From the NCBI GenBank assembly GCA_965247285.1, contig CBDFHD010000002.1, forward strand, positions 548,632 through 612,631: a stretch of 64,000 nucleotides of DNA, read 5' to 3'. This document shows, in pieces, positions 1 through 64,000 of this stretch; positions within the stretch are counted from its first letter, which is position 1, and each line of letters begins with the position of its first letter. The translations under genes and the position numbers were made by a program. Source of the DNA: Candidatus Poribacteria bacterium. GTDB lineage: Bacteria; Poribacteria; WGA-4E; WGA-3G. Under the pieces are notes generated by a model. That model saw only the letters and a list, made by a program, of their open reading frames with translations, did no database searches and was not told where the DNA came from.

Positions 1-1053
1 CAGACCGGATTTCCAATAGAGGTTAAGCTGTCTGCCCGTTCCTAACAGGTTGGTTTCGCGCGCTTCAAGCACGCCAGTGAGTTGTGGAGCCGCGTCAGCG
101 TCTGAATCTGGTGGGGCATATCCGATAACACCGCTCAGTTGTCCTGTTCGTGCTTCGGTGACTCGCGCGTGGAAATTGATCCTATCTTCTGTTTCACCCG
201 CTTCCAATACATTCGGATTCACTTGATAGAAATACCCCAAATTTCGTAGGCGACGGTAGCTTGTGTCTATGTCACGCTGCTTGAAGTTATCGTTCGGTTT
301 CACGTGAATTTCCCGAAGGACTATCTTAATTTTTGTTTTCTTTAGTCCACTTACCTTGACTTCACCAATCCGGACCTGTGTCCCTTCCCGGATGTGTAAC
401 TCGAAATTGATGGTGCTTGTTTCTGGCAAAAGCTGAATATTCTTAGACTCAATCTCAATTTTTGGGTATCCGTGTTCACTGTACAAAGCTTGGATGCGTT
501 CAATTCCTCGTTCCAATGCCACCTGTGTAAACAGTTTTCCCTCTTTTATACCGAATTGATCTCGAATTTCGGATTCCGAAAAGCGTTGATTACCCGAAAA
601 TGTTAACGTCCCAGTGCGGATCGGTTTGCCTTCAACAATTTCTACTGTGATAGACACAGACGTTTCGCCGTTGACTTGCGCCTCTTCAGAAATCACTGTG
701 ATGTTGGGAGATGTCTCTGCGAATATAAAGCCTTCGTCCCGATAACCTGCTACGATGCGTTCAAATCCTTCTATAATTTCTTCACGAGAATACGGTTTTT
801 CTTCGTTCCATCCGAATAGAGTTATCAGTTTTTTCTCATTGAAATGTGCGTTCCCATTAAAACGGAGTTGGCGAATACGGTAGTGTGAGTGTGTCGTTCC
901 TTCTGTGTCGTCATCTGGTGTTATTGCGTTTTCTGAAGAGGTGCTCTGTTCAGGATCATCTGATCCATACAACAGTGTTTGCGGGTTACTTGCCAGACAA
1001 AGGAGTACACCGCTGAAAAATAGTATGAGTTGTGGTAGTCGGGGGCTATACAT
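1..1053 (-). CDS. Omp85/BamA-family outer membrane protein, N-terminal signal peptide plus POTRA-type repeats; partial, C-terminal part runs off the left window edge
   Basis: Manual minus-strand translation from ATG at 1053 is open to position 1 (more than 350 codons). Begins MYSPRLPQLILFFSGVLLCLASN (signal peptide), followed by POTRA-like repeats (e.g. IRFNGNAHFNEKKL, LTFSGNQRFSESEIRDQFGIKEGKLF, IGEVKVSGLKKTKIKIVLREIHVKPNDNF). Absent from the supplied ORF track because it is edge-truncated. Confidence 0.55.
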   Translation of the reverse strand, partial: MYSPRLPQLILFFSGVLLCLASNPQTLLYGSDDPEQSTSSENAITPDDDTEGTTHSHYRIRQLRFNGNAHFNEKKLITLFGWNEEKPYSREEIIEGFERIVAGYRDEGFIFAETSPNITVISEEAQVNGETSVSITVEIVEGKPIRTGTLTFSGNQRFSESEIRDQFGIKEGKLFTQVALERGIERIQALYSEHGYPKIEIESKNIQLLPETSTINFELHIREGTQVRIGEVKVSGLKKTKIKIVLREIHVKPNDNFKQRDIDTSYRRLRNLGYFYQVNPNVLEAGETEDRINFHARVTEARTGQLSGVIGYAPPDSDADAAPQLTGVLEARETNLLGTGRQLNLYWKSGL

Positions 1054-1227
1054 CTATTCTCTCCATTAGATAAACATCTGTGCCATCGTAAGTAATTTTA
1101 ACATGCACACTGCGCTACAGGCAAATCAGTGCTTCTGCAGATTGTTTCCTACTTACGACAATGTCAACTGCCCAAGCCTAAAGATTTGGGCTTCCAATCC
1201 GTTAACTTAGGTGAAAAAGAAAAAACT

Positions 1228-1262
1228 TGATAAAATTCTGGATTTGTGGTATTATAATGGGT
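1228..1262 (+). promoter_or_regulatory. candidate sigma70-type promoter (TTGATA, 17 nt, TATTAT) upstream of the radical SAM / ABC ATPase pair
   Basis: cttgataaaattctggatttgtggtattataatggg read directly from sequence; about 80 nt upstream of the ATG at 1343. Confidence 0.3.
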
Positions 1263-1342
1263 AGGAGTCGCTAAATTTATAAATTATTCAAAAAAATTGA
1301 CAATATGGGCATGGAAGTTACGCCCACAAGGAGATATATATT

Positions 1343-3325
1343 ATGCCGAATGCCTTATTTGTTTATCCTAAATTCCCGCCATCCTATTGGGGATTTAAGT
1401 ACGCTTTAGAATTTCTTGATAAAAAATCATCGATGCCTCCGCTTGGATTGTTGACGATTGCTGGTATGTTCCCCAAGAATTATAACCTTAAAGTCGTCGA
1501 TATAAACATTGAACCGTTGACGGACGCGCATCTCGAGTGGGCGGATGTAGTGCTGACATCGACAATGATTGTTCAAAAAGACTCTCTTTATGATGTTGCC
1601 GAACGTTGTAATCGAGCAGGAGTCCCTATCATTGCGGGTGGACCGCACCCGACTTCCTACTATGATAATATCAAAGAGGAAACTGATGCTGAGATTAACC
1701 ATTTTCTCTTTGGTGAAGTTGAGGAAATATTTGAAGATTTCTTAACCGATCTTGAAAGTGGCTGTGCGCAGGAAACCTATCGTGAGAAGCGGAAACCGGA
1801 TATCACGATTACACCACCGCCTCGCTACGACCTCATCGATATCAATGCTTATGGGTCAATGGCACTCCAGTTTTCGCGTGGGTGCCCTTTCAATTGCGAG
1901 TTTTGCGACATTACGAAGTTGTTCGGGCGCGTGCCACGCACTAAAAGCAATGAACAGATGCTTGCTGAGTTTGAAATTCTCTATAAACTCGGTTGGGATG
2001 GTGCGATGTTTGTTGTTGATGACAATTTTATCGGTAACAAGCGCGACGCGATGCGTTTACTGCCCGCTGTGCAACAGTGGCAGGAGGAACGTCAATTCCC
2101 ATTTTCGCTCTATACCGAAGCCAGCGTAAATCTCGTGGAAATCCCTGATATGCTCGACGCAATGAGCGGGGCAGGGTTTAACATGGTATTCCTCGGCATT
2201 GAAAGTCCCAATGATGAGGCACTGCTCGGCACCTCCAAAGGACAGAACACCAGTAAAGAGGAAGATGCCGGTAGTTACCTGTTGCGTGCTATTAGGCAGA
2301 TACAGAGCAGGGGGATGGAGGTTACAGGCGGATTTATTATCGGACTTGATGGTGATACTGAGTTTGATTCTCACATCAAGTTTATTCAGGAAGCCGGTAT
2401 ACCAATAGCAATGGCAGGTTTGTTGACTGCTTTGAAAGAGACAGACCTTTGGCATCGATTGAAACAGGAAGATCGGTTGCTTGTGGAATCCACTGGAAAT
2501 AATACCGACATGAGTCTCAATTTTGTTCCAGAAATGCCGCGCGAGGAACTGCTTTCGGAATATCGACGGGTCGTATCAACACTCTACGATCCGACCTTAA
2601 AGAACTATTTTGCGCGGTGTTTGAAGTTGCTTGAGCACATGCCGTATACACCACGCAACGTCCGATCGATTCGGAAGGAAGAATTGAGCGCATTTCTCCT
2701 ATCAGTCCAGCGGCAACTTTTCTCCAAACAGGGATTGGAGTACGCACGATATTTAGTGAAGGTACTCAAAGACTATCCTAAGATGTTCGCGGAAGCCGTG
2801 CGATTGGCGATTATGGGTTACCATTTGGAGAAGACGACGCGTCATACGATCGCTGTTGAGGATTTCAGGAACTTCTTGGCACTTGAGATGGACACGTTTA
2901 AAGAGAAGATTTCGCAGTTTAGCCAAACTCAAGAAGACCGGATGAGTGAGGTTCAAAGCTACTCGCGGCAACTCTTTGCGCGCGTTAAGAAGGAATACGA
3001 TTCGATTCACGAGGATTTTCGATACGCAGCATACAATGCCCTTGCTGGTTTTCAGAAATCGGTGTTCAAGGAATACTTGGACGCGGAACTCAATGCTTTT
3101 AAAGCAACTGTCAGCACTTTCACAAAGGCTCAGACTGAAAGGCTCGGTGAACTCCAAACGTATGTTCACGACCTCTTTACCCGCGTTCGTGCCCAACACG
3201 AACAACTTCACGACGATCTCAAGCTGAACGTCCAAGAAACCTTTGACGCTTTCCGAGACTCCGTCCAACGGCATTTAGAGCAACTTTTCGGTTCTGTCCC
3301 TGTACAGATTGAAGAACTGAATTAG
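1343..3325 (+). CDS. B12-binding radical SAM protein with a long alpha-helical C-terminal extension (DUF4080-like)
   Basis: N-terminal cobalamin-binding-domain pattern, then radical SAM motif region (FSRGCPFNCEFCD = CxxxCxxC), then a charged helical C-terminal region of about 200 aa. Confidence 0.8.
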   Translation: MPNALFVYPKFPPSYWGFKYALEFLDKKSSMPPLGLLTIAGMFPKNYNLKVVDINIEPLTDAHLEWADVVLTSTMIVQKDSLYDVAERCNRAGVPIIAGGPHPTSYYDNIKEETDAEINHFLFGEVEEIFEDFLTDLESGCAQETYREKRKPDITITPPPRYDLIDINAYGSMALQFSRGCPFNCEFCDITKLFGRVPRTKSNEQMLAEFEILYKLGWDGAMFVVDDNFIGNKRDAMRLLPAVQQWQEERQFPFSLYTEASVNLVEIPDMLDAMSGAGFNMVFLGIESPNDEALLGTSKGQNTSKEEDAGSYLLRAIRQIQSRGMEVTGGFIIGLDGDTEFDSHIKFIQEAGIPIAMAGLLTALKETDLWHRLKQEDRLLVESTGNNTDMSLNFVPEMPREELLSEYRRVVSTLYDPTLKNYFARCLKLLEHMPYTPRNVRSIRKEELSAFLLSVQRQLFSKQGLEYARYLVKVLKDYPKMFAEAVRLAIMGYHLEKTTRHTIAVEDFRNFLALEMDTFKEKISQFSQTQEDRMSEVQSYSRQLFARVKKEYDSIHEDFRYAAYNALAGFQKSVFKEYLDAELNAFKATVSTFTKAQTERLGELQTYVHDLFTRVRAQHEQLHDDLKLNVQETFDAFRDSVQRHLEQLFGSVPVQIEELN

Positions 3326-3332
3326 TCAGACC

Positions 3333-4904
3333 ATGGTGTCTATTGAAATAGAGAATCTCGGTTTTACCTATCCGAGTCGTGAGACTCCGACGCTACGCGG
3401 AATTACGACTCGGATTCTTTCTGGGGCGTTTGTTCTACTGACGGGTCCAACAGGGTGCGGCAAGTCGACTTTGCTGCGGACACTCAACGGTTTGATTCCG
3501 CATGCTTCGGCAGGAACGCTCACAGGAACGGTACGTCTTAACGATAAGGACATCGCTACGCAACCCCTCGCGACCACATGTCAACAGGTCGCGCTCCTCT
3601 TCCAAAATCCCGACGATCAACTCTTTTGCACACGAGTTGAAGACGAAATCGCCTTTGGACTCGAAAATCTCGGTTTCCCTTCCGAAGAAATTAAAGAACG
3701 GATCGCTGTTGCCTTGAAACAGGTAGGACTCCCCGATTTTGCGTTACGGGAGATCTCATCGCTTTCTGGCGGTCAAAAACAGCGGGTTGCTCTTGCTGCT
3801 GTCTGTGCGATGCAACCACAAGTCCTGCTGTTAGATGAGCCAACGAGCCATCTTGATCCGTGTGGGGCGCGCGACATCCTCACTATCGTCACGCAGTTGA
3901 ATAGGGAGTTAGGGATAACAGTTGTTTTGGCAACCCATCGAACCAAGGAAGTTGCTCCACTGTGTGACCATGTATGGCTGATGGACGAAGGGAGACTTTA
4001 TCTGGATCTGCCCGAAGCGGAGGCGTTTCAAGACCTCGCTCTATATCAACATTTAGGCGTGCAGGTTCCCAAAACAGAGGCACCTTCAGTAGACGCATCG
4101 CTACCGAATTCGTCATCTTTGTCTCCTAAACGCACTTACAGGACAACATTCGAGACCTCTCTCCTCAGTATCCGCGAACTTCAATTCCGTTATCCGAACA
4201 CCGATAAGGATGCGGTGCATTCACTCTCCTGCGACGTGCCGCGTGGAGAGGTGCTCGCTATCATGGGAGCGAATGGCTCTGGCAAAACCACGTTGATTCG
4301 TCTTATCGCCGGTTTGCTGCGTCCAACGACTGGAAAGGTTGTCATTGCTGGGAAGTCGTCCAGTCGTCCGAAGCTTCATCAATTGGCAGGCAAAATCGGT
4401 ATCGTTTTTCAGGATCCAGATCTATTGCTACAAGCGGAGACGGTTCGCGATGAGGTTGCTTTCGGCCCTAAAAATCTCAAATTCGCTGCACAGATTCTTG
4501 AAGATAGGGTCGATAGAACGCTTGAGCGATTTGACCTACGGGATATTGACTTGGAGGCACCGTATTCACTGTCTCGAGGGCAACGCCAACGGGTTGCTGT
4601 CGCAGCAACTTTTTCACTGCACCCTGAACTTTTCCTTCTCGATGAACCCACCACGGGTCAAGATGCCCAACATCTCCATCAGTTGATGGACGAACTCTGT
4701 GATGAAATCCGGCGCGAGAATAAAACCCTCATTTTCGCAACACACGACACGGAACTTACCTTGAAATACGCCGATCGTGTCCTTTTATTGCGCGACGGTG
4801 AAGTGATTTTCGATGGAGCGCCTGATGCTGCTTTTGCAAATCTCGAACTCCTACAGCAGGCATCGCTTCTCGTGCAGTTCCCGACCGCAGTGAATCCATC
4901 CTAA
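3333..4904 (+). CDS. duplicated (fused tandem) ABC transporter ATP-binding protein, ECF/CbiO type
   Basis: Two Walker A motifs (GPTGCGKST and GANGSGKTT), two ABC signature motifs (LSGGQKQRVALA and LSRGQRQRVAVA), two Walker B motifs (LLLDEPTSHLD and LFLLDEPTTGQD). Starts 8 nt after the radical SAM stop. No transmembrane partner gene follows. Confidence 0.85.
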   Translation: MVSIEIENLGFTYPSRETPTLRGITTRILSGAFVLLTGPTGCGKSTLLRTLNGLIPHASAGTLTGTVRLNDKDIATQPLATTCQQVALLFQNPDDQLFCTRVEDEIAFGLENLGFPSEEIKERIAVALKQVGLPDFALREISSLSGGQKQRVALAAVCAMQPQVLLLDEPTSHLDPCGARDILTIVTQLNRELGITVVLATHRTKEVAPLCDHVWLMDEGRLYLDLPEAEAFQDLALYQHLGVQVPKTEAPSVDASLPNSSSLSPKRTYRTTFETSLLSIRELQFRYPNTDKDAVHSLSCDVPRGEVLAIMGANGSGKTTLIRLIAGLLRPTTGKVVIAGKSSSRPKLHQLAGKIGIVFQDPDLLLQAETVRDEVAFGPKNLKFAAQILEDRVDRTLERFDLRDIDLEAPYSLSRGQRQRVAVAATFSLHPELFLLDEPTTGQDAQHLHQLMDELCDEIRRENKTLIFATHDTELTLKYADRVLLLRDGEVIFDGAPDAAFANLELLQQASLLVQFPTAVNPS

Positions 4905-5132
4905 TCGCTTCGGACCTACCCAAGTCTCTTCCCTTAAGTTGCCAGTTCCATTTAAGGACGGCATGTGTGTCCCTTGTTATCGTATTATTTACATTTTGGT
5001 AAATTCAATTCGCTGTCATGTAGTGTAAACATAGTCTGTCACAGAAACGTTGTAACAGGTTACTTGTTTTTAGGTTAGAGGGTTATATGTAGGGTTTGTA
5101 GGGACAATCCACTTTTTAAAAGGAGAGTAAAA

Positions 5133-5393
5133 GTGCAGTTAAAAAAGAGATGGACTTGCATAGGTTTCTTATTCGTTTTGCTCCCTGTTACCGCCTATGC
5201 TCAAATGGATTTATACGAATTGCAGCAGGGAAGAAAGGAGGCAGGAACGGAACGCAATCGAGCATCTTTTGACTTTGGAGGTCATGTAGGGTTGGATGTT
5301 GAATTGTCACCGGCGGTAAGTGTAAGGGGAGGTTTCGGAGTCTCTTTTACAGATTTCGATAGCGGTTTTAGCATCGGTTTGAATTTTCATTGA
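5133..5393 (+). CDS. small secreted glycine-rich hypothetical protein
   Basis: Signal peptide MQLKKRWTCIGFLFVLLPVTAYAQ. SD-like aaaaggagag upstream. Confidence 0.3.
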   Translation: MQLKKRWTCIGFLFVLLPVTAYAQMDLYELQQGRKEAGTERNRASFDFGGHVGLDVELSPAVSVRGGFGVSFTDFDSGFSIGLNFH

Positions 5394-5516
5394 CGAGGTT
5401 TCCAATTGCGGTAGGTATGAGGTCTTGATGAAATAGATTGCTATACATGTATCTTCGCTAAGCGACTAAACAGTGGAGAACTAATATCTTTGAGAATCCA
5501 CTGAAAAAATTGATTG

Positions 5517-5545
5517 TTTGCTGTGAATAGGGTATAATTACAGCA
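5517..5545 (+). promoter_or_regulatory. candidate sigma70 promoter (TTGATT, 17 nt, TATAAT)
   Basis: ttgattgtttgctgtgaatagggtataat read from sequence, upstream of the 5684 ORF. Confidence 0.3.
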
Positions 5546-5683
5546 CAATTTGAAAATATAAAGCGATAGTAGGACTTAGGCTTTTACTTCCACGATGTTA
5601 ATGTTTCCTGACCCCTTCAATAAAACTGTATCGTTGATTGTAGATTTTCAATTAAATTTGTAATCCGCGAAGGAGAAAATTAA

Positions 5684-6115
5684 GTGAAAATAAACGCAGC
5701 GTTTCATGTTTTAGTTTTTTTCATGGCAGTGCTGACCTTCAGCACGCCTTTTGTTACCATGGCTCAACAGAATTTTGTGCAAGCCGAAGCTGCAACCGCT
5801 GCTGAAGCGGATGCTAATAAAGATATCAGCAAGTTATTATGCTTCAGTGCTGGTTGTGTACTTTCTGCCGTCTTTTTTTTACCAAGTCCGTATGGTTATC
5901 TTTTGCCTCCAGCTGGCATAATTGGGTCATATTCCTATCGACCGGGGCCACCACCTTCGCGATTGATTGGGAAATCACCGGAATATATATCCGCTTATAC
6001 AACAACTTACAAATCAAAAAGAGGAAATATCCAAGCACTATGGACCTCAGCGGGTTGTCTCAGTGGTTGCGTTGTCATTACGGTTGGACTCGGAGCGGCG
6101 GCTGCGACACAGTGA
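5684..6115 (+). CDS. hypothetical secreted/membrane protein
   Basis: Signal-peptide-like N-terminus, a second hydrophobic segment, Gly/Ala-rich C-terminus; no recognisable domain. Confidence 0.3.
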   Translation: MKINAAFHVLVFFMAVLTFSTPFVTMAQQNFVQAEAATAAEADANKDISKLLCFSAGCVLSAVFFLPSPYGYLLPPAGIIGSYSYRPGPPPSRLIGKSPEYISAYTTTYKSKRGNIQALWTSAGCLSGCVVITVGLGAAAATQ

Positions 6116-6138
6116 ACTTGAAAACTGGCGGGTGGTAA

Positions 6139-6891
6139 ATGTCTGCTAACATGCTATTTCTAAAAAAACAGATGTCTAAAATCCTGCAATTTTCCATGAC
6201 GCTTTTATTGACATGCGTCCTCTGTCATGTGCTTCATGCCTCGCCGTTAAAAACCCTCTCCTTAGACTTTACGCGCGAATTGACCGAGAACGACAAAACG
6301 GAGTACATCGCCGGCACACTTCACTACGACGCAAGCGTGGCGCGGGTAGTCGTTGAGGTTGCTGAGCCAATTAAGCAGATAATGGTTGTAAAAGACAAGG
6401 AATTGGAGATCTATTACCCTGTAGAGAAACAGGCGTTCCGTTTTATCTCTGAAGGGCGGATTCCGCTCCCGTTTGTTGAATCCATCGTTCAGTCTACACA
6501 AGCGGAGCATGGGTTGACAGCAGTTGGGTATTCTTTGGAAAAGCACGATATCGTAAACGAGGTTCTCTATAGTTATTGGAGTCCACCTAAGAAAGCGAAA
6601 GACAAACTCGGCACTATTATCTTAGGGATGCAGGATGACAGGCTTATTTCTGCTGAAGTCAAAAATCCGAATGGACATATCATCGCCAGATCGCACTATC
6701 AGAACCACAGCAAGGTCGGGATGAACTATGTCCCAATGATGGTTACCTCCAGTACGTATGGTGAGAAATCTGAAGTCCTTCAATACGAACACATTGTCTA
6801 TAGCAATCCACAGGTGAACGTAAATCCACCAAATCAAATCCTGAATTTCGCAATCCCCGAATCGGTAGAGGTTAAAGAGGTCAAATGGTAA
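6139..6891 (+). CDS. LolA-like / outer-membrane lipoprotein-sorting-like protein (secreted)
   Basis: Signal peptide, about 230-aa beta-rich body with LolA-fold-like pattern; family assignment by recollection only. Confidence 0.4.
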   Translation: MSANMLFLKKQMSKILQFSMTLLLTCVLCHVLHASPLKTLSLDFTRELTENDKTEYIAGTLHYDASVARVVVEVAEPIKQIMVVKDKELEIYYPVEKQAFRFISEGRIPLPFVESIVQSTQAEHGLTAVGYSLEKHDIVNEVLYSYWSPPKKAKDKLGTIILGMQDDRLISAEVKNPNGHIIARSHYQNHSKVGMNYVPMMVTSSTYGEKSEVLQYEHIVYSNPQVNVNPPNQILNFAIPESVEVKEVKW

Positions 6892-7054
6892 ATCGTCTCG
6901 TTTTTTTCTGTGTGTTGTGTTTATCTGGTATTTTCTGTGTTCAACCCGCGTTTTCGGGTGAAGCCTCCGACTTGGCGTTCATCCGAAAAGTCAATCCAAT
7001 TATGAGCCTGAACCACAAGAGGTTGTCCACTTTAATCCGCAGGAAACCTCGGAA

Positions 7055-7312
7055 TTGAAGTTCGTCGCGACAGGATTGATTCGGCTGTACCAGAAATTCG
7101 TCTCCAGTCAAGACGGACCGACATGCAACTTCCAACCGACGTGTTCTCGCTTCGGCATGGCATGTATACAGGAATACGGTGTGATACGCGGTGTTCTACT
7201 TACCGCTGATAGACTCCTTCGATGCAACGGGTCCCAATCGCAGTATTACCATAAAGACAGCGTAACAGGAAAATACATCGACCCAGTTTCAGACTATGCA
7301 ACACTGAAATAG
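7055..7312 (+). CDS. yidD: membrane protein insertion efficiency factor YidD
   Basis: LIRLYQKFVSSQDGPTCNFQPTCSRFGMACIQEYGVIRGVLLTADRLLRCNGS matches the YidD/DUF37 signature. TTG start in the ORF track. Confidence 0.75.
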   Translation: MKFVATGLIRLYQKFVSSQDGPTCNFQPTCSRFGMACIQEYGVIRGVLLTADRLLRCNGSQSQYYHKDSVTGKYIDPVSDYATLK

Positions 7313-7357
7313 TCAAGAAGTTGGATTTCACAGCGTTCAACGCAACCTACGAACTAT

Positions 7358-8242
7358 ATGAACACTTCGCAAGTAGCCAAATTTCTGCTCGTAATCCTCC
7401 TCACTATTACCCTTATGCCCTTTGCAGCCGCTGAAGAATCCATTGAATATTATACCCCCGAAAACGTCCGCAAATTTGCCGATTTTCTGTATGAACAGGG
7501 CGACTATCTCCGAGCTGCGGGTGAATATCAACGTTATCTCTTTTATCAGCCGCAAGAAAGCGGGCAGATGCGCTATAGAATCGCCCTCTGTTATCGTTTT
7601 GCCGGTCAAACTGAGCAAGCCATCCAGAATTTTCAGGCACTTTTACGGACGCATCCCGAAGGGCAGTTTGTAAGTCGCTCCTATTATCAAATCGGTGCTA
7701 CCTATTTTCTGACGGATCAGTTTGAGCAGTCTGCGCGATTTCTGCGTGAGGCATTACCACACATAATAGATACACGACAACACGCTGAAGCCGAGCAGCT
7801 GATTGGACTCTCTTATCTGATGCAAAAGCGATGGTCTGAAGCAGGTGAGGTTTTTAAAACGTTGCAGGGATCGAAGGCGGCTTCGGTCAGCCAAAAGGCG
7901 ATAGTGTATCACAATTTTGCAGAAGCGGGTGCACATCTGCCTACCCGTAGTCCGTTTTTGGCTGGAATTCTTTCTACAATTGTTCCTGGGGCTGGACGGC
8001 TCTATACGGGCAGGCTCGGCGATGCGTTTACATCTCTGTTCACTGTTACTTTAACAGGCTGGCAGGCTTACGACGGTTTCCGGAGAGATGGGCTTTCGTC
8101 GGTGAAGGGGTGGACGTTAGGCACGCTCAGCGGTATCTTCTATGTCGGCAACATCTACGGCTCGGTGATTTCAGTTCGCGTTTACAATCGCCACATAGCG
8201 GACGAGTTCTTGACAACACTATCTGTAGAATTACCGTATTGA
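7358..8242 (+). CDS. secreted TPR-repeat protein with C-terminal TM2-like membrane domain
   Basis: Signal peptide, TPR-like repeats, C-terminal GILSTIVPGAGRLYTGRLGDAF...GIFYVGNIYG resembling a TM2 domain. Paralog of the 22421..23287 protein. Confidence 0.6.
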   Translation: MNTSQVAKFLLVILLTITLMPFAAAEESIEYYTPENVRKFADFLYEQGDYLRAAGEYQRYLFYQPQESGQMRYRIALCYRFAGQTEQAIQNFQALLRTHPEGQFVSRSYYQIGATYFLTDQFEQSARFLREALPHIIDTRQHAEAEQLIGLSYLMQKRWSEAGEVFKTLQGSKAASVSQKAIVYHNFAEAGAHLPTRSPFLAGILSTIVPGAGRLYTGRLGDAFTSLFTVTLTGWQAYDGFRRDGLSSVKGWTLGTLSGIFYVGNIYGSVISVRVYNRHIADEFLTTLSVELPY

Positions 8243-8265
8243 TTGAGAAATGCGTGGTACTGCGT

Positions 8266-9276
8266 TCAACGCCTTGCGACAAATTCAGGTTGTGCGACTT
8301 GCATACGGATCGGCGGTAACCCTGCCGCGATGGCTTCAACGTCATCTGTAACCATTCTCCCGATGTCGAAAAGGGCGTGATCGATGGCACCCGCCATGTG
8401 GCAGGTGAGTATCGTATTTTCCGTCTCTCGGACCGGATGATCGGGCGGCGGTGGTTCTTCAGGATAGACATCAATCGTCGCTCGAAATCTGCCGGCATTT
8501 GTCAATTCAAGAAGTGCGTCGAAATCAACAAGATGCGAACGGCTTGCTAAAACAAGTACTGCCCCTTGTTTAATCTGGTTCAGTTTCTCGTAAGTAAGCA
8601 GCTCCCTATTCTCCAGTGTTGGAATCGCTAAAACGAAGGTGACATCGCACGTTTGCAGCAGTTCCTCCAGTCCCATCGGATTTACCCCCTGTTGTTCTAA
8701 ATGTGTGTCAGGGAGCCATGGATCGTAGACGTGGAGTTTACATTTGAAAGGTGCTAACAGCAGTCGCAGTTCCCGTGCGAGGTTTCCATAGCCGATGATA
8801 CCCACCGTTGCATTATAGAGCGTGCAAATGTCGGCTTGTCCATGCCATCCCCATTTCTCTTCACCACGACGCATTCGCCGATCCGCATCGACGATATTCC
8901 GTAGGGAAGCCAGAGCATGTCCCAACGCCATCTCAGCCACCATTTTGGCGAAAGCAGGTGCACAACTCAGCACACGAATACTCCGTCTGAAGCAGGTCTG
9001 GTAATCAACTTGTTCTTTTCTGGGGTGCGCACCGCCTACCTCCATAATAGTCTTCAGATGCGGTGCGGCATTTTCGTCAACGTCGCCGACCCCGTAGCTG
9101 GGAATACCTATCAGAATGGATGCCTCTTTTTTGACTTCGTTCCACGCATCTTCGGGCATCTGCTCGTCCTTACCCCATATTACTTCAACGGTATTCCCGA
9201 GGCGTTGCAAATCTTCTTGTGTGAAAATAGTGTCGAGTTGCCGTACCGGACGCGTATGCAAAATCGCTTTTAACAT
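8266..9276 (-). CDS. D-isomer-specific 2-hydroxyacid dehydrogenase family (NAD-binding)
   Basis: GIIGYGNLARELRLLLAPFKCKLHVYDPW Rossmann motif; catalytic-domain pattern of D-2-hydroxyacid dehydrogenases. Confidence 0.75.
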   Translation of the reverse strand: MLKAILHTRPVRQLDTIFTQEDLQRLGNTVEVIWGKDEQMPEDAWNEVKKEASILIGIPSYGVGDVDENAAPHLKTIMEVGGAHPRKEQVDYQTCFRRSIRVLSCAPAFAKMVAEMALGHALASLRNIVDADRRMRRGEEKWGWHGQADICTLYNATVGIIGYGNLARELRLLLAPFKCKLHVYDPWLPDTHLEQQGVNPMGLEELLQTCDVTFVLAIPTLENRELLTYEKLNQIKQGAVLVLASRSHLVDFDALLELTNAGRFRATIDVYPEEPPPPDHPVRETENTILTCHMAGAIDHALFDIGRMVTDDVEAIAAGLPPIRMQVAQPEFVARR

Positions 9277-9365
9277 TGTTGATCCTTCATTACTCTGTAT
9301 CGGTTTTCAGAAAAATCTCCCCGTCAAAATCTGAAACCTGATGGTGCAGCTGATGCTTACCACTT

Positions 9366-10148
9366 CTATCGCGCAAGATTTGACTTCAGTTTTCCCCATG
9401 TTGTCGTCAACTTGTCCTGAGATTTGACTGCCAGTACCCCTTCGATGCCTTTGTTCATTAATTCCTGAATCTCTTGCTCAGAGCGTGCGATGTTGGAGAT
9501 TCGGACTTCGTCCATCTGTCCTTGTAGAAATGGTCCGGCACCGCGTCCGAGCCACAAGACATCGTTGTTGGGGACGATATTGCCGCCAATTTTGCCTTCG
9601 CCGTCTATAACACCGTTGATATAAATCTTGCCTTCACCTGACTTCCCGTCGTAAGTACCGGCAACGTGCATCCACTTTTTCAGGGGCATTTCTGTTTTAC
9701 CGTGAACGACTGCAGCCCCCCATGCTTGCTTATCCGTAGTCAACCGGACGAGCACCTTCTTGTTATCTCGAGGTCCCACTTTGTAGCTTAACTCTTTCGT
9801 GGCACCTGTCCCGCCAGCGGTTGACCATGCCTCAAGGTAGAGCCACATTTCGACGGTGAGACCCTCAACCAGATCTAAGCTGTCGCTGTCAGGGATTTCT
9901 ACAAAATCCCTCGGACCATTTCCTTCAAAGACAAGCCCGCCACCGGGATTTCCCTCTCCCCGCTTCGGACCCATGAGTTCACCATCGTTTCCGTTACCAG
10001 AGAGGTCCTTGACGGCTTTCCCCGCTCCTGACTCAAAGGTGTAAAGAAGGACGGTGTGTTCATCCTGTGCAAAACTGGGTAGACTTCCGACGGATATTAA
10101 CAAAAAAACTAACATTAACCAACACAAGATATTTATAGCGTTCTGCAT
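9366..10148 (-). CDS. secreted LamG-like jellyroll (Laminin_G_3 / concanavalin A-like) protein
   Basis: Signal peptide; LLYTFESGAGKAVKDLSGNGNDGEL...GLVFEGNG..DFVEIPDS..L is the Laminin_G_3 signature; C-terminus ends ...LAVKSQDKLTTTWGKLKSNLAR. Confidence 0.8.
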   Translation of the reverse strand: MQNAINILCWLMLVFLLISVGSLPSFAQDEHTVLLYTFESGAGKAVKDLSGNGNDGELMGPKRGEGNPGGGLVFEGNGPRDFVEIPDSDSLDLVEGLTVEMWLYLEAWSTAGGTGATKELSYKVGPRDNKKVLVRLTTDKQAWGAAVVHGKTEMPLKKWMHVAGTYDGKSGEGKIYINGVIDGEGKIGGNIVPNNDVLWLGRGAGPFLQGQMDEVRISNIARSEQEIQELMNKGIEGVLAVKSQDKLTTTWGKLKSNLAR

Positions 10149-10450
10149 GATAAAATTTTTCCTCCTTAAGTGTCATTGACATTTTAGCATAGATCGATCC
10201 GACCCACAATCCAAAAATGGGCATACCGTTTTTTCTGAACAAATTTGATGCCGATTTGCCTAATCTAACAAGGGGAGATGGACCAAAAATTTCCAGATGA
10301 AATAAAAAGATATTATCGTAGTTCTTATACCGAATTAACAGAATTGTTTTTGCGTTATCTCTTTTCAGCGTTATACTGGAGTCATGAAAAACACAAAATA
10401 GCGAGTTTCGCCTCATTTTTTCATGGAGACGCTCAAAATTAGGATTTGAC

Positions 10451-12502
10451 ATGCAGTACACATCACAGCAAAATGATTGGTTGGTTCAGCCCTTTTGTCA
10501 ACCTGCTTCAGTAACAGAAACGGACAATCGGCTTATTCTCGGTAATGGTCTCATCCAGCGTACATTCGTCGCTTCACCTAATTTCGCAACGGTCAATTAT
10601 ACCAATCAAATTACGGGTAGTAGTTTTCTCCGTGGCATCAAACCAGAGGCGGTGCTTACGATTGACGGACACCAATTTGAGGTGGGTGGCTTGAAAGGAC
10701 AGCCCGACTACGCCTATCTTGATTCGGATTGGATTGTGGACTTGACGAGTGACCGGAACGCATTTCAATTTCGCGAATATCGAGTCGATGAAACTGAAAT
10801 CCCCTATCCGTGGGTACGCAGGCGTTCTGCTACATCATCAGTATATCCTCCAGAGGGTGTGACACTGACGATTGCGTTCTCACCGCCGCCATCTGTTGAT
10901 TCCCTTCAGGTTTGTGTGCATTATGAACTATACCAAGGCATTCCAGTCCTATCCAAGTGGATCACTATCCGCAATGAGGGGCAAAAACCGATTCAACTTG
11001 ATGCCTTAAGTTGTGAAATCCTTGCGGTCAACGAGCAGGAGAAGCATAGGCTACATGTCGAGAGCAATTATGCCTTCAGTGGAGTGGAAACGACGCAATG
11101 GGGTCCAGATGCGGATTACAAGACGCAAGTCGATTATCACTATCAGATGCCACTGTTGATGACAAGTTGTTATCCACTCGGTCCGGGAATACTTCTTCAA
11201 CCCGGAGAGACTTTCAAGAGTTTTCGCACCTTTGAGATTCTGCATGATAGTGATGCGCGTGAGCGAAAAGGACTCGCACGCCGCAAGATGTATCGCACGG
11301 TCGCGCCACAGGTCACGGAGAATCCAATTCTAATGCACGTTCGGAGTGCTGAGCCGGACCCAGTTCGTTTAGCGATTGATCAATGTGCCGAAGTCGGATT
11401 TGAAATGGTGATTATGACCTTTGGGAGTGGATTCAATATCGAGAGCGAAGACACGGAATACATCGCTACAATGAAGGAATTGACCGATTATGCACACGGG
11501 AAAGGTATTCAACTCGGTGGTTATACGCTGATGTGTGCTTCGCGGAATGTGGGTGAAGACTTCAACTGTATTGACCCAGACACCGGGCAACCCGGAAGTA
11601 AGTTTGGGCAGAGTGCTTGTCTTGCGAGCAGATGGGCAGACGGCTACTTCCAGCGAGTGCTGAATTTCATGGATGCAACCGGAATGGATGTCATAGAGAC
11701 GGATGGTCCTTATCATGGTGACGTCTGTGCGGCAACGACGCACGAATACCATAACGGCTTGGCGGATTCGCAGTTGCGTCAGTGGGAAGCATGCGTTTCT
11801 TTTTACCACGAATGCCGAGCACGCGGTATCTATATCAATTCGCCAGATCGGTATTACCTCAACGGTTCAAACAAATGCGGTATGGGCTATCGCGAAACGA
11901 ATTTCAGCTTGCCCCGCGAGCGGCAAATTCTGATTGCCCGACAGAATATCTACGATGGGACATTTGAAAAGACACCAAGTATGGGCTGGATGTTCGTCCC
12001 GTTGGTAGAGTACCACGGCGGCGGAGAAGCCGCAACGTTTGAGCCGCTTTGCGAACACCTTGATGACTACGAATCACATCTTGCACAAAACTTTGGCAGT
12101 GGTGTGATTGCGTGCTATCGCGGTCCCCGGCTTTTTGATACTGAAGAGACGAAAGCGGTCGTTAAGAAATGGGTTGACTTCTACAAAAAGTATCGCCCAA
12201 TATTGGATTCTGACCTGATTCACGTGCGCCGCCCAGATGGCCGTTCCATTGATTGTGTGCTCCACGCCAACACGCAAATCAGTCCCTGTGGATTAGCAAT
12301 GCTCTATAATCCTACGCGTAGGGTGCAACAGATGACTTTGAAATTACCGCTCTATTATACTGGATTGTCTGAAATTGCCAAAATTCGTGAAGAAGAAGGA
12401 GAACCCAAACGGCACACAATTGACCGGGATTACAACGTTGAGATTCCAATTAAGATGGAAGCAAAGAGCGTTAGCTATCTCGTTATTGACCCTGAAATTT
12501 GA
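10451..12502 (+). CDS. hypothetical protein, possibly a TIM-barrel carbohydrate-active enzyme (no confident family)
   Basis: 683-aa ORF with good coding character and no recognisable catalytic motif. Divergently transcribed from the upstream LamG gene. Confidence 0.3.
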   Translation: MQYTSQQNDWLVQPFCQPASVTETDNRLILGNGLIQRTFVASPNFATVNYTNQITGSSFLRGIKPEAVLTIDGHQFEVGGLKGQPDYAYLDSDWIVDLTSDRNAFQFREYRVDETEIPYPWVRRRSATSSVYPPEGVTLTIAFSPPPSVDSLQVCVHYELYQGIPVLSKWITIRNEGQKPIQLDALSCEILAVNEQEKHRLHVESNYAFSGVETTQWGPDADYKTQVDYHYQMPLLMTSCYPLGPGILLQPGETFKSFRTFEILHDSDARERKGLARRKMYRTVAPQVTENPILMHVRSAEPDPVRLAIDQCAEVGFEMVIMTFGSGFNIESEDTEYIATMKELTDYAHGKGIQLGGYTLMCASRNVGEDFNCIDPDTGQPGSKFGQSACLASRWADGYFQRVLNFMDATGMDVIETDGPYHGDVCAATTHEYHNGLADSQLRQWEACVSFYHECRARGIYINSPDRYYLNGSNKCGMGYRETNFSLPRERQILIARQNIYDGTFEKTPSMGWMFVPLVEYHGGGEAATFEPLCEHLDDYESHLAQNFGSGVIACYRGPRLFDTEETKAVVKKWVDFYKKYRPILDSDLIHVRRPDGRSIDCVLHANTQISPCGLAMLYNPTRRVQQMTLKLPLYYTGLSEIAKIREEEGEPKRHTIDRDYNVEIPIKMEAKSVSYLVIDPEI

Positions 12503-12580
12503 GTCCTCCCTAATTTTCGATACCAGTAGTCCGTGGTGAAAAACAGCGTAATTGGTGATAATTAAACCGTACGTTCACAA

Positions 12581-13369
12581 ATGGAGGTAAAAATGAGAGG
12601 AATCCAATTAGCGAAAGCAATTTTGGTATACGCAACGTTGATCTGCATCAGTTTAATGATTCCAGATCTCAGTTCTGCCAAACTCGATCCGGAAGCACTT
12701 TTGGGAATATGGTTCTTTGATGAAGGTAAAGGCGGTACGGCAAAAGATTCTTCCAAAAATGGCAATGACGGAGAGATTGTTGATCTCCAATGGGCAGATG
12801 GCAAGTTCGACAAAGCCCTAAAGTTTGAGGGTGGAGGTCATGTTGCTGTCGGCGATTTTTCTGACTATAAAGATGAAGTGTCGATCGTTGCTTTGATTCA
12901 AACGCCTGCAGCCCCCGCATGGTCTGACATCATCGTAGGTCCCTGCGGCGACGTTATCTTGACATTGCAGAACCACAAATTAAATTTCGCTGGACAGTGT
13001 GGACAACCGATTCCGCATAACACGTGGTCTGAAACCTTGTTGAACGATGATAAATGGCATCAGATTGCGGGGGTTTATGACGGTAAAACAGTGGAGGTCT
13101 ATGTCGATGGTGAGTTAGAAGCATCTAATGCTGCCGCAGGTCCGTTTATAGCCGGAGCTAAGTATATCGGCTCCAGAGACGACAAGCAGGAGGCTTTCAC
13201 TGGTCTCATTGATGAGATCGCATTTTTCAATGTTGCACTCTCAGAAAATGATGTGAAAGCGATTGCCGACACTGGATTATCTATCGCACTCGGTTTTGCA
13301 GCGGCTTCTCCTCAAGCGAAACTGACCACGGCTTGGGCAAAATTGAAAAGCGGAATGGTAACCCACTAA
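12581..13369 (+). CDS. secreted LamG-like jellyroll protein
   Basis: Signal peptide; LLGIWFFDEGKGGTAKDSSKNGNDGEIVDLQWADGKFDKALKFEGGGHVAV; C-terminus ...AKLTTAWAKLKSGMVTH. Confidence 0.8.
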   Translation: MEVKMRGIQLAKAILVYATLICISLMIPDLSSAKLDPEALLGIWFFDEGKGGTAKDSSKNGNDGEIVDLQWADGKFDKALKFEGGGHVAVGDFSDYKDEVSIVALIQTPAAPAWSDIIVGPCGDVILTLQNHKLNFAGQCGQPIPHNTWSETLLNDDKWHQIAGVYDGKTVEVYVDGELEASNAAAGPFIAGAKYIGSRDDKQEAFTGLIDEIAFFNVALSENDVKAIADTGLSIALGFAAASPQAKLTTAWAKLKSGMVTH

Positions 13370-13439
13370 GGGTGTGAGTTTCGTTATGAGCCAACTCCTT
13401 GACTGCTCCTGTTCCACCAACAGTTGAAGTGATTTTTAT

Positions 13440-13560
13440 AGGACTTACGCACGTTGCTCTTTTGTAGCATAACCTGTTAGGTTGTGCCAAGAAACCGTCT
13501 GCGTTTTTTATACGGTCTCTCTTTCAGGGCGCGGGCGATGCTCAAAATTGCGTAAGTCCT
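13440..13560. mobile_element. MITE-like element, 121 bp, perfect 12-bp terminal inverted repeats AGGACTTACGCA / TGCGTAAGTCCT (family A)
   Basis: Read from sequence; about 97 percent identical to the 57343..57463 copy; intergenic. Confidence 0.7.
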
Positions 13561-13749
13561 GTTTTAGACGCGAATGATACGAGTGTTGGTCCCACCTATC
13601 AATTCTAAATTAGCCTGATTCAGAGCCTACAGAAAAACCTGCGTCGCGAAAAAGACTCTGTCTTTTCTGAACAAATTCATTACTTATTTGCCTAACTTAA
13701 CAGAAAGGTGTATATTCAAAAAATTATCAACTGTTCGCGAGGAAGACGT

Positions 13750-15900
13750 ATGAAACGAAAACATGTTATTATAACCCTTTTCCTGTGTGCACTGGTGTTT
13801 TCATTGGCAGTCGTCCTAAATACTTGGACGCAAGAAGGACTTTCAAAAGAGGAGAAACGGTTCGACCTTGACCGGGATGGTGAACTCAGCGACGCTGAAA
13901 CCACTCTCATGATTCGGGTGATGCGACTTGAAACCCAGAGAGGTACTCAATTCAGCGAGAGCGAGATCCGTCAAATGCAAAGTGGAGAGCGAGATAGATC
14001 TCGCGGAAGAGGTGGGTTCGGTAGAAGGCGAGGTTCTAGGGGACCTTCAGGGCCACGCTTGAATCCGGAGCAGATCGCATTTAAGGATGGGGCAGCGACA
14101 ATCCCCGACCGAGAGACCTTCGAGAAACTGTCGTATCAGGGTTTAGAGGTGCGTATTGACACTCAACTTACCGGAATCGAATTTGTAAAGTTCCAGATTG
14201 AGAATACACATACACAAAACCCACAACTTTATTTTATGAATACGGAAACACATCGGTCGCACGGGAGTTTCATGAATGCTGCTGGTTTGGGACGAGGTCA
14301 AGGACAGATGCGGGGTGTGCTGAGTTACCGCCCACTTTTCGTGGCACCGAACGGTGAACCCGGGGTCTATACCTTTGAGTTTAATCCAAACGATGCATTC
14401 CCGTTTGAAGAGATCAAACTCGCACACGATCTGCTCGTCGCGAAAATGCTGTCGCTGAAGAATCGACTCGGTTATTGTCCGTTGTGGGGAGCGATCGACA
14501 TTTATAATCGCGAAAAGATATACTATGACGCGGCGGAATTTCCCGTATATTTTGAGGACGATCTCTATGCCAACATCGGTTACCTTCCGCTGAATCAAGC
14601 GGCATCATTCGGTCGGCTTCGTGTCTTGGAGGCAGATGAACGTCCCACGGTTCAGGACATCGTTATCTGTAAAACTCTACCTAACGAGATGCCACGAGTT
14701 GCCGGCGTTATCACAGGTGCTCGGCAAACGCCGCTTTCCCATGTCAACCTCCGTGCTATTCAAGACAAAGTCCCTAACGCTTTCATTACTAAGGCGTGGG
14801 AAAACGACGCGATTGCACCGCTTATTGGGAAATACGTCTACTATGGTGTAAACGCCGATGGTTTTGAAATTAGGGAAGCGACACTAAAGGAAGTGGAGAC
14901 CCATTTTGCTGATTTACGTCCGTCAAAAACCCAGAGACCCGAACGTGATCTCTCAGTTACGAAGGTTCTGCGGCTTGACAACATAGGGTTTGCTGACTCG
15001 TCACGTTTTGGTGTGAAAACGGCTAATCTGGCGACGCTCCGCACATTCGGATTCCCTGAAGGTACTGTGCCGAACGGGTTTGGGATACCATTTTATTTTT
15101 ATGATGAATTTATGAAGCACAACGGCTTCTATGAGAGGATTGAGAGTTTGCTCAGAGATCCGGTATTTCAGCGTGAACAGGACACAAAGGAAGCAGAACT
15201 GAAAAAGTTTCGGGTGGAAATCAAGAAGGGTGAAATGCCGGCATGGATGATGGACGCGCTTTCCGATTTACAGAGCGAATATCCTGAAGGAACACCTCTC
15301 CGGTGCCGCTCCAGCACGAACAACGAGGACCTGCCCGGTTTCAGTGGTGCGGGTTTATACGACTCCTTCACGCACCACTCAGACGAGGGGCACTTATCCA
15401 AGTCAATTAAGCAGGTGTTTGCGAGCCTTTGGAATTACCGAGCGTTTGAGGCACGTGATTTTTATCGTATTGACCATATCGCTACTGCTATGGGTGTACT
15501 TGTGCATCCCAATTTTGAAAGCGAATTGGCGAACGGGGTAGCTGTAAGCGATGATGTTGTGTATCAGACGACAGGAAATTATTATCTCAACACCCAAGTT
15601 GGCGAGGACCTCGTGACCAACCCTGAAGAACAATCTGTTCCGGAAGAGATCCTCTTGGATTGGTGGGATAGCAATAACTACCGAGTTGTGACGAGTTCTA
15701 ATCGCACATCCGACAACAAACGGATTCTAACGAGAGAATACTTACGCCAACTCAGTTTCTATCTCGGCACGGTACACAACAAATTCAGTCAGCTCTACAG
15801 GCCCATTTCGCCGACGAAAGTGTTCGCTATGGAGGTTGAATTCAAGATTACAAGCGACGGAAAGCTTCTAATCAAACAGGCGAGACCGTGGGGACAGTGA
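13750..15900 (+). CDS. membrane-anchored PEP/pyruvate-binding-domain (PPDK_N, ATP-grasp-like) protein
   Basis: N-terminal hydrophobic anchor (HVIITLFLCALVFSLAVVLN), EF-hand/dockerin-like loop DLDRDGELSDAE, RGG-rich segment RSRGRGGFGRRRGSRGPSGP, then PPDK_N-like region (IVICKTLPNEMPRVAGVITGARQTPLSHVNLRA...). Start placed at ATG 13750, downstream of the ORF-track start. Confidence 0.5.
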   Translation: MKRKHVIITLFLCALVFSLAVVLNTWTQEGLSKEEKRFDLDRDGELSDAETTLMIRVMRLETQRGTQFSESEIRQMQSGERDRSRGRGGFGRRRGSRGPSGPRLNPEQIAFKDGAATIPDRETFEKLSYQGLEVRIDTQLTGIEFVKFQIENTHTQNPQLYFMNTETHRSHGSFMNAAGLGRGQGQMRGVLSYRPLFVAPNGEPGVYTFEFNPNDAFPFEEIKLAHDLLVAKMLSLKNRLGYCPLWGAIDIYNREKIYYDAAEFPVYFEDDLYANIGYLPLNQAASFGRLRVLEADERPTVQDIVICKTLPNEMPRVAGVITGARQTPLSHVNLRAIQDKVPNAFITKAWENDAIAPLIGKYVYYGVNADGFEIREATLKEVETHFADLRPSKTQRPERDLSVTKVLRLDNIGFADSSRFGVKTANLATLRTFGFPEGTVPNGFGIPFYFYDEFMKHNGFYERIESLLRDPVFQREQDTKEAELKKFRVEIKKGEMPAWMMDALSDLQSEYPEGTPLRCRSSTNNEDLPGFSGAGLYDSFTHHSDEGHLSKSIKQVFASLWNYRAFEARDFYRIDHIATAMGVLVHPNFESELANGVAVSDDVVYQTTGNYYLNTQVGEDLVTNPEEQSVPEEILLDWWDSNNYRVVTSSNRTSDNKRILTREYLRQLSFYLGTVHNKFSQLYRPISPTKVFAMEVEFKITSDGKLLIKQARPWGQ

Positions 15901-15911
15901 GTTTTCAATTT

Positions 15912-16027
15912 AGGGCTTACGCAATTTTCTTATGAACAACGACTACCACACGCCGCTGGCGAGGTTTCAAACAGGGGTGCCTACCCGTTACTGAAAAAGA
16001 GTGCCAGCAAAAGAGGACGTAAGTCCT
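15912..16027. mobile_element. MITE-like element (family A variant) with TIRs AGGGCTTACGCA / ACGTAAGTCCT, carrying the TGAACAACGAC..GCCGCTGGCGAGG core
   Basis: TIRs read from sequence. The core is shared with the 34046..34160 element. Lies between convergent genes. Confidence 0.55.
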
Positions 16028-16037
16028 ATCAATATTG

Positions 16038-16063
16038 ACATGTGCGCTTTGCAGCGCACATGT
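16038..16063. repeat. perfect hairpin (11-bp stem, 4-nt loop) ACATGTGCGCT-TTGC-AGCGCACATGT between convergent genes
   Basis: Read from sequence; no downstream U-tract, so not a canonical intrinsic terminator. Confidence 0.5.
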
Positions 16064-16095
16064 ATCGGTTCTATAAGTTGGTTCAGTGACATGTA

Positions 16096-16845
16096 TCAAT
16101 TGGCTTTGAGTTTACCCCATGTCACCGCGAGCTTATCTGCCGCATCTACGGCGAGGATTGTGTTGAAGCCGGAATTCATAAATTCCTGGATTTCCTTTTG
16201 AGACTTCACCTTGTTGGAAATCCAGAGTTCGTCCATACCACCAATGAAATGAGATGAGCTAGAAGTCCGTCGATATCCAATATCAAGACTGGGTTCTCCT
16301 GTGACGTCAATGACCCCGCCCCCGGCGATTGGACCCCCGTCGTCTTCTTCACCATTGATATAGATAATCGCCTCTTTGCCATCCCATGTTGCGGCGACGT
16401 GACTCCATTCGCCTTCAGCAATCGTAGTTTGTCCGAGAAAATCTTTGACATGATACGTAGTCCAGACGAGTTTCTTTGAACCGTGGAATCCAAATTTCCA
16501 GCCGGCTCCGCCGTCCATCTCTACAATATTTTGCCAATTGTTAATGCCATCAGGGTTTACCCATGCGCCCACACTCATCGGGTCGGTGAGTTCTTTCAAA
16601 GGCGCAGCGTTTTCGATTGTAATAAACGTTCCGCCATCAAATTTAAATGCTTTGTCAAATTCGCCATCAATCCAAGATGCCTTTCCTTCAGCAGTACCAT
16701 CGTTTCCATGGTCTGAGAGGTCGGTGAGCGCGTCTCCTTTTCCCTCGTCAAATGTGGCGAGGAACACAATATCTTTCGGTAGCTCCGCGTATACGCTCCC
16801 AATACAGATTGTTAAAAGTAGGAGTGAATAAATTAAAGTTCGCAT
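16096..16845 (-). CDS. secreted LamG-like jellyroll protein
   Basis: Start moved to internal ATG (16845), which has SD AAGGAG 8 nt upstream and a signal peptide MRTLIYSLLLLTICIGSVYA. Laminin_G_3 signature FLATFDEGKGDALTDLSDHGNDGTAEG. C-terminus ...DKLAVTWGKLKAN. Confidence 0.8.
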   Translation of the reverse strand: MRTLIYSLLLLTICIGSVYAELPKDIVFLATFDEGKGDALTDLSDHGNDGTAEGKASWIDGEFDKAFKFDGGTFITIENAAPLKELTDPMSVGAWVNPDGINNWQNIVEMDGGAGWKFGFHGSKKLVWTTYHVKDFLGQTTIAEGEWSHVAATWDGKEAIIYINGEEDDGGPIAGGGVIDVTGEPSLDIGYRRTSSSSHFIGGMDELWISNKVKSQKEIQEFMNSGFNTILAVDAADKLAVTWGKLKAN

Positions 16846-17068
16846 TTTATAGCTCCTTATGAGGAATTTGCTATTAGCAAAACCTACTGATACCGGATTT
16901 CGGGTTTGGTTAAATGAGGGTATTGGTTCAAGAGTGATGCGAGAATTAGCGTGATACCCCTCTGGATCACGCTGCATCACATTTCAACGGTTATTCGTAA
17001 ATTTGACAAAAATTGTCAATCAAAAAACAAACGCAATCCAAATTTTAGAGGCAAATATGATACCCACT

Positions 17069-19309
17069 TTACGGGTTCCACCAATAGGTTATTTTTCCGA
17101 GAACCGACCAGTCAAGGGGGTCAACACCCCCGTCGCGGGTATCATAGGTCTGATTGAGAACGAGGTAGAAATCGCTGCCCGGACGATAGATGTAGTTGAC
17201 TAAAAAATTCGCAGAGATTATGTCTGTATCGGTACTCCATTGCGTAAACAACTTCGTGAAAAGCGTTGTAGAGAAGGAATAACCGACACGTCCGCCGAAA
17301 GCGTTCGCATCAAATTCTTCATCAGTCAGCGTAATGCGGTTAAATTCGATGAACGGTTCTATACTAAACCGTGCGCTCGGTCTGACAGTCGCCTCTATTG
17401 AGAAACCGCGTCTCGTGCCGCTATAGAACTCCCCAATTTCCACTTGCAGTCGCGCCGTAATCATCCTGCTACTGCTGGTTCGAATTGAGGTCCGAAACGA
17501 AGTAAAATTATAATCCTCGACCGGGATACTAATGTCTTGAATCAGAAACTCCTCGTTCAGATTTTCCGTTGTGTTCTTGAGTTGGAACCCAATGTCGTCA
17601 CCCGTTTCAAACGAAAATCGCGTATCAAAGGTTATCTCTTGGGTTTCCACCTCGTTGTCTTGTGTCAGAATGAGATCGATTTCGGGTCCGATCTGAATCT
17701 CGCGAATGCCAAATTTACCGGGCCACGGGGTGTAGCTGGCATCACCGCGAAAGCGACGGAGGTCTGCCCGTTGAACGAAACCGACTTCCGGATTAAAGTC
17801 CTCACCGATGTCCATGTATGAACCGTTGAGTCGAAACAGATTCGTTCGCCAATCACCCGTCAAGGAGAAGGCGTTGCTCTTTCCAAGGACATCGGTTTCA
17901 AAGGTGCGTGCCCATAACCCTTGGAGATTAATCTCTCGTGTCGGACGGTACGAAAAATCAAGTCCGGTCGTGCGGTTGTATGCATCGGCATCTTGCTTAT
18001 TGACAAGAATCGCGCCGACAGTCGATCCACTTAAGATGTCTCTGTTCACCCGCACCACTGAGTAATTTGTGCGGAGTTCGTTGAATATGTCTGCCTCGGA
18101 TGTCTCCGTCCCATCATCTTCAAATTTATCCGTCAACACATTCAGGATCCCGATACCGTAGGGCCCGATTTTCCCCGTCACTTTACCGCCGCCGAGAAGG
18201 GGAATTGCGCGCTCTTCTGCAAGCCCGATACGGCGGCTATAAAAGAGCAGTAAAGGTGGGGGTATACGGAAACTTGTGCGTGGAATCCCGACATCGAAAA
18301 TACTGGCACCTTCTAAAAAAAATGGACGCTGCTCCGGGAAAAAGAGACTGAAACGGGTGAGGTTCACCTGCTCTTGGTCTGCCTCGACTTGGGCGAAATC
18401 GGTATTAAAGGTCAGATCGGCAGTTAAATTCGGTGTTAAGCCGTACTTGAGGTCCAAGCCAGCTTCAAACACACCCTGAGTTTCTTCAGTTTCTGGCACG
18501 GAACTCATACCCGGTAACACATAAGGTAGCAATTCCAGATGCCTTGATGGAGAAATGCCCTCTAACCCTTCAAGCGTGCCGAAGTAGGCAGTGCGATACT
18601 TCGCCAAGCCACCGTACGTTTTGGGAGCCTCATTCCATGCCGCAATTTCTTGTTTTCTTGCGATTTCGCGTCCGAAATTTACACCCCAGTTCATTACGTC
18701 GCTTTGTTCAAAGCGGAGTTGGCTGAATGGAATTGCGATTTCCACTGTCCAATGGTCTTCGTTAATTCTACAGCGGCACTCCCAAACGATATCCCAGCTG
18801 TGGTTAAGGCTACCACCGCTGTTAGATACTGCCGTGTCTTCTATCCCGCCTACCGGTGTGAAGCGAAAGAAAACGGCATTGCGTCGGTCATTGTAAGTAT
18901 CTAATAGCAGAAACCCGTAGTCGTTGGAACGCAAACCTTCGGAGTCCCGACGCATGTCGTTAGCGACAATCTTGTCCATCTCTGAATCGAAAAAAATAAA
19001 TCCGAAGTACAGTTTTTTGTCATCGTAAAGAATACGTACTTCGGACTGTTCTGTCGCCGGTTCGCCTTGATCGGGTTGGATTTGGTATAATTGGCGGATC
19101 GGTTCTACATTTTGCCAAACAGATTCGTCAAACACCCCATCGACTTTGATTTCCTCAGAGGTGCGGTGTGCTGACATGCGTGGTAACTCCCGTTCGGTCT
19201 GTGCATCGACACTGATAGAAACACATAGCATACACATCCACAGTAGCATTAAAACATTCGCCTTTCGCCAACGTTGTCGAAATTGAAAATCAATAGTGAT
19301 GTATGACAT
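17069..19309 (-). CDS. CBM9-like carbohydrate-binding domain plus DUF5916-family protein (secreted)
   Basis: N-terminal hydrophobic signal; EIKVDGVFDESVWQNVEPI...YDDKKLYFGF is CBM9-like; large beta-rich C-terminal region. SD GGAGG upstream of ATG 19309. Confidence 0.6.
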   Translation of the reverse strand: MSYITIDFQFRQRWRKANVLMLLWMCMLCVSISVDAQTERELPRMSAHRTSEEIKVDGVFDESVWQNVEPIRQLYQIQPDQGEPATEQSEVRILYDDKKLYFGFIFFDSEMDKIVANDMRRDSEGLRSNDYGFLLLDTYNDRRNAVFFRFTPVGGIEDTAVSNSGGSLNHSWDIVWECRCRINEDHWTVEIAIPFSQLRFEQSDVMNWGVNFGREIARKQEIAAWNEAPKTYGGLAKYRTAYFGTLEGLEGISPSRHLELLPYVLPGMSSVPETEETQGVFEAGLDLKYGLTPNLTADLTFNTDFAQVEADQEQVNLTRFSLFFPEQRPFFLEGASIFDVGIPRTSFRIPPPLLLFYSRRIGLAEERAIPLLGGGKVTGKIGPYGIGILNVLTDKFEDDGTETSEADIFNELRTNYSVVRVNRDILSGSTVGAILVNKQDADAYNRTTGLDFSYRPTREINLQGLWARTFETDVLGKSNAFSLTGDWRTNLFRLNGSYMDIGEDFNPEVGFVQRADLRRFRGDASYTPWPGKFGIREIQIGPEIDLILTQDNEVETQEITFDTRFSFETGDDIGFQLKNTTENLNEEFLIQDISIPVEDYNFTSFRTSIRTSSSRMITARLQVEIGEFYSGTRRGFSIEATVRPSARFSIEPFIEFNRITLTDEEFDANAFGGRVGYSFSTTLFTKLFTQWSTDTDIISANFLVNYIYRPGSDFYLVLNQTYDTRDGGVDPLDWSVLGKITYWWNP

Positions 19310-19390
19310 TATGGGTTAGTGCCTCCTTTTTAGGCATTTCTATGTGAAAGGCGGGGTCGAAAACCCCGCCATTGATTGCTTTCTCTGAAA

Positions 19391-19957
19391 TCAGCGATGA
19401 TAGATGCTAACTTCCATACCGTCGCGTCTACCGGGTTGCCGTCTACTTTCAAACCAGTGTGTTTCGGAGTCGTAGTGTGAACGGACATGCTCCAGATAAT
19501 CAGCCATCTGGTCTGCCCTACCGACGTTGTCAGCGACAATCGTTGCTGGATTGGTTAATCGCGACGCTATTGCTTGGAAACATGCAAAATAACCATCTTT
19601 GTTGTTATCAAGGAACAGAAAATCGACGGGATCTTGGATGGTTTTGAGGACTTCTGCAGCGTCTCCGATACGGGAATCGACAAGGTCAGCTACGCCGGCA
19701 TTTTCAAAGTTAGCGCGAGCGCGTTGGGCGTTTGCTGCCTCTATTTCCACTGTTATCAATCTTCCAGTGCCTAAGGTTTTCAACACGCGTAAAATCCACA
19801 ATCCAGAATAACCGATAGCAGTCCCGCACTCTACAATTAGGATAGGCTTCGCATTTTCAACACAACTCGCAAGTAGTTTCGCCTTGTCAGGTCCCAACAT
19901 AGGGACTCGTTCTTCCCTGCACTGTTCCTCGACTTCTTCTAAAACTTGATCAAACAT
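19391..19957 (-). CDS. class I SAM-dependent O-methyltransferase (family 3, caffeoyl-CoA OMT-like)
   Basis: VECGTAIGYSGLWILRVL (SAM-binding motif I) and FLFLDNNKDGY. Confidence 0.75.
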   Translation of the reverse strand: MFDQVLEEVEEQCREERVPMLGPDKAKLLASCVENAKPILIVECGTAIGYSGLWILRVLKTLGTGRLITVEIEAANAQRARANFENAGVADLVDSRIGDAAEVLKTIQDPVDFLFLDNNKDGYFACFQAIASRLTNPATIVADNVGRADQMADYLEHVRSHYDSETHWFESRRQPGRRDGMEVSIYHR

Positions 19958-21168
19958 TAGTGCATCTCCATATTTTCTGTATCTTGCAGACTGGCGATGC
20001 TATAGTCAAATAACGTGTTGCTCATTTTGTGATGATCTTCAAGCGCGTAGTGTTCCAAGAGCGTTTTGGGACCGTGATTCAAGGCAAAAATGCCGTAATC
20101 GTTCCCGTTCGGTGCGCGGGTAATCGAATGGATGTGATCAAGATTATTACCACCACCACCGCCACGTCCACCACCACCGCCTTCGTTGTTGAATTCAATC
20201 CAGACAGCCGGATTGAAAACACGGTAGTAAATCGGATCGTCTGTAGTGGTGCCTCCGATCCAGACGAAATAGGTGTCATTGAGTCCAGCATCGATATCAG
20301 CCATCCAGATGTCGGCAAACTCGGTTTCAAGATTGTAGACATACGTCTTAATCAGGTTCCGAAGGTTTTCTTTTTGGGTGGCGTTCATTTCCGATGCTTT
20401 CACACCGATTCCGACAAAATCGGAATAGTCGTAATTTAAAAACGGGTCTGATGAATTACCCGCACCCACCTGAAGTCCACGACGACCTGTTTGAATCGCT
20501 TTTTCTCTCTGACTGGCATCAAGGCTATTCATTAAGGTAAAAGCGTTGCCCCTTTCATCCTCAAGCACCTCAATGCCGTTGATGGTTGCAGGTTCGGATC
20601 CAATGAAGGCAGGGACAATAGAAACAACATCACCTTGCACCAGAAAGTTGAGTGCTAAATGATGTCCATCTAACTGAAAACCCCACGATCCATCTGTCTC
20701 TGGATTGCCAAATAAAGCAATGTGGTAAGAGTTCGGATCCCAAAAGCCGGGTCTGATTCTGCTGAGGTGCGTTTCAACGTCTTTTGTAATGAGAGAGACT
20801 TTGGTATAGCCGTCGTCACTCAAAAATGCGTCCAAAACTTCATAGAAGAGCGTGAGTTGTTCAGAGGACAACCTCCCAAAACGGACTCCTCCTCGATCAC
20901 CTCCCATACTCGGTGGGAAATTCGTCCAAGAGTAAGATTCTTTGTGTCCGAGTGGGAAAGATGCTGCGTCAAGAAGTTCACTGCTCAATGATGTGCGGAA
21001 ATTGTTCATAACCGCCGCCAAAGCCACAATTGACGGTTTTGTGGAGATTTCAGCGATCCCTTCTGTTTTTTCTGCTTCAACGGTTGGGGTGTCGAAAATA
21101 TTGAGTGTAAGTCCCGCGATACTCAGCGTGGACAGTACAATAAATGTGAGTAGAATCTTGTGTGACAT
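19957..21168 (-). CDS. DUF3500-like secreted protein
   Basis: Start moved to ATG 21168 (SD AAGGA, signal peptide MSHKILLTFIVLSTLSIAGL). GFQLDGHHLALNF resembles the DUF3500 GHHLSLNF motif. Gly-rich tract near the C-terminus. Confidence 0.45.
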   Translation of the reverse strand: MSHKILLTFIVLSTLSIAGLTLNIFDTPTVEAEKTEGIAEISTKPSIVALAAVMNNFRTSLSSELLDAASFPLGHKESYSWTNFPPSMGGDRGGVRFGRLSSEQLTLFYEVLDAFLSDDGYTKVSLITKDVETHLSRIRPGFWDPNSYHIALFGNPETDGSWGFQLDGHHLALNFLVQGDVVSIVPAFIGSEPATINGIEVLEDERGNAFTLMNSLDASQREKAIQTGRRGLQVGAGNSSDPFLNYDYSDFVGIGVKASEMNATQKENLRNLIKTYVYNLETEFADIWMADIDAGLNDTYFVWIGGTTTDDPIYYRVFNPAVWIEFNNEGGGGGRGGGGGNNLDHIHSITRAPNGNDYGIFALNHGPKTLLEHYALEDHHKMSNTLFDYSIASLQDTENMEMH

Positions 21169-21300
21169 GAAAGTCCTTTCGTTTCGGTGTAATTTAATTG
21201 AAGGGGTGCTCAGAATTCCATCTTCCGCACCCCTTAATTTGACACATTGGGGAAGTTTGTGGGTTGCCCGATCCGTGGATTTCCCCTTTTCATTTCTCAA

Positions 21301-21528
21301 TTATTCAAGCGAAAGTTCCACCTCAACCTGCTCTCCATTTCGCAGCAGTTTTACAGGTAAAGTTTTCGTTTGAGGTTCTTCCTGTAGCACGTAGGCGATA
21401 ATACCGCTTTCTGTCAACCGATCGGTTCGGTCCCCGTAAGCGATGACAATGTCGCCGCGTCGGATACCCGCCTTTTGGGCATTGGTTCCTACATTTGAAC
21501 GCCGTTCACCACAATATTCTCCTTTCAA
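21301..21528 (-). pseudogene. isolated PDZ-domain fragment (probable gene remnant)
   Basis: NVGTNAQKAGIRRGDIVIAYGDRTDR...LPVKLLRNGEQVEVELSL is a PDZ core; the 75-aa ORF has no protease domain or signal peptide. Confidence 0.35.
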
Positions 21529-21598
21529 TTATTTGTTAAAATTAATATTTCCAAGGTCAGCGTGTATCTCTATCCTTGAAAGTTGGTGTTCCCGGAGA

Positions 21599-22201
21599 TT
21601 AAAGCGGGAATTTCTCATTAATCAGCATAAGCGGCTTCTGATTTGCGAACACTCGATAGGTGCGACTGATAAACTTTTCGCCTTCAAGGTGTGCGATGGC
21701 GGACGGTAGATCGGTTAGGACCTCGATACCGCACCAGAGTAGCTCACGCCGAGTCTCTAAACCACTGCACCGCAAAAGACCACCTAAACCTTGTTTGTCG
21801 GATTTCAAACCGTTCAAAATGGATGTCGGCAGACGTTGGGGCACAATGAGCGAGTCCGCATAGGTATGTATTATCGGTGATGATTCTTTCTGTGAATGGG
21901 TTTGGAGTACCACTTGCCGTGAGATGACCTCTGCTCCGGTAGGCAGTTGAAGCCATGTATGTTCAGTAGATAGTGTCTGTTTTGCTTGCTGTAGTAAGGC
22001 TACCTCCACCGGTGCGAGTGTATACGCTTCGACAAATCGCGTAACCGTCCCGTCCGTGACGAGCAGCCCTCGTTGGAATGGCGTGAGGCGTGCGAGGTTA
22101 ATTTCTTTTAACGTTGTTGGTTTATCTTCTTGTGCGACAAAGAGTGCTTTCATGCGTGTATTGATGAAGGCTCCTGATTGTGCAATTGTGTCCGTTTTCA
22201 T
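21599..22201 (-). CDS. chorismate lyase-like (UbiC/UTRA fold, DUF98) protein
   Basis: LLVTDGTVTRFVEAYT resembles the UbiC LLxxDGSxTxxLE motif; about 200 aa. Confidence 0.4.
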   Translation of the reverse strand: MKTDTIAQSGAFINTRMKALFVAQEDKPTTLKEINLARLTPFQRGLLVTDGTVTRFVEAYTLAPVEVALLQQAKQTLSTEHTWLQLPTGAEVISRQVVLQTHSQKESSPIIHTYADSLIVPQRLPTSILNGLKSDKQGLGGLLRCSGLETRRELLWCGIEVLTDLPSAIAHLEGEKFISRTYRVFANQKPLMLINEKFPL

Positions 22202-22336
22202 GCTCAGAGTTCTCTTTCTTTTGTAGAAAAATCGTCTTAAATTAAAAGCACATGCAATGTGGAATTCTTTATGTAATTAGACACGCGAATTAGAAAAAGG
22301 TTCGTTTCTGAAAACATGAGAAACTTATTCCTTCTT

Positions 22337-22371
22337 GACGCACGCTATGAGTTGGGGTATACTGTTTCCAC
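22337..22371 (+). promoter_or_regulatory. candidate sigma70 promoter (TTGACG, 17 nt, TATACT)
   Basis: cttgacgcacgctatgagttggggtatactg, about 50 nt upstream of the 22421 start. Confidence 0.35.
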
Positions 22372-22420
22372 TGGTGCGGTTTTAATTAGGCTTGTGTCAG
22401 ATTATTGAGGGACGTTCCGA

Positions 22421-23287
22421 GTGTCCAAAACATTATACTGTTCTGTATCGCTTTTCTTAATCGTCTTATTCTCGCGCTTCTGTGTTTTCACTGCGACTGC
22501 AGATGAGTACCCGCTATCCCTTGGCAAACATCTCTTCGCGCAAGGCAACTACGATGCCGCTATCACCGAGTATAAACGCTTCCTCTTTTTTCATCCAGAT
22601 GATGTCCGTGTTAGTGAAGTATATCACAACATCGGACTTGCCTATAGAGCACAAGGTCTGTGGACAGAAGCAGATACTTCCTTGCGGGCAGCTACACATC
22701 TCGCTACGGATGCCGAAGCAAAATCGGAATACCAACTGGAACTCGCCGTGACACTGATCGCCGCGCAGGACTACGATCTCGCCCGATTGGAATTGATTAA
22801 GGCGATGATGCGAACCTCTTCCGCGCAGCTGTACCGACGCGCACTTTTCTTGCAAGCCGTTGCGTATATCTATCAGTTTCGATGGGAGGATGCCCGCGAA
22901 TCACTGCGAAACTATACTACCGATGAAAGACTGGGCGCGCTCCTTGATGTTGCTACTGAGATACCGCTGAAATCTGATAGACTTGCGAAGGTGTTATCGG
23001 CAATTTTCCCCGGTGCAGGACAGGTCTATGTAGGCGATTGGAGAGATGGGATAAATGCGCTTCTGTTGAACGGTGCGCTCGGTTTTCTCACTGTTGACGC
23101 GGTATTAGATGGACATTATGTAGACGCGGCGTTGTGGGGCGGATTCATTTTCTGGCGTTACTACCGAGGTAACACCTTCCGTGCGGGACAAGCGGCTGAG
23201 CGATTCAACCAGCGAGAATCTCGCAGTGCCGCCGATGCACTCTTGCAGCGACTCCAAGAAATTGTCGGCACGCCTTTAAAGCCATAG
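22421..23287 (+). CDS. secreted TPR-repeat protein with C-terminal TM2-like domain (paralog of 7358..8242)
   Basis: Same architecture and C-terminal motif (FPGAGQVYVGDWRDGINALLLNGALGFLTVDAV) as the 7358..8242 protein. Confidence 0.6.
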   Translation: MSKTLYCSVSLFLIVLFSRFCVFTATADEYPLSLGKHLFAQGNYDAAITEYKRFLFFHPDDVRVSEVYHNIGLAYRAQGLWTEADTSLRAATHLATDAEAKSEYQLELAVTLIAAQDYDLARLELIKAMMRTSSAQLYRRALFLQAVAYIYQFRWEDARESLRNYTTDERLGALLDVATEIPLKSDRLAKVLSAIFPGAGQVYVGDWRDGINALLLNGALGFLTVDAVLDGHYVDAALWGGFIFWRYYRGNTFRAGQAAERFNQRESRSAADALLQRLQEIVGTPLKP

Positions 23288-23393
23288 CGGGACGACAGGT
23301 CTATAGGGGTTTCCCTTGTTTCGCAGGTTTCCTAAAATCATGCTCCCTTTCGTTCAAGAAAACTGCCCCAGAAAAATAAGCCGAAGCATTTAG

Positions 23394-23478
23394 CACGTAA
23401 TGTAATGGAGTGCGGATATACGGAATGGAGCATGGATGCTCCAACCCACCTGACCGAACCGCAAGGAAAATTAAAAAT
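23394..23478 (+). repeat. intergenic leader-family element, copy 1 (GTAATGTAATGGAG loop hairpin ... AACCGCAAGGAAAATTAAAAA)
   Basis: Read from sequence. Its A/T tail contains the stop codon of the minus-strand TRAP gene. Confidence 0.6.
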
Positions 23479-25375
23479 ACGGTTCTGAGCGTTTCTGAAG
23501 GATGTACACAACCGCGACGAGTACTATAGCGATGACGAACGTCCAGATGTTATAGACGTATGCCAGGAACGCCGCAAGCGCAAGCAATATCCACTCATAC
23601 CAGCGCATCTTGCGGACGAAAAAGCCCACCGTTACAATGGAGAAGATAACTGTGCCCACGACAGCCGATACCACAGATAGTGCGTATTCCACCGGTGTGC
23701 CTCCTGTGAACAGGATGTGGGTATACGCAAACAGCAGCGGCATGATATAGAGAAGTTTAGAAAACTTGAAGCATGCCCATCCTGTTTTCCATGGATCGGC
23801 ACGGGCGATAGCTGCGGCTGCGTAAGCTCCCAAGGCGACCGGGGGCGTGATGTTGGAGTCTTGACTCAACCAGAAGATAATGAGGTGTGCAGCAATAATC
23901 GGTATGCCCATCTCTGGGGTTGTCAGGATCGGTACAGCGAGTTCAGAGGTAATCAGGTAGGCGGCAGTCACAGGAATTCCCATACCCAGAACTAAAGATG
24001 CCGCCGCAAGAAACAGAATTGCGATAACCTTGCTATCCTCCGCAACCAACAGCACTAAATTTGGGAATATCCGTCCTAAGCCTGTTAAATCTATAACAGC
24101 AACAATGATGCCGATAGTGCCAACCGCACCGCCAATGGCGATCGAATTCTTTGCCCCGGTCACCATCGCTTCCCAGATACGTTTCGGTGTGAGTCGTGTC
24201 TCTTTTCGGAAATAACTCACCGCAATTGTGGCAAGAATCGCGAAGAATGCCGCCTTATAAGCGGTATAGCCAGCGATTAAGATGCCGACAAGCGTCAGCA
24301 ACGGCAGTAAGTAATACCAACCACTTTTAAGGAGTGGCAGAAGTTTCGGGATTTCTGCGTCTGGTATCCGTTCTATTCCCTGCTTTTTCGCTTCGAAATG
24401 TACCATTACCCAAACGGAAAGGAAATAGAGAATCGCTGGCACGATGGATAAGAGGGCAATTTTACTATAGGGGAGTCCTGTCCGTTCTGCCATGAGAAAC
24501 GCACCTGCTCCCATCACGGGTGGTAGAAATTGCCCGCCTACGGAGGCGGAAGCTTCGACTGCACCAGCGATGTGCGGACGAAAACCGCTCCGTTTCATCA
24601 AGGGGATCGTGAACGTTCCAGTAGCGACTGTGTTTGCAATCGCACTTCCCGCGACAGAGCCAAAAAAACCGGAGGTCATGACCGAAACTTTCGCCGCTCC
24701 GCCAGTTGAACGTCCTGCTATCGACATCGGTAGGTTGATAAAGAATTGACCGACCCCCGATTTCTCCAGAAAAGCTCCGAAGAAGATAAAGAGAATCACG
24801 TACGTCGCCATCACGTTTGCCATGATGCCGAAGACCCCGGCTTGACTGAAAAAACAGTATTCGATAATCCTGCGAGGCGTAAGCCCACGGTGTGAGATGA
24901 CATCCGGCAAAAAACGACCGAAAAGGGCATATAGGATACCGATCACAGCGATAATAGGCAGTGCCCAACCGACCGTCCGACGGCTCACTTCAAAACTAAT
25001 CAGAATCGCGACCGCGCCTACGAAAATATCGAGTTGACTGTAATTGCCTGCCCGATTGGCGAGATTCGGGTACTCTACAATCCAGTAGCCGATGGTGAAG
25101 ATGCTGAGGGCAATCATGCCCAGGTCTATGAGTGATGGACGGGAGGCTGGGGAGTTCTTCCGACATCGGTAAAAGATGCCGATCAGCGCGAAGGTCAGCA
25201 GGAGATAGAAACCGAGATGGAATTGTTCACTGGCACTTCCAAACCCTGCACTGTAGATATAAAAGAGGACGAGGGCAGCTGCACCGAGTTCAAAAATCCA
25301 TTTATATATTTTTTCTAATTCAGTCCGTTGTGTGGTTTCAAAGCCAGCAACTTCTTTTGGTTCAGTCTGTGTCAT
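23471..25375 (-). CDS. TRAP transporter fused permease (DctQ-DctM-like, 4TM plus 12TM fusion)
   Basis: Highly hydrophobic 635-aa multi-pass protein with TRAP large-permease-like pattern. Start moved to ATG 25375 (SD GGAGG 5 nt upstream; MTQTEPKE...). Confidence 0.7.
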   Translation of the reverse strand: MTQTEPKEVAGFETTQRTELEKIYKWIFELGAAALVLFYIYSAGFGSASEQFHLGFYLLLTFALIGIFYRCRKNSPASRPSLIDLGMIALSIFTIGYWIVEYPNLANRAGNYSQLDIFVGAVAILISFEVSRRTVGWALPIIAVIGILYALFGRFLPDVISHRGLTPRRIIEYCFFSQAGVFGIMANVMATYVILFIFFGAFLEKSGVGQFFINLPMSIAGRSTGGAAKVSVMTSGFFGSVAGSAIANTVATGTFTIPLMKRSGFRPHIAGAVEASASVGGQFLPPVMGAGAFLMAERTGLPYSKIALLSIVPAILYFLSVWVMVHFEAKKQGIERIPDAEIPKLLPLLKSGWYYLLPLLTLVGILIAGYTAYKAAFFAILATIAVSYFRKETRLTPKRIWEAMVTGAKNSIAIGGAVGTIGIIVAVIDLTGLGRIFPNLVLLVAEDSKVIAILFLAAASLVLGMGIPVTAAYLITSELAVPILTTPEMGIPIIAAHLIIFWLSQDSNITPPVALGAYAAAAIARADPWKTGWACFKFSKLLYIMPLLFAYTHILFTGGTPVEYALSVVSAVVGTVIFSIVTVGFFVRKMRWYEWILLALAAFLAYVYNIWTFVIAIVLVAVVYILQKRSEPYF

Positions 25376-25493
25376 TTTTCCTCCACTGGGGTATTCCTTC
25401 AATAATTTTACATCAAATTGGCACAGAAGGCAACAGTTTTCAACTGAATAGGGCTATTGAGTTTTCCAGACATGCTTCAAGTCCGCTGGTTTG

Positions 25494-25604
25494 TAGTAAA
25501 GCCCGAAAATATGTGAACATACGGTTTAGGAACTTCCCTTCTCGCTGGCGAGGTTTCTAACCTCGCCCACGCTAATGTGTATAGATAATTATAGGTTTTA
25601 CTAT
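25494..25604. mobile_element. MITE-like element family B (TIRs TAGTAAAGCCC / GGTTTTACTA) carrying the CGCTGGCGAGG hairpin
   Basis: About 80 percent identical to the 34046..34160 element; both ends read from sequence. Confidence 0.55.
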
Positions 25605-25746
25605 ATTGCCCGTTATATACACCTTTAGAACGTGCGATGAATCGCACGACTACAACACATTCGCGCATTGAATACGGATGCTTGCCAAGAAAAGGCAGCT
25701 GTGATAGAATAGCAGTACGTCAACTGACTCAGGGAGGAGACACAAA

Positions 25747-26799
25747 ATGGCAATAGGATTGGGCGTTATTGGGATGAACCCCACGAATATGGGGTCGACT
25801 GCGACACTGTTAAAAGATATACCGGACCTGAAATATGAACTCCGTGGTATCTGCGCGAGGCGTGCAGATGTGCTGGAGAACTACGCCAGCCAAATCGGTG
25901 TGGATTTTTGGACGACAGATTACCGCGAACTCGTACAGCGCGAGGATATTTCTGTCATCGCTATCTATTCCCCCGACCATCTGCACGCCGAACATTGCGT
26001 CGCTGCGATAGAAGCTGGAAAACACGTCATTTGCACTAAACCAATGGTAACCAAATTAGCCGATGCGCAACAGTTAGTGGATCTGGTGCGCGAGCACAAG
26101 GTCAAATTCCTTGTGGGACAGACGATGCGGTTTGATCTCCAGTTTTTGACGATGAAACAGTTCTTCGATGATGGTGATTTAGGCGACATCATGCTGGCAG
26201 ATGCCTATTATGTCCACGACATGCGCGAGGTCTACGATTTCACGCCGTGGCGGCTTCATGAACCGCAAGATTTGATGTTCGGCGGTATTGTGCATCCTGT
26301 TGACCTATTGCGCTGTCTTCTCGGTGATGTAGATGAGGTGCACGCCTATGGGACGAAAGGCTTGCTCACACCGGAATACCCCATAAAGAACAATTTTTTT
26401 CTCAACCTGAAGTTTAAGAGCGGACAGATTGCGAGAGCAATGGGGCTTTACGATGTCGTCCATCCCCCGATGCCGATGCAGCAGATTTCCATTTTCGGAA
26501 GTAAAGGGACGGTAATTGGGGACTTTACGGACAACAAAGAAGGGCACGTCAAGTTGATGCTCGATAAAATGTCCACCAGAGAGCCCTTTGAAGTGACCTG
26601 CTCACCTGAAATAGACACAAGTGTTTATGGGCATGGGCAAACGGTTATCCGATATATGCGCCATTTTCAGCAGTGTCTTGAGGAAGATTTGGAGCCATCG
26701 CCGAATGTGATTGACGGTGCAAAATCTATTGCTGTGGGTGTGGCCGCGTGGGAGTCTATTGAGACGGGACAACCTGTGAAGGTATTCAACGAGTTTTAA
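25747..26799 (+). CDS. Gfo/Idh/MocA family oxidoreductase
   Basis: N-terminal Rossmann fold GLGVIGMN..., characteristic EHC..AIEAGKHVICTKP motif. Confidence 0.8.
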   Translation: MAIGLGVIGMNPTNMGSTATLLKDIPDLKYELRGICARRADVLENYASQIGVDFWTTDYRELVQREDISVIAIYSPDHLHAEHCVAAIEAGKHVICTKPMVTKLADAQQLVDLVREHKVKFLVGQTMRFDLQFLTMKQFFDDGDLGDIMLADAYYVHDMREVYDFTPWRLHEPQDLMFGGIVHPVDLLRCLLGDVDEVHAYGTKGLLTPEYPIKNNFFLNLKFKSGQIARAMGLYDVVHPPMPMQQISIFGSKGTVIGDFTDNKEGHVKLMLDKMSTREPFEVTCSPEIDTSVYGHGQTVIRYMRHFQQCLEEDLEPSPNVIDGAKSIAVGVAAWESIETGQPVKVFNEF

Positions 26800-26891
26800 C
26801 AGTCAGCAATTAGCAATCAGCCATCAGTAAAGCGGCTTCTGAGCAAATCGGAAGTCCGCGTGCTTCTATTTCTTCTGTTAAAGAGAAACCG

Positions 26892-26980
26892 TAGCCTGCA
26901 ACAACGGCGCAGGCGGATATACGGAGAGGCACGTGAGCATCTAAACCCACCTGACTGAACCGCAAGGAAAAATTAAAAAC
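26892..26980 (+). repeat. intergenic leader-family element, copy 2 (GCCTGCAACAACGGCGCAGGC hairpin ... AACCGCAAGGAAAAATTAAAAA)
   Basis: Read from sequence; immediately followed by a near-consensus promoter. Confidence 0.6.
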
Positions 26981-27015
26981 TTGACATTTTGTTTTGCATA
27001 ATATATAATTTAGGT
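26981..27015 (+). promoter_or_regulatory. near-consensus sigma70 promoter TTGACA, 17 nt, TATAAT upstream of the DtxR-family regulator gene
   Basis: cttgacattttgttttgcataatatataat read from sequence. Confidence 0.5.
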
Positions 27016-27157
27016 ATGCCTAAAATAATTTCTCAACATTTCTAACAATCTTGGTACGTAGTGCCTAAAACTGAATGGGTGTAACGCCCATACATTTACT
27101 TACCGCAGCGGGAAAACGAAGTGCATTGTCTGTTCCCTTTGCGGATTGGAAAGAACA

Positions 27158-27817
27158 ATGCTTACACATGCAGCTGAGGATTACCTCAAGTCGATCTACA
27201 AATTGCAAGAGAAGGTCGGTAAAGTTTCGACTGGCATTTTGGCGGAATTCCTCAATGTGAAGCCTGCGTCTGCCACTGGGATGATTAAAAAACTAAAAAC
27301 GATGAAACTGGTGAAACACGAGCGCTATCACGGTGTTACGCTGACGGCTACCGGGAAAGCAATCGCACTCGAAATTATCCGACACCATCGTTTGTTGGAA
27401 CTTTATCTATTCAAGGCACTCGGTGTTCCGTGGGATGGTGTTCACGAAGAAGCCGAGAAATTGGAGCATGTCATTTCAGAAGACGTGGAGGCACGGATGG
27501 ACGAATTTCTCGGATACCCGACTGCCGACCCGCACGGTGCACCGATACCCGATAAAAATGGGGTCGTAACACAGACAGCGTACGTTCCGATGACAGACTT
27601 GTGTAGTGGACAATCCTGCATCGTTGCTGAAGTGAGTGACACCGATTCGGCGATGCTTCGGCATTTAGGAAGTTTCAATCTCTACCCGGGCACAGCATTC
27701 CGAGTGATTGCGGTTGCTCCGTTTGAAGGTCCCTATACTATTGACGTCGCAGGACAGCAGGTCGTTATTGGACGCGAGGTTGCGAAACATATTTTTGTCG
27801 AGGATGTACAGGAATAG
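27158..27817 (+). CDS. DtxR/MntR-family metal-dependent transcriptional regulator with C-terminal FeoA/SH3-like domain
   Basis: HTH region AEDYLKSIYKLQEKVGKVSTGILAEFLNVKPASATGMIKKL, metal-binding/dimerisation region (HHRLLELYL), C-terminal FeoA-like GQSCIVAEVSD. Confidence 0.85.
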   Translation: MLTHAAEDYLKSIYKLQEKVGKVSTGILAEFLNVKPASATGMIKKLKTMKLVKHERYHGVTLTATGKAIALEIIRHHRLLELYLFKALGVPWDGVHEEAEKLEHVISEDVEARMDEFLGYPTADPHGAPIPDKNGVVTQTAYVPMTDLCSGQSCIVAEVSDTDSAMLRHLGSFNLYPGTAFRVIAVAPFEGPYTIDVAGQQVVIGREVAKHIFVEDVQE

Positions 27818-28015
27818 CAGTAGGCTTTCGGTGAGTACCCTTCGACTCCGTTATAAGTGCTAAAGCACGAGTTGATGGTTAAGGTTATGAGAAAACCTTC
27901 TTTGTTCTGTACTGGCGAGGTAACCTCGTCCCCGCGAAGCCAGGCTGGCAGCCGATGGTTTCCGACTGCTATTAAGCTGTGAAGCGCGCTTATTACCACT
28001 AACGGGAGTCTAAAA

Positions 28016-29155
28016 ATGGAACAACAAAAGCAGATTCGACCGGATAATAAAACAACCAAAGTGTGGAAACGCCATTTACAAGATGAAGTTGACGCGAGTT
28101 TCCTTTATAGTGTTTTCGCCGGTCTTGAATCCGATCCGAAGCGAAAAGACATATTAAGTGGACTCGCAGGGGTGGAAAATCGGCATGTAATACGTTGGCG
28201 GGAGATACTCGCTACCTACGATATAAAAGTTAAAAGGCAGCAACCAACATTGAAGGCGAGGTTGATGGCGTGGTATGCTCGCCGCTTTGGTAGTGAATTT
28301 CCACTCTCGCAGATGCTCGGTGAGGAGGCAAATGAAGTCAAAGACTATTTAACACTTCACAGGAACAGCATAAGGAAGGATGTGAAAGAGACCGCGCTTG
28401 ACTTAGCCAAAGAATCCGCGATGCATACAGAGAGTTTGCAGGAACTTACCGGAACGAGTGGCGAGCCGTGGCACAAAACTGAATCTGGAGGGATGGTCGG
28501 CAACATTGTTTATGGGTTTAACGACGGTTTAACGGCGAACTTTGGTTTAGTCGTTGGCATCATCGCTGCGACATCGGATGTCTCCACGATTCTTGTGACA
28601 GGTATCATTGGGACGGTCGCGGATTCACTGTCGATGGGGGCTTCAGGCTACCTTGCCGCGAAAAGTGAACAAGAGGTTTATGATCACGAAATCGAGGTCG
28701 AAAGAGACGAAATTCGCCTCATGCCTGACATTGAGGAGGATGAGTTTGCTCTCATTTATGCAGCCCGCGGCATGCCTTTGGAACAGGCGCGTTCCCTCGC
28801 ACAGGAGGTAATGAGCGATCCTGAAAGAGCACTGGCAGAGAAAATTCAAACCGAGCTTAAAATTGGCGAAGTCTATGCAACCCCGTTTAAAGAGGGCTGG
28901 ATTACAGGAATCGCGACTGCTGTCGGTGCTTTCATTCCTGTCGCTCCATTCCTTTTTACAGAAGGCATATTAGCGATCTGGATTTCGTTCACACTTGCGA
29001 TGATATCCCACTTTGCTGTTGGTGCTACACGGAGTTTCTTCACTGGGCGGGGTTTGTTTCGTAGTGGTATTGACATGTTCGCTGTGGGGCTTGGAGTCGC
29101 AGGGGTTGGCTATCTCGTTGGTAAACTCTTAGAACGCTTCTTTTTGGGGAATTAA
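28016..29155 (+). CDS. MbfA-like membrane-bound ferritin / VIT1-CCC1 family metal exporter (N-terminal erythrin/ferritin-like domain plus C-terminal VIT domain)
   Basis: N-terminal ferritin-like four-helix pattern with Glu/His ligands (LAGVENRHV..., EEANEVKDYLTLH). C-terminal VIT/CCC1 membrane domain (GFNDGLTANFGLVVG, SMGASGYLAAKSEQE). Confidence 0.65.
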   Translation: MEQQKQIRPDNKTTKVWKRHLQDEVDASFLYSVFAGLESDPKRKDILSGLAGVENRHVIRWREILATYDIKVKRQQPTLKARLMAWYARRFGSEFPLSQMLGEEANEVKDYLTLHRNSIRKDVKETALDLAKESAMHTESLQELTGTSGEPWHKTESGGMVGNIVYGFNDGLTANFGLVVGIIAATSDVSTILVTGIIGTVADSLSMGASGYLAAKSEQEVYDHEIEVERDEIRLMPDIEEDEFALIYAARGMPLEQARSLAQEVMSDPERALAEKIQTELKIGEVYATPFKEGWITGIATAVGAFIPVAPFLFTEGILAIWISFTLAMISHFAVGATRSFFTGRGLFRSGIDMFAVGLGVAGVGYLVGKLLERFFLGN

Positions 29156-29158
29156 ATT

Positions 29159-30118
29159 ATGCAAAGAATCTACATATCATTACTGTTAATGTTCATATTT
29201 GTGTATACTGGATGCGATCCAAAACAGCAGCCTGATGCTTCCACAGGAGGTAAACTTCGCATTGTCACAACGATCGGTATGATTACCGATATTGTAAAAA
29301 ATGTTGGTGGTGAACGCGTTGAGGTCACAGGATTGATGGGTCCCGGTGTAGATCCACACCTCTATAAGGCGAGTGCAGGTGATGTCCATAGGTTAACTTC
29401 AGCACAAATCATTTTCTTTAACGGACTGCACCTTGAGTCAAAAATGGGTGATATCCTTGCCAAGATGACAGGAAATACCAAGACTGTTGCCGTAACAGAT
29501 GCCGTTGACCGGAACTTACTGCTAACACCACCGGAATTTGAAGGGCAGTATGACCCGCATGTATGGTTTGACGTAACGCTTTGGATGAGAGCGGTGGGAA
29601 AGGTTCGCGATACCCTGAGTGAATATGATTCGGATAACACGCTCATGTACTGGAGCAATGCCGAACGCTACCTCGCGAAACTCGCGGAACTGCATGAGTA
29701 CGTGAAGGCACAGTCGGCACGCGTGCCATCTGAACAACGCGTACTCGTAACAGCACACGACGCTTTTAACTATTTCGGGAAGGCTTATGGGTTTGAGGTG
29801 CGCGGGCTACTGGGTATTAGCACCGCAACAGAGGCAGGTATTGCTGATGTCCAGGAATTGGCGACCTTTATAGCTGAGCGGCGCATTCCTGCAATCTTTG
29901 TGGAATCCTCTGTTTCGTCAAGGAGTCTTACAGCGGTCCAAGCAGCTGTCAACTCAAAAGGGGTTGATGTAAAAATTGGTGGTGAACTTTTCTCTGATGC
30001 TATGGGAAACAAGGGAACCCCTGAAGGCACTTATATCGGGATGGTTCGCCACAATATTGATACGATTGTGACTGCACTCATTGGGGGAACGTCCGCCAGT
30101 TCTATGGTGGGACCGTGA
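29159..30118 (+). CDS. metal (Mn/Zn/Fe) ABC transporter substrate-binding lipoprotein, TroA/ZnuA/MntC family
   Basis: Lipoprotein signal (VYTGC), cluster 9 substrate-binding-protein pattern (KLRIVTTIGMITDIVKNVGGERVEVTGLMGPGVDPHLY). Confidence 0.8.
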   Translation: MQRIYISLLLMFIFVYTGCDPKQQPDASTGGKLRIVTTIGMITDIVKNVGGERVEVTGLMGPGVDPHLYKASAGDVHRLTSAQIIFFNGLHLESKMGDILAKMTGNTKTVAVTDAVDRNLLLTPPEFEGQYDPHVWFDVTLWMRAVGKVRDTLSEYDSDNTLMYWSNAERYLAKLAELHEYVKAQSARVPSEQRVLVTAHDAFNYFGKAYGFEVRGLLGISTATEAGIADVQELATFIAERRIPAIFVESSVSSRSLTAVQAAVNSKGVDVKIGGELFSDAMGNKGTPEGTYIGMVRHNIDTIVTALIGGTSASSMVGP

Positions 30119-30587
30119 TACTACCCACAACCTAAAGGTTGGGGCTTCGGCTTCATAGCGACTGCGTTCTCACCAGAGGTTTGAACGTCTTATTGCCGCT
30201 CCACCCGCAGGCTCTTATTCCGAATCAGATCGGTTTTATCTGGTTTAGGTCCAGGGTACCCCAGCCTGCAAAATGATAAATGAGGAGGGTAGCGATACAA
30301 GGCGTAGGGTTATTACTCCACAATCGTCTTACATGAACGCTACCTAATAATTGATGTTTTACAAGGTCTCACTTGCAACTCGCCACATACCGTATCACGG
30401 GTAAGGATAGGACTCTACCAAGTGGTAGAGGTGATACTCCTATCCAGCAAGTTACATATAGAATACCATAATTTTAGGTAAATGTCAAGTTTATTTTGGT
30501 TTCCATAAACCCTAAGCCGTCTACATCCCGCAAGCTAAAGCATGGGGATTTGACGGAAGAGCGTTAAGGTGATAGAACAAAGTCCGT

Positions 30588-30675
30588 AGTTCGTAATGAA
30601 ATGGAGAGCGGGTTTCAGAACGGAGCGTCAAAGTTCAAACCCACATTGTTTAACCGCAAGGAATAATTAAATTAC
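30588..30675 (+). repeat. intergenic leader-family element, copy 3, ending directly at the ATG of the ABC ATPase
   Basis: TCGTAATGAAATGGAGAGCGG...TTAACCGCAAGGAATAATTAAATTAC-ATG. Sits within a 557-bp gap that splits the metal-transporter operon. Confidence 0.6.
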
Positions 30676-31416
30676 ATGCAAGCCTCGGAAACGAAAGCCA
30701 TTGAAGTAACGGATCTGACAGTTGCCTATCAAGATCAACCTGTTTTGTGGGATATCGATCTGGATGTGCCACCAAGCGTGCTTTTGGCAATCGTTGGTCC
30801 CAATGGCGCAGGCAAAACTACATTGATTAAGGCGATTTTAGGGTTAGTACGCCCCGCGGCAGGCAACGTCTTGATTTACGGCAAACCTTATGAAGCACAA
30901 CGCCGGATTGTTGGTTATGTCCCGCAACGGGGGAGCGTTGACTGGGATTTTCCAACAAACGTGCTGGATGTCGTCATGATGGGACGTTACGGCGCACTCG
31001 GATGGATGAGACGACCCGGGAAGCAGGAACGGGAACTCGCCATGCATGCGTTGGAGAAGGTTGGTATGGAGGCGTATACCAACCGACAAATTAGTCAACT
31101 CTCCGGCGGACAGCAACAACGTGTTTTCCTCGCTCGTGCCCTTGTTCAAGATGCTACGATATATTTGATGGATGAGCCTTTTCAAGGTGTTGATGCTACC
31201 ACGGAACGCGCGATTGTTACACTCCTTCAGGAATTCCGAGAAAAAGGGAAAACGGTTGTCGTGGTACATCACGATTTACAAACGGTAACGGACTATTTCG
31301 ATTGGGTGATGCTTTTGAACATTCGCCGGATTGCGAGTGGACCTGTTGGTGAAACGTTCACACCTGAAAATTTGCGTACAACTTACGGTGGTCGTGTCGC
31401 GTTTATGACAAAGTAG
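30676..31416 (+). CDS. metal ABC transporter ATP-binding protein (ZnuC/MntB/TroB-like)
   Basis: Walker [10 protein letters not shown], signature [12 protein letters not shown], Walker B IYLMDEP. Confidence 0.85.
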
Positions 31417-31478
31417 TAGGCATACTCCGTATGCCGTAACCAAAGCAGTAGGTGCGCTCTATGTGCCGTTCATAGATC

Positions 31479-32417
31479 ATGGCAAATTTGAGTATTCTTA
31501 TCCATCTTGATTATACGCTCATGATTGTTGCCATCGGTGCTGCCTTGCTGGGTGCTGTAAGCGGATCACTCGGTACCTATGCTGTTTTGCGACGGCAGAG
31601 TCTCCTCGGCGATGCCATCTCACATGCCGCCTTGCCCGGCGTTGCAATCGCATTTCTGCTGACGGGAAGCAAAACGCCTCTGATTCTGGTCCTCGGTGCG
31701 GCACTTGCGGGCTGGCTCGGCACGCTGCTCATTTTAAGTATCGTGAGGCTGACCCGTATCAAATACGATAGCGCGCTTGGAATCGTACTCTCTACCTTTT
31801 TCGGATTTGGTTTAGTGCTGCATACACTAATTCAACGCACGGGCAATGCAAATCAAGCCGGGTTAGATACGTTTCTCTTCGGACAAGCCGCTACGGTCCT
31901 GGAGAGCGATGTCTTGACGATAGGTATACTCGGTGGTGTCGCAATCATCATCATGTTCGTCTTTTGGAAAGAGTTGAAGTTGCTGGTTTTCGATGAGGGT
32001 TTCGCTGCATCGCTTGGGTTCCCAATCCGTGTGCTTGATATTCTGTTGACGAGTCTCCTTGTTATAGCAATCGTTCTCGGTTTGCAAGCTGTCGGTGCCG
32101 TCCTGATGAGTGCGATGTTGGTCGCGCCAGCAGTCGCCGCACGGCAGTGGACAAATAAGCTTAGTCTGATGATGTTTCTCGCCGCATGCTTTGGAGCACT
32201 GGCTGGGGTGAGCGGAACTATTATTAGTAGTAGTGCTTCACGCATCCCGACCGGTCCAACGATTGTGCTGTGTGCAACGGTTGTGGTGGGGCTCTCGATC
32301 GCTTTTGCCCCGAATCGCGGGCTTTTATGGGACTGGCTTCGGCACCAACGAAACAAACAGGGTCTAAAGGTGGCAATGGATCGGTTGTTGAAGCATCCGC
32401 AGCGTGGGAGCGAATAG
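31479..32417 (+). CDS. metal ABC transporter permease (TroC/ZnuB/MntC-like)
   Basis: Multi-pass membrane protein of the ABC-3 permease family. Confidence 0.8.
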   Translation: MANLSILIHLDYTLMIVAIGAALLGAVSGSLGTYAVLRRQSLLGDAISHAALPGVAIAFLLTGSKTPLILVLGAALAGWLGTLLILSIVRLTRIKYDSALGIVLSTFFGFGLVLHTLIQRTGNANQAGLDTFLFGQAATVLESDVLTIGILGGVAIIIMFVFWKELKLLVFDEGFAASLGFPIRVLDILLTSLLVIAIVLGLQAVGAVLMSAMLVAPAVAARQWTNKLSLMMFLAACFGALAGVSGTIISSSASRIPTGPTIVLCATVVVGLSIAFAPNRGLLWDWLRHQRNKQGLKVAMDRLLKHPQRGSE

Positions 32418-32423
32418 GAAAAA

Positions 32424-33533
32424 GTGATACAAGACCATCTTGATATCCAACTCATTGCGATTGTCACAGCGGTGGCGTGTGCTTTGCCGGGTGTGTTCTT
32501 AGTTCTACGGCGGATGACTTTGATGAGCGACGCGATTAGCCACGCGATTCTTCCCGGCATCGTGCTCGCCTTTTTTCTTACAGAGAGTCTGTCATCGCCG
32601 CTCCTAATTCTTGCCGCTGCGGGAACCGGTGTGCTCACTGTTGTTTTCGTTGAATTGCTGCAGCGGACGAAACTGGTGAAAGAGGATGCCGCGATTGGGT
32701 TGACATTCCCTGCTCTTTTCAGCATCGGGGTGATCCTGATTTCCAAATTTGCAGGCAGCGTTCACTTGGATATGGATGCCGTCCTTCTCGGCGAACTTGC
32801 TTACGCCCATTTAAATCGACTGGAGGTCTTCGGATACAATCTCGGTCCCGTTTCTCTGTATGTAATGGGAACGATTCTTCTGCTGAACCTCGCCTTTATT
32901 CTACTATTTTACAAAGAATTGAAGTTAGCAACCTTTGACGCAAGTTTGGCTGCCGCGTTGGGGTTTGCGCCGACGCTTATCCACTACGGTCTGATGACAC
33001 TGGTATCCGTAACAACAGTTGGAGCATTTGACGCTGTTGGGTCGATATTAGTTGTTGCTCTCATCGCTGGACCACCTGCTACCGCTTATCTCATAACAAA
33101 CAGGCTTTCCGTGATGCTCACCCTGAGTGCGGTTATCGGGAGTGTGAATGCTGTGAGTGGTTATTGGGTCGCGTACCTCTTCGATGTCTCTATTGCGGGG
33201 TCGATTGCGACGATGACGCTCCTCGTGTTCGGACTGGTTTTTCTGGTTGTTCCGAGCCGCGGACTTATCGCTATCGCACGTAGGCGGACACGCCAAAAAT
33301 GGGAGTTTGCCCAAACGATGTTAGTGATTCACCTCTTTAATCACGAGGGACTTCCGGAAGCAGAGGCAGAATCAGAGATAGCACACCTTCATGAACATCT
33401 TCGCTGGGATCCGGAATTTGCGACCCATGTCGTAAAATACGCATTGAACAACCGATGTGTCTCTCAAGAGGAGACACTGTTAACGCTAACGGAACACGGA
33501 CGCGCGGTAGCACAGCAGGCACTTGTGCAATAG
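32424..33533 (+). CDS. metal ABC transporter permease (TroD-like) with an approximately 80-aa soluble C-terminal extension
   Basis: ABC-3 permease body plus C-terminal tail IHLFNHEGLPEAEAESEIAHLHEHLRWDPEFATHVVKYALNNRCVSQEETLLTLTEHGRAVAQQ (winged-helix / DtxR-C-like?). Confidence 0.75.
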   Translation: MIQDHLDIQLIAIVTAVACALPGVFLVLRRMTLMSDAISHAILPGIVLAFFLTESLSSPLLILAAAGTGVLTVVFVELLQRTKLVKEDAAIGLTFPALFSIGVILISKFAGSVHLDMDAVLLGELAYAHLNRLEVFGYNLGPVSLYVMGTILLLNLAFILLFYKELKLATFDASLAAALGFAPTLIHYGLMTLVSVTTVGAFDAVGSILVVALIAGPPATAYLITNRLSVMLTLSAVIGSVNAVSGYWVAYLFDVSIAGSIATMTLLVFGLVFLVVPSRGLIAIARRRTRQKWEFAQTMLVIHLFNHEGLPEAEAESEIAHLHEHLRWDPEFATHVVKYALNNRCVSQEETLLTLTEHGRAVAQQALVQ

Positions 33534-33949
33534 CGATAGACTGGTATCCTGAATCAAGAATAGTTTCTTGAGGTATCCTATATATTGTTGAAAAATAAAT
33601 CTGAAAAACATCGTTTTTTGTGGTATCCTATACTAACCCAAGTTGCTACTAACAAGTTTTGAACGTTTCAACAAGGTTTTTAGCACTTCTTCACCCCGGA
33701 GGGGTGCTATGTCTATAGAAAACGGTGCATTTAAGTTATCGCACTCCAGCGGAGTGCTATTGATTCGCAGTGAGAATAAATAGGTGGCAACTTGCGTTAT
33801 ACTATATAACAGGGTCGGGTATGCAGTTTCGGACGAACCTACTTCATAATAAAGATTTGATAACTCTAAGGGATTGGGTTATTTTGTGAACAAAAAAAGA
33901 AGCAAAGCCATACCAAATACGGCGGGTACAGCGTTTTCTACAAAATACC

Positions 33950-34299
33950 ATGATTACAATGACGTATAAAGAATATATCGCTCAAATCGTTTATAGCGAA
34001 GAAGACGGTTGTTTCATCGGAGATCTTGTAGGTATTCGTGATATATAGTAAAGTCCAAAAATATGTGGACAGTTAGTCAGTGAACAACGACCCCACCGCC
34101 GCTGGCGAGGATTGTATCCTCGCCTCTTTAGAGCGTCCAAGTAATTATAGGCTTTACTATAATTAGTTTTCACGGTGATTCTCTTGAAGAGATTCGTACC
34201 GCTTTTGAAGAATCCGTTGATGATTACCTCTTAACGTGTCAAGAATTCAATCGCTCACCACAGAAGCCTGTTTATGCCAAAGAGACGACAGCGGACTGA
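33950..34299 (+). pseudogene. HicB-family (UPF0150) antitoxin gene interrupted by a 115-bp MITE
   Basis: 5' part 33950..34045 encodes MITMTYKEYIAQIVYSEEDGCFIGDLVGIRDI, then TAG formed by the MITE end. 3' part 34168..34299 encodes FHGDSLEEIRTAFEESVDDYLLTCQEFNRSPQKPVYAKETTAD. Together they give the HicB N-domain pattern (..EEDG....DLPG....GDTLEEA...). Confidence 0.6.
34046..34160. mobile_element. MITE-like element family B (TIRs TAGTAAAGTCC / GGCTTTACTA) inserted in the hicB-like gene
   Basis: Carries the TGAACAACGACCCCACCGCCGCTGGCGAGGATTGTATCCTCGCC core hairpin; homologous to 25494..25604. Confidence 0.6.
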
Positions 34300-34314
34300 T
34301 AGGAAAATTAAAAT

Positions 34315-36669
34315 ATGCTCCTTACGATGGGTATGGAAATAAATGGAAAAGCCATGAAACAAATCGGTTGGAAATGGTTTTTAGGAAGCGTTCTCCTTCT
34401 CAATATGGTATGGGTGGCAAGTGCCGATGAAGCCGCACTAAAAAATCCAGATGGCTCATGGAAGTGGACGAATCGGCTTATCCATGAAACCAGTCCTTAT
34501 CTGCTGCTCCATGCACATAACCCCGTAGAGTGGTATGCGTGGGGCGATGAAGCAGTGGAGCGTGCGAAGAAAGAAAATAAGTTAATTTTTCTCTCTGTCG
34601 GATACTCTACATGTTATTGGTGCCACGTCATGGAGCGGGAGGTCTTCTCAAATCCAGAAATTGCCGCTGTGATGAACAAGGACTTTATTAATATCAAGAT
34701 TGATAGAGAAGAACGTCCAGACTTGGACGAAATCTATATGACAGCGACGCAATTACTAATACAGCGCGGCGGATGGCCCAACTCTGTTTTCCTCACCCCT
34801 GATTTAAAGCCGTTTTATGCTGGCACCTATTTCCCACCGACGGATATGCCCGGCAGACCGGGGTTTCCAACGATCCTTGATGCGGTGCATGAAGCATGGG
34901 TAACGCGAGAGGCGGAAGTCATTGAATCCGCAAACCAGATTTTAAAAACTATTGAGTTGGCAACAAGCAGAGGGTTCACGGCACTCACTGCCACACCACT
35001 GGATAGATCGCTTACGACTGCTGCATTGGACTATCTCCGTACGACTTATAGTCACGCCTACGGTGGATTTGGTAGAGCCCCGAAATTCCCAAGTCCTGCC
35101 AATCTTGAATTTTTGCTCAGTGAATACGAGCGAAGATCGGGGTTACAAACCGCTCCCACAGAAGATGAATCGTTGTTAGAAATGGTGACGTATACGCTCG
35201 ATATGATGGCTTACGGTGGGATGTATGACCAGATAGGCGGCGGTTTTCACCGGTATTCTGTTGATGCAAAGTGGCTAATTCCGCATTTTGAGAAGATGCT
35301 TTACGACAACGCACAATTGGCGAAAGTTTATCTCCACGCCTATCAGTTAACACAAGAACCTCGCTATCGGCGTATTGCTGAAGAGATCTTCAGTTTCATT
35401 TTCCGAGAGATGACGGCACCTGAAGGTGGGTTTTACGCTGCTTTAGACGCTGAGACGGATGCCGAAGAGGGGAAGTATTACGTCTGGACTGCCGATGAGA
35501 TTCAGAAAATTCTCGGTAAGAAGAGTACCGCACGTTTTGCTGGTGTTTACGGCGTTGACAAGGGACCTAATTTTGAAGGTAAAAGTGTTCTCTATGTTCC
35601 TAATGGAGCAGCGGCGGAGGATGCGCTCAAGGAAGTAGAATCTGCGCGGGAGAAACTTTTAACGGCACGCTTTGATCGCGAATACCCCTTACTGGACACA
35701 AAAATCATTGTCAATTGGAACGGCTTGATGATAGACGCGCTCGCTTATGGCTATCAGGTGCTTGGTGAGGAGCGATATCTTATCGCTGCGTCAAAAGCTG
35801 CACAGTTTATTCTTGACACCCTGAAAAAACCGAATGGTGAATTGTGCCATGTTTATACTGCTGGTGTCGTAAAACAGGATGTGTATCTTGATGACTACGC
35901 CTTTTTTGTCCGAGGGTTGCTTGGATTGTATCGGGCTACAAGAGAAGAGCAGTGGTTGAATTCAGCGAAAAGACTGACTGATGCGATGATTCAACTTTTT
36001 TGGGCTGACAAAGATGGGGGCTTCTATTACACGAAGGCGGATGCAAAGCATCTTATTGTGCGGACCAAGAAACCTTATGACTCCGCTATTCCGTCTGGCA
36101 ATGCTGTCGCTGTCGCAAATCTTTTGGCATTTGGGACAGATTATCGAGGTTACGCTGAAGAAACCCTGCAGAGTTTCGCTCAATCTATGTCACAAAGCCC
36201 CTCGTCCTTCATGTATATGCATTTTGCTCTTAACCGCTATCTAACCGCAGGAGAAGAAATTGGTGCGGCAACGCCATCAATTTTAAGCGCGACCGCTGAA
36301 GTTAATGCCCAAAACAAAGGAATATACGATGTGATGCTTCAACTCAATATTGCTTCGGGTTGGCACATTAACGCAAACCCCGCGGGGCAAGACAATTTGA
36401 TTCCAACAACGATTACAGTGAACACAGATACCCCGTTAGAAATTGTCGATGTAGCGTATCCGAAAGGGAGATCGGCGCGTTTTGAATTTAGTAGCGAATC
36501 CTTGAATGTTTATGAAGAAAGTCTCACGATTCCGTTGCAGTTAAAACAGAAGCCGAATACGAAGCACGACAAAAACGTCGCAATTATCCTAAAACTCACC
36601 TATCAACTCTGTAATGAAACTGAATGTTTGTTGCCACAGACATTGGATATTCCGTTAGAGGTGCCGTAG
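34315..36669 (+). CDS. thioredoxin-domain protein YyaL/DUF255 family (thioredoxin plus six-hairpin glycosidase-like plus C-terminal domain), secreted
   Basis: [42 protein letters not shown] (DUF255 thioredoxin-like with CxxC). Conserved leader AGGAAAATTAAAAT precedes ATG 34315; signal-peptide logic favours an internal ATG near 34354 as the alternative start. Confidence 0.8.
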
Positions 36670-36842
36670 TTTTTACCTATGAGCAGTGAGGCTCCTTCCG
36701 CAATGGGTGCGATTACAGCGGACACTCCTCACAATTTTCTTGCCAATCAGATTCTCGTTTGATATAATAGAATTTAGTGATCGGTTTTAGAACCCTACCC
36801 AGTTTTATGAGTATACATTTCCAACCTTAAGAGGAACCTTAC

Positions 36843-37673
36843 ATGAAAACCTTTATTTCAATTTGCACCACGCTGCTTTTCCTATTAATGGCGTGTCACG
36901 CTACGTTTGCTGATGTTGTTGAAGATCCTGTGCTCTATCTCGATGCCGCTGACAACCCTGCGCATCCGAAGGCATGGGAGAATCTTGGTACCGAAGGCGG
37001 TGAATTGCTTGTGGCAGACAAGCCAATGGAACTCGAAGAAGGCGAAATTAAAATTCCTGCCCTCGGTGTCAGCGAACCGAATGCGAAGTATTACACAACC
37101 AAGGAATCCCATTCAACTTTTGGCGGTCCGCCACCCAAAAATCCACCACTGTTTTTCGAGGACTGGACATTGGAATTCCTCTGTAGGCGCAACGGCGATT
37201 TTTTTCTTGAGGAGCATCACTTCGCCGGTTTCCAGAACAGTCCAAGAGAAGGCAAGCAGGGAGTTCGGCTGTGGATAGTCGGCGGTCAGAATTTGGACAT
37301 GTCCATCCATGCTGGTGGTTCTAAGCAAGGTGTTCAACCGCTTAACCTCAAACTTGAGGAAGGTGTTTGGACCTGGATAACGGTTGTCGGCACGAATGAT
37401 AAGTCAATTGTAGCGTATCAAGATGGTAAAGAAGTCAGCGAACAAGCCGGTTTTGAATTCGACAAGAGTTTACCAATAGACGACATCTCAATCGGTGCCA
37501 ATTCCTTCGATGAACGCCGTCGAACGTTTAATGGTTCGTTTGCGATTGTCCGCGCTTATGACAAAGCACTATCCGAAGCGGAGGTTAACCAAAACATCTC
37601 TGACACATTTGCTGTTGATCCGGCAGACAAACTTCCAACGGTTTGGGCAAAGGTAAAACGCGACTATCAATAG
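36843..37673 (+). CDS. secreted LamG-like jellyroll protein (divergent member)
   Basis: Signal peptide; concanavalin-like pattern; C-terminus ...DPADKLPTVWAKVKRDYQ carries the family C-terminal motif. Confidence 0.6.
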   Translation: MKTFISICTTLLFLLMACHATFADVVEDPVLYLDAADNPAHPKAWENLGTEGGELLVADKPMELEEGEIKIPALGVSEPNAKYYTTKESHSTFGGPPPKNPPLFFEDWTLEFLCRRNGDFFLEEHHFAGFQNSPREGKQGVRLWIVGGQNLDMSIHAGGSKQGVQPLNLKLEEGVWTWITVVGTNDKSIVAYQDGKEVSEQAGFEFDKSLPIDDISIGANSFDERRRTFNGSFAIVRAYDKALSEAEVNQNISDTFAVDPADKLPTVWAKVKRDYQ

Positions 37674-37943
37674 AATTGCACGTTTACATCCTACTTGTAG
37701 GCGCGACCTCCCGGTCGCGATACATCTTCGCTGGCGAGGTTTTCAACCTCGCTATGCCAACTGTACACGTAACACCGTTCAATACTAATTGATAGAGAGA
37801 ATAAAGATGTCTCAGCCTTCCACTGTTCCTACGCGAGTTCAAGAAACCCGATACCTTGTTTTGGATGATCGCCTCATTGACGAGGCGATCGCGGCGGAAC
37901 TTACCCTTATCAAGCAGCATGTTGAAGATGTCGCATGCTGTTT

Positions 37944-39134
37944 CTACAACGTCCCGGCGTGTGCCCGAATCTTCTGGAACGCATCTAAAATCTGTTGCAT
38001 ATCGTCCGTATCCCCTAAAAACATGGAATGTCCGAAACTGCAGACCTCTTCGCTATAGACGCGTTCTGCCTGTGGGCAATTGAGCGTGCTGTAGTCAATC
38101 GCCTGGTCCCCGAGGTATTTACGCGGTAATCCGAGCTGATCAAACAGTTCGGGATTGCCGAAAGGACCTTCGTTGTAAATGGGTTCACCATGCGCACCGA
38201 CACCACACGAAACGCCTTCTGCGCCGAGTGCTTCTAAGAACCGATCGCGTGAAACACCGCCGAACTCCTCAGAGACAAACCGGAAATCCCAATAGTAGAA
38301 ACACCATCGCGTGGCGCGCGCATCGCGCGGGATCGGGTGGAGTCCGTCTATCGCCTCCATGCCCTTGGAGAGGTATGCGATATTTCGTTCGCGCGTCTCT
38401 ACCTGCTCTTCAAACCGTTCCAATTGATTCAGTAAGAGCGTCGCTTGGAAGTTGGTCATCCGCATGTTCAACTGCGCGAAGCGACCCGCATTTTCTGCGA
38501 GTGTTTCATCGTTTGTGAGTACCATTCCACCTTCGCCGCAGGTAAGTGTCTTTCCCATCTGGAAGCTGAATGCGCCGAGGTGTCCGATTGAGCCAAGTCC
38601 TTTTCCGCGCCATTGTGAACCGTGGGCATGCGCACAGTCCTCAATCACTTTGAGATTGTGTTTGTCAGCGATCTCCATGATCGCGTCCATGTCTGCAGGG
38701 TAGCCGCCGTTATGTACTGGGATAATCGCCCGCGTTCGTGGCGTAATGGCTTTTTCAATTGCATCGGGTGCGATGTTGTAGGTGAGCGGGTCGATGTCAA
38801 CGATGACAGGCACCGCATTGACGCACACAACCGACGTTCCTGTCGCCACGAATGTCAGGGCGGGAACGATGACTTCATCACCCGCGGTAATGCCAGCAGC
38901 CTTTAGTGCGCATTGTAACGCCACAGTCCCGTTTGCGAGTGGAATACCATATTTCGCATCCTGAAACGCCGCGAACTTTTCACCGACTTCATCGACTTTC
39001 TCGCGTCGGTTCCACGCGCCGCTCCGTAGGGTCTCTAAAAGTGCGTTCTCTTCGGTTTCATCAAAAATCGGCCAACTTTTCCCTAAACTGCCTTTAACGA
39101 TGGGTTCACCGCCATTAAGTGCTAACTTTGCCAT
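37944..39134 (-). CDS. DegT/DnrJ/EryC1/StrS-family PLP-dependent (sugar) aminotransferase
   Basis: Fold-type I aminotransferase pattern with conserved PLP-lysine region (FSFQMGKTLTCGEGG). Confidence 0.85.
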   Translation of the reverse strand: MAKLALNGGEPIVKGSLGKSWPIFDETEENALLETLRSGAWNRREKVDEVGEKFAAFQDAKYGIPLANGTVALQCALKAAGITAGDEVIVPALTFVATGTSVVCVNAVPVIVDIDPLTYNIAPDAIEKAITPRTRAIIPVHNGGYPADMDAIMEIADKHNLKVIEDCAHAHGSQWRGKGLGSIGHLGAFSFQMGKTLTCGEGGMVLTNDETLAENAGRFAQLNMRMTNFQATLLLNQLERFEEQVETRERNIAYLSKGMEAIDGLHPIPRDARATRWCFYYWDFRFVSEEFGGVSRDRFLEALGAEGVSCGVGAHGEPIYNEGPFGNPELFDQLGLPRKYLGDQAIDYSTLNCPQAERVYSEEVCSFGHSMFLGDTDDMQQILDAFQKIRAHAGTL

Positions 39135-39312
39135 ATCTCTGTCCCCCTTGCTATGTGCTTCAGTGTTACGGGTGGTTTGATTTTAGCAGTGCTCCCTTTT
39201 TTAGTCAACCTCTTTGATCGCGTTCGTATCATAGTATTTGTAGTATTCTTCTTGCAGATTTCGTCAGGATTCGCTATAGTAATCTTCGGAAACCCGAAAC
39301 GGTGTGTAAACT

Positions 39313-40224
39313 ATGGAATCAATAAATCGAACACTCACAGCAATAGACGGAATCACGGTGGGGCATGCTACCAATTTAACCGCTCGAACAGGGTGTACGG
39401 TTATCCTCTGTCCAGCAGGAGCAACGGCGGGTGTTGATGTGCGCGGTGCTGCACCCGGCACGCGGGAGACGGAAGCACTCCGTCCCGGACGTTTAGTCCA
39501 AAAAGCACACGCGGTACTCCTGACAGGTGGAAGTGCCTTCGGATTAGATGCTGCGGGTGGTGTCGTCCAATATCTTGAGGAAAAGAATGTCGGCTTTCCC
39601 GCAGGTCCCGTTCGTGTGCCGATCGTTCCCGCGGCTGTTATTTTCGATCTGGGGGTTGGCGACGCAAGCATCCGCCCTGACCGAGAGATGGGGTATCAGG
39701 CATGCCTTAACGCTACAGATGAACCCGTAGCGATGGGTGCTGTTGGGGCAGGCACAGGTGCCACCGTCGGTAAAGCCCCCGGCGTTACATCTTCTCCGGG
39801 TGGGGTCGGTTCGGCATGTATGCGTCTCGATTCTGGCTTGATTGTCGCTGCGATCATGGTTGTGAATGCGCTTGGGAATGTTGTGCATCCAAGGACGGGT
39901 GAGATTCTCGCAGGTGGAAAGGAAAACGGTGATTTCGTAGACATTACTGAACGGCTTTTGGATGCAAATTTGGTTCAGGGAACCAACACAACTATCGGTG
40001 TTGTGGCTACAAATGCGACACTTTCCCCCGCAGAGGTTCACCGAGTGGCAGAGATGGCGCACGACGGGATGGCGCGAGCGATTCGTCCTGCACATACTAT
40101 GTTCGATGGGGATACGCTTTTTGCCCTCGCCACAGGATTGCACACTGGAAGCGGTGTAAACGCTGTTGGTATTCTCGCGGCGGAGGTTGTCGCGGAGGCG
40201 ATTGTTAACGCGGTGACCGCTTAA
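39313..40224 (+). CDS. peptidase S58 (DmpA / P1-family aminopeptidase) protein
   Basis: GITVGHATNLTARTGCTVIL and ...TTIGVVATNATLS motifs typical of DmpA/S58. Confidence 0.75.
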   Translation: MESINRTLTAIDGITVGHATNLTARTGCTVILCPAGATAGVDVRGAAPGTRETEALRPGRLVQKAHAVLLTGGSAFGLDAAGGVVQYLEEKNVGFPAGPVRVPIVPAAVIFDLGVGDASIRPDREMGYQACLNATDEPVAMGAVGAGTGATVGKAPGVTSSPGGVGSACMRLDSGLIVAAIMVVNALGNVVHPRTGEILAGGKENGDFVDITERLLDANLVQGTNTTIGVVATNATLSPAEVHRVAEMAHDGMARAIRPAHTMFDGDTLFALATGLHTGSGVNAVGILAAEVVAEAIVNAVTA

Positions 40225-41624
40225 ATCGGTTGCCCTTGCATTGCTTCTGGAATGTCAATATCGAATTCGTTTAGGACTGTCGGGGCAATGTCGTATATGC
40301 TTTTAGCAGGCACGTTTCCGAGTTGTCGCGACCGGGAGGACGCTCCTACAGGGGCGTTTGACGCGGATTTGAAAATAAACATTCCCATCTCTGCATGGTT
40401 GCAATCGTCGGGACCGGTATCGTTTTCGTAGGTATAGATGCTGTTGTATCCGACGCTTCCGACCGAACGCCAAAAGAGGTTACCGAAGTAGACGATGAGA
40501 TCAGGAGCAATGTTTCGGCATTCTCGGTAGACCTCTTCAGGTTTAAAGACCCGTGTGCCGATGTTATGTCCCGCCTCGTCTACAATTGCTTCAAGTTGCA
40601 CCTTCAATTCATCGCGGATGCTGTCGTAATCTTGTGCGCTGACAATCCCGTTAGGTTCTCTGCCTTCAACGTTTATAAAAATTCGCGCGTAATACCCGCC
40701 CTCTCCCCACGCTTTTGTTTTTTCCCAGTCCACTAAATCCGCTGTCCATCGTGTAATTCCTTGCGGTTCGGTTTTAAGTGTCAGATAACCGTGCTTTCGG
40801 AGCCATTCATTGACACAGATACCCCCATCCATCCGTTTTGCGCCGTGATCGGAGACCACCATGACTGTGGTGTTTTCGTCCACACACGCTAACGTCTCTC
40901 CGAGTTCGACATCGAGGGTGTGGTAGTAGTTCCGCATCGTCTCCGAGAATGGCGAGTTCGGCTCATACGCACGGTGTGTTTTGTCCCAAAATCGCCAAAA
41001 GGCGTGGTGAAGCCGATCGGACCCCATTTCAACCATTGTAAAGAGGTCCCAGTCCTTTGTTTCAATCAGATAACGTGCGAGTTTGAAACGTTCGGTGGTC
41101 ATTTTGAGGAGTTGTTGCTCCAGCTCGGCGCGCCGATCCGTGCGAAAATTGGGAATATCGATCATGTAATCGCTGGAGACTTGTGCGATTTCGCGTGTCA
41201 GTCGCCGTGGAAAAGTCCATTGCGAATTGAGATTGGGTGTGAGGAAACTGGTAACCATCCATCCCGGGAACGGTTTCGCTGGGTAGGTGAGTGGCACTCC
41301 CAAAACGACTGATTTCTTTTCTGATTGTCCTAATAGATCCCAGAGTGTCGGCACTTTGACGGCGTGTGAGTTGGCGATGGTGAGCGCATCGTAGGAATAA
41401 TCCTTGCGGTTGCGGAAACCGTAGATGCCGAGTTCACCCGGATCACGGCTGGTCATCATGCACATCCACGCAGGAACGGTGATAGGCGGGATCGTGCTTT
41501 CCAATTCGCCATAGATGCTTTCTTCCATTAAACGACGTGTATTGGGCATATCGTCTTTGAACGCATCAAAGACAAGTTTAGGCTCCGCACAATCCCAACC
41601 GATAATAAGGACCCGTTTCTTCAT
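40221..41624 (-). CDS. alkaline-phosphatase superfamily protein (type I phosphodiesterase / nucleotide pyrophosphatase-like)
   Basis: N-terminal RVLIIGWDCAEP..., metal-ligand-rich core (MVVSDHGA); 3' end overlaps the S58 gene end by 4 nt (convergent). Confidence 0.65.
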   Translation of the reverse strand: MKKRVLIIGWDCAEPKLVFDAFKDDMPNTRRLMEESIYGELESTIPPITVPAWMCMMTSRDPGELGIYGFRNRKDYSYDALTIANSHAVKVPTLWDLLGQSEKKSVVLGVPLTYPAKPFPGWMVTSFLTPNLNSQWTFPRRLTREIAQVSSDYMIDIPNFRTDRRAELEQQLLKMTTERFKLARYLIETKDWDLFTMVEMGSDRLHHAFWRFWDKTHRAYEPNSPFSETMRNYYHTLDVELGETLACVDENTTVMVVSDHGAKRMDGGICVNEWLRKHGYLTLKTEPQGITRWTADLVDWEKTKAWGEGGYYARIFINVEGREPNGIVSAQDYDSIRDELKVQLEAIVDEAGHNIGTRVFKPEEVYRECRNIAPDLIVYFGNLFWRSVGSVGYNSIYTYENDTGPDDCNHAEMGMFIFKSASNAPVGASSRSRQLGNVPAKSIYDIAPTVLNEFDIDIPEAMQGQPI

Positions 41625-41662
41625 ATTTTTAACTATAAAATCTGGTCACCGTTCATTTTAAA

Positions 41663-42463
41663 TCACGGCTTGGTATTGGTATTAACAGGCGATTCGTCGT
41701 TGCTAAGGAACCGCTCAATCGTGTTTCTCGTTGCCGGACGAGTACGGAAATCCGCAACCCATGGTTCACGGAAGTACGCTTGCTTTTCACGCGGTAAAGC
41801 GGACAGAACTTCAGGCGGAATCGGTAGACGGTGCCAATGTGTTGCGAGATGCGCGTAGGCGTTTAGCACTGCCACACGCGGTGTCTCCCGTTGCCACACG
41901 GGACCGGCGTGGCACAGGTTCTCCGTGAAGAAGATTGCACTGCCAGCGGGGCATTCATAGGTCATCAGGAACGGGCTCCGCTTCCCCTCCTCTAACGACA
42001 TGTGGTCAGGATGCATTGGGAAGTTAGATTTGTGACTACCGACTATAAAATGCGTCGCACCATCCTTTTTGGAAATATCTGTCAATTCAAAGACGACGCG
42101 CACCATTCCAGCGTGGATCTGTTCGTTGTTGACGCGATACCCGAAGATCGGATCTGCCTGTTTCGGTCCACCACCGTGGAGTTCACCGTGCCTCTGCCCT
42201 TTTTCGCGCCAGGCAGAGTAGCAGTGCTCTAACCGGATCTCAGGTCCGATAATTTCATGTAGGACATCCAGAACTTTGGGGTGATCAATCAGGACGCTCG
42301 CGGGACCGCCCGGTACGGCACGGTGTTCCGGCGGTAAGGATTCTTTGTTGTGATGTATCCGGTCGATCTGATTAACGATTGCATCTACTTCGTTGCGTTC
42401 AAGGATCGCGGGACGAACGAGGAATCCGGTTAAGTCGAATCGAAATTTTTCTTCATCAGTCAT
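41663..42463 (-). CDS. phytanoyl-CoA dioxygenase (PhyH) family Fe(II)/2OG oxygenase
   Basis: HTDxxxxxxH...H-type ligand pattern, about 266 aa. Confidence 0.6.
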   Translation of the reverse strand: MTDEEKFRFDLTGFLVRPAILERNEVDAIVNQIDRIHHNKESLPPEHRAVPGGPASVLIDHPKVLDVLHEIIGPEIRLEHCYSAWREKGQRHGELHGGGPKQADPIFGYRVNNEQIHAGMVRVVFELTDISKKDGATHFIVGSHKSNFPMHPDHMSLEEGKRSPFLMTYECPAGSAIFFTENLCHAGPVWQRETPRVAVLNAYAHLATHWHRLPIPPEVLSALPREKQAYFREPWVADFRTRPATRNTIERFLSNDESPVNTNTKP

Positions 42464-42538
42464 AGGTTGATAGCTCCTATGTTAGTTTTGTGGTAAAGCA
42501 TAAAATACGTAGATATTTAAAGTCTAATAATTAGAAAA

Positions 42539-43894
42539 TTATGCCCAACGGGGATTTCTTCCACCAAACCGCTGTTCACTGATATTCCACAACTCTGATA
42601 AGCCGAGTTGCCGAATGTGCTCCAGTCCGGGTAGACACGGATCGTTTATCCGAGTTAACCAGCGTTGGAGTTCCGCTTCAAGTTCTGCACGAAGGTCTTG
42701 TGAATCTTCGTCGTCAATGAGATTGTTCAACTGAAACGGATCGTTGTCGTTGTCGTAAAGCAGCCAACCTGTTCCGTCATAGTGGCGTGCGTACGTATAA
42801 CGATGTGTTCGGACACCGCGCCACTCACGAATACCGAAGTTAAAACCTTCACTTCCGTGCAGTGGGACTTCAAGCAGTACGGATTGTGGTTCGTCAATTG
42901 TGTTACCGAGCATCGCTTCTGAGAGATCGATACCTTCCACACCCTCTGGGATCGGCAAATCGCACAGCGATAGCATTGACGGCATAAAATCCACGAGGCT
43001 TAGCAGAGAGTCGCGGGTAACACCGGCTGGAATTCTGCGGGGCCAACGAATCATGAAAGGAATACGACTGGATTCGTCCCACGGACGTTCTTTTCTGACG
43101 TGTCCGTGGCTACCGAGCATATCACCGTGGTCAGACGTGTAGACAAGGATAGTATCGTCAGCGATACCGATTTCGTCGAGTGCACGCATCAAACGTCCGA
43201 GATTTTCATCCAGAGCCGTGATATGCGCGTAGTATCCGGAGAGATCCTCTCGTGTCGCGGGTGTGTCTACAGCATTCGGACGTAATTGAATCTCTTCTGG
43301 CGGATACATCGCTTTGTAGCGTTCTGGGACGTGTTCATACGGGTTGTGTGGCGGTCCCCAGCTCATATAGAAGCAGAAGGGTTCATCGGCATGATCGCGG
43401 CAGTATTCAATGGCTTTATCGGTCTGGAACTCTGGTTCATAGCCGTCAATCTGGAATTGATTTCCGTCAGAGTCGTGATACGGGGCATTGAAGTAATCGT
43501 GGTGGCAATTCCACCCGATCCAATCATCAAAACCGAACCGCATCTCAGGGGTAATGAATTTGTCTCTGGGCATACCGCCGAGGTGCCATTTCCCGATGTA
43601 ACCGGTGGCATAGCCTGATTCTTTGAAAATCTCGGCGATGCCGGTTTCGGTCAGAGGGAGCGGTAGATCGTTGGAGACGGCTTTGTGGTTCAACGGATAT
43701 TTGCCTGTCATCAGGCATCCACGCGCCGGCACACATATCGGGACGTTAGTGAAGGTATTGGGAAAAAACATCCCTTCCTGTGCGAGTTGATCCATCACTG
43801 GAGTCTGCACTTGCGGGTTGCCTGCGCATCCGACATCACATTGGCGATGCTGGTCGCCGAAAACGAAGATTAAATTGGGTTTACGGGTTGACAT
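42539..43894 (-). CDS. sulfatase (formylglycine-dependent arylsulfatase family)
   Basis: Formylglycine motif CVPARGCLMTGKY (C-x-P-x-R), N-terminal PNLIFVFGDQHR, GKWHLG motif. Conserved leader ...CAGGAGCAATCAATTAAAAA-ATG upstream. Confidence 0.85.
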   Translation of the reverse strand: MSTRKPNLIFVFGDQHRQCDVGCAGNPQVQTPVMDQLAQEGMFFPNTFTNVPICVPARGCLMTGKYPLNHKAVSNDLPLPLTETGIAEIFKESGYATGYIGKWHLGGMPRDKFITPEMRFGFDDWIGWNCHHDYFNAPYHDSDGNQFQIDGYEPEFQTDKAIEYCRDHADEPFCFYMSWGPPHNPYEHVPERYKAMYPPEEIQLRPNAVDTPATREDLSGYYAHITALDENLGRLMRALDEIGIADDTILVYTSDHGDMLGSHGHVRKERPWDESSRIPFMIRWPRRIPAGVTRDSLLSLVDFMPSMLSLCDLPIPEGVEGIDLSEAMLGNTIDEPQSVLLEVPLHGSEGFNFGIREWRGVRTHRYTYARHYDGTGWLLYDNDNDPFQLNNLIDDEDSQDLRAELEAELQRWLTRINDPCLPGLEHIRQLGLSELWNISEQRFGGRNPRWA

Positions 43895-43945
43895 TTTTTA
43901 ATTGATTGCTCCTGGACTGCTCTCCATTTCATTACGAGCAGGTTT
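43895..43945 (-). repeat. short leader-family element (CTGCTC-GTAATGAAATGGA-GAGCAG hairpin plus AGGAGCAATCAATTAAAAA) directly 5' of the sulfatase ATG
   Basis: Read from the minus strand; covarying stem relative to copy 47410..47457. Confidence 0.6.
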
Positions 43946-43987
43946 TTGGTTAAACCGCAACGAATTTGCGAACTTGTACACGAACAC

Positions 43988-44077
43988 GAAGCCTGCAACA
44001 ACGGCGCAGGCGGCTCTACATAGAAGCACGTGAAGTCCCCAAACCGCGACACTTAACCGCAAGGTAAAATTAAAAAA
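43988..44077 (+). repeat. leader-family element copy (GCCTGCAACAACGGCGCAGGC ... CTTAACCGCAAGGTAAAATTAAAAAAA)
   Basis: About 80 percent identical to copy 26892..26980. Its A-tract provides the ...FF-stop end of the minus-strand FemAB-like gene. Confidence 0.6.
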
Positions 44078-45107
44078 ACTGCATCCATGTATAAATTTGG
44101 CGAAGTGCGCCCTCACTCTTTGTCCACAATGCTCTTTTCAGCGGTGAAATTACCTTTGTGTAACTGGCGAAATCTGTTCTTATGGCGCGATACTGTTCCT
44201 TATGCGCAATTAACCCTGTGTTCTCTGATGGCGATGCGCCGAAATCTACCCATTCGTATTGTTCACGACACGCCCGTGCGATGATGTGGTGGAAAATCGC
44301 GTTGTTAGGTCGATATTTCAAGAATGCTGGCACAGATGCTTCACACCACAACGTTACGGTCTTATTGAAGCGTAGATAGAGCAATCCTGCGATAACAGTG
44401 CCACGGTATGTAGCGATAGCAAGTTTGGCGATTTTCCGCTGCAGGAGTGTCTGCATAAGTGCCTGCGGTTTCGGCGTGCCACCTAACCGTTTTACTGTCA
44501 TGAGATACATGTCGTAAAAGGTGGATAAAGCCTCTTCACTGTCTGTGTCCGTGACTGTCACACCCGATTTCTCTGCCTTCCTGATCGCGCCCCGTACCCG
44601 TTTGTTATAGGCGTGCCAGAGGGATTCAACATCTCCGTTCGTTTTCAGAAAATGCGTGAAGTGATCTGTGCGTTTGTAGCCCATTTCAACGAATAGATCG
44701 CCGTAAGTCACCATTTGCTTAGGTGTCAGTGTCCAACGAATTTCACACCATCCCTTTGCTGCTGCTGCGGATTCGATGGATGTTATCAGTGATTCAGGGT
44801 TTATTTGCACTGATTCGATGAGGTGTACACCTCCAAATAAGTTCCACGGCATTGAATGCCATAGACGGATGCCCGGTATCGGTTGAAAGACGAAGGCGGG
44901 CAGCCCTCCTATCACTGAGTCATCTTGATTGATGAGTAGGTAAGTCGGGCGTAGGGGTTGGGTAACCCAACCCCTACCAAACGCGCCCGCTAATGCATCT
45001 CGCCACGCGAGACTTTGGAAAGCAGTCGTATCTGGAGATTGCCGAAGAATGGCATCCCATTTATCCTGATTTTGAGGGGTCAAAGAATCTAAGGTGTACA
45101 CATGCAC
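44070..45107 (-). CDS. FemAB-like / GNAT-fold acyltransferase (Acetyltransf_6-type)
   Basis: About 345 aa with the duplicated-GNAT FemAB-like pattern; assignment by recollection. Confidence 0.5.
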   Translation of the reverse strand: MHVYTLDSLTPQNQDKWDAILRQSPDTTAFQSLAWRDALAGAFGRGWVTQPLRPTYLLINQDDSVIGGLPAFVFQPIPGIRLWHSMPWNLFGGVHLIESVQINPESLITSIESAAAAKGWCEIRWTLTPKQMVTYGDLFVEMGYKRTDHFTHFLKTNGDVESLWHAYNKRVRGAIRKAEKSGVTVTDTDSEEALSTFYDMYLMTVKRLGGTPKPQALMQTLLQRKIAKLAIATYRGTVIAGLLYLRFNKTVTLWCEASVPAFLKYRPNNAIFHHIIARACREQYEWVDFGASPSENTGLIAHKEQYRAIRTDFASYTKVISPLKRALWTKSEGALRQIYTWMQFF

Positions 45108-45147
45108 ATCTTGTAGGAGCGAGCTCCAGCTCGCGATTCCTATAGAG

Positions 45148-46086
45148 TTATGCCGCCAGTGCCGCGAACAGTGCCTTGATGTAGCCGACGGAGTAAGCTA
45201 ACCCAACATTGCCTTCTAATTTCGGGATGTGATCGGCGTTGATACATCCGTCAAATCCGACCTTTTGTAATTCTCGGACGATTTTGAAAGCGTTCATATC
45301 ACCATCGTCAAGGAGGACTTCCTCAAACGCTCCTGCTGTTGCAAGGCTACCGCGGACGTTCCGTAGATGAACCATGAAGATACGCCCTTTACGTCCGTAG
45401 TTGTTGATTTCATCAAGAACGATCGCACTACCACCAGCTTCCGCCCGAGTGCCACAACAATAGAGATAGCCAACGTTTCTGCTGGGGAAGGTATCCGTGA
45501 CACGGTGGAAGCCGAGACTGCCGAGGGGTGTGTCCGGGTTCGGCACATCTGACGGATGGACAGCGAGTTTTATGTCGTATTCATCGGCGATAGGTACGAG
45601 TGCTCCGTAAACTTCGGTAAAACGTTTCCACCATTCGTCGAGGGTTTCCATCGTCGGTGTAGCTGGTGGATTTTCGGTTGCGGCACGGCTTTCGCCACGG
45701 GAGGTATAACCGCCCCTATGTACGGATGAATAACGCGTCATTAGATAGTCAAACGTATCGCCCCAAAATCTCTGGCGTGCAATCGGGACACCTGCTTCGG
45801 CGAAGACTCGGAGGGCATGACACGTATTTTCCAGCTCCTTTTCGCCATCAGGCTGCCCTTGCATAAACTTTTCTGTAATGTTCGGGAGCGTCACACGGTT
45901 GATGTCAAGTCCCCAGGAACGGATCCGTTTCTTGATTTTCAACAATTCGTCTAAGTCCGGGTAACCCTGTTCTTCAACTCCAGGAAAGGCATTACCGCCT
46001 CCAAAGTCGATACAGTCTGCACCGAGTTGTGTAACCTGTTTGAGATAGCTATCAGAAAGTCCGCCATCCCAGACTGAAATTTTCAT
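45148..46086 (-). CDS. xylose-isomerase-like TIM-barrel protein, mannonate dehydratase (UxuA)-like
   Basis: Start moved to ATG 46086 (MKISVWDGG...), which has the conserved leader AAGGAAAATTAAAAAG upstream. Confidence 0.45.
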   Translation of the reverse strand: MKISVWDGGLSDSYLKQVTQLGADCIDFGGGNAFPGVEEQGYPDLDELLKIKKRIRSWGLDINRVTLPNITEKFMQGQPDGEKELENTCHALRVFAEAGVPIARQRFWGDTFDYLMTRYSSVHRGGYTSRGESRAATENPPATPTMETLDEWWKRFTEVYGALVPIADEYDIKLAVHPSDVPNPDTPLGSLGFHRVTDTFPSRNVGYLYCCGTRAEAGGSAIVLDEINNYGRKGRIFMVHLRNVRGSLATAGAFEEVLLDDGDMNAFKIVRELQKVGFDGCINADHIPKLEGNVGLAYSVGYIKALFAALAA

Positions 46087-46164
46087 CTTTTTAATTTTCC
46101 TTATGGAAGTGTTAAGAATAGACAACACAGAGAGGATAGGTATTTTTTATAAATCAAAAAACCA

Positions 46165-46250
46165 AACCTGTAATGTAATGGAAGGTGACCTTTAAGAAAG
46201 GCACGTCCCTCTCCAAACTCCCGTTATCTCTCCGCAAGGTATAATTAAAG
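46165..46250 (+). repeat. leader-family element copy (ACCT-GTAATGTAATGGA-AGGT hairpin ... CCGCAAGGTATAATTAAAG)
   Basis: Read from sequence; paired with an opposite-orientation partial copy about 50 bp downstream. Confidence 0.55.
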
Positions 46251-46295
46251 CAGTTCGATGGACGTGCTTAGGAAATTGACATGCCTTTCCATAGA

Positions 46296-46362
46296 GTCGT
46301 CCTCCATTACATTTCGGACTTGCGATCTTTAGTTAATTTTCTAATTTTCCTTGCGGTTTGGT
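46296..46362 (-). repeat. leader-family element, rearranged or opposite-orientation copy (GTCC-GAAATGTAATGGA-GGAC hairpin; CCGCAAGGAAAATTAGAAAATT)
   Basis: Read from the minus strand. Confidence 0.5.
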
Positions 46363-46401
46363 AAAGTAGGTTAGAGCATTGACATTTATCTCCATTTACC
46401 A

Positions 46402-47409
46402 TTAAAGGGGTAACGGAACGGATTGCCCGCTCTCAACAGATTGGTACGCGGCTAATGCGATTTCGGCGGCGGCGCGACCGTCTAAGCCTGTAATGGGGGG
46501 AGACGTGTCGTTACGGATTGCGTCTACGAAGACACGAATCTCTTCTTGAACCGGTGACGGCACCTTTATATCTGCTACTTTAATCTGCCGCCCTTCACCC
46601 TCAAAAGGTTTAATCTGGATGGCTGCATCGCCGCCCCAGATCTGTGGAAAATAGATGGAGCCGCCTTCACAATCGACGCGTCCGCCATACCCACCAGCAG
46701 CGGAGACATGGCTGGAGTGGAGCAAGCCAACTGCTCCGTTTGCAAACTGTAAGGAAGCAAGCACAACATCTGGATAGTCGCTCTTATCTGGTCCGTATTG
46801 TCCGCCGGCGGCATAGACAGCAGTGACATCTCCACAGGTCCAGCGCATAAAGTCAATTTCATGGGCATTGATTTCCATGAGACTCCCACCAGACTTCGCA
46901 CGTTCCAGTCGCCACGGCGTGTGACTGTACCCGCTACGCCACGGTCCGCCGATGCGATGCACCATCATACAGGCGGGTGCCCCGAGTTCACCACTCTGCA
47001 CAATTTCGCGAACAACGGAATGCGTGCCGTGGTAACGACATACCAAACCGATCGTAAGTTTGACACCATTTTCATCTGCGGCGGCAATCATCGCGTCGCA
47101 GGCATCCAATGTAGGTGCCATCGGCTTTTCGGAAAAGACGTGTTTGCCTGCGTTCGCGGCATCAACTGCCATCTGTGAGTGCATAAACGGTGGGGACGCG
47201 ATTAGGACCGCACGAATCCGATCATCGGCGAGTAATTCGTGGTAATCCAGTGTATAGGACGTACCGAGGTCTGTGGCAAGTTTTTCAGCCAGTGCTTCTT
47301 GCACATCACTAACAGAGATAACTTCTATTCCGTCAACGGCGTGTGCGCTGGTGGCAAGGCTTCTGCCCATGCCGCCGCATCCGATAAGGCCAACTCCAAT
47401 CGTTTCCAT
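46402..47409 (-). CDS. Gfo/Idh/MocA family oxidoreductase
   Basis: METIGVGLIGCGGMGRS Rossmann motif; EKPMA motif; conserved leader upstream. Confidence 0.85.
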   Translation of the reverse strand: METIGVGLIGCGGMGRSLATSAHAVDGIEVISVSDVQEALAEKLATDLGTSYTLDYHELLADDRIRAVLIASPPFMHSQMAVDAANAGKHVFSEKPMAPTLDACDAMIAAADENGVKLTIGLVCRYHGTHSVVREIVQSGELGAPACMMVHRIGGPWRSGYSHTPWRLERAKSGGSLMEINAHEIDFMRWTCGDVTAVYAAGGQYGPDKSDYPDVVLASLQFANGAVGLLHSSHVSAAGGYGGRVDCEGGSIYFPQIWGGDAAIQIKPFEGEGRQIKVADIKVPSPVQEEIRVFVDAIRNDTSPPITGLDGRAAAEIALAAYQSVESGQSVPLPL

Positions 47410-47457
47410 TTTTAATTTATCGCTCCTCGGCTGCCCTCCATTTCATTACGGGCAGGT
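47410..47457 (-). repeat. short leader-family element (CTGCCC-GTAATGAAATGGA-GGGCAG hairpin plus AGGAGCGATAAATTAAAA) directly 5' of the Gfo/Idh/MocA ATG
   Basis: Stem covaries with 43895..43945 (CTGCTC/GAGCAG versus CTGCCC/GGGCAG). Confidence 0.6.
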
Positions 47458-47569
47458 TTTCGTCCTTCCTCTCCTGCTTTTTTAAAATTGAGCAGTTCAA
47501 AAACAACTGCATCCAAAACACTAAGCCTGAAACGAAGTGGAAGGGTTTTTGCTTGGGTGTTTCTTCAAC

Positions 47570-47630
47570 GCTATACAGAGGCACGTGAATGCCTAACCAA
47601 CGTTACTTAACCTCAAGGTAAATTAGAAAA
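47570..47630 (+). repeat. leader-family element copy (GGCACGTGAATG ... CTTAACCTCAAGGTAAATTAGAAAATT)
   Basis: Abuts or overlaps the stop of the minus-strand LamG gene. Confidence 0.5.
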
Positions 47631-48530
47631 TTATCTCCGTCTGGCTTTGATATGTCCCCATGTAACGCTCAGGTGGCTTGCAGAAGGACTGACATCAAGC
47701 CCTGTGGCTTCCATGTTGTTCTGGACTTCTGCTGCACTTAGAACGCGATCGTAAATTCGGAATTCGTCGATATATCCCTGAATTGTATCGCAATCGCATC
47801 CATCTGACCGATCCCCGATGCCGAGGAGGAGCCCTCCCTTTGGGATTTTACCGCCCTTCATGGCATACTTTTTTTCGAGTTTTCCATTCACATAGTAGTG
47901 AACCATGTTGCCATCGTAGGTGCCGGTGAGGTGCAGCCACTCTTCAAGTGGAATATCCTCCAGTACATTGTCTTGTGCTGCCACCGTTGATTGACCACCC
48001 GCTCTAATGAAGAAACCGTGCTGGTTATCGTCATCATCGTAATAGAGGCTTACGACTGCGCTGTTCGTTGGCATATCGTCAAGTGAGATAATCCGGTTCC
48101 AACTGTCATCCAAGGCGTTAATATAGACCCAACATTCCAGGGTGATTTCCTCCCAATCACGGTCGATTTTGGGTGGGTTTGAATCTTCAACGAGAAAGCG
48201 GTCAACACTGCCATCAAAAAGAATGCACTCACCGACTTTACAATCGGAGGCGGGTGCGAGTTCGGGATCCCCGTGGACAGCTGCCGCGAGTCCTGACAAG
48301 AGATCTACCGCCTCAGTTTTAATTTTTACTGTGTCTTTGTCGAAGGTCCAATAGGCGACTAAGCCATTTTCAACCGCTCCGATGATTGCCTCGGTGGGTT
48401 GCGCGTTCCATGCAAGGAACGCGATAAGGAGAAGGGCGAATGCGCGTTTGGCATTCGCAAAGACTGTAAAGAACCGTGAATTTTCCACAAAATATCTGCT
48501 CTGAAAACGGGTGCCGTTCTGTAGACGCAT
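47631..48530 (-). CDS. secreted LamG-like jellyroll protein
   Basis: Laminin_G_3-like pattern; C-terminus ...SASHLSVTWGHIKARRR carries the family motif. Confidence 0.7.
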   Translation of the reverse strand: MRLQNGTRFQSRYFVENSRFFTVFANAKRAFALLLIAFLAWNAQPTEAIIGAVENGLVAYWTFDKDTVKIKTEAVDLLSGLAAAVHGDPELAPASDCKVGECILFDGSVDRFLVEDSNPPKIDRDWEEITLECWVYINALDDSWNRIISLDDMPTNSAVVSLYYDDDDNQHGFFIRAGGQSTVAAQDNVLEDIPLEEWLHLTGTYDGNMVHYYVNGKLEKKYAMKGGKIPKGGLLLGIGDRSDGCDCDTIQGYIDEFRIYDRVLSAAEVQNNMEATGLDVSPSASHLSVTWGHIKARRR

Positions 48531-48595
48531 GATTCATTTCCTCCTTCAGAATAGCGGTCAGCAAAGAAAAAAGGGATTTGAACGTTCAATCCGTC

Positions 48596-48660
48596 TTAAC
48601 TTTAACCATCAACTCGACTCCGATATAAGACAACAAAGCACGAGTTGATGGTTAAGTCTG
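48596..48660. repeat. inverted repeat with 15-bp stem TTAACCATCAACTCG ... CGAGTTGATGGTTAA (partial second copy at 27843..27884)
   Basis: Read from sequence; both copies are intergenic. Confidence 0.5.
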
Positions 48661-48681
48661 ATAGCCGACAGCTGAAAGCCA

Positions 48682-50076
48682 TTAAAACGTGTCACGCATG
48701 GCGCGTCTTCGTTGATCCGCGATTTGGCGTTCACGTTCCGCATCAGACTGCTGACCATGGGGTCCAGCACTGAGCGGACGGTATTCGGAGACCTCACTCT
48801 TCCGTTTGAATACTCGGAAGAAATCGAAACGGGTTAAGGTTGGCGGAATATTCCCCGGACACAGCGAATGTAGTCCAACATGTACCGACTTTCCCATGCC
48901 AACATTCGTTTGTCCACAGCTTTTCCACTGAATGCTATCGCTACTGGCGAAAGCCGAGAACTGGTTCCCTCTGCGTTCCATACGTAAGAAAAGTTCACGT
49001 ACATCTCTGAGTCCACTGCCGCGTCCACGTAAGTTAAATGAACGTCCGACGTGGCGTTCAAAACGGACATCACCTCTGAATGCGTGTGGTCCCGAGGTTT
49101 TCTCAAGTCTGAGGAATTGATTGGGATTTTTCCATACCAATAAGCCACCGTGTTCTTTCAGTTCTGGCGAGATTCGCATGCGAGTTTCAATAGCGAAGTC
49201 TCCAACGACTTCCATGAGGAGACGTGGTGCACTCATATCGCCGCTTCTACCGTCCGGACCGTGCCAAAGGTCTTGCCCGGGTTCAGTCTTCATTTCTAAG
49301 TAGCCTTGGCGTTCTGCCCAGGAACCGCCGCCTTTCGGGTCGTCCCATCGCCATTCCGGACGCATACGGTTTCCGATGAACTCATCTTCAAATACCATCT
49401 CTGTGAACTCGCCGGAAGATGCCCATCCTTCAATCTTCACAGCGGAGATAGAATCCCCGAAGTTTTGAGGGAGTAAATGGAGGTTCGGCAACTCCTTCTT
49501 ATATTCCGACGGTTCCATACGGATGGGTAGGGGCATGCCCTCAAAGTCAGGGTGTTCGTAAAAGACGACCTCCGCTCCGTGTGGCGGGAAATCCGGTCCT
49601 TTGGAAATACGGATTGACGAAATCCGGTCTTCAAACCAAGTTCCGCCTTGGGCATCCCGCAGGTTGGCGATGTCGCGCAGGATAGTGATTTTTCTGCCGC
49701 GGAATTCGACGTGTTCGTAGCAATCCACAATCAGGGGGATAGTGCCCCATTCTGGTCCAACCACTTCCAGTGTGGAACCGAAGTTGATTGATGAGATTCT
49801 GTCGGCGAAGTTGTAAGAGGTATCGTGCAGGTTCGGATAAAATCCGGGACCGAGTGCTAATTTTTGACCGTGGAAGTTACCGTGCTGATAAAAGATGACT
49901 TTATAGTTCGGATTCGACGAGAAGTTTGGTCCCTTATACACACGGACAGAAGATATATTGTCTTGAAATCCGATGGTTTGCGTCTGCTGAACAGGCTCCA
50001 CAACATATCCCATTCTGCCCCGGAAGTTTGTGTGTTGGAACACCTCAACAACAAGGCGGGGTATGACGATTGGCAT
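48682..50076 (-). CDS. beta/gamma-crystallin-like repeats plus concanavalin-like (DUF1349/DUF1080-type) domain protein
   Basis: Two crystallin-like Greek-key repeats (YKVIFYQHGNFHGQKLALGPGFY..., VVFYEHPDFEGMPLPI...), then WRWDDPKGGGSWAERQGYLEMKTEPGQDLWHG..APRLLMEV..DFAIETRM. Confidence 0.4.
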   Translation of the reverse strand: MPIVIPRLVVEVFQHTNFRGRMGYVVEPVQQTQTIGFQDNISSVRVYKGPNFSSNPNYKVIFYQHGNFHGQKLALGPGFYPNLHDTSYNFADRISSINFGSTLEVVGPEWGTIPLIVDCYEHVEFRGRKITILRDIANLRDAQGGTWFEDRISSIRISKGPDFPPHGAEVVFYEHPDFEGMPLPIRMEPSEYKKELPNLHLLPQNFGDSISAVKIEGWASSGEFTEMVFEDEFIGNRMRPEWRWDDPKGGGSWAERQGYLEMKTEPGQDLWHGPDGRSGDMSAPRLLMEVVGDFAIETRMRISPELKEHGGLLVWKNPNQFLRLEKTSGPHAFRGDVRFERHVGRSFNLRGRGSGLRDVRELFLRMERRGNQFSAFASSDSIQWKSCGQTNVGMGKSVHVGLHSLCPGNIPPTLTRFDFFRVFKRKSEVSEYRPLSAGPHGQQSDAERERQIADQRRRAMRDTF

Positions 50077-50220
50077 TTTCTTCTCCTTTTATGGAAATTA
50101 TACCAATGATGGCATAATTTGCCTTTACTTTACATTCTTGTAAGCATTGCCTACGTATTCTTTGTGTGTTTTCCGTTGCAACGTGGGAAACCAAAATCAG
50201 TTTCCTATATCTGTTTGTCT

Positions 50221-51318
50221 TTATGTATCACCGAGAATTGCCTCATAAATTTGAGCATATCCACTTCGATCGGATGTGAATACAACATGCTTGCCATCCG
50301 GACTGAAAGACGGATGTGGATGTGTATGCTGTGGTGCGTAAACCTGAATTGGACCAGCGGCATACGGGAACGGTCCGTTCCAATGCTCGCCAATAGACGA
50401 GGCGTTGGGATAGCATAACGTCTGAGGTTCGCCAATACCATCACGTGGATCGAAAATTTGGATACCAATATCTGGGAAGTTAGTGTCTGCTACCATAAGT
50501 GTTCCAGCAGAATTACTAATGGCATGCCATGCGTTGAACGTTGTCACTTGTCGGGCTATTCCGGTATCGGCGTTGATACACCTCACGCCGCGGGGCCAAT
50601 CGACAAAAGCGAGTTCACGCGTTCCTGGGATCCAGGTTTCATGTGTGATCCATTCGTTCTTTTCGACGTTACGGGCATAGAGACGACGGTTACCCGTTCC
50701 GTCGCGATGGATTACCCACACTCGATCAGTAAGGGGACCCGCATAGTAGAGCAGGTTGGAATCGTCGGGACAGAATTGAAGGTGTCCGATACTCTCTCTC
50801 CGCAAGATGATATCGTGCCCGCCGGTGTCTGTGTCTATAATAGCGAGTGCGGATTCTTTACCGATGTTGAATCTGACAGCCCACCATCGATTATCGTGAC
50901 TCAAGGCGGTAGTGCCCATAGCGGCGGCTACCATACCTTCTTCCCGCATCGCCGTTGCTGCGAAATTGACAAGTTCGTGCGCTTCAAGCGTCTCCAAATC
51001 TACTTTCCATCCGCTTGTGCCTGCTGTGAAGTAGACTGCTTTTCCATCGCGCGAGGGATGCACCGACCACTCGGCGAGGTCAGGTCTATCTGTTAATTGG
51101 CGGAGTTCACCCGTGGTGCGTTCTTCTGCGAATATCTGCGGTGTCCCTGTTCGGTATGAGACAAATATGAGCCGTTGCATCGCGTCGTCATACGCAGGTA
51201 TGATGAAGAATGGATGGTGGTGCAGCGCGGATGCAGTCGTCACCTGTCGGATTTGTGTTCCGGTGCGTTGGTCGACAAAGGTTCGAGATTCAGAAGGATG
51301 AACTGTGCCTTTCGCCAT
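50221..51318 (-). CDS. beta-propeller protein, oligogalacturonide-lyase-like / TolB-like
   Basis: Start moved to ATG 51318 (MAKGTVHPSE...), which has the conserved leader CCGCAAGGAAAATTAAAAGA upstream. The ORF-track 5' extension to 51390 is probably not translated. Confidence 0.45.
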   Translation of the reverse strand: MAKGTVHPSESRTFVDQRTGTQIRQVTTASALHHHPFFIIPAYDDAMQRLIFVSYRTGTPQIFAEERTTGELRQLTDRPDLAEWSVHPSRDGKAVYFTAGTSGWKVDLETLEAHELVNFAATAMREEGMVAAAMGTTALSHDNRWWAVRFNIGKESALAIIDTDTGGHDIILRRESIGHLQFCPDDSNLLYYAGPLTDRVWVIHRDGTGNRRLYARNVEKNEWITHETWIPGTRELAFVDWPRGVRCINADTGIARQVTTFNAWHAISNSAGTLMVADTNFPDIGIQIFDPRDGIGEPQTLCYPNASSIGEHWNGPFPYAAGPIQVYAPQHTHPHPSFSPDGKHVVFTSDRSGYAQIYEAILGDT

Positions 51319-51410
51319 TCTTTTAATTTTCCTTGCGGTTAAACGACGTGGTCTGTCTTTGAGCGTCCTTTTCTTAAATCCGTCTTCCATTTCATTTCAG
51401 ACTACGTTTT
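51319..51410 (-). repeat. leader-family element copy providing the 5' leader of the 50221..51318 gene
   Basis: Minus strand reads CGTAGTCTGAAATGAAATGGAAGACGG...CGTTTAACCGCAAGGAAAATTAAAAGA-ATG. Confidence 0.6.
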
Positions 51411-51610
51411 TGTTACTACTTTAATTTGGTTCCTTGATAACGCTGGGTCTCCTATAATTCAGACTACACAGATGCCACCGCTACAGGACTGAAGAGGGAT
51501 ACCTGTTGGAAGCAAAACAGAAACGGAATCCTTACATTGTCCCGTAAGCCTCTATAGGCTTGCATAGGGTCGGCGGGGATGGTGCCCCGCCAGACCAATC
51601 ATTGAATTTC

Positions 51611-52609
51611 TTATTCTTCAAAGGCGGCATCAAAGGCAACAGCAGAAGGTTCAAAATCATAACCCTTGACAGCACCACACGATTCGCGTGCGCCGTGTTC
51701 TCTGTCCATGCCGCTGTCCTCCCACTCAATGGAGAGTGGACCGTCGTATTCCATGTGGTTGAGGGCGCGGATGATTTCTTCGAAGTTAATATTACCACGA
51801 CCGATAGAACGGAAGTCCCAATTTCTCCGGGCATCCCCGAAGTTCAGATGTCCGCCGAATACACCCGATAAGCGGGGTGTATCTGCCCACCAGACATCTT
51901 TCATGTGGACGTGATAAATCCGATCACTCAGTCGTTCAAGGAATGCTACATAGTCAACGCCTTGATAGCCGAGATGGCTTGGGTCGTAGTTAAATCCGAA
52001 CGCTTCTCTACCGTTGACCGCCTCAATGGCACGTTCTGCGGTGACGATGTCAAAGGCAATTTCGGTCGGATGAACTTCGAGTCCAAATTTGACACCGACT
52101 TCATCAAAGACATCGAAAATCGGGTTCCAGCGGTTGGCGAAATCTTCAAAACCGGCATCAATTTGTCCTGGGTCGTTCGGAGGAAAAGAGTACAGAAGAT
52201 GCCATATTGAGCTACCGGTGAAACCGTTGACGACACTTACACCAAGTTTCGCGGCGGCTCGCGCTGTGTTTTTCATCTCTTCGGCGGCGCGTTCTTGAAC
52301 GCCTGCAGGATCTCCGTCACCCCAGATCGCCTCTGACACGATGCCTTGATGTCGGCCGTCAATATTATCGCAGACTGCCTGTCCGACAAGGTGATTACTG
52401 ATTGCCCAAACTTTGAGTCCGTATTTTGCGAGTAGATCGTGTCTGCCTTGGCAGTAACTATCGTCTGTGAGTGCCTTGTCAACTTCAAAATGATCGCCCC
52501 AACAGGCGAGTTCTAAGCCATCATAGCCCCATCCACTCGCTTTTTCTGCTAATGCCTCTAATGTTAAGTCTGCCCATTGGCCTGTAAAGAGTGTTACAGG
52601 TCTTGCCAT
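51611..52609 (-). CDS. sugar phosphate isomerase/epimerase (xylose-isomerase-like TIM barrel)
   Basis: AP-endonuclease-2 / xylose-isomerase-like pattern ([12 protein letters not shown]..., HVHMKD). Confidence 0.75.
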
Positions 52610-52759
52610 AGTGTATCTCCTTCATAATTGCCCCAACTTCGGGGTAATTTCTTGCCTGGTGCTGTATCAACTTTCTTTTTCTGTAGGAGCGAGCTCCAGC
52701 TCGCGAGGCCTACATCACAAATAGAGTTCCAGACACTTGGCAGATAGATAGAACAAAGA

Positions 52760-53590
52760 CTAAGTCTGTTCTTTTAAACGCTCAAGCTCCTCTCGGAGTT
52801 GTGCGATCTCCATTTCCGCTTTCTGGCGTGCCGAGGCTTCCTGTTCAGCGCGTGTTTCAGCCGTTTGTGCGCGTGTGGCTTCCTGTTCAGCGCGTGTTTC
52901 AGCCGTTTGTGCGCGTGTGGCTTCCTGTTCAGCGCGTGTTTCAGCCGTTTCAGCTCGTGCTAATGCTAACTCCGCGTATGCTAATGCTGACTCCGCCGGC
53001 GTTTGCAGCCAATTATCCCCAACCGGATCGTAAATACCTAAACCCACATCACCAACATAGAAATCTAAACCGAGAGCAGTGGAGTGCAGACCCCCATTTG
53101 GACCTGCCGAAATCGGGACATACGAACCATCAACCAAGGTAAAACCCATTATAGGCGACGGTAAATATAGACCCTCCGCATCATACAAGAAATAGTCTTG
53201 GATCCCCAATAAAGCGTAGAGTTCCATCTTGTGACCTAAGTCGTTGCGATAGGTGCTTTTGCTGGAAAACTCCATCACAAAATCAGGTACCTTTCCCTCC
53301 TCCCAGACGAGATACGTCCGTCGGAGTTTCTTACCTAAGCCAAAAGCGACCAGAACATCCGGCGAAACCGATTTACGCGGGTCTCCTTCCACGTAATACA
53401 TGAGTATATCACCAGAGATATAGACCCCTGGATTTTCTTCAAAATGGGTGTCAAGGACTTGTAAAGTCCGCATGAGGATACGCCTGTGAAGGTCGCTGAC
53501 GGCCATGGGTTTTCCATCCTCTTCGGGGTAAAGTTCCGCGTCCTCTGTAGGGGCGTAGGGGATATGATTCCTGTTTCTGTAGGTGTCCAT
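52760..53590 (-). CDS. Uma2-family (DUF820) putative restriction-endonuclease-like protein with repetitive C-terminal tail
   Basis: Start moved to ATG 53590 (SD GGAGGG; MDTYRNRNHIPYAPTEDAELYPEEDGKPMAVSDLHRR...). C-terminus is (AETRAEQEATRAQT)n, then coiled-coil. Confidence 0.6.
   Translation of the reverse strand: MDTYRNRNHIPYAPTEDAELYPEEDGKPMAVSDLHRRILMRTLQVLDTHFEENPGVYISGDILMYYVEGDPRKSVSPDVLVAFGLGKKLRRTYLVWEEGKVPDFVMEFSSKSTYRNDLGHKMELYALLGIQDYFLYDAEGLYLPSPIMGFTLVDGSYVPISAGPNGGLHSTALGLDFYVGDVGLGIYDPVGDNWLQTPAESALAYAELALARAETAETRAEQEATRAQTAETRAEQEATRAQTAETRAEQEASARQKAEMEIAQLREELERLKEQT
52836..52961. repeat. perfect tandem repeat, 42 bp x 3 (third copy diverges at its end), inside the Uma2 C-terminal coding region
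   Basis: GGCTTCCTGTTCAGCGCGTGTTTCAGCCGTTTGTGCGCGTGT repeated; read from sequence. Confidence 0.85.
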
Positions 53591-53660
53591 CAGTGTCCCT
53601 CCCATTTCGTGAGATACCTGAATACACGAGCATTTTGTTCTATATAACCTTACGAAAAGA

Positions 53661-54833
53661 TTATGCCGGCGGCGCATACCTCGCATCGATCCACGCGCGT
53701 TGTTTACCGCTGTCGACAGCCGCATTGATGAAATGTACCCCGCGAGCCCCATCTTGAACGGTTGGAAAATCTGTGTCGAATTCAGTCGGGGTTTCGCCTG
53801 ATATTTTTGCGGCTATTGTCCGCCCTGCGTTTACATAAACATTTGCGAATGCCTCAATGAACGCTTCAGGGTGTCCGAAGGGTATCCGCGAATTGTGTTG
53901 GACGACCTCCGACAGATAATCGTTCCCACGTTTGTAAACATGTTCGGGACCATCTGGAAAACGGACATAGAGGTAGTTCGGATTTTCTTGTTGCCATTCC
54001 AGCGACGCGTCAGTGCCGTAGACACGGATACGCAAATTGTTCTCTTCACCTACCGAGATTTGTGACGCATAAAGTACCCCGCGGACTCCGTTTTCATAGT
54101 GCACGAGTAGGTTTCCATCGTCTTCTAACAAGCGTCCCTCTACAAAAGTGGTCATATCCGCACAGATTTCTTCGATGTCGAGTCCTGTGATATAGTGTGC
54201 CAAATTCTCGGCGTGGGAACCGATGTCCCCGATACACGAGGAGGCACCCGCTTGATTCGGATCGGTACGCCAGACGGCTTGTTTCGCGCCTTCGTTCTCT
54301 AAAAATGTGGCGAGCCAGCCTTGAGGGTATTCTACGACGATTTTGCGAAGTTTTCCGAGTTTTCCGTCTTTCACGAGTTCGCGTGCCTGCTTCACCATCG
54401 GATAGCCTGTGTAGTTGTGTGTGAGCGCAAAAACGACATCGTGTTCTTTGACGAGGCTGCATAGCGTTTCAGCATCGGCGACTGTCGTTGTCATCGGTTT
54501 ATCACAGACGACATGAAACCCGGCTTCAATAAAGGTTTTGGCGACATCGAAATGGATATGGTTCGGTGTCACAATTGAGACGAAGTCAATGCGTTCGCCA
54601 TCGGGTAGCTGACGCTCTTTCTCTGCCATTTCTTGGTAAGACCCGTAGACTCGATTTGCATCGAGGAAGAGTTCAGCACCTTGTTGTCGGGATTTTTCGG
54701 GTGATGATGAAAACGCACCCGCAACGAGTTCAATTTCTCCGTCAAGTGCTGCGGCTTTACGATGGACGGCACCGATAAACGCGTCCGGTCCACCACCTAC
54801 CATGCCGTAACGTATTTTCCTGTTCAGTGGCAT
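53661..54833 (-). CDS. Gfo/Idh/MocA family oxidoreductase
   Basis: IRYGMVGGGPDAFIGAVH Rossmann motif; CDKPM motif. Confidence 0.85.
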   Translation of the reverse strand: MPLNRKIRYGMVGGGPDAFIGAVHRKAAALDGEIELVAGAFSSSPEKSRQQGAELFLDANRVYGSYQEMAEKERQLPDGERIDFVSIVTPNHIHFDVAKTFIEAGFHVVCDKPMTTTVADAETLCSLVKEHDVVFALTHNYTGYPMVKQARELVKDGKLGKLRKIVVEYPQGWLATFLENEGAKQAVWRTDPNQAGASSCIGDIGSHAENLAHYITGLDIEEICADMTTFVEGRLLEDDGNLLVHYENGVRGVLYASQISVGEENNLRIRVYGTDASLEWQQENPNYLYVRFPDGPEHVYKRGNDYLSEVVQHNSRIPFGHPEAFIEAFANVYVNAGRTIAAKISGETPTEFDTDFPTVQDGARGVHFINAAVDSGKQRAWIDARYAPPA

Positions 54834-55427
54834 CTTACGTGTTTTCTCCTTTACTGTGTAATAAATATGGGCTTGTAAGCTTCGCCCTATAAGGATATTT
54901 TGATTCCAAAATACATTATCTCATATTTGAGTGTTTTTTTCAAGATTTTTGTTCAGAAGCATTCAGTTATCAGCACTCAATAAGGTCGCAATAACGGAGC
55001 AGAAGCATTCAGTTCTTCTGTAGGAGGGAACTCCGATTCCCGACAGACTCCAGTAAAGGATAAGAAAATGCTGTGAGCTTCAGAGGATTCAGAGTAAAAT
55101 CTGAAAAGTGGTGGGTTCAAAAAAAGTTGTGAATATAGACAATGACTGGGTTTCGAGTGGTTTTGATAGGAGATTTCTGAAACGCTTACTCTGAAACTTC
55201 AGTTCTTATGGATAACAGATGGGAAAAAAATAATTTTCTGTAAAGTGTAACATTTTTTCAGATGTTCTGAAAGCCTCGCGTTTCTTGTGGTGTATCGTGG
55301 TGTTAACAGTGGTCTGAAAGCACTACAAATATTATACTATATTTATCAATAGTTTTTCAAGATAAAAGTCAGAGCCATTAACATCAGGTAATCCGTGAAG
55401 GGGACGTTTTTTGTTTCACTGCCATAT

Positions 55428-56225
55428 CTAAGAGGGAGTTAGCATTGCGGCTATGTCTTCCGGTAGTTTAATCTCATGTTTCTGCTCAAAGTCGGCAACG
55501 TTTTCATAGTCTTTGCGAAACTGTTCAGTGATGATATTTTCCTGCTTGTCTCTGGCAGTCGTAAGATCTTCTTTGGATTTTTCCCATTCTTGCAAGCGTA
55601 CAAACATCATACCGCGATTGTAGTATGGCTCTGCTAAATCGGGTTTGCGTTCTATCGCCACGTTATAGTCTTTGATGGCACGTTCATACTCGCCTTTTTT
55701 ACTGTAGACATTACCACGATTGTTGTAGGGATGGACAAGGTCAGGTCTCAGTTCTATTGCTTTGGTATAATCTATGATTGCGAGATCATACTCTTCTCTT
55801 TCATAGTAAACAATACCACGGTTGTAATAGGCGTAAGCAAAACTGGGATCAAGTTCTATTGCTGTGTTATAGTCTTTAATAGCAGGCTCTATCTCACCTT
55901 TGAGTTTATAAACTATCCCGCGATTGTTATAGGCTTCTGGCAAATTTGGGTCAAGTCTTATCGCTGTGTTACAATCTTCAAATGCGCGATCATAGTCCTT
56001 TTTCATGCGGTAAGCTGCGCCGCGATTGCTGTATGCCTCGGCATAGTTTTCCTTGCGCCTAATAGCTGTGTTGAAGTCTTCAATAGCGCGGTCAATTTCA
56101 CCTTTATTACCATAAGCGATGCCACGATAGTTATAGGGTGTGGCAAAACTTGGTCTTTCTATAATTAGTTTGGTAAAACGTTGGATGGTGCTATCGTTAG
56201 GATCCTGTACAACTTCGGGCTTCAT
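55428..56225 (-). CDS. TPR-repeat protein (cytoplasmic)
   Basis: Seven or eight canonical 34-aa TPR units (AYxNRGxxYxxKGEYDRAIxDYNxAIxLxP). Confidence 0.85.
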   Translation of the reverse strand: MKPEVVQDPNDSTIQRFTKLIIERPSFATPYNYRGIAYGNKGEIDRAIEDFNTAIRRKENYAEAYSNRGAAYRMKKDYDRAFEDCNTAIRLDPNLPEAYNNRGIVYKLKGEIEPAIKDYNTAIELDPSFAYAYYNRGIVYYEREEYDLAIIDYTKAIELRPDLVHPYNNRGNVYSKKGEYERAIKDYNVAIERKPDLAEPYYNRGMMFVRLQEWEKSKEDLTTARDKQENIITEQFRKDYENVADFEQKHEIKLPEDIAAMLTPS

Positions 56226-56259
56226 GTTTATGTCTCCGTTATGTTTGGTATTGAGTGTA

Positions 56260-56943
56260 TCAAGTCTTCAAAGTATCTTCAATCAACTCCATTTCGGCTT
56301 GATAAATTCCTATAGAGGTTTTCTGGTGGCTGCTCTGGTCTCTAATGAACCCGTGGAGATCGTTGTAGACGGTCTGTGTTGAGATACCGTGCTGTTTTTG
56401 CAGATGATCTAATATCGGTTCTTTGAGCGATTTAGGAATGTCAATGACATCATACTGTCCTGATTCGAGAAAACCTTTGGGAGGTCGAACAAATATGCTT
56501 TTCTGTGTTATGACACGGTTTCTTGGATTCTGTGGTTCCCTAATTTTGTAATCTTCATTTGTCTTTTCAGTTCTTTGAAATAAAATTATCCTGCCGGGTT
56601 TGTCAAGGAAGCCGTCGCATGCGAAGAAAAGGGCTATGTGGTTATCGGTTGTAAAGTCTATTAGATTGGTATGGCCGCCGTAGTGTTGAAGTTCCGTCAA
56701 GATTTCAAAGGGATCTGTTTCGTGGGTATAGTCTTTCGCTGCTTCGAGCATTCGCTCTTGGATGGCTTCTATACCAAACTCCTCTGTCCCAATTTCTTCC
56801 CGGCATTCACGCCACAGGCTTGAAGATACCTTCTCATAATGTTGAGGTTCGCCGCGATAGATGAAGTCACCATCGGCGGTCATTTCTGCTATCCTACCGA
56901 TTATCTCCAAAATCCTGTTCAGTTCGGTTTCTTGTGTGTTCAA
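56260..56943 (-). CDS. FRG-domain protein
   Basis: FIYRGEPQHYEKVSSSLWR ... LQHYGGHTNLIDFTTDNHIALFFA matches the FRG signature (FRGq...L.PS..R ... AQHYG.PT.LLDwT.sp.vAl.FA). Confidence 0.65.
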   Translation of the reverse strand: MNTQETELNRILEIIGRIAEMTADGDFIYRGEPQHYEKVSSSLWRECREEIGTEEFGIEAIQERMLEAAKDYTHETDPFEILTELQHYGGHTNLIDFTTDNHIALFFACDGFLDKPGRIILFQRTEKTNEDYKIREPQNPRNRVITQKSIFVRPPKGFLESGQYDVIDIPKSLKEPILDHLQKQHGISTQTVYNDLHGFIRDQSSHQKTSIGIYQAEMELIEDTLKT

Positions 56944-57036
56944 ACGCTGTTCTCCACGATATGGATTCTTTCCGATATTAAATCATACAAGAAATAGACA
57001 ATCAGCATCGCGTCTAATCCGCGCGGCGCGAATTGA

Positions 57037-57264
57037 TCAGAAGATAAGGTCATCACCGCTTACCTCGGACAAGTCTAATACCGAAGGGTTTTCTGTTTTA
57101 AGTTTCTCAGCATAAATATCGTCCCATGTCTGTTGAGTGTAGGGACGGATTAATATGCCATTGTCTACCCTTTCGATCACGACACACGATTCTAACCCTA
57201 ATTCCTTCACCCAGTCGAGGGGCAATTTGATTTTATGATCAGTCTCTAATGAAAGTGTTTTCAT
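57037..57264 (-). CDS. AbrB/MazE/SpoVT-type swapped-hairpin DNA-binding protein (antitoxin-like)
   Basis: KIKLPLDWVKELGLESCVVIERVDNGILIRP; 75 aa. Confidence 0.45.
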   Translation of the reverse strand: MKTLSLETDHKIKLPLDWVKELGLESCVVIERVDNGILIRPYTQQTWDDIYAEKLKTENPSVLDLSEVSGDDLIF

Positions 57265-57342
57265 AATATCTACCTCTTCCTATAAGCAGTTAGAGAAAGT
57301 ATATCACGACTTGCGGTGAATTCTCAATTGTTTTAGTAGAAT

Positions 57343-57463
57343 AGGACTTACGCACGTTGCTCTTTTGTAGCATAACCTGTTAGGTTGTGTCAAGAAACCG
57401 TCTGCGTTTTTTACACGATCTCTCTTTCAAGGCGCGGGCGATGCTCAAAATTGCGTAAGTCCT
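57343..57463. mobile_element. MITE-like element family A, second copy (perfect 12-bp TIRs AGGACTTACGCA / TGCGTAAGTCCT)
   Basis: About 97 percent identical to 13440..13560. Confidence 0.7.
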
Positions 57464-57487
57464 ATAGAAAATTTCTAATTGACGAAT

Positions 57488-57610
57488 TAGAGATTCGGTG
57501 TTTTTTGTCTGAATCGCAGATTTACGCGGATTGGCTCGGATGACGCGGATTATTGTCTGAATCGCGGATTGTCGCGGATGACGCAGATTTCGCGGATTGA
57601 AGAGGTTATT
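57488..57610. repeat. two GTCTGAATCGC-anchored arrays of degenerate tandem nonamers (CGCGGATTA / ACGCGGATG-like)
   Basis: gtctgaatcgcagatttacgcggattggctcggatgacgcggattatt and gtctgaatcgcggattgtcgcggatgacgcagatttcgcggatt read from sequence. Confidence 0.7.
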
Positions 57611-58030
57611 CTATCGCCGCCATCCACCTGTGGATCCGTGATTGGGTTGTGTGAGAATCAATCTTTTTATTTCTAAGCTTTTCGACCCGAAATTGAGTAA
57701 TAAGCCTATTTCTAAGCGATACGCCTTCAGGTAGTTTAATATCTGTGCCTCATGCACATCTTCCAGGGCAGAGATTGCTTTTAATTCCACCAACACTTCT
57801 CCTGCTACTACAAAATCTGCTCTGCGAGTACCGATTGGCTCTTGGAAATCTTTATAAAAAATATCCTGTTCAATTTCGCGAGCGAATTCCAGCCCTGCTT
57901 TTCTCATTTCTATAGCCAACGCTCGCTGATAAATTACCTCTTGAAAACTGTTACCCATAAACTTATGTACCTCAAATGCAGCTCCAATAATCTTTTGCGT
58001 TATATTCTGATGTTTCAGGTTATTGTTCAT
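57611..58030 (-). CDS. GxxExxY protein (PD-(D/E)XK-like nuclease superfamily)
   Basis: IIGAAFEVHKFMGNSFQEVIYQRALAIEMRKAGL...GTRRADFVV..EVLVELKA matches the GxxExxY family pattern. Confidence 0.7.
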   Translation of the reverse strand: MNNNLKHQNITQKIIGAAFEVHKFMGNSFQEVIYQRALAIEMRKAGLEFAREIEQDIFYKDFQEPIGTRRADFVVAGEVLVELKAISALEDVHEAQILNYLKAYRLEIGLLLNFGSKSLEIKRLILTQPNHGSTGGWRR

Positions 58031-58057
58031 TTATTTGGGGTATCCTTTTATATGTCT

Positions 58058-58362
58058 GAATCGCGGATTACATGGATTACACGGATTGCGCGGATTATTG
58101 ACTTGGCATATCTGAACCTCGCTTTCACAAAAACACATGTCTGAATCAGGGGTGACATGGATTTCTCGGATTTTTTATCCTTGCCCATTCCAAATTTACT
58201 TTCACAAAAGACGTTTGAATCGCATAACACTTAATGAAGAAAAGTCTATACTTTTTTCACCAAGATTGCCTAAAGCGTATTTTACTACAGAGCGGACACG
58301 GATAACGAAAACACAAAAATCCGTGTAATCCGCGCAATCCGCGTAATCCGCGATTCAGACAA
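58058..58362. repeat. GTCTGAATC-anchored GGATTAC(A/G)(C/T) nonamer arrays plus an approximately 80-bp tandem duplicated unit, closed by an inverted copy (58316..58362)
   Basis: gtctgaatcgcggattacatggattacacggattgcgcggattatt ...; second unit gtctgaatcagggg...ctttcacaaaagacg; inverted copy aaatccgtgtaatccgcgcaatccgcgtaatccgcgattcagacaa. Confidence 0.7.
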
Positions 58363-58376
58363 TTTATTCCACCGCA

Positions 58377-58480
58377 CCCTCCACAATCGCAATCTCATCG
58401 GGGGTTAAATCGTATAAGGTGTATACCAGATGGTCAATCTCATTTTCGAGATTGGAAATGTCTACATAGGATTGCCTGTT
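58377..58480 (-). pseudogene. remnant 3' end of a TaqI_C-type methyltransferase gene (encodes ...SYVDISNLENEIDHLVYTLYDLTPDEIAIVEGAVE then stop)
   Basis: Manual minus-strand translation. About 85 percent nt identity to the 3' end and downstream repeat of the 62320..62782 gene (direct repeat 58321..58460 versus 62272..62420). Confidence 0.6.
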
Positions 58481-58516
58481 AGGATAAGCGTTAGGTTTGT
58501 GTATTCGGGGTTTGTT

Positions 58517-58630
58517 GTCAGAATCGCGGATTACCGCGGATTACACGGATTACGCAGATTTTAAGAGTGCCTCTGCTCGTAGTAGCGCGATTCATCGCGG
58601 CTCTTTCTGAATCTCGGATTACGCGGGTTG
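58517..58630. repeat. further GTCAGAATCGCGGATTACCGCGGATTACACGGATTACGCAGATT nonamer array, plus CTGAATCTCGGATTACGCGGG
   Basis: Read from sequence. Confidence 0.7.
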
Positions 58631-58706
58631 GAAATCTGCCATCAGTAATATGTAACCTCTGATATTCCGGTACCAGCGGCGCGAAGTAATTAACTTTCTC
58701 GTCATA

Positions 58707-59663
58707 TCACACTAAACATTTCTCGAACGCTTTGATAAACGAAATTTTGCCTTCACACATTTGTTTCCGAATTCTCAATATTTCCCATGCAGTAGGCAGT
58801 CCCTTCACCACGATTTCTGCGTCGATTTGTAAGCGTAGAAATAATTGATTTAGCTCTTTGATAATATACTCGCGTAGACATGCCTGTGCCCACTTTAATG
58901 TTATGCTTCTATACATACCATAAAATTCATTCCAGTTTTCAGAGTTATAATCTCGTTGGCTCCAGCCCCACCGCTCTGTTGCCCTTGCTATGAAAAGTTT
59001 CGTTTCTTGAGCATAGTGTTTAGTATTAAAGTTTGTGGGCCACTCCTGCACACTTACTGTGTATTTTAAAAAAGATGGAACGAGATCCGGAAACCGTACG
59101 AGTTTCTTGAGCATTGCACGATGCCCCCGGTACCCGCCTAACTTTTCCGGCATTACGATATCCCAGATATCCGTTTCTGTGATACTATCATAGGGTTTGT
59201 CGTGGGGATGACGGTGTGTTTGCGGAAGTATTCGGGTATACCTTCCAAATACCCGCAACAACCACTGATAAGCGAATGCATGCAATCTATATACTCCATT
59301 GTTTTCTTTATCCCAGAAAATCTTGCGGACTGACCGACCTTCCCATACGAGTTCCAAAACAATTGCTTCTACGGCATCACTTAACAATTTCTTCAAGGGC
59401 TGCCGACTATACCGGTTGTACTCATACCTACGAACAAGTGACTCCAAAATTGCTACTACACGAGGTTCATCACTATCTTTACCTTGTATCTCTACAGAAA
59501 AGTTGGGAGCGTGATCTGACTCACCTCCGATCGGCATTATCCCAAGCCGAGCATCTTCTAGGAACATAGATAGATTCAAATTGTGATTGACTTCTTCCCT
59601 AAGTTTGGAAAAGGACTTAGCAACACGCGGTGTTTTCAAACGTTTGTGGGATTTAGGTTTCAT
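58707..59663 (-). CDS. hypothetical protein (318 aa), second gene of the two-gene cassette; no recognisable domain
   Basis: ATG 59663 overlaps the TGA of the upstream 866-aa gene (ATGA), indicating translational coupling. Basic N-terminus MKPKSHKRLKTPRVAKS. Confidence 0.5.
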   Translation of the reverse strand: MKPKSHKRLKTPRVAKSFSKLREEVNHNLNLSMFLEDARLGIMPIGGESDHAPNFSVEIQGKDSDEPRVVAILESLVRRYEYNRYSRQPLKKLLSDAVEAIVLELVWEGRSVRKIFWDKENNGVYRLHAFAYQWLLRVFGRYTRILPQTHRHPHDKPYDSITETDIWDIVMPEKLGGYRGHRAMLKKLVRFPDLVPSFLKYTVSVQEWPTNFNTKHYAQETKLFIARATERWGWSQRDYNSENWNEFYGMYRSITLKWAQACLREYIIKELNQLFLRLQIDAEIVVKGLPTAWEILRIRKQMCEGKISFIKAFEKCLV

Positions 59664-62260
59664 GATCCTTGATGCCTTGTATTATGGTTTTCTTCTCTTC
59701 TAATATCTTCTTCGAGGTCTCTACGATTCCGCTTCCAACCGAAATCAAGATTTTCTCCGACTTCCTGTTGGCGAACGTACTTGGCGATAAAAATGTCAAT
59801 TCCATCATAGGGCATGTAGGGGAAAGGCTGGGATCGTCCAGCGAAAATTCTCACCAAGGCACTTTCGTGTACCGGAACTGTGTCGGGCTCAGGGTCAACA
59901 ATGATACGATTTGGATCGGGCGGGATTTCTTGGCGTTCCACATTCGCCAGAAGTCGTTGTATCATTTGCTTCCATCTGGTCCTATTTATACCACGGTGTT
60001 CAATCTCGAAACCAGATTCGGAGAGCGAGGTAGCTGCTGCAAGAGATTGAAGACGTTGATTTTCTTGTTCTTCGTTGAGGTATTTATCCCATGCTTTCAC
60101 TATGGGTTCCTTCAGGCGTGGTGTTTCGTGATAGTCAGAAAGCAGATACGCGTAGCCACTAATATCCATCAGATCCAAAAGAGGTGCAGCAGCGATTTTT
60201 AAATTATTCAGATTCTGCCAATCAGTTCCCAATTCTTCAGAACGCAGTTTGTCAAACTGTAATAGACTGCCGCCGAAGTAATGACCGAAAATTGTTTCGA
60301 TCAACTCGCAATCATTCTCAACCATAGCGACAAATAACGCTTCTCCAACAGTGTGAAGGAATTGTCCGGCAAAATCTGGATAAGATTCAGGTCTTGATAT
60401 CAAGGAGAGTAGGAGATTTTCTTCGGACATGAGTTTCAAAAGTTCCTTATGTCGCTGCCTGCATTTTTCCACCAGTTCCTCAATATCTAAACTTGGCCAA
60501 GGAATTCCTTCGATCCGCCGGTCAGAATTTAAATCACTCCAAAAATCGTTCAAGGTATCCATGTGGTGATCAAGCTTATTCCAGTACTCTAACTCTCCTG
60601 ATACAATCACTGTCTCCAACCATGGATGTCGTGAGGATTTCGCAATTTCTATCCAATGTTTGTAGAGTTCACATGCCTTTTCACAAAAACTGATTAGTGC
60701 TTTGTGAAGATTCTCCACTTCTTTTTGCACAGTTAGTTCTTGAAGATACCAGGATGCGCTGATGACGTGCCCTTCAACTCTATCCTCAAAAGCTAGTTTT
60801 GGGCGCAGCCATTCAAGTCGTTCCAAGACATGTACTGCGAAACCTGTTCTGTAAATTGACCTTTCTGATTTCCATTTGATGTGATGAATTCGTTGGAGTA
60901 TTGCATCTCGTCTATGAGACTTAATAGTGCTAATGTAGGCCAAAAAAACATTAATTGGCATTGCTGCTAACTGTGTACAAATTTGCATATGTTCCAAGGG
61001 TTCTTCTGTAACAAGGTTATCCTTTTCAGCAAAGATGAATTTTTCACACCATGAAAAAATGTCACTTATCAGGTTGAATGCATATTCAATTTGGTGATCT
61101 GCTGCAAGTAGTCGAACATAAATGTCAAGACGATTTAGCAATTCAATGACTATCGGATAGCGTTTCTCTTCCATATTGATTTCCAAACAACGCCCCACAA
61201 TTGGCAATATTGCAGATTCAATCCATCTGAGGTCGCTTACGGTTTCCGGCTGTAGTCCAGTGGCCGTTTCGTATGCCAAAGATGTCTTTGTATCACTCGT
61301 TCTATACCAATCCGGGTGCACATATTTTTGCCGGTACCACAAACTACCGGTGGGAATTGATTTTTTTATTCTTTCATAATCACATAAAAATACAAGGAGA
61401 TTTTTGCACAGATCTGCGAATGGACGACCATTGAGATACGGTTCTTCGGCCGCTATGTCGGACACAGCGGTTAGGGTATTTATAGTATTTTGGGCGCGCT
61501 GACGGGTATAATTTTGGAACGAAGGATCTAACCAACGATACCCACCCGCCTGCACTTGTCGGTGGTACTGGAATAACTGTTTGAAGAGACGATGTGAGAG
61601 AATTGTGGGATCGAAGAAATAAAAGGCACGAGCACCTAATCGGACAAATCCAATAATCATAACCCCTGCACCTAGTATAAGGAGTGGTATTGCTAATATG
61701 ATCGGTTCAAAACCTGCGGTGTGAAAAGCAAGTAAACACACACCGAAAGAGGTAAGCAAGGCAAGCAAGCGCATGTACACGTTGCCAACTTGTTCTTTGG
61801 CTAGTAAGTCCCGGATGTCATTGGGTAGTCTCGCGTAGATAGCACCACCTATTGTGCTGATGGCAGCATAGTAAAGACCGATGAATATTCCGCCTACCGC
61901 GATCACTGTTTCAAGCAAGGTCCCGTAAGTGCTATCCTCAGGAATAGTGAAGCCTATCTTTGTGAACAAAGGAACACAATAAGGATTAATGCCTTGGAGT
62001 CCGATAGTTATGAAGATCGCCAAGATTAGTTGGCCTAATATAGACCACAATAGAGAAAATAGAGATTTCGTTACTGTACCGCCTTCTCGCACACGGTGTT
62101 TTATTCCGAACAGCGTTCTGTAGGAGAAGAATCCGAGACGCGAAAAAGCGTTTCTGGCCTTCCAGAAGATTCGAGTTTGAGCAAAAGAAAGAAATAGAGT
62201 GTTAAACATCGTTAGTCGTTCATAGAGGCTTCCGAATTGCAGATAAGTCCGAAATGACAC
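59660..62260 (-). CDS. hypothetical large membrane protein (866 aa): N-terminal four or five transmembrane helices plus about 600-aa soluble alpha-helical domain; first gene of the two-gene cassette
   Basis: TM segments LFSLLWSILGQLILAIFITIGL, VIAVGGIFIGLYYAAISTIGGAIYA, LLALLTSFGVCLLAFHTAGF, IILAIPLLILGAGVMIIGFV. No P-loop or nuclease motif seen. Annotated start is GTG at 62260 with no SD; an alternative ATG at 62209 (MFNTLFLSF...) is possible. Confidence 0.5.
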   Translation of the reverse strand: MSFRTYLQFGSLYERLTMFNTLFLSFAQTRIFWKARNAFSRLGFFSYRTLFGIKHRVREGGTVTKSLFSLLWSILGQLILAIFITIGLQGINPYCVPLFTKIGFTIPEDSTYGTLLETVIAVGGIFIGLYYAAISTIGGAIYARLPNDIRDLLAKEQVGNVYMRLLALLTSFGVCLLAFHTAGFEPIILAIPLLILGAGVMIIGFVRLGARAFYFFDPTILSHRLFKQLFQYHRQVQAGGYRWLDPSFQNYTRQRAQNTINTLTAVSDIAAEEPYLNGRPFADLCKNLLVFLCDYERIKKSIPTGSLWYRQKYVHPDWYRTSDTKTSLAYETATGLQPETVSDLRWIESAILPIVGRCLEINMEEKRYPIVIELLNRLDIYVRLLAADHQIEYAFNLISDIFSWCEKFIFAEKDNLVTEEPLEHMQICTQLAAMPINVFLAYISTIKSHRRDAILQRIHHIKWKSERSIYRTGFAVHVLERLEWLRPKLAFEDRVEGHVISASWYLQELTVQKEVENLHKALISFCEKACELYKHWIEIAKSSRHPWLETVIVSGELEYWNKLDHHMDTLNDFWSDLNSDRRIEGIPWPSLDIEELVEKCRQRHKELLKLMSEENLLLSLISRPESYPDFAGQFLHTVGEALFVAMVENDCELIETIFGHYFGGSLLQFDKLRSEELGTDWQNLNNLKIAAAPLLDLMDISGYAYLLSDYHETPRLKEPIVKAWDKYLNEEQENQRLQSLAAATSLSESGFEIEHRGINRTRWKQMIQRLLANVERQEIPPDPNRIIVDPEPDTVPVHESALVRIFAGRSQPFPYMPYDGIDIFIAKYVRQQEVGENLDFGWKRNRRDLEEDIRREENHNTRHQGS

Positions 62261-62271
62261 AGAATCTTAAA

Positions 62272-62315
62272 AATCCGCGTTAATCTGTGTAATCCGCGTA
62301 AATCCGCGATTCAGA
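62272..62315. repeat. inverted GGATTAC-nonamer array / GATTCAGAC anchor downstream of the methyltransferase 3' end (part of direct repeat B)
   Basis: aatccgcgttaatctgtgtaatccgcgtaaatccgcgattcagacaa read from sequence. Confidence 0.7.
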
Positions 62316-62319
62316 CAAT

Positions 62320-62782
62320 TTATTCCACCGCACCCTCCAGAATCGCAATCTCATCGACAGTTAAGTCGTATAAAACGTATACCAATTTATCAATCTCATT
62401 TTCAAGGGTAGAAACGTCCGCGTCTAAGTCAGCGCGTTTGACGTTGAGAATCTGATCGACTAAAGTTGCAACCGAAGTCTGCTCTCCAACTGAACGTGAA
62501 ATTAAGGGTATTGCTAATAAAGGTTGCTTGTCAATTTGATAATTTGTCCCTTGCATTTTTCCCCTATGTTTCAACCAAAAAGTGACAAGCCTTGAATTCA
62601 AGAGCCCCGTCAAGTATTTTAGATTGATTCTTTTCGTCTTAATTAGAAAAAAAGTTTGCGATACATAGCTATCAAAATCAACATAGGTAAATATAGGTCT
62701 TGCCCATTTTCTGACCGATATAATCTTCTCTCCTTGAAAAATAGACTGTTTTCTTGATCTATGCAATCCATAAGGTTTATTA
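62320..62782 (-). CDS. C-terminal TaqI_C-type target-recognition domain of a type IIG restriction-modification / BREX PglX-like N6-adenine methyltransferase (3' piece of a gene disrupted by an IS)
   Basis: KPYGLHRSRKQSIFQGEKIISVRKWARP ... LKYLTGLLNSRLVTFWLKHRG ... LVYVLYDLTVDEIAILEGAVE are TaqI_C hallmarks. After removing the IS and one TA, the reading frame is continuous with the 63826..64000 piece. Confidence 0.6.
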
Positions 62783-63823
62783 GACATTATAACGATTAAA
62801 TTGCAAGTTGTCATTAGTCTATGTTAGAATCTTAAAAAGTATTATTTTTGAGGTAGACCCATGACAAGTTATCAAGACCTAAAGGATAAACCGAAACGAT
62901 TCCATTCTTTGACAGGATACACGCCCGAAGAATTTTCTGCGATCGCTCCCACCTTTTCTAAGTGTTTTTTAGAGTTTGTCGAAACAAACACACTGGATGG
63001 AGAACGCCGAAAAAAACGGAAGTATTGCTCGTATAAAAATAGTTTCTTACCCAGTATTGAGGATAAGCTGCTGTTTATTTTCATTTACCTGCGAAAGGCA
63101 GTGACACAAGATGTGCTCGGTGAACTCTTCGGTGTGTCTCAACCTGTAGCGAATAAATGGATCCACCGACTTTTGCCCATCGTCAATCGTGCTTTGGCAG
63201 CCCTTGGGGAGTTACCATCTCGAGAGCCAGACCCCTCAACTTTTGATACGCCTGGGGATACTTCGTCTGACAATCAAGTTTCAAATCATTTTTTTTCAGG
63301 ATAGCACTGAGCGTCCGATACAACGTCCCAAAGACCCACAAAGACAAAAGGCTTATTATAGTGGTAAAAAGAAACAACATACCCACAAGAATAACTTGGT
63401 CATTGATGCTGCGTGCAAAGTTGTGTTATTGACACCCACTTGTGAAGGCAGAATACATGACAAGCGTATCGCTGATGCCACTCGTTATTGTCTGCCAAAT
63501 GGTAGTACTTTGTTTCAAGATTCGGGTTTTCAAGGATTTAGCCTTCAAGGAATAAACATCATTCAACCGAAAAAGAAACCCAAAGGACGAGACCTCACGC
63601 TTGAAGAAAAAGAGAGGAATCGTCTTATTTCATCCATCCGTGTCCGAGTCGAACATGTGATGAGTGGTATCAAAAGATACCGCATCGTAAAAGATAAGCT
63701 GCGCAACTGGAAAAAAGGGTTTAGTGATTTAGTTATGGAAACATGTTGTGGGTTACACAACTTTAGATTAAACTTCCGACCTTGGTGTTATAAGACGACT
63801 ATTGATTAAACCATTATAATGTC
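62783..63823 (+). mobile_element. IS5-family (DDE_Tnp_4-type) insertion sequence, about 1041 bp, imperfect 20-bp terminal inverted repeats, TA target-site duplication
   Basis: IRL GACATTATAACGATTAAATT (62783..62802) versus IRR reverse complement GACATTATAATGGTTTAATC (63804..63823). Flanking TA at 62781..62782 and 63824..63825. Confidence 0.7.
62861..63809 (+). CDS. IS5-family transposase, two overlapping frames (orfA 62861..63304, orfB 63189..63809), probably joined by a -1 frameshift at a T8 run
   Basis: orfA has a HTH-like N-terminus. orfB has a DDE_Tnp_4-like core (VIDAACKV.., DSGFQG, RVRVEHVMSGIKRYRIV). T8 tract at about 63283..63290, where the frames overlap. Confidence 0.7.
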
Positions 63824-63825
63824 TA

Positions 63826-64000
63826 TTACTAGAAGTGATTACATCTTGGAACTTATCAAGATGTTTTTTTATATTAGGATAATCTTCTATCTTTTTCTTA
63901 TCTTTTTTAAAGCTGGAATCAGTGTAGATTACCCATTTACGGTTTATAGGGTTAGCATAATGACGATTCAATTCTTGGGTTGTATAACAAGGATTTATGA
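63826..64000 (-). CDS. upstream (more N-terminal) piece of the IS-disrupted TaqI_C-domain methyltransferase gene; continues beyond the right window edge
   Basis: Encodes ...NRHYANPINRKWVIYTDSSFKKDKKKIEDYPNIKKHLDKFQDVITSSN, then enters the IS. Frame-continuous with 62320..62782 after IS excision. Confidence 0.5.

Follow-up and report, generated by a model that had tools for sequence, protein, structure and literature searches.

A peptide of about 17 conserved residues closes many mutually unrelated Sec-exported proteins of Candidatus Poribacteria, and by analogy with known systems it may represent a new, Poribacteria-specific C-terminal sorting or anchoring signal, a reading to which we give an even chance of being correct. 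A preliminary description of the window (the whole stretch of 64,000 nucleotides analysed here, from Candidatus Poribacteria) had treated this tail as belonging to five LamG paralogues; these five do carry it, but it proved to be Poribacteria-wide and to occur on many unrelated families. The idea of an autonomous C-terminal tag of the recognition or sorting type thus stands, whereas its role in sorting, anchoring or processing is one that we only infer.

Tagged proteins of the window

The five ORFs described earlier are all present in the window (Table 1), and the Laminin_G_3 core assigned to them was recovered by Pfam in each case (5/5, E 3e-12 to 1e-25). Signal peptides had been claimed for all five: four are plainly of SPase-I type, but carrier 5 is less plain on reading its sequence, as its hydrophobic signal core (residues 30-41) follows a 29-residue extension, which renders its start codon uncertain. 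In carrier 3 the ATG start yields a signal peptide, while a longer GTG ORF extends to 16980; a DUF5916/CBM9 gene (17069-19309) lies directly upstream on the same strand.

Carriers 2-5 share only 25-39% pairwise identity with carrier 1, and the Laminin_G_3 profile stops about 30 residues short of the C-terminus in all five. Nevertheless, three of the nine invariant columns in the alignment of these paralogues (L247, W251 and K255) fall within the 10-residue core of the tail. The five tails run to KLxTTWGKLK or a close variant, and beyond the final K they have 5, 6, 2, 4 and 4 residues more (carriers 1-5), in agreement with the distance of 2-6 residues given before, whereas the regular expression offered for the motif was approximate, protein 2 having FAA instead of FAV, and protein 5 LDV together with HL instead of KL. 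The variant of carrier 2 is retained by the orthologue fragments P0129, P0134 and P0135, and that of carrier 5 by P0144 and P0146; carrier 4 clusters with tagged proteins of L026 and L030, and the orthologues of carrier 1 (77-100% identity) bear the name Candidatus Poribacteria. The pattern W[GAS][KRH][ILVM]K has six matches in the six-frame translation of the whole window, five of which are the five C-termini and the sixth sits in a 36-codon junk ORF.

Table 1. Tagged LamG proteins of the window and their C-terminal tags
Feature	Positions	Strand	Basis and remarks
Carrier 1, secreted LamG protein, 260 aa (signal peptide, Laminin_G_3 core, tag)	9366..10148	-	ORF; Laminin_G_3 E=1.6e-24, residues 80-228 (Pfam)
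Tag of carrier 1, LAVKSQDKLTTTWGKLKSNLAR	9369..9434	-	translation
Carrier 2, secreted LamG protein, 262 aa	12581..13369	+	ORF; Laminin_G_3 E=7.9e-22
Tag of carrier 2, FAAASPQAKLTTAWAKLKSGMVTH	13295..13366	+	translation; A replaces T, A replaces G
Carrier 3, secreted LamG protein, 249 aa from ATG	16096..16845	-	ORF; Laminin_G_3 E=9.6e-26
Tag of carrier 3, LAVDAADKLAVTWGKLKAN	16099..16155	-	translation
Carrier 4, secreted LamG protein, 276 aa	36843..37673	+	ORF; Laminin_G_3 E=3.3e-12
Tag of carrier 4, FAVDPADKLPTVWAKVKRDYQ	37608..37670	+	translation
Carrier 5, LamG protein, 299 aa as listed, start codon uncertain	47631..48530	-	ORF; Laminin_G_3 E=1.1e-25
Tag of carrier 5, LDVSPSASHLSVTWGHIKARRR	47634..47699	-	translation; most diverged variant

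A modular and strictly C-terminal peptide

The tag is modular and strictly C-terminal. Between its consensus, [LTF]-[AP]-V-[EDS]-[PA]-x-[GDN]-K-L-[ATS]-T-T-W-G-x-[LI]-K, and the stop lie 1-8 residues that are unconstrained and often basic. GTDB species genomes were scanned with a degenerate DNA pattern encoding KLxTTWGx[LIM]K, which gave at least 120 loci; among the matches listed, 127 of 133 lie 0-8 codons ahead of a stop (mode 3). Positions outside the search pattern are conserved as well, namely V (122/127), P or A (115/127) and, at another position that the pattern did not impose, E, D or S (100/127). In the same listed matches the Lys, Trp and Thr-Thr are invariant, whereas net charge varies, some tags ending in GEIKQGQ, and the last residue is Lys in 14 of 127 and F, Y or W in 21 of 127. 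Independently of the DNA pattern, a 30-position profile of the tail, searched against 1.84e9 representative proteins at E <= 1e-3, matched 185 clusters, and in nearly all of them the match ends 0-5 residues from the C-terminus. Contrary to the eventuality that the motif might be absent from homologues or not confined to C-termini, homologues throughout the phylum carry it, nearly always at the C-terminus.

Among 104 orthologues of carrier 1, tag and folded core are equally conserved (0.30-0.38 and 0.31 bit, respectively), in contrast to the final five residues, whose variability (1.43 bit) is some four times as high. Every synonymous codon is in use for the invariant tag residues; since synonymous sites thus vary freely, selection acts on the peptide and not on the DNA, and recent gene conversion does not account for the similarity of the tails.

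An AlphaFold2 model of carrier 1, built from a 38-sequence alignment, adopts a ConA-like fold (mean pLDDT 84), in which the core reaches about 90 but residues 241-260 only about 50, the latter unpacked against the sandwich. The possibility raised beforehand that the tail is merely the last LamG beta-strand does not agree with this model, where it lies outside the jelly-roll, nor with its presence at the end of non-LamG families; as modelled, the tag is not part of the preceding fold.

Carrier families and taxonomic range

Among the matches listed, carriers comprise 67 LamG proteins and at least 20 families without mutual BLAST similarity. By Pfam these include CBM9, 3-keto-disaccharide hydrolase (DUF1080), F5/8 type C and ankyrin proteins, as well as giants with a lamin-tail domain (LTD; 968 and >1391 aa), and PD40 proteins likewise end in the tag. 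Most carriers are single beta-sandwich modules of glycan-binding or lectin-like type, without a lipid or membrane anchor of their own; of those listed, 91% measure 200-320 aa, 103 of 107 complete ones possess an N-terminal hydrophobic signal, and only eight show even a loose resemblance to a lipobox. The four complete carriers devoid of a signal look like start-site artefacts.

Poribacteria are named in 107 of the 120 locus titles, and among the matches listed all genuine ones with a taxon name belong to this phylum, except for one sponge contig that is probably misbinned. Matches in Synechococcus, Bacillota and Psychrosphaera are due to chance, as none terminates a real ORF, and a Mycoplasmopsis match was rejected because the upstream V-[ED]-P motif is missing. 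Two tag-like variants in unassigned metagenome contigs (L132 and L187) count against a phylum-restricted tag. Nevertheless, we estimate from the sequences sampled that the tag is probably restricted to Poribacteria; both this exclusivity and the count per genome are estimates drawn from at least 120 loci rather than from whole genomes. Of the 753 non-seed ORFs of the loci a further 36, or roughly 5%, carry the tag, as do 5 of about 50 genes of the window.

Discussion

In accordance with the earlier statement that the tail fits no known sorting signal, sorting-domain models of Pfam and NCBIfam gave zero matches even at E <= 10. The tails have no match in Pfam, NCBIfam or PDB and the tag has no transmembrane segment, which excludes the signal classes of sortase, exosortase, rhombosortase and T9SS. 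The T9SS C-terminal domain of Bacteroidota (type A, TIGR04183; type B, TIGR04131) gave no HMM match at E <= 10. Still, this domain is lineage-restricted and present on many unrelated Sec-exported proteins, like the tag, and it often finishes in K-[LIV]-x-K-like residues near the stop, as the tag also does. It sends cargo to, or attaches it at, the cell surface, a function to which that of the tag is likened by analogy; however, it is a folded beta-sandwich of 70-100 residues, whereas the tag has about 20 residues and a low-confidence model. Poribacteria were reported to have T9SS-like C-terminal domains yet no T9SS structural genes, the secretion route being left open (Kamke et al. 2014, PMC3909097).

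The PEP-CTERM/exosortase, LPXTG/sortase, GlyGly-CTERM/rhombosortase and MYXO-CTERM systems similarly place a short C-terminal signature on many secreted paralogues of one lineage, and the V-E-P of the tag superficially resembles the P-E-P of PEP-CTERM; the end is often basic in these signals and in the tag alike. However, each such signal has three parts (a motif, a transmembrane helix and a basic cluster), while the tag is without a hydrophobic segment and matches none of their models. Dockerins, which bind cohesins in cellulosomes, are also modular C-terminal appendages on diverse secreted carbohydrate-related modules and could tie these to a common partner, but dockerins, which enzymes usually carry, are folded Ca-binding domains some 70 residues long, in contrast to a peptide of about 17 residues, mostly on binding modules, and we know of no cohesin-like receptor for the tag. 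As in the pairs PTS1-PEX5 and outer-membrane beta-signal-BamD, a short C-terminal peptide would serve as address, and TPR (lipo)proteins often adjoin carriers; PTS1 and the beta-signal, though, are recognised by the residues at the extreme end (SKL-COOH and a terminal aromatic, respectively), whereas the tag motif precedes 1-8 variable ones and few of the tags listed (21/127) finish in F, Y or W.

We favour, at even chances, a sorting or anchoring peptide, in which the carrier would first be exported by Sec and its flexible tail then read as a linear peptide close to a free end. Poribacteria alone would possess the putative recogniser, a dedicated component of the envelope that may route the cargo to the cell surface or fix it there. 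The tag could be either retained, implying non-covalent docking, or clipped past the invariant Lys, implying covalent attachment, and would thus be a counterpart of the T9SS C-terminal domain or of dockerin, although far shorter and without a transmembrane segment. The neighbourhoods of the tag-seeded loci revealed no receptor, sortase, protease, translocon or secretion gene next to carriers; what recurs beside them is other carriers together with ASPIC/FG-GAP, TPR, PhyH and GFO genes. The length of the tag also counts against the favoured reading, as its 17 conserved residues exceed what a protease site needs and suit a plain protein-protein docking epitope unrelated to sorting.

These neighbours suggest another, rather unlikely, function, an assembly tag by which small lectin-like modules would dock non-covalently onto periplasmic or surface TPR (lipo)proteins encoded nearby and/or onto the ASPIC/FG-GAP (CRTAC1-like) beta-propeller, yielding modular glycan-binding complexes. 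An ASPIC/UnbV gene occurs, as a raw count, in 17 of 120 tag-seeded loci, mostly on the strand of the carrier. In at least nine of these 17 it directly adjoins the carrier, and in most others only a TPR gene, occasionally one small ORF, intervenes; immediately upstream on the same strand ASPIC is the commonest non-carrier gene. Seven ASPIC paralogue groups, mutually 30-50% identical, adjoin carriers of at least six families, whereas PhyH, reported to outnumber every other Pfam family in Poribacteria (PMC3909097), is found in only 13 loci. Neighbouring TPR and ASPIC proteins have signal or lipoprotein sequences. Furthermore, TPR proteins are a class known for binding C-terminal peptides, such as PTS1 by the TPR domain of PEX5, EEVD by Hop, and C-terminal signals of outer-membrane proteins by BamD. 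However, ASPIC is absent from 103 of the 120 loci and from the surroundings of all five window carriers, ASPIC loci of other phyla are without the tag (2 tag-like ends in the 622 kb examined), and a single near-invariant tag argues for one receptor site and not for many diverged paralogous partners.

No less doubtful is a periplasmic transpeptidase or protease that would cut near W-G-x-[LI]-K, release the short variable end and link the cargo covalently to peptidoglycan, LPS or lipid, analogous to attachment by sortase, PorU or of Lpp type. The 1-8 residues past the Lys, free in length and sequence, resemble a leaving group, and the strictly C-terminal position, the invariant Lys, Trp and Thr-Thr and the want of any other anchor in the carriers would suit such a substrate. 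Against it, carrier neighbourhoods yielded no candidate enzyme, a membrane-retention segment as in sortase, exosortase and rhombosortase substrates is missing, and a conserved stretch of 17 residues far exceeds known cleavage motifs; direct Lpp-type chemistry on a terminal Lys is inapplicable, because so few of the listed tags (14/127) end in Lys.

Less probable again is an in-plane amphipathic anchor to membrane or LPS, a short surface-lying helix as in E. coli PBP5/6, where the extreme C-terminus is likewise all that anchors an otherwise soluble protein of the periplasm. AlphaFold2 predicts a helix at residues 243-257 with low confidence, and the sequence reads L, W and [LI] at i, i+4 and i+7, with Lys and Arg on either side, on carriers lacking another anchor. 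But the hydrophobic side chains number only three, Thr-Thr and Gly speak for strand or coil instead of helix, net charge varies, and generic membrane binding needs neither near-invariant polar residues nor the upstream V-[ED]-P-x-G; the PBP5 anchor, a longer helix, has a broad hydrophobic face and is poorly conserved in sequence, in contrast to the hydrophilic, nearly invariant tag. Finally, ordinary paralogue retention, by which the tail would be no more than the conserved end of a single LamG subfamily and play no part of its own, seems highly improbable even though the five window genes are paralogues within one Pfam family and LamG proteins make up about half of the sampled carriers, since the tail closes at least 20 BLAST-unrelated families with differing Pfam domains, lies outside the modelled LamG fold, and is the best conserved block of paralogues otherwise so diverged.

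Read as a sorting or anchoring peptide, the tag would suggest that Poribacteria, which are symbionts of sponges, possess a system for sorting or anchoring proteins that has yet to be described.

The laminin G-like proteins of the window

The five LamG-jellyroll ORFs on which the preliminary description was built are all present (Table), and each matches the Pfam family Laminin_G_3 (E 3e-12 to 1e-25), with bit scores of 47-91 against the PF13385 cut-off of 27.6. Identity of the other four to carrier 1 is only 25-39%, and three of the nine invariant columns in the alignment of all five fall within the last 14 residues, the Laminin_G_3 profile itself stopping about 30 residues short of the C-terminus. 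We refer to this C-terminal peptide of about 17 residues, KLxTTWGKLK-like and followed by a few residues and the stop, as the tag, and to any protein ending in it as a carrier. Six-frame translation of the window yielded six matches to W[GAS][KRH][ILVM]K, five of which are the carrier C-termini and the sixth part of a 36-codon junk ORF, so that chance can be excluded. Signal peptides had been assigned to all five proteins; they are obvious in four, whereas the hydrophobic core of carrier 5 lies behind a 29-residue extension, and we therefore regard its start codon as uncertain. The database contains 405 relatives of carrier 1; the top-ranking 120 are orthologues at 77-100% identity, and those of the 120 that bear a name are listed as 'Candidatus Poribacteria bacterium'. 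The remaining gene content of the window is compatible with Poribacteria, comprising a sulfatase, PhyH, several proteins of the GFO/IDH/MocA and xylose-isomerase-like TIM-barrel kinds, TPR proteins, DUF1080-type relatives, and a DUF5916/CBM9 protein.

Features of the window and of three further loci (L-handles denote 8-kb loci from the DNA-pattern scan; L132 and L187 are unassigned metagenome contigs)
Location	Strand	Feature	C-terminal end or internal stretch
1343-3325	+	B12-binding radical SAM protein with DUF4070
9366-10148	-	LamG protein, carrier 1	LAVKSQDKLTTTWGKLKSNLAR
12581-13369	+	LamG protein, carrier 2	FAAASPQAKLTTAWAKLKSGMVTH
13708-15900	+	730 aa; signal/TM start, EF-hand-like stretch, Arg/Gly-rich stretch, then PPDK_N	DLDRDGELSDAE (EF-hand-like stretch)
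16096-16845	-	LamG protein, carrier 3	LAVDAADKLAVTWGKLKAN
17069-19309	-	746-aa DUF5916 and CBM9-like protein with signal sequence
27146-33533		Metal-homeostasis cluster: DtxR-family regulator with FeoA domain, VIT1 transporter, ZnuA/ABC/ABC-3 (x2) Mn/Zn uptake
36843-37673	+	LamG protein, carrier 4	FAVDPADKLPTVWAKVKRDYQ
47631-48530	-	LamG protein, carrier 5	LDVSPSASHLSVTWGHIKARRR
48682-50076	-	464 aa; two beta/gamma-crystallin domains and a DUF1349/GH43_C2 ConA-like domain
52760-63809		Uma2 endonuclease, FRG-domain protein, TaqI_C specificity-domain fragment, DDE transposase, two ORFs (318 and 866 aa) without Pfam match
L002:1714-2679	-	Untagged PD40/TolB-like protein	...QIRQWGKIRAPQ
L132:4755-5778	-	CBM9-like protein, diverged tag variant	...VETAVEDDSWGRIKSGFSK
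L187:3301-4144	-	LamG protein, diverged tag variant	...FASDKIATTWSTIKSQ

Whether the tail might simply be the last strand of the LamG fold had been raised as a structural test, which was answered by an AlphaFold2 model of carrier 1 built on a 38-sequence alignment (a single-sequence model reached only pLDDT 35). The model is a ConA-like jelly-roll (mean pLDDT 84, core about 90) whose fold matches the clostridial neurotoxin HCN domain, AbnA domain 4, and the trans-sialidase lectin domain (E 1e-9 to 1e-12). Residues 241-260, in contrast, have a pLDDT near 50 and appear in the model as a helix apart from the core, so that the tail is placed outside the fold and is no LamG strand.

Several other genes of the window are worth recording. 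The crystallin-domain protein adjoining carrier 5 has neither an obvious signal peptide nor a tag. The 730-aa protein, whose PPDK_N is the AMP/ATP-binding domain of pyruvate phosphate dikinase, has an architecture that is odd for an exported protein. Furthermore, the radical SAM protein has a C-terminal extension of about 150 residues weakly resembling apolipoprotein repeats, and the genes at 52760-63809, with which the window closes, resemble a small islet of defence or mobile functions.

The tag on unrelated exported proteins

Described at first as a feature of five LamG paralogues, the tail is real on all five but far broader, being carried by many unrelated families. Searching 1.84 billion representative proteins with a 30-position tail profile yielded 185 clusters (E <= 1e-3), nearly all with a match ending 0-5 residues from the C-terminus; the sequence ahead of the match was of clearly different kinds. 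A word-indexed search with a padded tail profile gave short fragments only, among them the first hints of non-LamG carriers (database proteins P0130, P0131, P0133, and P0149). Likewise, a degenerate DNA pattern for K-L-x-T-T-W-G-x-[LIM]-K, run on one genome per GTDB species, found at least 120 loci, and 107 of the 120 listed titles name Poribacteria. The other listed loci are unnamed 'uncultured bacterium' bins, four chance hits, and one sponge 'Pseudomonadota' bin, whose contig is probably misbinned because its carriers cluster with a poribacterial family. Among the matches listed, every named member is either poribacterial, a deep-pelagic MAG (L091) among them, or a sponge assembly, for instance that of Geodia barretti; the tag appears restricted to one phylum.

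Once the tag is removed, the carriers fall into one LamG cluster of 67 and at least 20 clusters without mutual BLAST similarity. Pfam recognises among them CBM9, 3-keto-disaccharide hydrolase/DUF1080, F5/8 type C, an ankyrin carrier of 622 aa, and lamin-tail-domain giants of 968 aa (L027) and more than 1391 aa (L060); to these come a PD40 beta-propeller protein recognised from its sequence and several families without any Pfam match. An N-terminal hydrophobic signal is present in 103 of 107 complete carriers, and the other four look like start-site artefacts. Only eight carriers show a loose lipobox likeness, with the Cys inside the hydrophobic core and ahead of an AxA-type cleavage site. The carriers are Sec-exported, otherwise unanchored, and mostly lectin-like, and 91% of them measure 200-320 aa, the size of a single beta-sandwich module with the tag added.

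Relaxed versions of the tag occur on 36 additional ORFs among the 753 non-seed ORFs of the 8-kb loci, and the window holds five carriers per approximately 50 genes, so that carriers may be estimated at roughly 5% of ORFs, a figure biased by clustering because carriers so often adjoin carriers: another carrier is their commonest same-strand neighbour (33 of 150).

Three observations concern individual families. The two lamin-tail giants share a C-terminal module of about 100 residues (...SELNNAGF...YYYQIEDVSLDG...) directly ahead of the tag, which matches no Pfam or NCBIfam model. In the PD40/TolB-like family, three of nine sampled members are tagged, and the end of the untagged member at L002 may be a decayed tag. 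The diverged variants at L132 and L187, each beside an ASPIC homologue, may represent distant or ancestral tag forms outside the sampled Poribacteria.

Position and conservation

The tag is modular, strictly C-terminal, and under selection as a peptide. DNA-pattern matches lie 0-8 codons ahead of a stop in 127 of the 133 listed, most often three codons ahead. Its consensus, [LTF]-[AP]-V-[EDS]-[PA]-x-[GDN]-K-L-[ATS]-T-T-W-G-x-[LI]-K, is wider than the imposed search pattern, as residues outside that pattern are also conserved. In the orthologues of carrier 1 (104 full-length sequences), conservation of the tag equals that of the folded core (0.30-0.38 versus 0.31 bit per column), while variability rises about fourfold over the five residues behind the last Lys (1.43 bit). 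All synonymous codons are in use at the invariant K, L, T, T, G, and K, which places selection on the peptide and rules out a repeat, a recombination site, gene conversion, or any DNA or RNA element behind the tag.

Comparison with known C-terminal signals

That the tail matches no known sorting signal withstood direct comparison. Ten diverse tails and a 125-residue C-terminal piece hit no Pfam or NCBIfam model even at E <= 10, although NCBIfam release 20 includes models for PEP-CTERM, LPXTG, GlyGly-CTERM, MYXO-CTERM, and T9SS types A and B, and the tail profile found no match among PDB chains. Sortase-type signals combine a motif, a hydrophobic transmembrane helix, and a basic cluster, whereas the tag has no hydrophobic segment, and only 1-8 mostly polar or basic residues, with neither LPXTG nor PEP, stand behind its motif; PEP-CTERM/exosortase, LPXTG/sortase, GlyGly-CTERM, MYXO-CTERM, and with them all such tripartite signals, are therefore excluded. 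The T9SS C-terminal domain (TIGR04183, TIGR04131, Por_Secre_tail) is folded and 70-100 residues long, but only about 30 residues extend past the LamG profile and no beta-sandwich is modelled there; being far shorter, and at a pLDDT of about 50 not modelled as folded, the tag is no such domain. For single-cell genomes of Poribacteria, Kamke et al. 2014 (PMC3909097) reported that structural genes of Por secretion are absent; they noted C-terminal domains resembling those of T9SS despite the lack of T9SS genes, and left the pathway open.

Three further signals depend on the very end of the chain. The beta-signal of BAM substrates has an aromatic final residue closing an alternating hydrophobic terminal strand, PDZ-type ligands (Prc/Tsp, DegS, CtpA) have conserved residues whose spacing from the free carboxylate is fixed, and in Lpp-type peptidoglycan attachment the C-terminal Lys is the residue linked by L,D-transpeptidases. 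In the 127 tags, however, the last residue is usually R (44), Q (20), or K (14), with F, Y, and W together accounting for only 21; the invariant K is internal, and the spacer of 0-8 residues behind it is about fourfold more variable. Variable spacer and usual R/Q/K ending thus exclude all three, and the cargo, moreover, consists of soluble beta-sandwich modules, not barrels. Type I secretion substrates lack a signal peptide and are exported in one step, which the N-terminal signals of the carriers (103 of 107) exclude, and the same signals rule out a microcompartment or encapsulin targeting peptide. A ribosome-arrest peptide of the SecM/TnaC type does not agree with the variable motif-to-stop distance and the high number of carriers, nor does a radical-SAM Lys-Trp crosslink (streptide/WGK type) with the non-conserved residue behind W-G and full-length Sec-exported substrates. 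No paper found in a literature search mentions the motif or a poribacterial sorting signal.

Possible function of the tag

Near-invariance over 17 residues in hundreds of paralogues suggests that the tag is recognised by one specific reader. The strict need for a nearby free end, with a short variable spacer, resembles a threaded or clipped signal more than a general docking epitope, and the cargo, being made of binding modules, would be useful only if held somewhere. For these reasons we give an even chance to our preferred reading, in which the tag would act after Sec export as a sorting or anchoring signal that serves surface display or retention.

A rival reading draws on the gene neighbourhood. 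An ASPIC/UnbV and FG-GAP (CRTAC1-like) secreted protein forms cassettes with at least one tagged protein and often a TPR (lipo)protein, usually on one strand (loci L004, L019, L029, L039, L054, L056, L063, L064, L068, L080, L092, L105, L109, L111, L112, and L118), and seven ASPIC paralogue groups adjoin carriers of at least six different families. Tag-like ends are almost absent from 622 kb of metagenome ASPIC loci, which serve as a negative control only and not as an unbiased poribacterial sample, since almost all come from other phyla (41-52% identity). The tag could accordingly dock carriers onto neighbouring TPR or ASPIC proteins, but most carriers have no such neighbours, and we consider this unlikely. 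Similarly improbable, in our judgement, is that the tag is itself a transpeptidase or protease site: the free end would suit clipping, and no sortase-, protease- or secretin-like partner recurs around carriers in the 120 loci searched. In the window, carrier 3 directly follows the DUF5916 gene on its own strand, possibly within one operon; across the 120 other loci DUF5916 does not recur at all.

We hold an amphipathic anchor in the membrane or LPS to be rather improbable. Anchors of the PBP5 type are helices that span about 16-20 residues and expose a broad hydrophobic face. AlphaFold2 draws a low-confidence helix at 243-257; the only hydrophobics of the tag are L, W, and [LI], and its T-T-x-G disfavours a helix. 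Mere retention among paralogues, which the preliminary description set against a functional tag, is contradicted by the data, the tail closing at least 20 families without mutual BLAST similarity and lying outside the LamG fold, and deserves hardly any credence.

Returning to the sorting or anchoring signal, a bolder version can be put forward tentatively, namely that the tag is the cargo mark of an undiscovered, Poribacteria-specific envelope sorting or surface-display machine. The cargo of such a machine might number about a hundred or more proteins in each genome, both lectin-like and eukaryote-like. It would read a short hydrophilic peptide without a transmembrane segment, and no secretion or sortase-type system described so far uses a signal built in this way; it would also define the surface that these dominant symbionts show to the sponge host.

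Implications

The tag is genuine, reaches far beyond its first description, and seems to be new to the literature; it represents a novel kind of lineage-specific C-terminal tag. Among the uncultivated symbionts of sponges, Poribacteria rank with the most abundant and the most widespread, and the tag makes it testable by what route they export and display their many eukaryote-like and glycan-binding proteins. Being easily searchable and present on about 1 in 20 ORFs, it provides an in-silico catalogue of the probable surface and secreted proteome, yields diagnostic tryptic peptides for metaproteomics, and offers a handle on the missing machinery through phylogenetic profiling, peptide pull-downs, and complex prediction. 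If it is a sorting signal, it would represent a new architecture among C-terminal sorting signals, one that is short and hydrophilic and has no membrane-spanning segment.

Follow-up and report, generated by a model that had tools for sequence, protein, structure and literature searches.

The five short repeats in the 64-kb window, which is the whole stretch of a Candidatus Poribacteria chromosome analysed here, are almost certainly genuine MITEs and belong to two families. With equally high confidence they can be regarded as non-autonomous DNA transposons, each probably depending, in trans, on a DDE transposase whose gene lies elsewhere in the genome or population. An IS701-type transposase is the predicted partner of family A and an IS630-type transposase that of family B, and such enzymes would also act on the very copies described here. 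An earlier note had claimed five MITEs, and all of them were found where it had placed them. Their status as MITEs is borne out by terminal inverted repeats (TIRs) and target duplications, by orthologous sites that are occupied or empty, and by full-length insertion sequences (IS) that match the elements, to which a re-mobilised chimera can be added. The elements are 110–123 nt long and contain no notable open reading frame (ORF), and one copy interrupts a gene. The TIRs comprise 13 nt in family A, where they are perfect in the copies A1 and A2, and 9–11 nt in family B. Each copy has different flanking sequences with target duplications.

Poribacteria are an uncultured phylum, mainly associated with sponges. 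Both families represent an ordinary type of mobile DNA in this little-studied phylum, and the understanding of the MITE mechanism is unchanged by them. A narrow literature search, not aimed at Poribacteria, retrieved no published description of either family; they are apparently new members of already known kinds of MITEs. As the earlier note had supposed, no homologue of either partner transposase was found in the window by tblastn (best E 0.016). Both transposase types occur in other Poribacteria genomes, where transposase-bearing IS with matching ends were found for both families. Plasmid sequences gave no match with A1 and B2 in blastn. The majority of the copies is located in intergenic regions.

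Family A and an IS701-type element

Two copies of family A, A1 (13439..13561) and A2 (57342..57464), are 123 nt long. A1 is bounded by the 13-nt ends TAGGACTTACGCA / TGCGTAAGTCCTG, and the perfect ends AGGACTTACGCA / TGCGTAAGTCCT are present on A1 as well as on A2. The TIRs of 12 bp described previously are real, but extend one base further on each side (T/C-AGGAC...GTCCT-A/G), and the lengths of 121, 121 and 116 bp given for the three family A elements have to be corrected to 123, 123 and 118 nt. The identity between A1 and A2 is 96.7% over 122 nt, in agreement with the former estimate of about 97 percent. Four exact matches to the family A end exist in the window, and the number of near-matches was never reached by any shuffled sequence.

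A1 is flanked by the target duplication TTTTA (left copy 13434..13438, right copy 13562-13566) and constitutes a clean 123-nt insertion, which is absent from L210, L211, L212 and L214, each with a single TTTTA at this site; in one relative lacking A1 the product of the flanking gene is 97% identical. A2 is flanked by TAGAA (57337-57341 and 57465-57469) and lies within a 1085-nt segment (56989-58073), in place of which relatives with 97% identical flanking DNA carry 118 nt of other sequence; a clean empty site for A2 was not found among the compared relatives. The core of A1 contains a GTAG-tagged hairpin (TTGTAGCATAACCTGTTAGGTTGTGCC), and the element folds into a long hairpin (z = -4.7 against shuffled controls).

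The ends of the family were recovered at a minimum of 120 metagenome loci. Of the 123 unique copies with the family A end pair, 61 show a perfect duplication of 5 bp in one and the same register, compared to 0–14 copies in the other registers. A TA beside the ends was rejected as target duplication, as this count places the 5-bp duplication outside the 13-nt end. The only full-length IS701-type copy seen (L064) belongs to another Poribacteria species. It is a 1091-bp element with the same 13-nt ends and an ORF of 322 amino acids (aa), which matches the NCBIfam model "IS701 family transposase" (transpos_IS701_2) with 350 bits at a cut-off of 250; its flanks are a 6-bp repeat, ACTATA, and not one of 5 bp. 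The same ends, TAGGACTTACGCAT...ATGCGTAAGTCCTA, delimit an IS on a plasmid of Acinetobacter baumannii, and they agree with the published end of the IS701-group element ISPlag1, CAGGACTTACGCA... (PMC2464740). Direct repeats of 5 bp are also produced by ISAba11 (PMC7885321).

In A1, A2 and the variant the core is unrelated to the full-length element, the similarity being confined to about 13–17 nt at the ends. This comparison yielded no sign that an internal deletion of the parent IS had produced the interior of family A; such an origin is not needed for MITE status. Family A has only the 13-nt termini TAGGACTTACGCA in common with IS of the ISAba11/ISPlag1 branch, for which 5-bp duplications are typical. 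L082, which has the same ends and carries TnpB, was rejected as the source of A1: it is a case of nested insertion, because three TnpB copies have a common right end of their own and different flanks. In viral contigs, a scan with the A ends recovered a single element, present in two of them and unrelated in its core, and relatives of the IS701-type transposase were not found in these contigs.

Family B and a probable IS630-type parent

Both family B copies carry the ends TAGTAAAGYCC / GGYTTTACTA and lie on the plus strand. B1 (25494..25603, 110 nt) is located between divergent DctM and GFO/IDH/MocA genes, and B2 (34046..34159, 114 nt) inside a gene of the hicB antitoxin family (33950..34299, plus strand), which it splits, leaving 33950-34045 on the 5' side and 34162-34299 on the 3' side. 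The positions in the earlier note were right except for the last base of each copy, which is part of the flanking TA. With a profile of 30 copies from other genomes, precisely these two elements were recovered in the window and, in addition, a partial remnant at 37721..37772 (plus strand; nhmmer, profile positions 46-100, E 1e-4), consisting of a stand-alone hairpin (CGCTGGCGAGGTTTTCAACCTCGC) and, possibly, a decayed internal B fragment. It is devoid of terminal repeats and is situated at the margin of a 105-nt indel between relatives.

B2 is flanked by a duplicated TA (34044-34045 and 34160-34161). Three relatives (L001, L002, L003) possess the empty site CGTGATATAATCAG, compared to which the window is longer by exactly 116 nt (114 nt plus TA). 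The product of the rejoined hicB gene comprises 77 aa and is 96% identical, over the full length and without gaps, to intact 77-aa proteins; a single MITE copy has knocked out this antitoxin gene. B1 has TG on its left and TA on its right side. It is present in the strains L004 and L005 and absent in L006 and L007, where the alternative site is not clean and contains 16 nt of unrelated sequence. A1, B1 and B2 are therefore all polymorphic between relatives, being present in some and absent in others. The insertions separate close strains, since A1 and B2 are missing from relatives whose neighbouring gene products are 96–97% identical. The recent mobility proposed for these elements holds for A1 and B2, but not for the family A variant, an old insertion common to three related lineages.

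Family B is abundant in Poribacteria genomes. Among the genome loci listed as matches to its left end, at least 73 of 78 are from Poribacteria or Poribacteria-like genomes, the remaining five have no more of the element than this end, and no other named phylum is represented. A cyanobacterial origin of the window, for which its short tandem repeats had seemed to speak, was discarded, since this genome scan pointed to Poribacteria. A TA precedes 72 of 81 left ends; it follows 53 of the 54 complete copies and is found on both sides of 52. The preferred insertion context is TTAA with duplication of the TA. Complete copies measure 110–227 nt, apart from one of 1354 nt (L029) in a related genome of another Poribacteria species. 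This TA-flanked copy, the sole full-length IS630-type parent seen, encodes a 384-aa protein which scores 169 bits against the NCBIfam model "IS630 family transposase" (cut-off 100) and matches the Pfam DDE_3 and HTH domains. B1 and B2 are collinear, from end to end, with both ends of this element.

Family B has probably arisen from a 1.35-kb IS630-family IS by internal deletion, in which the left end of the parent was kept over about 72 nt and the right end over about 47 nt. The parent has a long subterminal inverted repeat, two stubs of which would now meet and form the hairpin GGCGAGG-loop-CCTCGCC. The alternative that the inner inverted repeat of L029 marks an independent IS which had landed in a B shell was set aside; as it has no TA flanks and recurs in the same arrangement in three species, it is provisionally read as the subterminal repeat of the parent. 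Searching viral contigs with the B ends gave a single match (L009), attributed to chance, and relatives of the IS630-type transposase were not found there.

Hairpins of this kind recall REP elements, which are spread by a REP-associated tyrosine transposase (RAYT) and not moved as MITEs by DDE transposases. GTAG-tagged hairpins do occur in the genome, for example at 45113 and 52683, another one of this type lies within the A1 core, and the hairpin CGCTGGCGAGG..CCTCGCC is also found alone, apart from any B or A end. However, REP elements are GTAG hairpins of 20–40 nt without terminal repeats and target duplications, whereas the whole elements of 110–123 nt have TIRs, duplications of fixed length (TA or 5 bp) and DDE partners of full length that carry identical ends. 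A REP origin is very unlikely for them; it may fit the nested hairpin modules, which alone are REP-like.

Even less probable is that the elements are conserved regulatory sequences at fixed positions, such as terminators, small RNAs or leaders, the repeats of which reflect RNA structure. The occupation of an identical site by the variant in three related lineages and the intergenic location of most copies would agree with such a role, as would the folding of three of the four elements, which is more stable than that of shuffled controls (z -2.8 to -4.7). Rfam, however, returned no match at gathering scores for the whole window, B2 interrupts a coding sequence, and every copy has its own flanks with target duplications. 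Copies always residing at orthologous positions had been named at the outset as the pattern that would speak for an ancient regulatory sequence. This is contradicted by the empty sites for A1 and B2, and the presence of A1, B1 and B2 varies among close relatives.

The chimeric variant and the shared module

The 118-nt variant of family A (15911..16028) has degenerate IS701-type ends (AGGGCTTACGCA / GACGTAAGTCCT). Between them lie a piece of IS630 origin (TGAACAACGACTACCACACGCCGCTGGCGAGG) and another short module (CAGGGGTGCCTACCCGTTACTGAAAAAGAGTGCC). The variant occupies the same site, with the target duplication TCAAT, in L210, L211 and L212, and a related copy is present in another species at another locus with a duplication of its own, GAATT (L080). 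The chimeric subfamily has thus been inserted as a unit at least two times.

A core common to the variant and family B had been noticed before. The part TGAACAACGAC..GCCGCTGGCGAGG is indeed shared, but the CCTCGCC arm is absent from the variant, which has a different short module there. In alignments the shared module falls into the subterminal region on the left side of the IS630-type element, of whose left end it is a native part; it is not found in the majority of family A copies, A1, A2 and L064 among them. The variant is a member of a chimeric subfamily which combines IS701-type ends with a core of IS630 origin. A further composite is an A shell enclosing a B left end (L065). The module shuffling proposed in the earlier note is supported, and it is explained by an origin of the common piece in the left end of the IS630-type parent and by the re-mobilisation of composites that bear IS701-type ends. 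A common descent of both families from one ancestor is barely credible: both begin with TAG and both can contain the hairpin (L021 and L080 in family A), but the ends of A and those of B go with transposase families which are unrelated and differ in their target duplications, the module matches the IS630-type subterminal region and is lacking in most family A copies, and in L065 the B end is physically nested in the A shell.

For the nesting that is preferred here, a B-type element or its hairpin would have landed within an A-type shell and been trimmed, and the composite would then have been copied onward via the A-type ends, presumably in exactly this order of nesting and deletion. As a tentative extension, which we consider possible at somewhat less than even chances, the cores of Poribacteria MITEs in general might be built by serial nesting of small mobile modules, with the loop of the GGCGAGG/CCTCGCC hairpin as the preferred landing site and with composites copied as units. 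The modules would comprise IS630-type and IS701-type MITEs, GTAG-type hairpins, a module "GGGGTSCC..CACCCGTTAYTG" and, in a single case, a TnpB element. If composites are copied as units, a shell could bring a sequence within reach of a second, unrelated transposase. The re-mobilised chimera is a neat example of how the interior of a MITE is reshuffled.

Relation to known elements

Nezha and other cyanobacterial MITEs resemble the present families in being short and non-coding, in their TIRs, in the demonstration of mobility by filled and empty sites and in the link to an IS by shared ends. The template copy of Nezha, however, has about 138 nt and a 10-bp direct repeat (CATTATCTAC), compared to 5 bp and 2 bp here. 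On the basis of this repeat length the two families do not belong to Nezha, for which a direct repeat of some 10 bp and ends like those of ISNpu3 are characteristic, and because the lengths differ, its parent IS differs from the parents considered here.

The repeat unit of pneumococcus (RUP) inserts at TA. It is a MITE of about 107 nt with terminal repeats like those of an IS630-family element (IS630-Spn1), which is thought to mobilise it in trans (PMC3049150). Family B agrees with RUP in size, parent IS family and high copy number and differs in sequence and phylum. A full-length parent whose two ends align with the entire MITE was recovered for family B, which also has a central hairpin; in many copies the loop of this hairpin contains additional small repeats.

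The ISAba11/ISPlag1 branch of the IS701 family shares identical termini with family A (TAGGACTTACGCA in L064 and the A. baumannii plasmid IS, CAGGACTTACGCA in ISPlag1) as well as the 5-bp direct repeats. Its elements measure about 1.1–1.3 kb and have a single DDE ORF of 322–337 aa, whereas family A copies are non-coding, 118–123 nt long and have just the 13-nt ends in common with them. The 197-bp remnants of ISPlag1 in Planktothrix were described as deletion relics and not as a propagating MITE family. The same 13-nt IS701-type end in Poribacteria, cyanobacteria and Acinetobacter can help in the annotation of this IS branch and of the MITEs that belong to it.

Ends, extents and affiliation of the two families

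That families A and B are real MITEs is well supported by their sequences; both are new, of kinds already known, in a little-studied phylum. The five elements claimed by an earlier note were all found: A1 (13439–13561), A2 (57342–57464) and a variant (15911–16028; 15912–16027 in that note) in family A, B1 (25494–25603) and B2 (34046–34159) in family B. The extents needed adjustment, family A being one base wider on each side and family B stopping one base sooner. A1 and A2, described as about 97 % identical, share 96.7 % over 122 nt, and both ends are perfect in both copies (AGGACTTACGCA / TGCGTAAGTCCT). The 12-mer has four exact matches in the window, each at an end of A1 or A2, and its near-match count in shuffled controls of the window was always below that observed. 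The variant's ends are degenerate, one of them differing at a single position and the other at two. The family B ends TAGTAAAGYCC / GGYTTTACTA are present in B1 and B2, and a profile made from 30 copies of other genomes matches in the window only these two and a partial remnant (37721–37772). A 105-nt stretch (37721–37825), which begins at a stand-alone hairpin and has no recognisable terminal repeats, is found in the window and in L007, absent from L006 (both strains without B1).

Family B resembles RUP, the MITE paired with IS630-Spn1 (PMC3049150), and family A is placed with the ISAba11/ISPlag1 branch of IS701. Nezha, with a direct repeat of 10 bp, is unlike both families, as are REP elements, which have neither terminal repeats nor target duplications.

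Full-length parents

As had been noted, no partner transposase is evident in the window (best tblastn E 0.016). Elements with matching terminal repeats were found elsewhere. A full-text literature search with the family A end led to ISPlag1 from Planktothrix, which belongs to the IS701 group, is 1306 bp long and has CAGGACTTACGCA... as its terminal repeat (PMC2464740). In the Poribacteria locus L064 a 1091-bp element, bounded by TAGGACTTACGCA...TGCGTAAGTCCTA and flanked by a 6-bp repeat, contains a 322-aa ORF scoring 350 bits against the NCBIfam 'IS701 family transposase' (cut-off 250). Its motif CCLRWKIEQLHRELK is near the CAIRWKIEEFHREIK of ISPlag1, and relatives with 49–50 % identity are on plasmids of Acinetobacter, Moraxella, Nodularia and Planktothrix; one IS on an A. 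baumannii plasmid has the ends TAGGACTTACGCAT...ATGCGTAAGTCCTA. Judged by sequence, family A carries the ends of this ISAba11/ISPlag1 branch.

For family B, a 1354-nt copy with TA on its flanks (L029, OZ251998.1) contains the gene for a 384-aa protein. The score of this protein against the NCBIfam 'IS630 family transposase' is 169 bits (cut-off 100), and it has Pfam matches to DDE_3 and helix-turn-helix domains. The 1354-nt element has a long subterminal inverted repeat, and its two ends, ~72 nt on the left and ~47 nt on the right, are collinear with B1 and B2. Family B is on this evidence an IS630-derived MITE, in which two stubs of the parent's subterminal repeat would join to form the hairpin GGCGAGG-loop-CCTCGCC. 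Among the matches listed, the full-length IS630-type parent was seen as a single copy in another species, and the IS701-type parent as a single Poribacteria copy, likewise in another species. At L059 (~400–620) and L077 (~450–680) a short element is inserted into a GTAG-type hairpin, in its loop. Each has the GGCGAGG hairpin at its centre and, at its borders, the inner inverted repeat known from the IS630-type parent (ATGAAGATTAA...TTAAACTTCAT), and the two might represent a second derivative type from this parent.

Insertion sites and distribution

Paired family A ends occur at at least 120 loci in a metagenome scan. Among the matches listed, a 5-bp duplication is perfect in 61 of 123 unique copies with 13-nt ends; about 27 further copies fit after a one-base shift, and other registers account for at most 14 each. 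ISAba11, also of the IS701 family, likewise generates 5-bp repeats (PMC7885321). The flanking duplication is TTTTA at A1 and TAGAA at A2. Since in four relatives, one with a flanking protein 97 % identical, TTTTA occurs just once and the element is missing, A1 is a recent, clean insertion. The recent mobility proposed earlier holds for this copy and for B2, not for the variant, which has TCAAT on either side at the orthologous position in three related lineages and is by this comparison an old insertion. Its orthologous copy in L212 (4631–5077) gained two more insertions, among them a GTAG hairpin and a second right end of IS701 type; the site therefore goes on accumulating repeats.

Comparison between strains gave clean empty sites for A1 and B2, an unclean one for B1 and none for A2, because A2 lies within a 1085-nt strain-specific segment for which relatives have 118 nt instead. 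Around a PD-(D/E)XK gene (57611–58030), 9-nt tandem repeats (AATCCGCGT-like) form runs in either orientation (57496–57600, 58052–58100, 58314–58361, 58506–58640, 62269–62320), within a segment differing between close strains. B1 was found in two near-identical strains and is missing from a more distant pair, where 16 nt of other sequence occupy the site and leave it unclean. At B2 the empty site in three syntenic relatives reads CGTGATATAATCAG and the filled one CGTGATATA[114 nt]TAATTAG, exactly 116 bases more, corresponding to the element and a duplicated TA. Removal of 34046–34161 restores a 77-aa ORF for a HicB-family antitoxin; intact proteins of 77 aa match it from end to end at 96 % identity, with no gap. 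The disruption may be without consequence, as no obvious hicA toxin gene adjoins this gene in the window (33950–34299) or in two close relatives (L001, 6001–6234; L006, 10001–10234).

Among the matches listed from other genomes, TA precedes 72 of 81 family B left ends (TTA in 66), follows 53 of 54 complete copies (TAA in 48) and stands on both sides of 52 of these 54; apart from the single 1354-nt copy, lengths are 110–227 nt. The 20-nt left end occurs at at least 78 loci (one genome per species scanned). Of the 78 listed, 73 are Poribacteria assemblies or a full Poribacteria-type element, the remaining five bare 20-mers in unrelated bacteria. This distribution assigns the window to Candidatus Poribacteria, as do proteins of the window that have near-identical counterparts in long Poribacteria contigs.

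Shared module, nesting and further repeats

The core ascribed jointly to the variant and B2 is common in its left part; the CCTCGCC arm is absent from the variant. As the B2 stretch GAACAACGACCCCACCGCCGCTGGCGAGG can be aligned to AAACAACAACCCCTCCCTCGCTGGCGGGG, which in the IS630-type parent is part of the left subterminal region, the shared module is native to family B. The variant is an IS701-type shell (family A ends) holding an IS630-derived piece and another short module, in line with the shuffling of modules suggested before. Similarly, a family B left end preceded by TA lies inside an A shell in L065, and an A end is followed by the hairpin in L021. A variant-like element with a complete hairpin at another locus of another species (L080) has its own 5-bp duplication, GAATT, which makes at least two insertions of the composite in one piece; such a re-mobilised chimera is a neat case. 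Hairpin loops of B copies are often filled with additional short repeats, the GGCGAGG hairpin is also found on its own, and the GTAG-type hairpin in the A1 core occurs in one B subfamily, indicating that nesting is common in these genomes.

IS200/IS605-type TnpB genes in related Poribacteria (L082, 1908–3525; L064, 6615–7823, minus strand; L021, 1–800) have the common right end ...GTCTATCAC, and the L082 copy is nested in an A1-like MITE shell with IS701-type ends. GTAG-tagged palindromes of the REP type (GTAGGAGCGAGCTCCAGCTCGCGA) are located at 45113–45136 and 52683–52706, with variants near 37697, 55017, 62117 and 40326 (minus strand). A dispersed repeat of ~95 nt ending in AACCGCAAGGAAAATTAAAA occurs at 23384–23480, 26885–26981, 30580–30675 and 43982–44078 (plus strand) and at 51318–51412 (minus strand), with partial copies at 46284–46383 and 47593–47636 (minus strand). 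It had no match in Rfam. Two copies stop exactly at a start codon (30676; 51390, minus strand), and no gene follows the remaining ones. Folding of the consensus yields no more than a 4-bp stem, three pairs of which show compensatory changes; the repeat could represent a leader RNA or some other repeat type. Finally, at least five 21-nt tandem repeats (52835–52960) lie within an ORF on the minus strand (52760–53752).

Follow-up and report, generated by a model that had tools for sequence, protein, structure and literature searches.

The Neisseria repeat REP2, a contact-regulated upstream repeat, carries a ribosome-binding site and lies directly upstream of open reading frames (ORFs); it has its own promoter and two stem-loops, and its roughly 25 copies per genome precede coregulated genes (PMC3184786). 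REPs are 20 to 40 bp long and have no ribosome-binding site; they lie mainly 3' of ORFs, near the upstream stop, where the gap is unidirectional or convergent (PMC3733652). Mycobacterial interspersed repetitive units (MIRUs) harbor small ORFs overlapping the genes on either side, a form of translational coupling, and are arranged as tandem VNTRs (PMC3184786). Correia elements, which are Neisseria MITEs, are bounded by terminal inverted repeats and a TA target duplication and carry outward promoters together with sites for IHF and RNase III.

Here, we describe in Candidatus Poribacteria what is best read as a new phylum-specific family of modular, noncoding intergenic repeats in two sizes, a ∼100-nt long form and a ∼60-nt short form. 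Its closest known analogues appear, on the best reading of their architecture, to be Neisseria REP2 and the GTAG-tagged REPs. The window, a 64,000-nt stretch of one assembly (GCA_965247285.1, CBDFHD010000002.1:548632-612631), holds seven full copies, two half copies, and two copies of the related short form. A profile HMM trained on six copies returned nine significant matches in the window, the seven full and two half copies (E values of 1e-23 to 4e-6), matched short forms D and H weakly, and found no copies in the window beyond 23.3 to 51.5 kb. The loop motif GTAATGWAATGGA was matched seven times with at most one mismatch, versus 0.23 times expected by chance, and the 3' module six times with at most three mismatches, versus 0 expected. 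The ten positions at which an earlier note on this DNA had placed the family all fall within real copies, as judged by the profile HMM and these chance controls. Rfam, which that note had suggested searching, holds no counterpart: no Rfam 15 covariance model matched the window at gathering score, and none matched segment 30050-30720 at an E value of ≤1.

When 185,579 species genomes were scanned for the pattern, 114 stretches emerged. Of these, 102 are labeled Poribacteria and four more, with profile matches, come from two unlabeled metagenome-assembled genomes (CAZQIP and CAZGAW); in the eight from other named taxa, similarity to the element ends at the pattern itself. Among the genomes scanned, the element is restricted to Poribacteria, a phylum of sponge symbionts. 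A profile search of the fetched loci and the window gave 167 matches, spread over the window and 33 assemblies; 105 are full length. The 33 further Poribacteria assemblies account for 158 copies in the fetched loci, and copy number probably runs to hundreds per genome.

From 5' to 3', the long unit comprises a GTAG-like tag, a covarying hairpin, a body that is conserved in sequence and lacks conserved secondary structure, and a 3' module that is unpaired in all predicted folds. This module consists of CCGCAAGG, invariant in seven of eight window copies, followed by a 12-nt A/T-rich tract. The tag is exactly GTAG in 39 of 80 copies and fits NNAG in 95%, and in 97.5% its last G is paired to column 49; such a tag is absent from the short family. 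The hairpin module by itself measures 21 to 30 nt and has palindromic stems, and the whole conserved unit of ∼100 nt is oriented. Two smaller parts proposed earlier turned out differently: GGCACGTGA, taken for a separate box, belongs to the conserved body, and GCCTGCAACAACGGCGCAGGC, taken for an added second hairpin, is an alternative version at the position of the first (alignment A5). Other GTAG-tagged palindromes also occur in the window.

The hairpin stems covary, with pairing kept despite sequence change, and the claim to this effect was borne out on 80 long and 15 short copies. At long-form pair 23-40, 40 copies have CG, 38 have UA, two have UG, and none is unpaired; the covariation score of 0.426, compared with 0.236 in shuffles, was reached by 0 of 500 shuffles. 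The 6-bp stem of the short form is 100% paired, with up to four pair types per position. The loop had been called invariant; it is not fully unpaired, because an inner pair within it covaries as well (CG in 55 and UA in 20 of the 80 long copies). Position 25-38 is U-G, C-G, or U-A in 58 of 80 copies, U-G being a pair on the sense strand only. The hairpins, with 4-bp stems, are thermodynamically weak. At least three discrete, conserved loop types exist among long copies: type 1 hairpins contain AUGGA, while type 2 (GCAACAACGGCGC, about 20 of 80 copies) and type 3 hairpins have no GGA. Hairpin type and body subfamily assort independently of each other (32/21 versus 14/5), and hairpin type has been swapped at orthologous sites, for example, between loci L087 and L089.

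At the other end of the unit, the 3' module meets start codons exactly. An ORF of at least 80 amino acids begins 18 to 30 nt past CCGCAAGG in 92 of 160 copies, and in 58 of those 92 the ATG lies at exactly +20. In 58 of 84 copies, a 12-nt spacer separates GG from ATG despite shifts of the internal TT. Among full sense copies in codirectional gaps, 65 of 71 touch the downstream start, and the distance to the upstream gene ranges from 30 to 200 nt. About 40% of copies are not flush with a start codon; antisense copies instead adjoin a stop codon, for which their end supplies the TAA. Since other window genes have GGAG or GGAGG 7 to 13 nt from the start, AAGGA plus 11 nt falls within the Shine-Dalgarno range of this organism. 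Either AAGGA or CAGGA is present at this position; AAGGA matches a Shine-Dalgarno sequence less well than does the GGAG(G) of neighboring genes, and the GGAG of the short form, 13 to 14 nt from the ATG, lies at the edge of the range. Going by this geometry, the 3' module would act as the gene's ribosome-binding site.

The earlier note held that copies precede start codons, which is true of copies C, J, D, and H and of two solo modules. Copy C (30570-30675, plus strand; HMM match 30578-30673; hairpin 30589-30609) ends in a 3' module (30651-30675) flush with the ATG of an ABC ATPase gene at 30676. On the minus strand, the 3' module (51319-51342) of copy J (51319-51421; HMM match 51412-51319; hairpin 51382-51402, GTCT/AGAC) is flush with the ATG of a beta-propeller (oligogalacturonate-lyase-like) gene at 51318. 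Both short-family copies also lie on the minus strand. In copy D (43895-43950; hairpin 43917-43941, 6-bp stem CTGCTC/GAGCAG), the hairpin is followed by CCAGGAGCAATCAATTAAAAA, flush with a sulfatase ATG (43894); in copy H (47409-47465; hairpin 47431-47455, stem CTGCCC/GGGCAG), it is followed by CCGAGGAGCGATAAATTAAAA, and the A-rich end shares the A of a Gfo/Idh/MocA gene ATG (47409). The solo 3' module ATAAGGAAAATTAAAAAG (46087-46103, minus strand) is flush with the ATG of a UxuA-like gene at 46086, and a solo 3'-module-like start region, ATAGGAAAATTAAAAT (34299-34314, plus strand), is flush with the ATG of a DUF255/YyaL-like gene at 34315. The redefinition of the start codons at 51318 and 46086 holds up, with a Pfam match from residue 25 of the long ORF and L072 and L074 orthologues that begin at the same ATG. 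About 26 solo CCGCAAGG modules without a hairpin were found.

Copies A, E, I, B, F, G1, and G2 do not precede a start codon, and about half of the window copies are not leaders. Three full copies on the plus strand are antisense and supply a gene's TAA. Copy A (23375-23478; HMM match 23382-23478; hairpin 23393-23413, stem GCAC/GTGC; 3' module 23457-23477) is antisense to a DctM-family gene, and its ATTAAAA provides that gene's stop (23471-23473, minus strand). Copy E (43973-44078; HMM match 43981-44076; type 2 hairpin 43991-44011) is antisense to both neighbors, and its A-rich end provides the last two codons and TAA (44070-44072) of a FemAB-like gene. The A/T-rich end of copy I (47506-47633; HMM match 47514-47629; hairpin 47526-47544, followed directly by a 24-nt T/G-rich insert at 47545-47568) includes the stop of a Laminin_G_3 gene (47631-47633). 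Copy B (26876-26979, plus strand; HMM match 26884-26979; 3' module 26958-26979), with the type 2 hairpin GCCTGC-AACAACGGC-GCAGGC at 26894-26914, has no start codon after its 3' module and lies upstream of a promoter: a 12/12 sigma-70 match (26981-27009) of a DtxR/MntR-family gene starts 2 nt past it.

Copies F, G1, and G2 form a nest. F (46147-46251, plus strand; HMM match 46155-46250; hairpin 46166-46186, ACCT/AGGT) is a full antisense copy in tail-to-tail overlap with G2 (46262-46334, minus strand; HMM match 46322-46262), a 5' half with a hairpin at 46299-46319 (GTCC/GGAC); F lies within a ∼240-nt insertion missing in L074. G1 (46338-46400, minus strand; HMM match 46385-46340) belongs to an old element, of which it is the 3' ∼60 nt, and starts 3 nt past the stop of the Gfo/Idh/MocA gene. 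The solo module at 46087-46103 is a duplicate of the end of G1, with the F/G2 insertion between the two. Duplicated 3' modules (∼20 nt of the element's own sequence) flank this insertion and about 14 other copies.

Copies show a strong sense-orientation bias. Codirectional gaps contain 112 sense and 18 antisense copies, and convergent gaps hold 3 of 150 classifiable copies (2%) compared with 14% of all gaps; the short family, at 6 versus 5, has no clear bias. The downstream genes have no common functional theme. Their 103 proteins contain 135 Pfam families, the top families being the same as in controls, which speaks against the shared regulation entertained by the earlier note.

Orthologous sites differ in whether they hold a copy. 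The entire 557-bp gap in the metal-transporter operon, which had been described as splitting that operon, is an insertion with copy C at its 3' end and is missing in two related genomes (L087 and L089); in both of these, a copy separates the ATPase gene from the permease gene, a position that is empty in the window. Copy J is missing at the orthologous site in L072, and F and G2 are missing in L074. The counterpart of G1 at the orthologous site is a full copy in L072 and truncated in L074. Copy E starts exactly at the orthologue's stop codon, the L074 orthologue ending CAG-TAG at that point. In all comparisons of filled and empty sites, the junction is at an ATG or a stop codon. The 3' module has been kept at orthologous genes after loss of the hairpin and body (G1 in L074 and the window; L087 2279), which points to selection on the 3' module. 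Bar local tandem duplicates, no near-identical copies within one genome were found. Because a search of 0.94 Mb turned up no transposase, the term mobile refers solely to presence or absence between species.

These features place the element among, and set it apart from, the repeats described above. Like REP2 and Borrelia plasmid IR sequences, it is interspersed, about 100 to 150 bp long, and without terminal inverted repeats, and it has one or more 5' stem-loops and a 3' ribosome-binding site, putative in the Poribacteria element, fused to the starts of diverse ORFs, in effect a shared 5' leader (PMC3184786); the likeness is one of architecture. Unlike REP2, it has no conserved promoter, carries one hairpin of interchangeable types, precedes functionally unrelated genes, and is phylum-wide. 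With GTAG REPs and BIMEs, it shares a short hairpin after a GTAG-like tetranucleotide, several hairpin classes, inverted pairs in one gap (D/E and H/I), and ends that give flanking ORFs their stops (PMC3733652), as well as pairing kept by compensatory change (PMC3733652, PMC8266576). However, its hairpin is a single module within an oriented unit of ∼100 nt that directly adjoins starts and is depleted in convergent gaps, and the final G of its tag is paired, whereas the REP GTAG is unpaired. MIRUs, too, are repeats of 40 to 100 bp between operon genes, oriented with transcription and touching ORFs, present or absent between related species, and cotranscribed, as the element is predicted to be (PMC3184786). 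In contrast to a MIRU, only the 3' end of the element touches an ORF, the upstream stop lies 30 to 200 nt away, and embedded ORFs or stop codons are not enriched, stop content equaling that of shuffles. Correia elements are likewise small intergenic repeats that differ in presence between related genomes (PMC2649163) and alter adjacent expression, as the Poribacteria element may. Of the features of a MITE, the element shows presence and absence at orthologous sites; no terminal inverted repeats were found, the two ends of the consensus being complementary at just 4 to 5 of 24 positions, nor were target-site duplications, flanks sharing k-mers no more often than a mismatched control apart from four tandem-array cases.

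We favor, with a probability of roughly 60%, the reading that the family consists of portable translation-initiation cassettes, phylum-specific modular repeats lying mostly within codirectional gene strings, with the 3' module as Shine-Dalgarno sequence and spacer. The module would form the initiation region of any gene it adjoins, AAGG-N12-ATG driving initiation, and since it would serve any such gene, the element would be a portable intercistronic expression cassette. Copies would be gained, lost, truncated, duplicated, and recombined on the time scale of species divergence. Stem sequence is free to vary under kept pairing, with the loop held to a few discrete types, and the hairpin may be recognized by a protein, either as single-stranded DNA, a REP-like substrate for a tyrosine transposase, or as RNA, in a stability or operator element. 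Where a U-rich tract follows the hairpin, as in one subfamily, the element may attenuate read-through.

A different account would make the hairpin the center of a global posttranscriptional regulon. The loop GNAAYGNARUGGA would be the operator of an RNA-binding protein, in the style of IRE or CsrA, with ANGGA contacts at AUGGA in the hairpin, ACGGA in the body, and AAGGA in the Shine-Dalgarno sequence, and hundreds of unrelated genes would come under one translational or stability control. Conserved loops on variable stems in two element families, across 33 assemblies and the window, are consistent with such a role, as are the pairs at position 25-38 with their sense-strand U-G, the 6:1 orientation bias, and the recurrence of GGA within the hairpin and, 13 to 60 nt away, at the putative ribosome-binding site. 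The bias, however, could come from the 3' module alone, the short family is near parity, and a regulon is made unlikely by the multiple loop types, the GGA-free type 2, the type swap between orthologous sites, the disparate downstream genes, and the many solo 3' modules that appear to work without any hairpin; a tblastn search for a csrA-like gene in 0.94 Mb, a weak test, found none. If the hairpin were instead the substrate of a REP-associated tyrosine transposase (RAYT), the rest might simply hitchhike as selfish or neutral DNA, and the flush junctions would reflect an insertion-site preference. The tag, the other GTAG-tagged palindromes, the BIME-like head-to-head hairpin pairs D/E and H/I, the antisense copies that adjoin stop codons as GTAG REPs do (PMC3733652), and the several hairpin classes, reminiscent of REP classes with cognate RAYTs, favor this idea. 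Retention of the 3' module after hairpin and body loss argues against it, as do the absence of recent near-identical copies and a distribution opposite to that of typical REPs (depleted convergent gaps, flush starts, variable upstream-stop distance), and we regard it as rather improbable. As a weak test, tblastn with approximate E. coli RayT and IS200 TnpA queries gave nothing below an E value of 1 in 0.94 Mb.

The sharp peak of ATG position could also mark a portable promoter for leaderless mRNAs, with transcription from the A of the ATG and WAWAWT, found at -12 to -7 from that A in the modal copy and frequently as TATAAT or TAAAAT, as its -10 box; such a promoter would account for expression of genes 3' of the terminator-like subfamily. 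We consider this the least probable account. Neither a -35 box nor a TG extension is conserved, and just 25 of 80 copies reach 8/12 for sigma-70, in which the -10 half falls in the terminal A/T tract or just past the element rather than at WAWAWT. The conserved distance runs from GG to ATG, not from the last T to ATG, and a -10 box alone leaves the invariance of CCGCAAGG unexplained; moreover, neighboring genes are clearly Shine-Dalgarno led, and most copies lie within codirectional gene strings.

The observation behind the earlier note is real and its interpretation partly supported. Of the mobile promoter or ribosome-binding-site element it envisaged, the mobile, ribosome-binding-site-carrying part agrees with presence and absence between species and with the antisense, truncated, nested, and tandem copies that occur; the promoter part does not, no consistent sigma-70 match being present.

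The earlier note had listed ten places between 23394 and 51410 as copies of an intergenic element, and motif counts and a profile search confirmed all ten as real copies. By chance, 0.23 occurrences of the loop motif GTAATGWAATGGA would be expected in the window, but 7 are present; for the 3' module, an AAGG-type putative Shine-Dalgarno sequence with an A/T-rich tract, the corresponding numbers are 0 and 6. Searching with a profile made from six copies gave nine significant matches in the window. These were the full copies A (23382-23478, +), B (26884-26979, +), C (30578-30673, +), E (43981-44076, +), F (46155-46250, +), I (47514-47629, +), and J (51412-51319, -) and the half copies G2 (46322-46262, -) and G1 (46385-46340, -). 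The shorter relatives D (43895-43950, -) and H (47409-47465, -) had weak profile scores, and the rest of the 64 kb yielded no copies. Among the products of the flanking genes are a sulfatase, Gfo/Idh/MocA oxidoreductases, xylose-isomerase-like barrels, PhyH, and a ZnuA/ABC-3 metal transporter with a DtxR-family repressor. Of the copies in the window, C, J, D, and H alone lead into genes; A, E, and I lie antisense to adjacent genes and donate their stop codons. A perfect sigma-70 promoter begins 2 nt past copy B (copy end and promoter, 26958-27009): the A-rich end of B is directly 5' of the -35 of this TTGACA-17-TATAAT promoter of a DtxR/MntR-family gene, placing the A-tract where a promoter UP element would be. 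The 3' module alone persists at this promoter-upstream place in L087, a locus fetched from another genome (position 2279), and element-promoter adjacency is similar at L091 5724 and L053 3557.

When 185,579 species genomes were scanned with AACCGCAAGGWAWAWTWA, at least 114 stretches matched. Among the matches listed, 102 are labelled Poribacteria and 4, from two unlabelled MAGs (CAZQIP and CAZGAW), carry full or partial elements; the 8 listed stretches from other named taxa show no similarity to the element beyond the pattern. A profile search of the 114 loci and the window returned at least 167 matches, at least 105 of them full length, in at least 33 assemblies besides the window. Synteny with the window, at 78-89% nucleotide identity, was seen for four loci and places the window in a Poribacteria genome. 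Rfam returned no matches for the whole window at the gathering score or for the 557-bp gap that ends in copy C at E ≤ 1, and in a full-text literature search no account of repeats, mobile elements, or CsrA in Poribacteria came to light. An undescribed element, it spans the phylum, is abundant and clean in structure, and can serve as a marker sequence diagnostic of Poribacteria in metagenomic data.

The anatomy of the long form was derived from an alignment of 80 full copies and position-specific composition. About 9 weakly conserved A-rich bases at the 5' end are followed by a GTAG-like tag (perfect GTAG in 39 of 80 copies, NNAG in 95%), a hairpin, a body (CGGATATACGGAAAGGCACGT...AAACCCACCTGACCGAA), and a 3' end consisting of CCGCAAGG and an A/T-rich tract ending in AAAAA. 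The covarying stem described in the earlier note was borne out by compensating pairs in these 80 copies, at positions 20-49 (GC 71, AU 4, GU 3), 21-42 (CG 59, UA 14), 22-41 (CG 61, UA 12), and 23-40 (CG 40, UA 38, UG 2, unpaired 0). The stem covariation score was 0.426 versus 0.236 in shuffles, a value reached by 0 of 500 shuffles, and was at most 0.18 when partners were slid. The loop had been called invariant; it instead holds a covarying inner pair (CG 55, UA 20), which encloses a loop of three bases and has conserved noncanonical positions (G.A, U.G, and A.G) beside it. Loop types GNAAYGNARTGGA, GCAACANCGGCGC, and CAAACAACGTGCC account for about 55, about 20, and 3 of the 80 copies, respectively, and what had been read as a second hairpin is the second loop type, occupying the position of the first hairpin. 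We conclude that hairpin pairing is under selection and that loop identity is kept in a few classes, a pattern that, judged from sequence, may be the signature of a protein-recognised structure and makes the hairpin a clean candidate for one. At position 25-38, U-G alternates with C-G and so pairs only on the sense strand; this alternation, together with the orientation bias of the copies, makes an RNA role (stability, processing, or operator) possible. An outer helix, CCGTA/TACGG, is limited to one subfamily and shows no covariation by eye.

RNAalifold found the hairpin to be the only conserved helix, and single-sequence folds were not more stable than shuffles (z, -1.3 to +1.7), indicating that the body is conserved as sequence rather than as structure; the 3' module was unpaired in all predicted folds. 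The body falls into two linked subfamilies, TACGG...CGAACCGC and TTAAG...TTTAACCGC, from which hairpin type assorts independently. A 24-nt T/G-rich insert, GTTTTTGCTTGGGTGTTTCTTCA, stands right after the hairpin in 25 of 105 full copies, including copy I (47545-47568). Beyond the window, the insert was noted at L065, L068, L070, L078, and L099. It is expanded in some loci as a 12-13-nt microsatellite with several G-runs, and its presence varies between orthologous copies (L057 versus L109; L021 versus L051). In the subfamily with the insert, UUUUUGCUU comes after the hairpin, and the two together resemble, by their sequence, an intrinsic terminator or attenuator; the element's loop is larger than the loop limit of a simple terminator scan. 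A second family of about 60 nt, represented by 15 aligned copies including D and H, has the type-1 loop in common with the long form. Its layout is yTAACCGAAAACC, a 6-bp stem, loop, stem, and CCAGGAGCnATMAATTAAAAA, and all 15 copies have a paired stem, with up to four pair types per position. A role as translational insulator was rejected, stops in all three frames being present in 42 of 80 copies versus 58% in shuffles.

Where elements meet start or stop codons, the junction is exact at their 3' end and inexact at their 5' end. In 92 of 160 copies with this module, the start codon of an open reading frame (ORF) of at least 80 amino acids lies 18-30 nt past CCGCAAGG, and in 58 of these 92 the ATG is at exactly +20. 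Tandem duplication of the 3' module puts the start at +31 to +41 in about 12 further copies, and in about 10 an opposite-strand ORF has its TAA at +12/+13 inside ATTAAAA. Between GG and ATG the spacer measures 12 nt in 58 of 84 copies, regardless of the position of the internal TT. Under a crude ORF model, co-directional gaps (n = 499) hold 112 sense and 18 antisense copies, divergent gaps (n = 77) hold 17, and convergent gaps (n = 91) hold 3. The downstream start is touched by 65 of 71 full sense copies, with the upstream stop 30-200 nt off, and a stop codon is touched by 11 of 14 full antisense copies. Solo 3' modules, lacking hairpin and body, precede starts in about 30 more cases, including 34315 and 46086 in the window. 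Other genes of the window carry GGAG or GGAGG 7-13 nt ahead of the start, showing that the organism uses Shine-Dalgarno sequences; AAGGA with 11 nt is in range, though weaker. At L081 (about 2807, minus strand), the 3' end of an element is flush with the 3' end of a tRNA gene.

Comparison of orthologous sites revealed both gain and loss. The znuA-like stop is separated from the ATPase start by 2 nt in L087 (TAAGCATG) and by about 50 nt in L089; in the window the gap is 557 nt, of which the last ~100 nt are copy C. Conversely, L087 and L089 each carry an element, of differing hairpin type, in the ATPase-permease gap, which holds no copy in the window. L072 lacks copy J and ~140 nt more, and the same ATGGCGAAAGG start there has a different upstream sequence. 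The orthologue of G1 is a full copy in L072 and an equally truncated copy, abutting the UxuA-like ATG, in L074; in the window, a block of ~240 nt (G2 plus antisense F) is inserted in the 3' module of G1, leaving AAGGAAAATTA on both sides. Copy E starts at the exact place of the TAG stop of its L074 orthologue, and the element adds Phe-Phe-stop to the window protein. Mean copy identity is 0.627 within genomes versus 0.614 between genomes. Taken together, these comparisons show that the family is old, with slow turnover, recombining modules, and a 3' module kept where a gene depends on it. Insertions remodel operon structure, as in the split metal-transporter operon. Recent transposition bursts were rejected, since only local, adjacent tandem duplicates exceed 0.9 identity.

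Beside copy C, 462 nt of unique sequence (30119-30580) follow the znuA-like stop and are missing from L087 and L089. This sequence has no repeat in any locus, no Rfam match, and no ATG-started ORF of at least 25 amino acids; its predicted RNA fold is stabler than shuffles (z, -2.86), and it holds a sigma-70-like site on the minus strand (30488-30460). The ATPase-permease gap of the window (31417-31478) contains two small GTAG-headed hairpins, GTAGGCATACTCCGTATGCC and GTAGGTGCGCTCTATGTGCC.

The earlier note had considered a mobile element carrying a promoter or a ribosome-binding site (RBS), or a shared cis-regulatory leader. Presence or absence at orthologous sites and a 3' end flush with starts uphold a dynamic repeat with a putative RBS. 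A promoter within the element is not supported, as no consistent internal sigma-70 site was found, and neither is a coherent regulon: 103 downstream proteins fall into 135 Pfam families without a theme, and the top families (PhyH, ABC_tran, AP_endonuc_2, GFO_IDH_MocA, and Sulfatase) likewise rank highest among 104 control ORFs. The closest functional analogues are Neisseria REP2 and the Borrelia IR, repeats without terminal inverted repeats (TIRs) that have 5' stem-loops and an RBS joined directly to the starts of different ORFs (PMC3184786). Like them, the element has no TIR, a 5' hairpin, and a putative RBS flush with starts; however, REP2 carries a promoter, none being found here, and is a low-copy, genus-level family, whereas the Poribacteria element is phylum-wide. 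Its hairpin module is reminiscent of GTAG REPs and their RAYT transposases in its GTAG-like tag, multiple classes, inverted pairs (D/E and H/I), and stop-codon donation (PMC3733652; PMC8266576), but the element's unit size and distribution differ from those of REPs. No TIRs or target duplications were detected, unlike in MITEs, and in contrast to MIRUs there is no embedded ORF overlapping both neighbours. Searches of the loci and window (0.94 Mb) by tblastn gave no match to RAYT, IS200 TnpA, or CsrA, the RAYT and IS200 queries being approximate. Given these departures from REPs, MITEs, and MIRUs, the element is a small interspersed repeat carrying expression signals that belongs to no named family.

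Judged by geometry, orientation, analogy, and retention at orthologous genes, the best-supported role for the 3' module is that of a translation-initiation region. An AAGG(A) Shine-Dalgarno match followed by a fixed 12-nt unstructured A/U-rich spacer would lead to the host gene's own ATG, which would make the element a portable intercistronic cassette. One repeat family would then provide the translation-initiation region for a substantial share of genes in an uncultivated candidate phylum, illustrating compactly how repeats can spread expression signals in nature, and gene callers would misplace start codons (e.g., 51390 and 46128 in the window). As a defined 5' leader, the element might be tested as a means of expressing symbiont genes in heterologous hosts. 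The cassette might further be a phylum-wide, self-spreading translational control module, its loop the operator of an RNA-binding protein, such that insertion recruits any gene, with the fixed 12-nt RBS geometry, into one global post-transcriptional circuit. We consider this extension unlikely, with a probability of roughly 0.13; if true, it would constitute a bacterial analogue of the iron-responsive-element system, borne on a mobile repeat in an uncultivated sponge symbiont.

Other repeats occur in the window. GTAG-tagged palindromes, CTGTAGGAGCGAGCTCCAGCTCGCGA, at 37690-37720, 45106-45136, 52676-52706, and 55013-55043 (+) and 40326-40350 (-), form a separate, classic-looking family, which suggests that REP-type elements are a general feature of the genome. 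Gene ends carry a small hairpin repeat, TCGCTGGCGAGGTTTCTAACCTCGC (15953-15977, 25542-25566, 34099-34123, and 37728-37752). Another, ACATTGTCCCGTAAGCCTCTATAGGCTTGC, is found at 51530-51563 and in L039 (4946), L053 (3557), L110, L079, and L096; in L039 and L053 it is inserted within the loop of the element's own hairpin, giving nested repeats. Arrays of an 8-9-nt unit (AATCCGCG / CGCGGATT) at 57496-57598, 58052-58172, 58314-58361, 58506-58638, and 62269-62319 run in both orientations and form long inverted repeats between genes; the unit also lies beside expanded T/G-rich element inserts in L014, L060, and L068. Dispersed repeats pair 13438-13560 with 57341-57463 (123 nt, 97% identity; also twice in L009 and in L060) and 58345-58462 with 62301-62418 (118 nt, 86% identity). 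A 21-nt tandem repeat of 5-6 units at 52835-52960, in an ORF-dense region, is probably a coding repeat.
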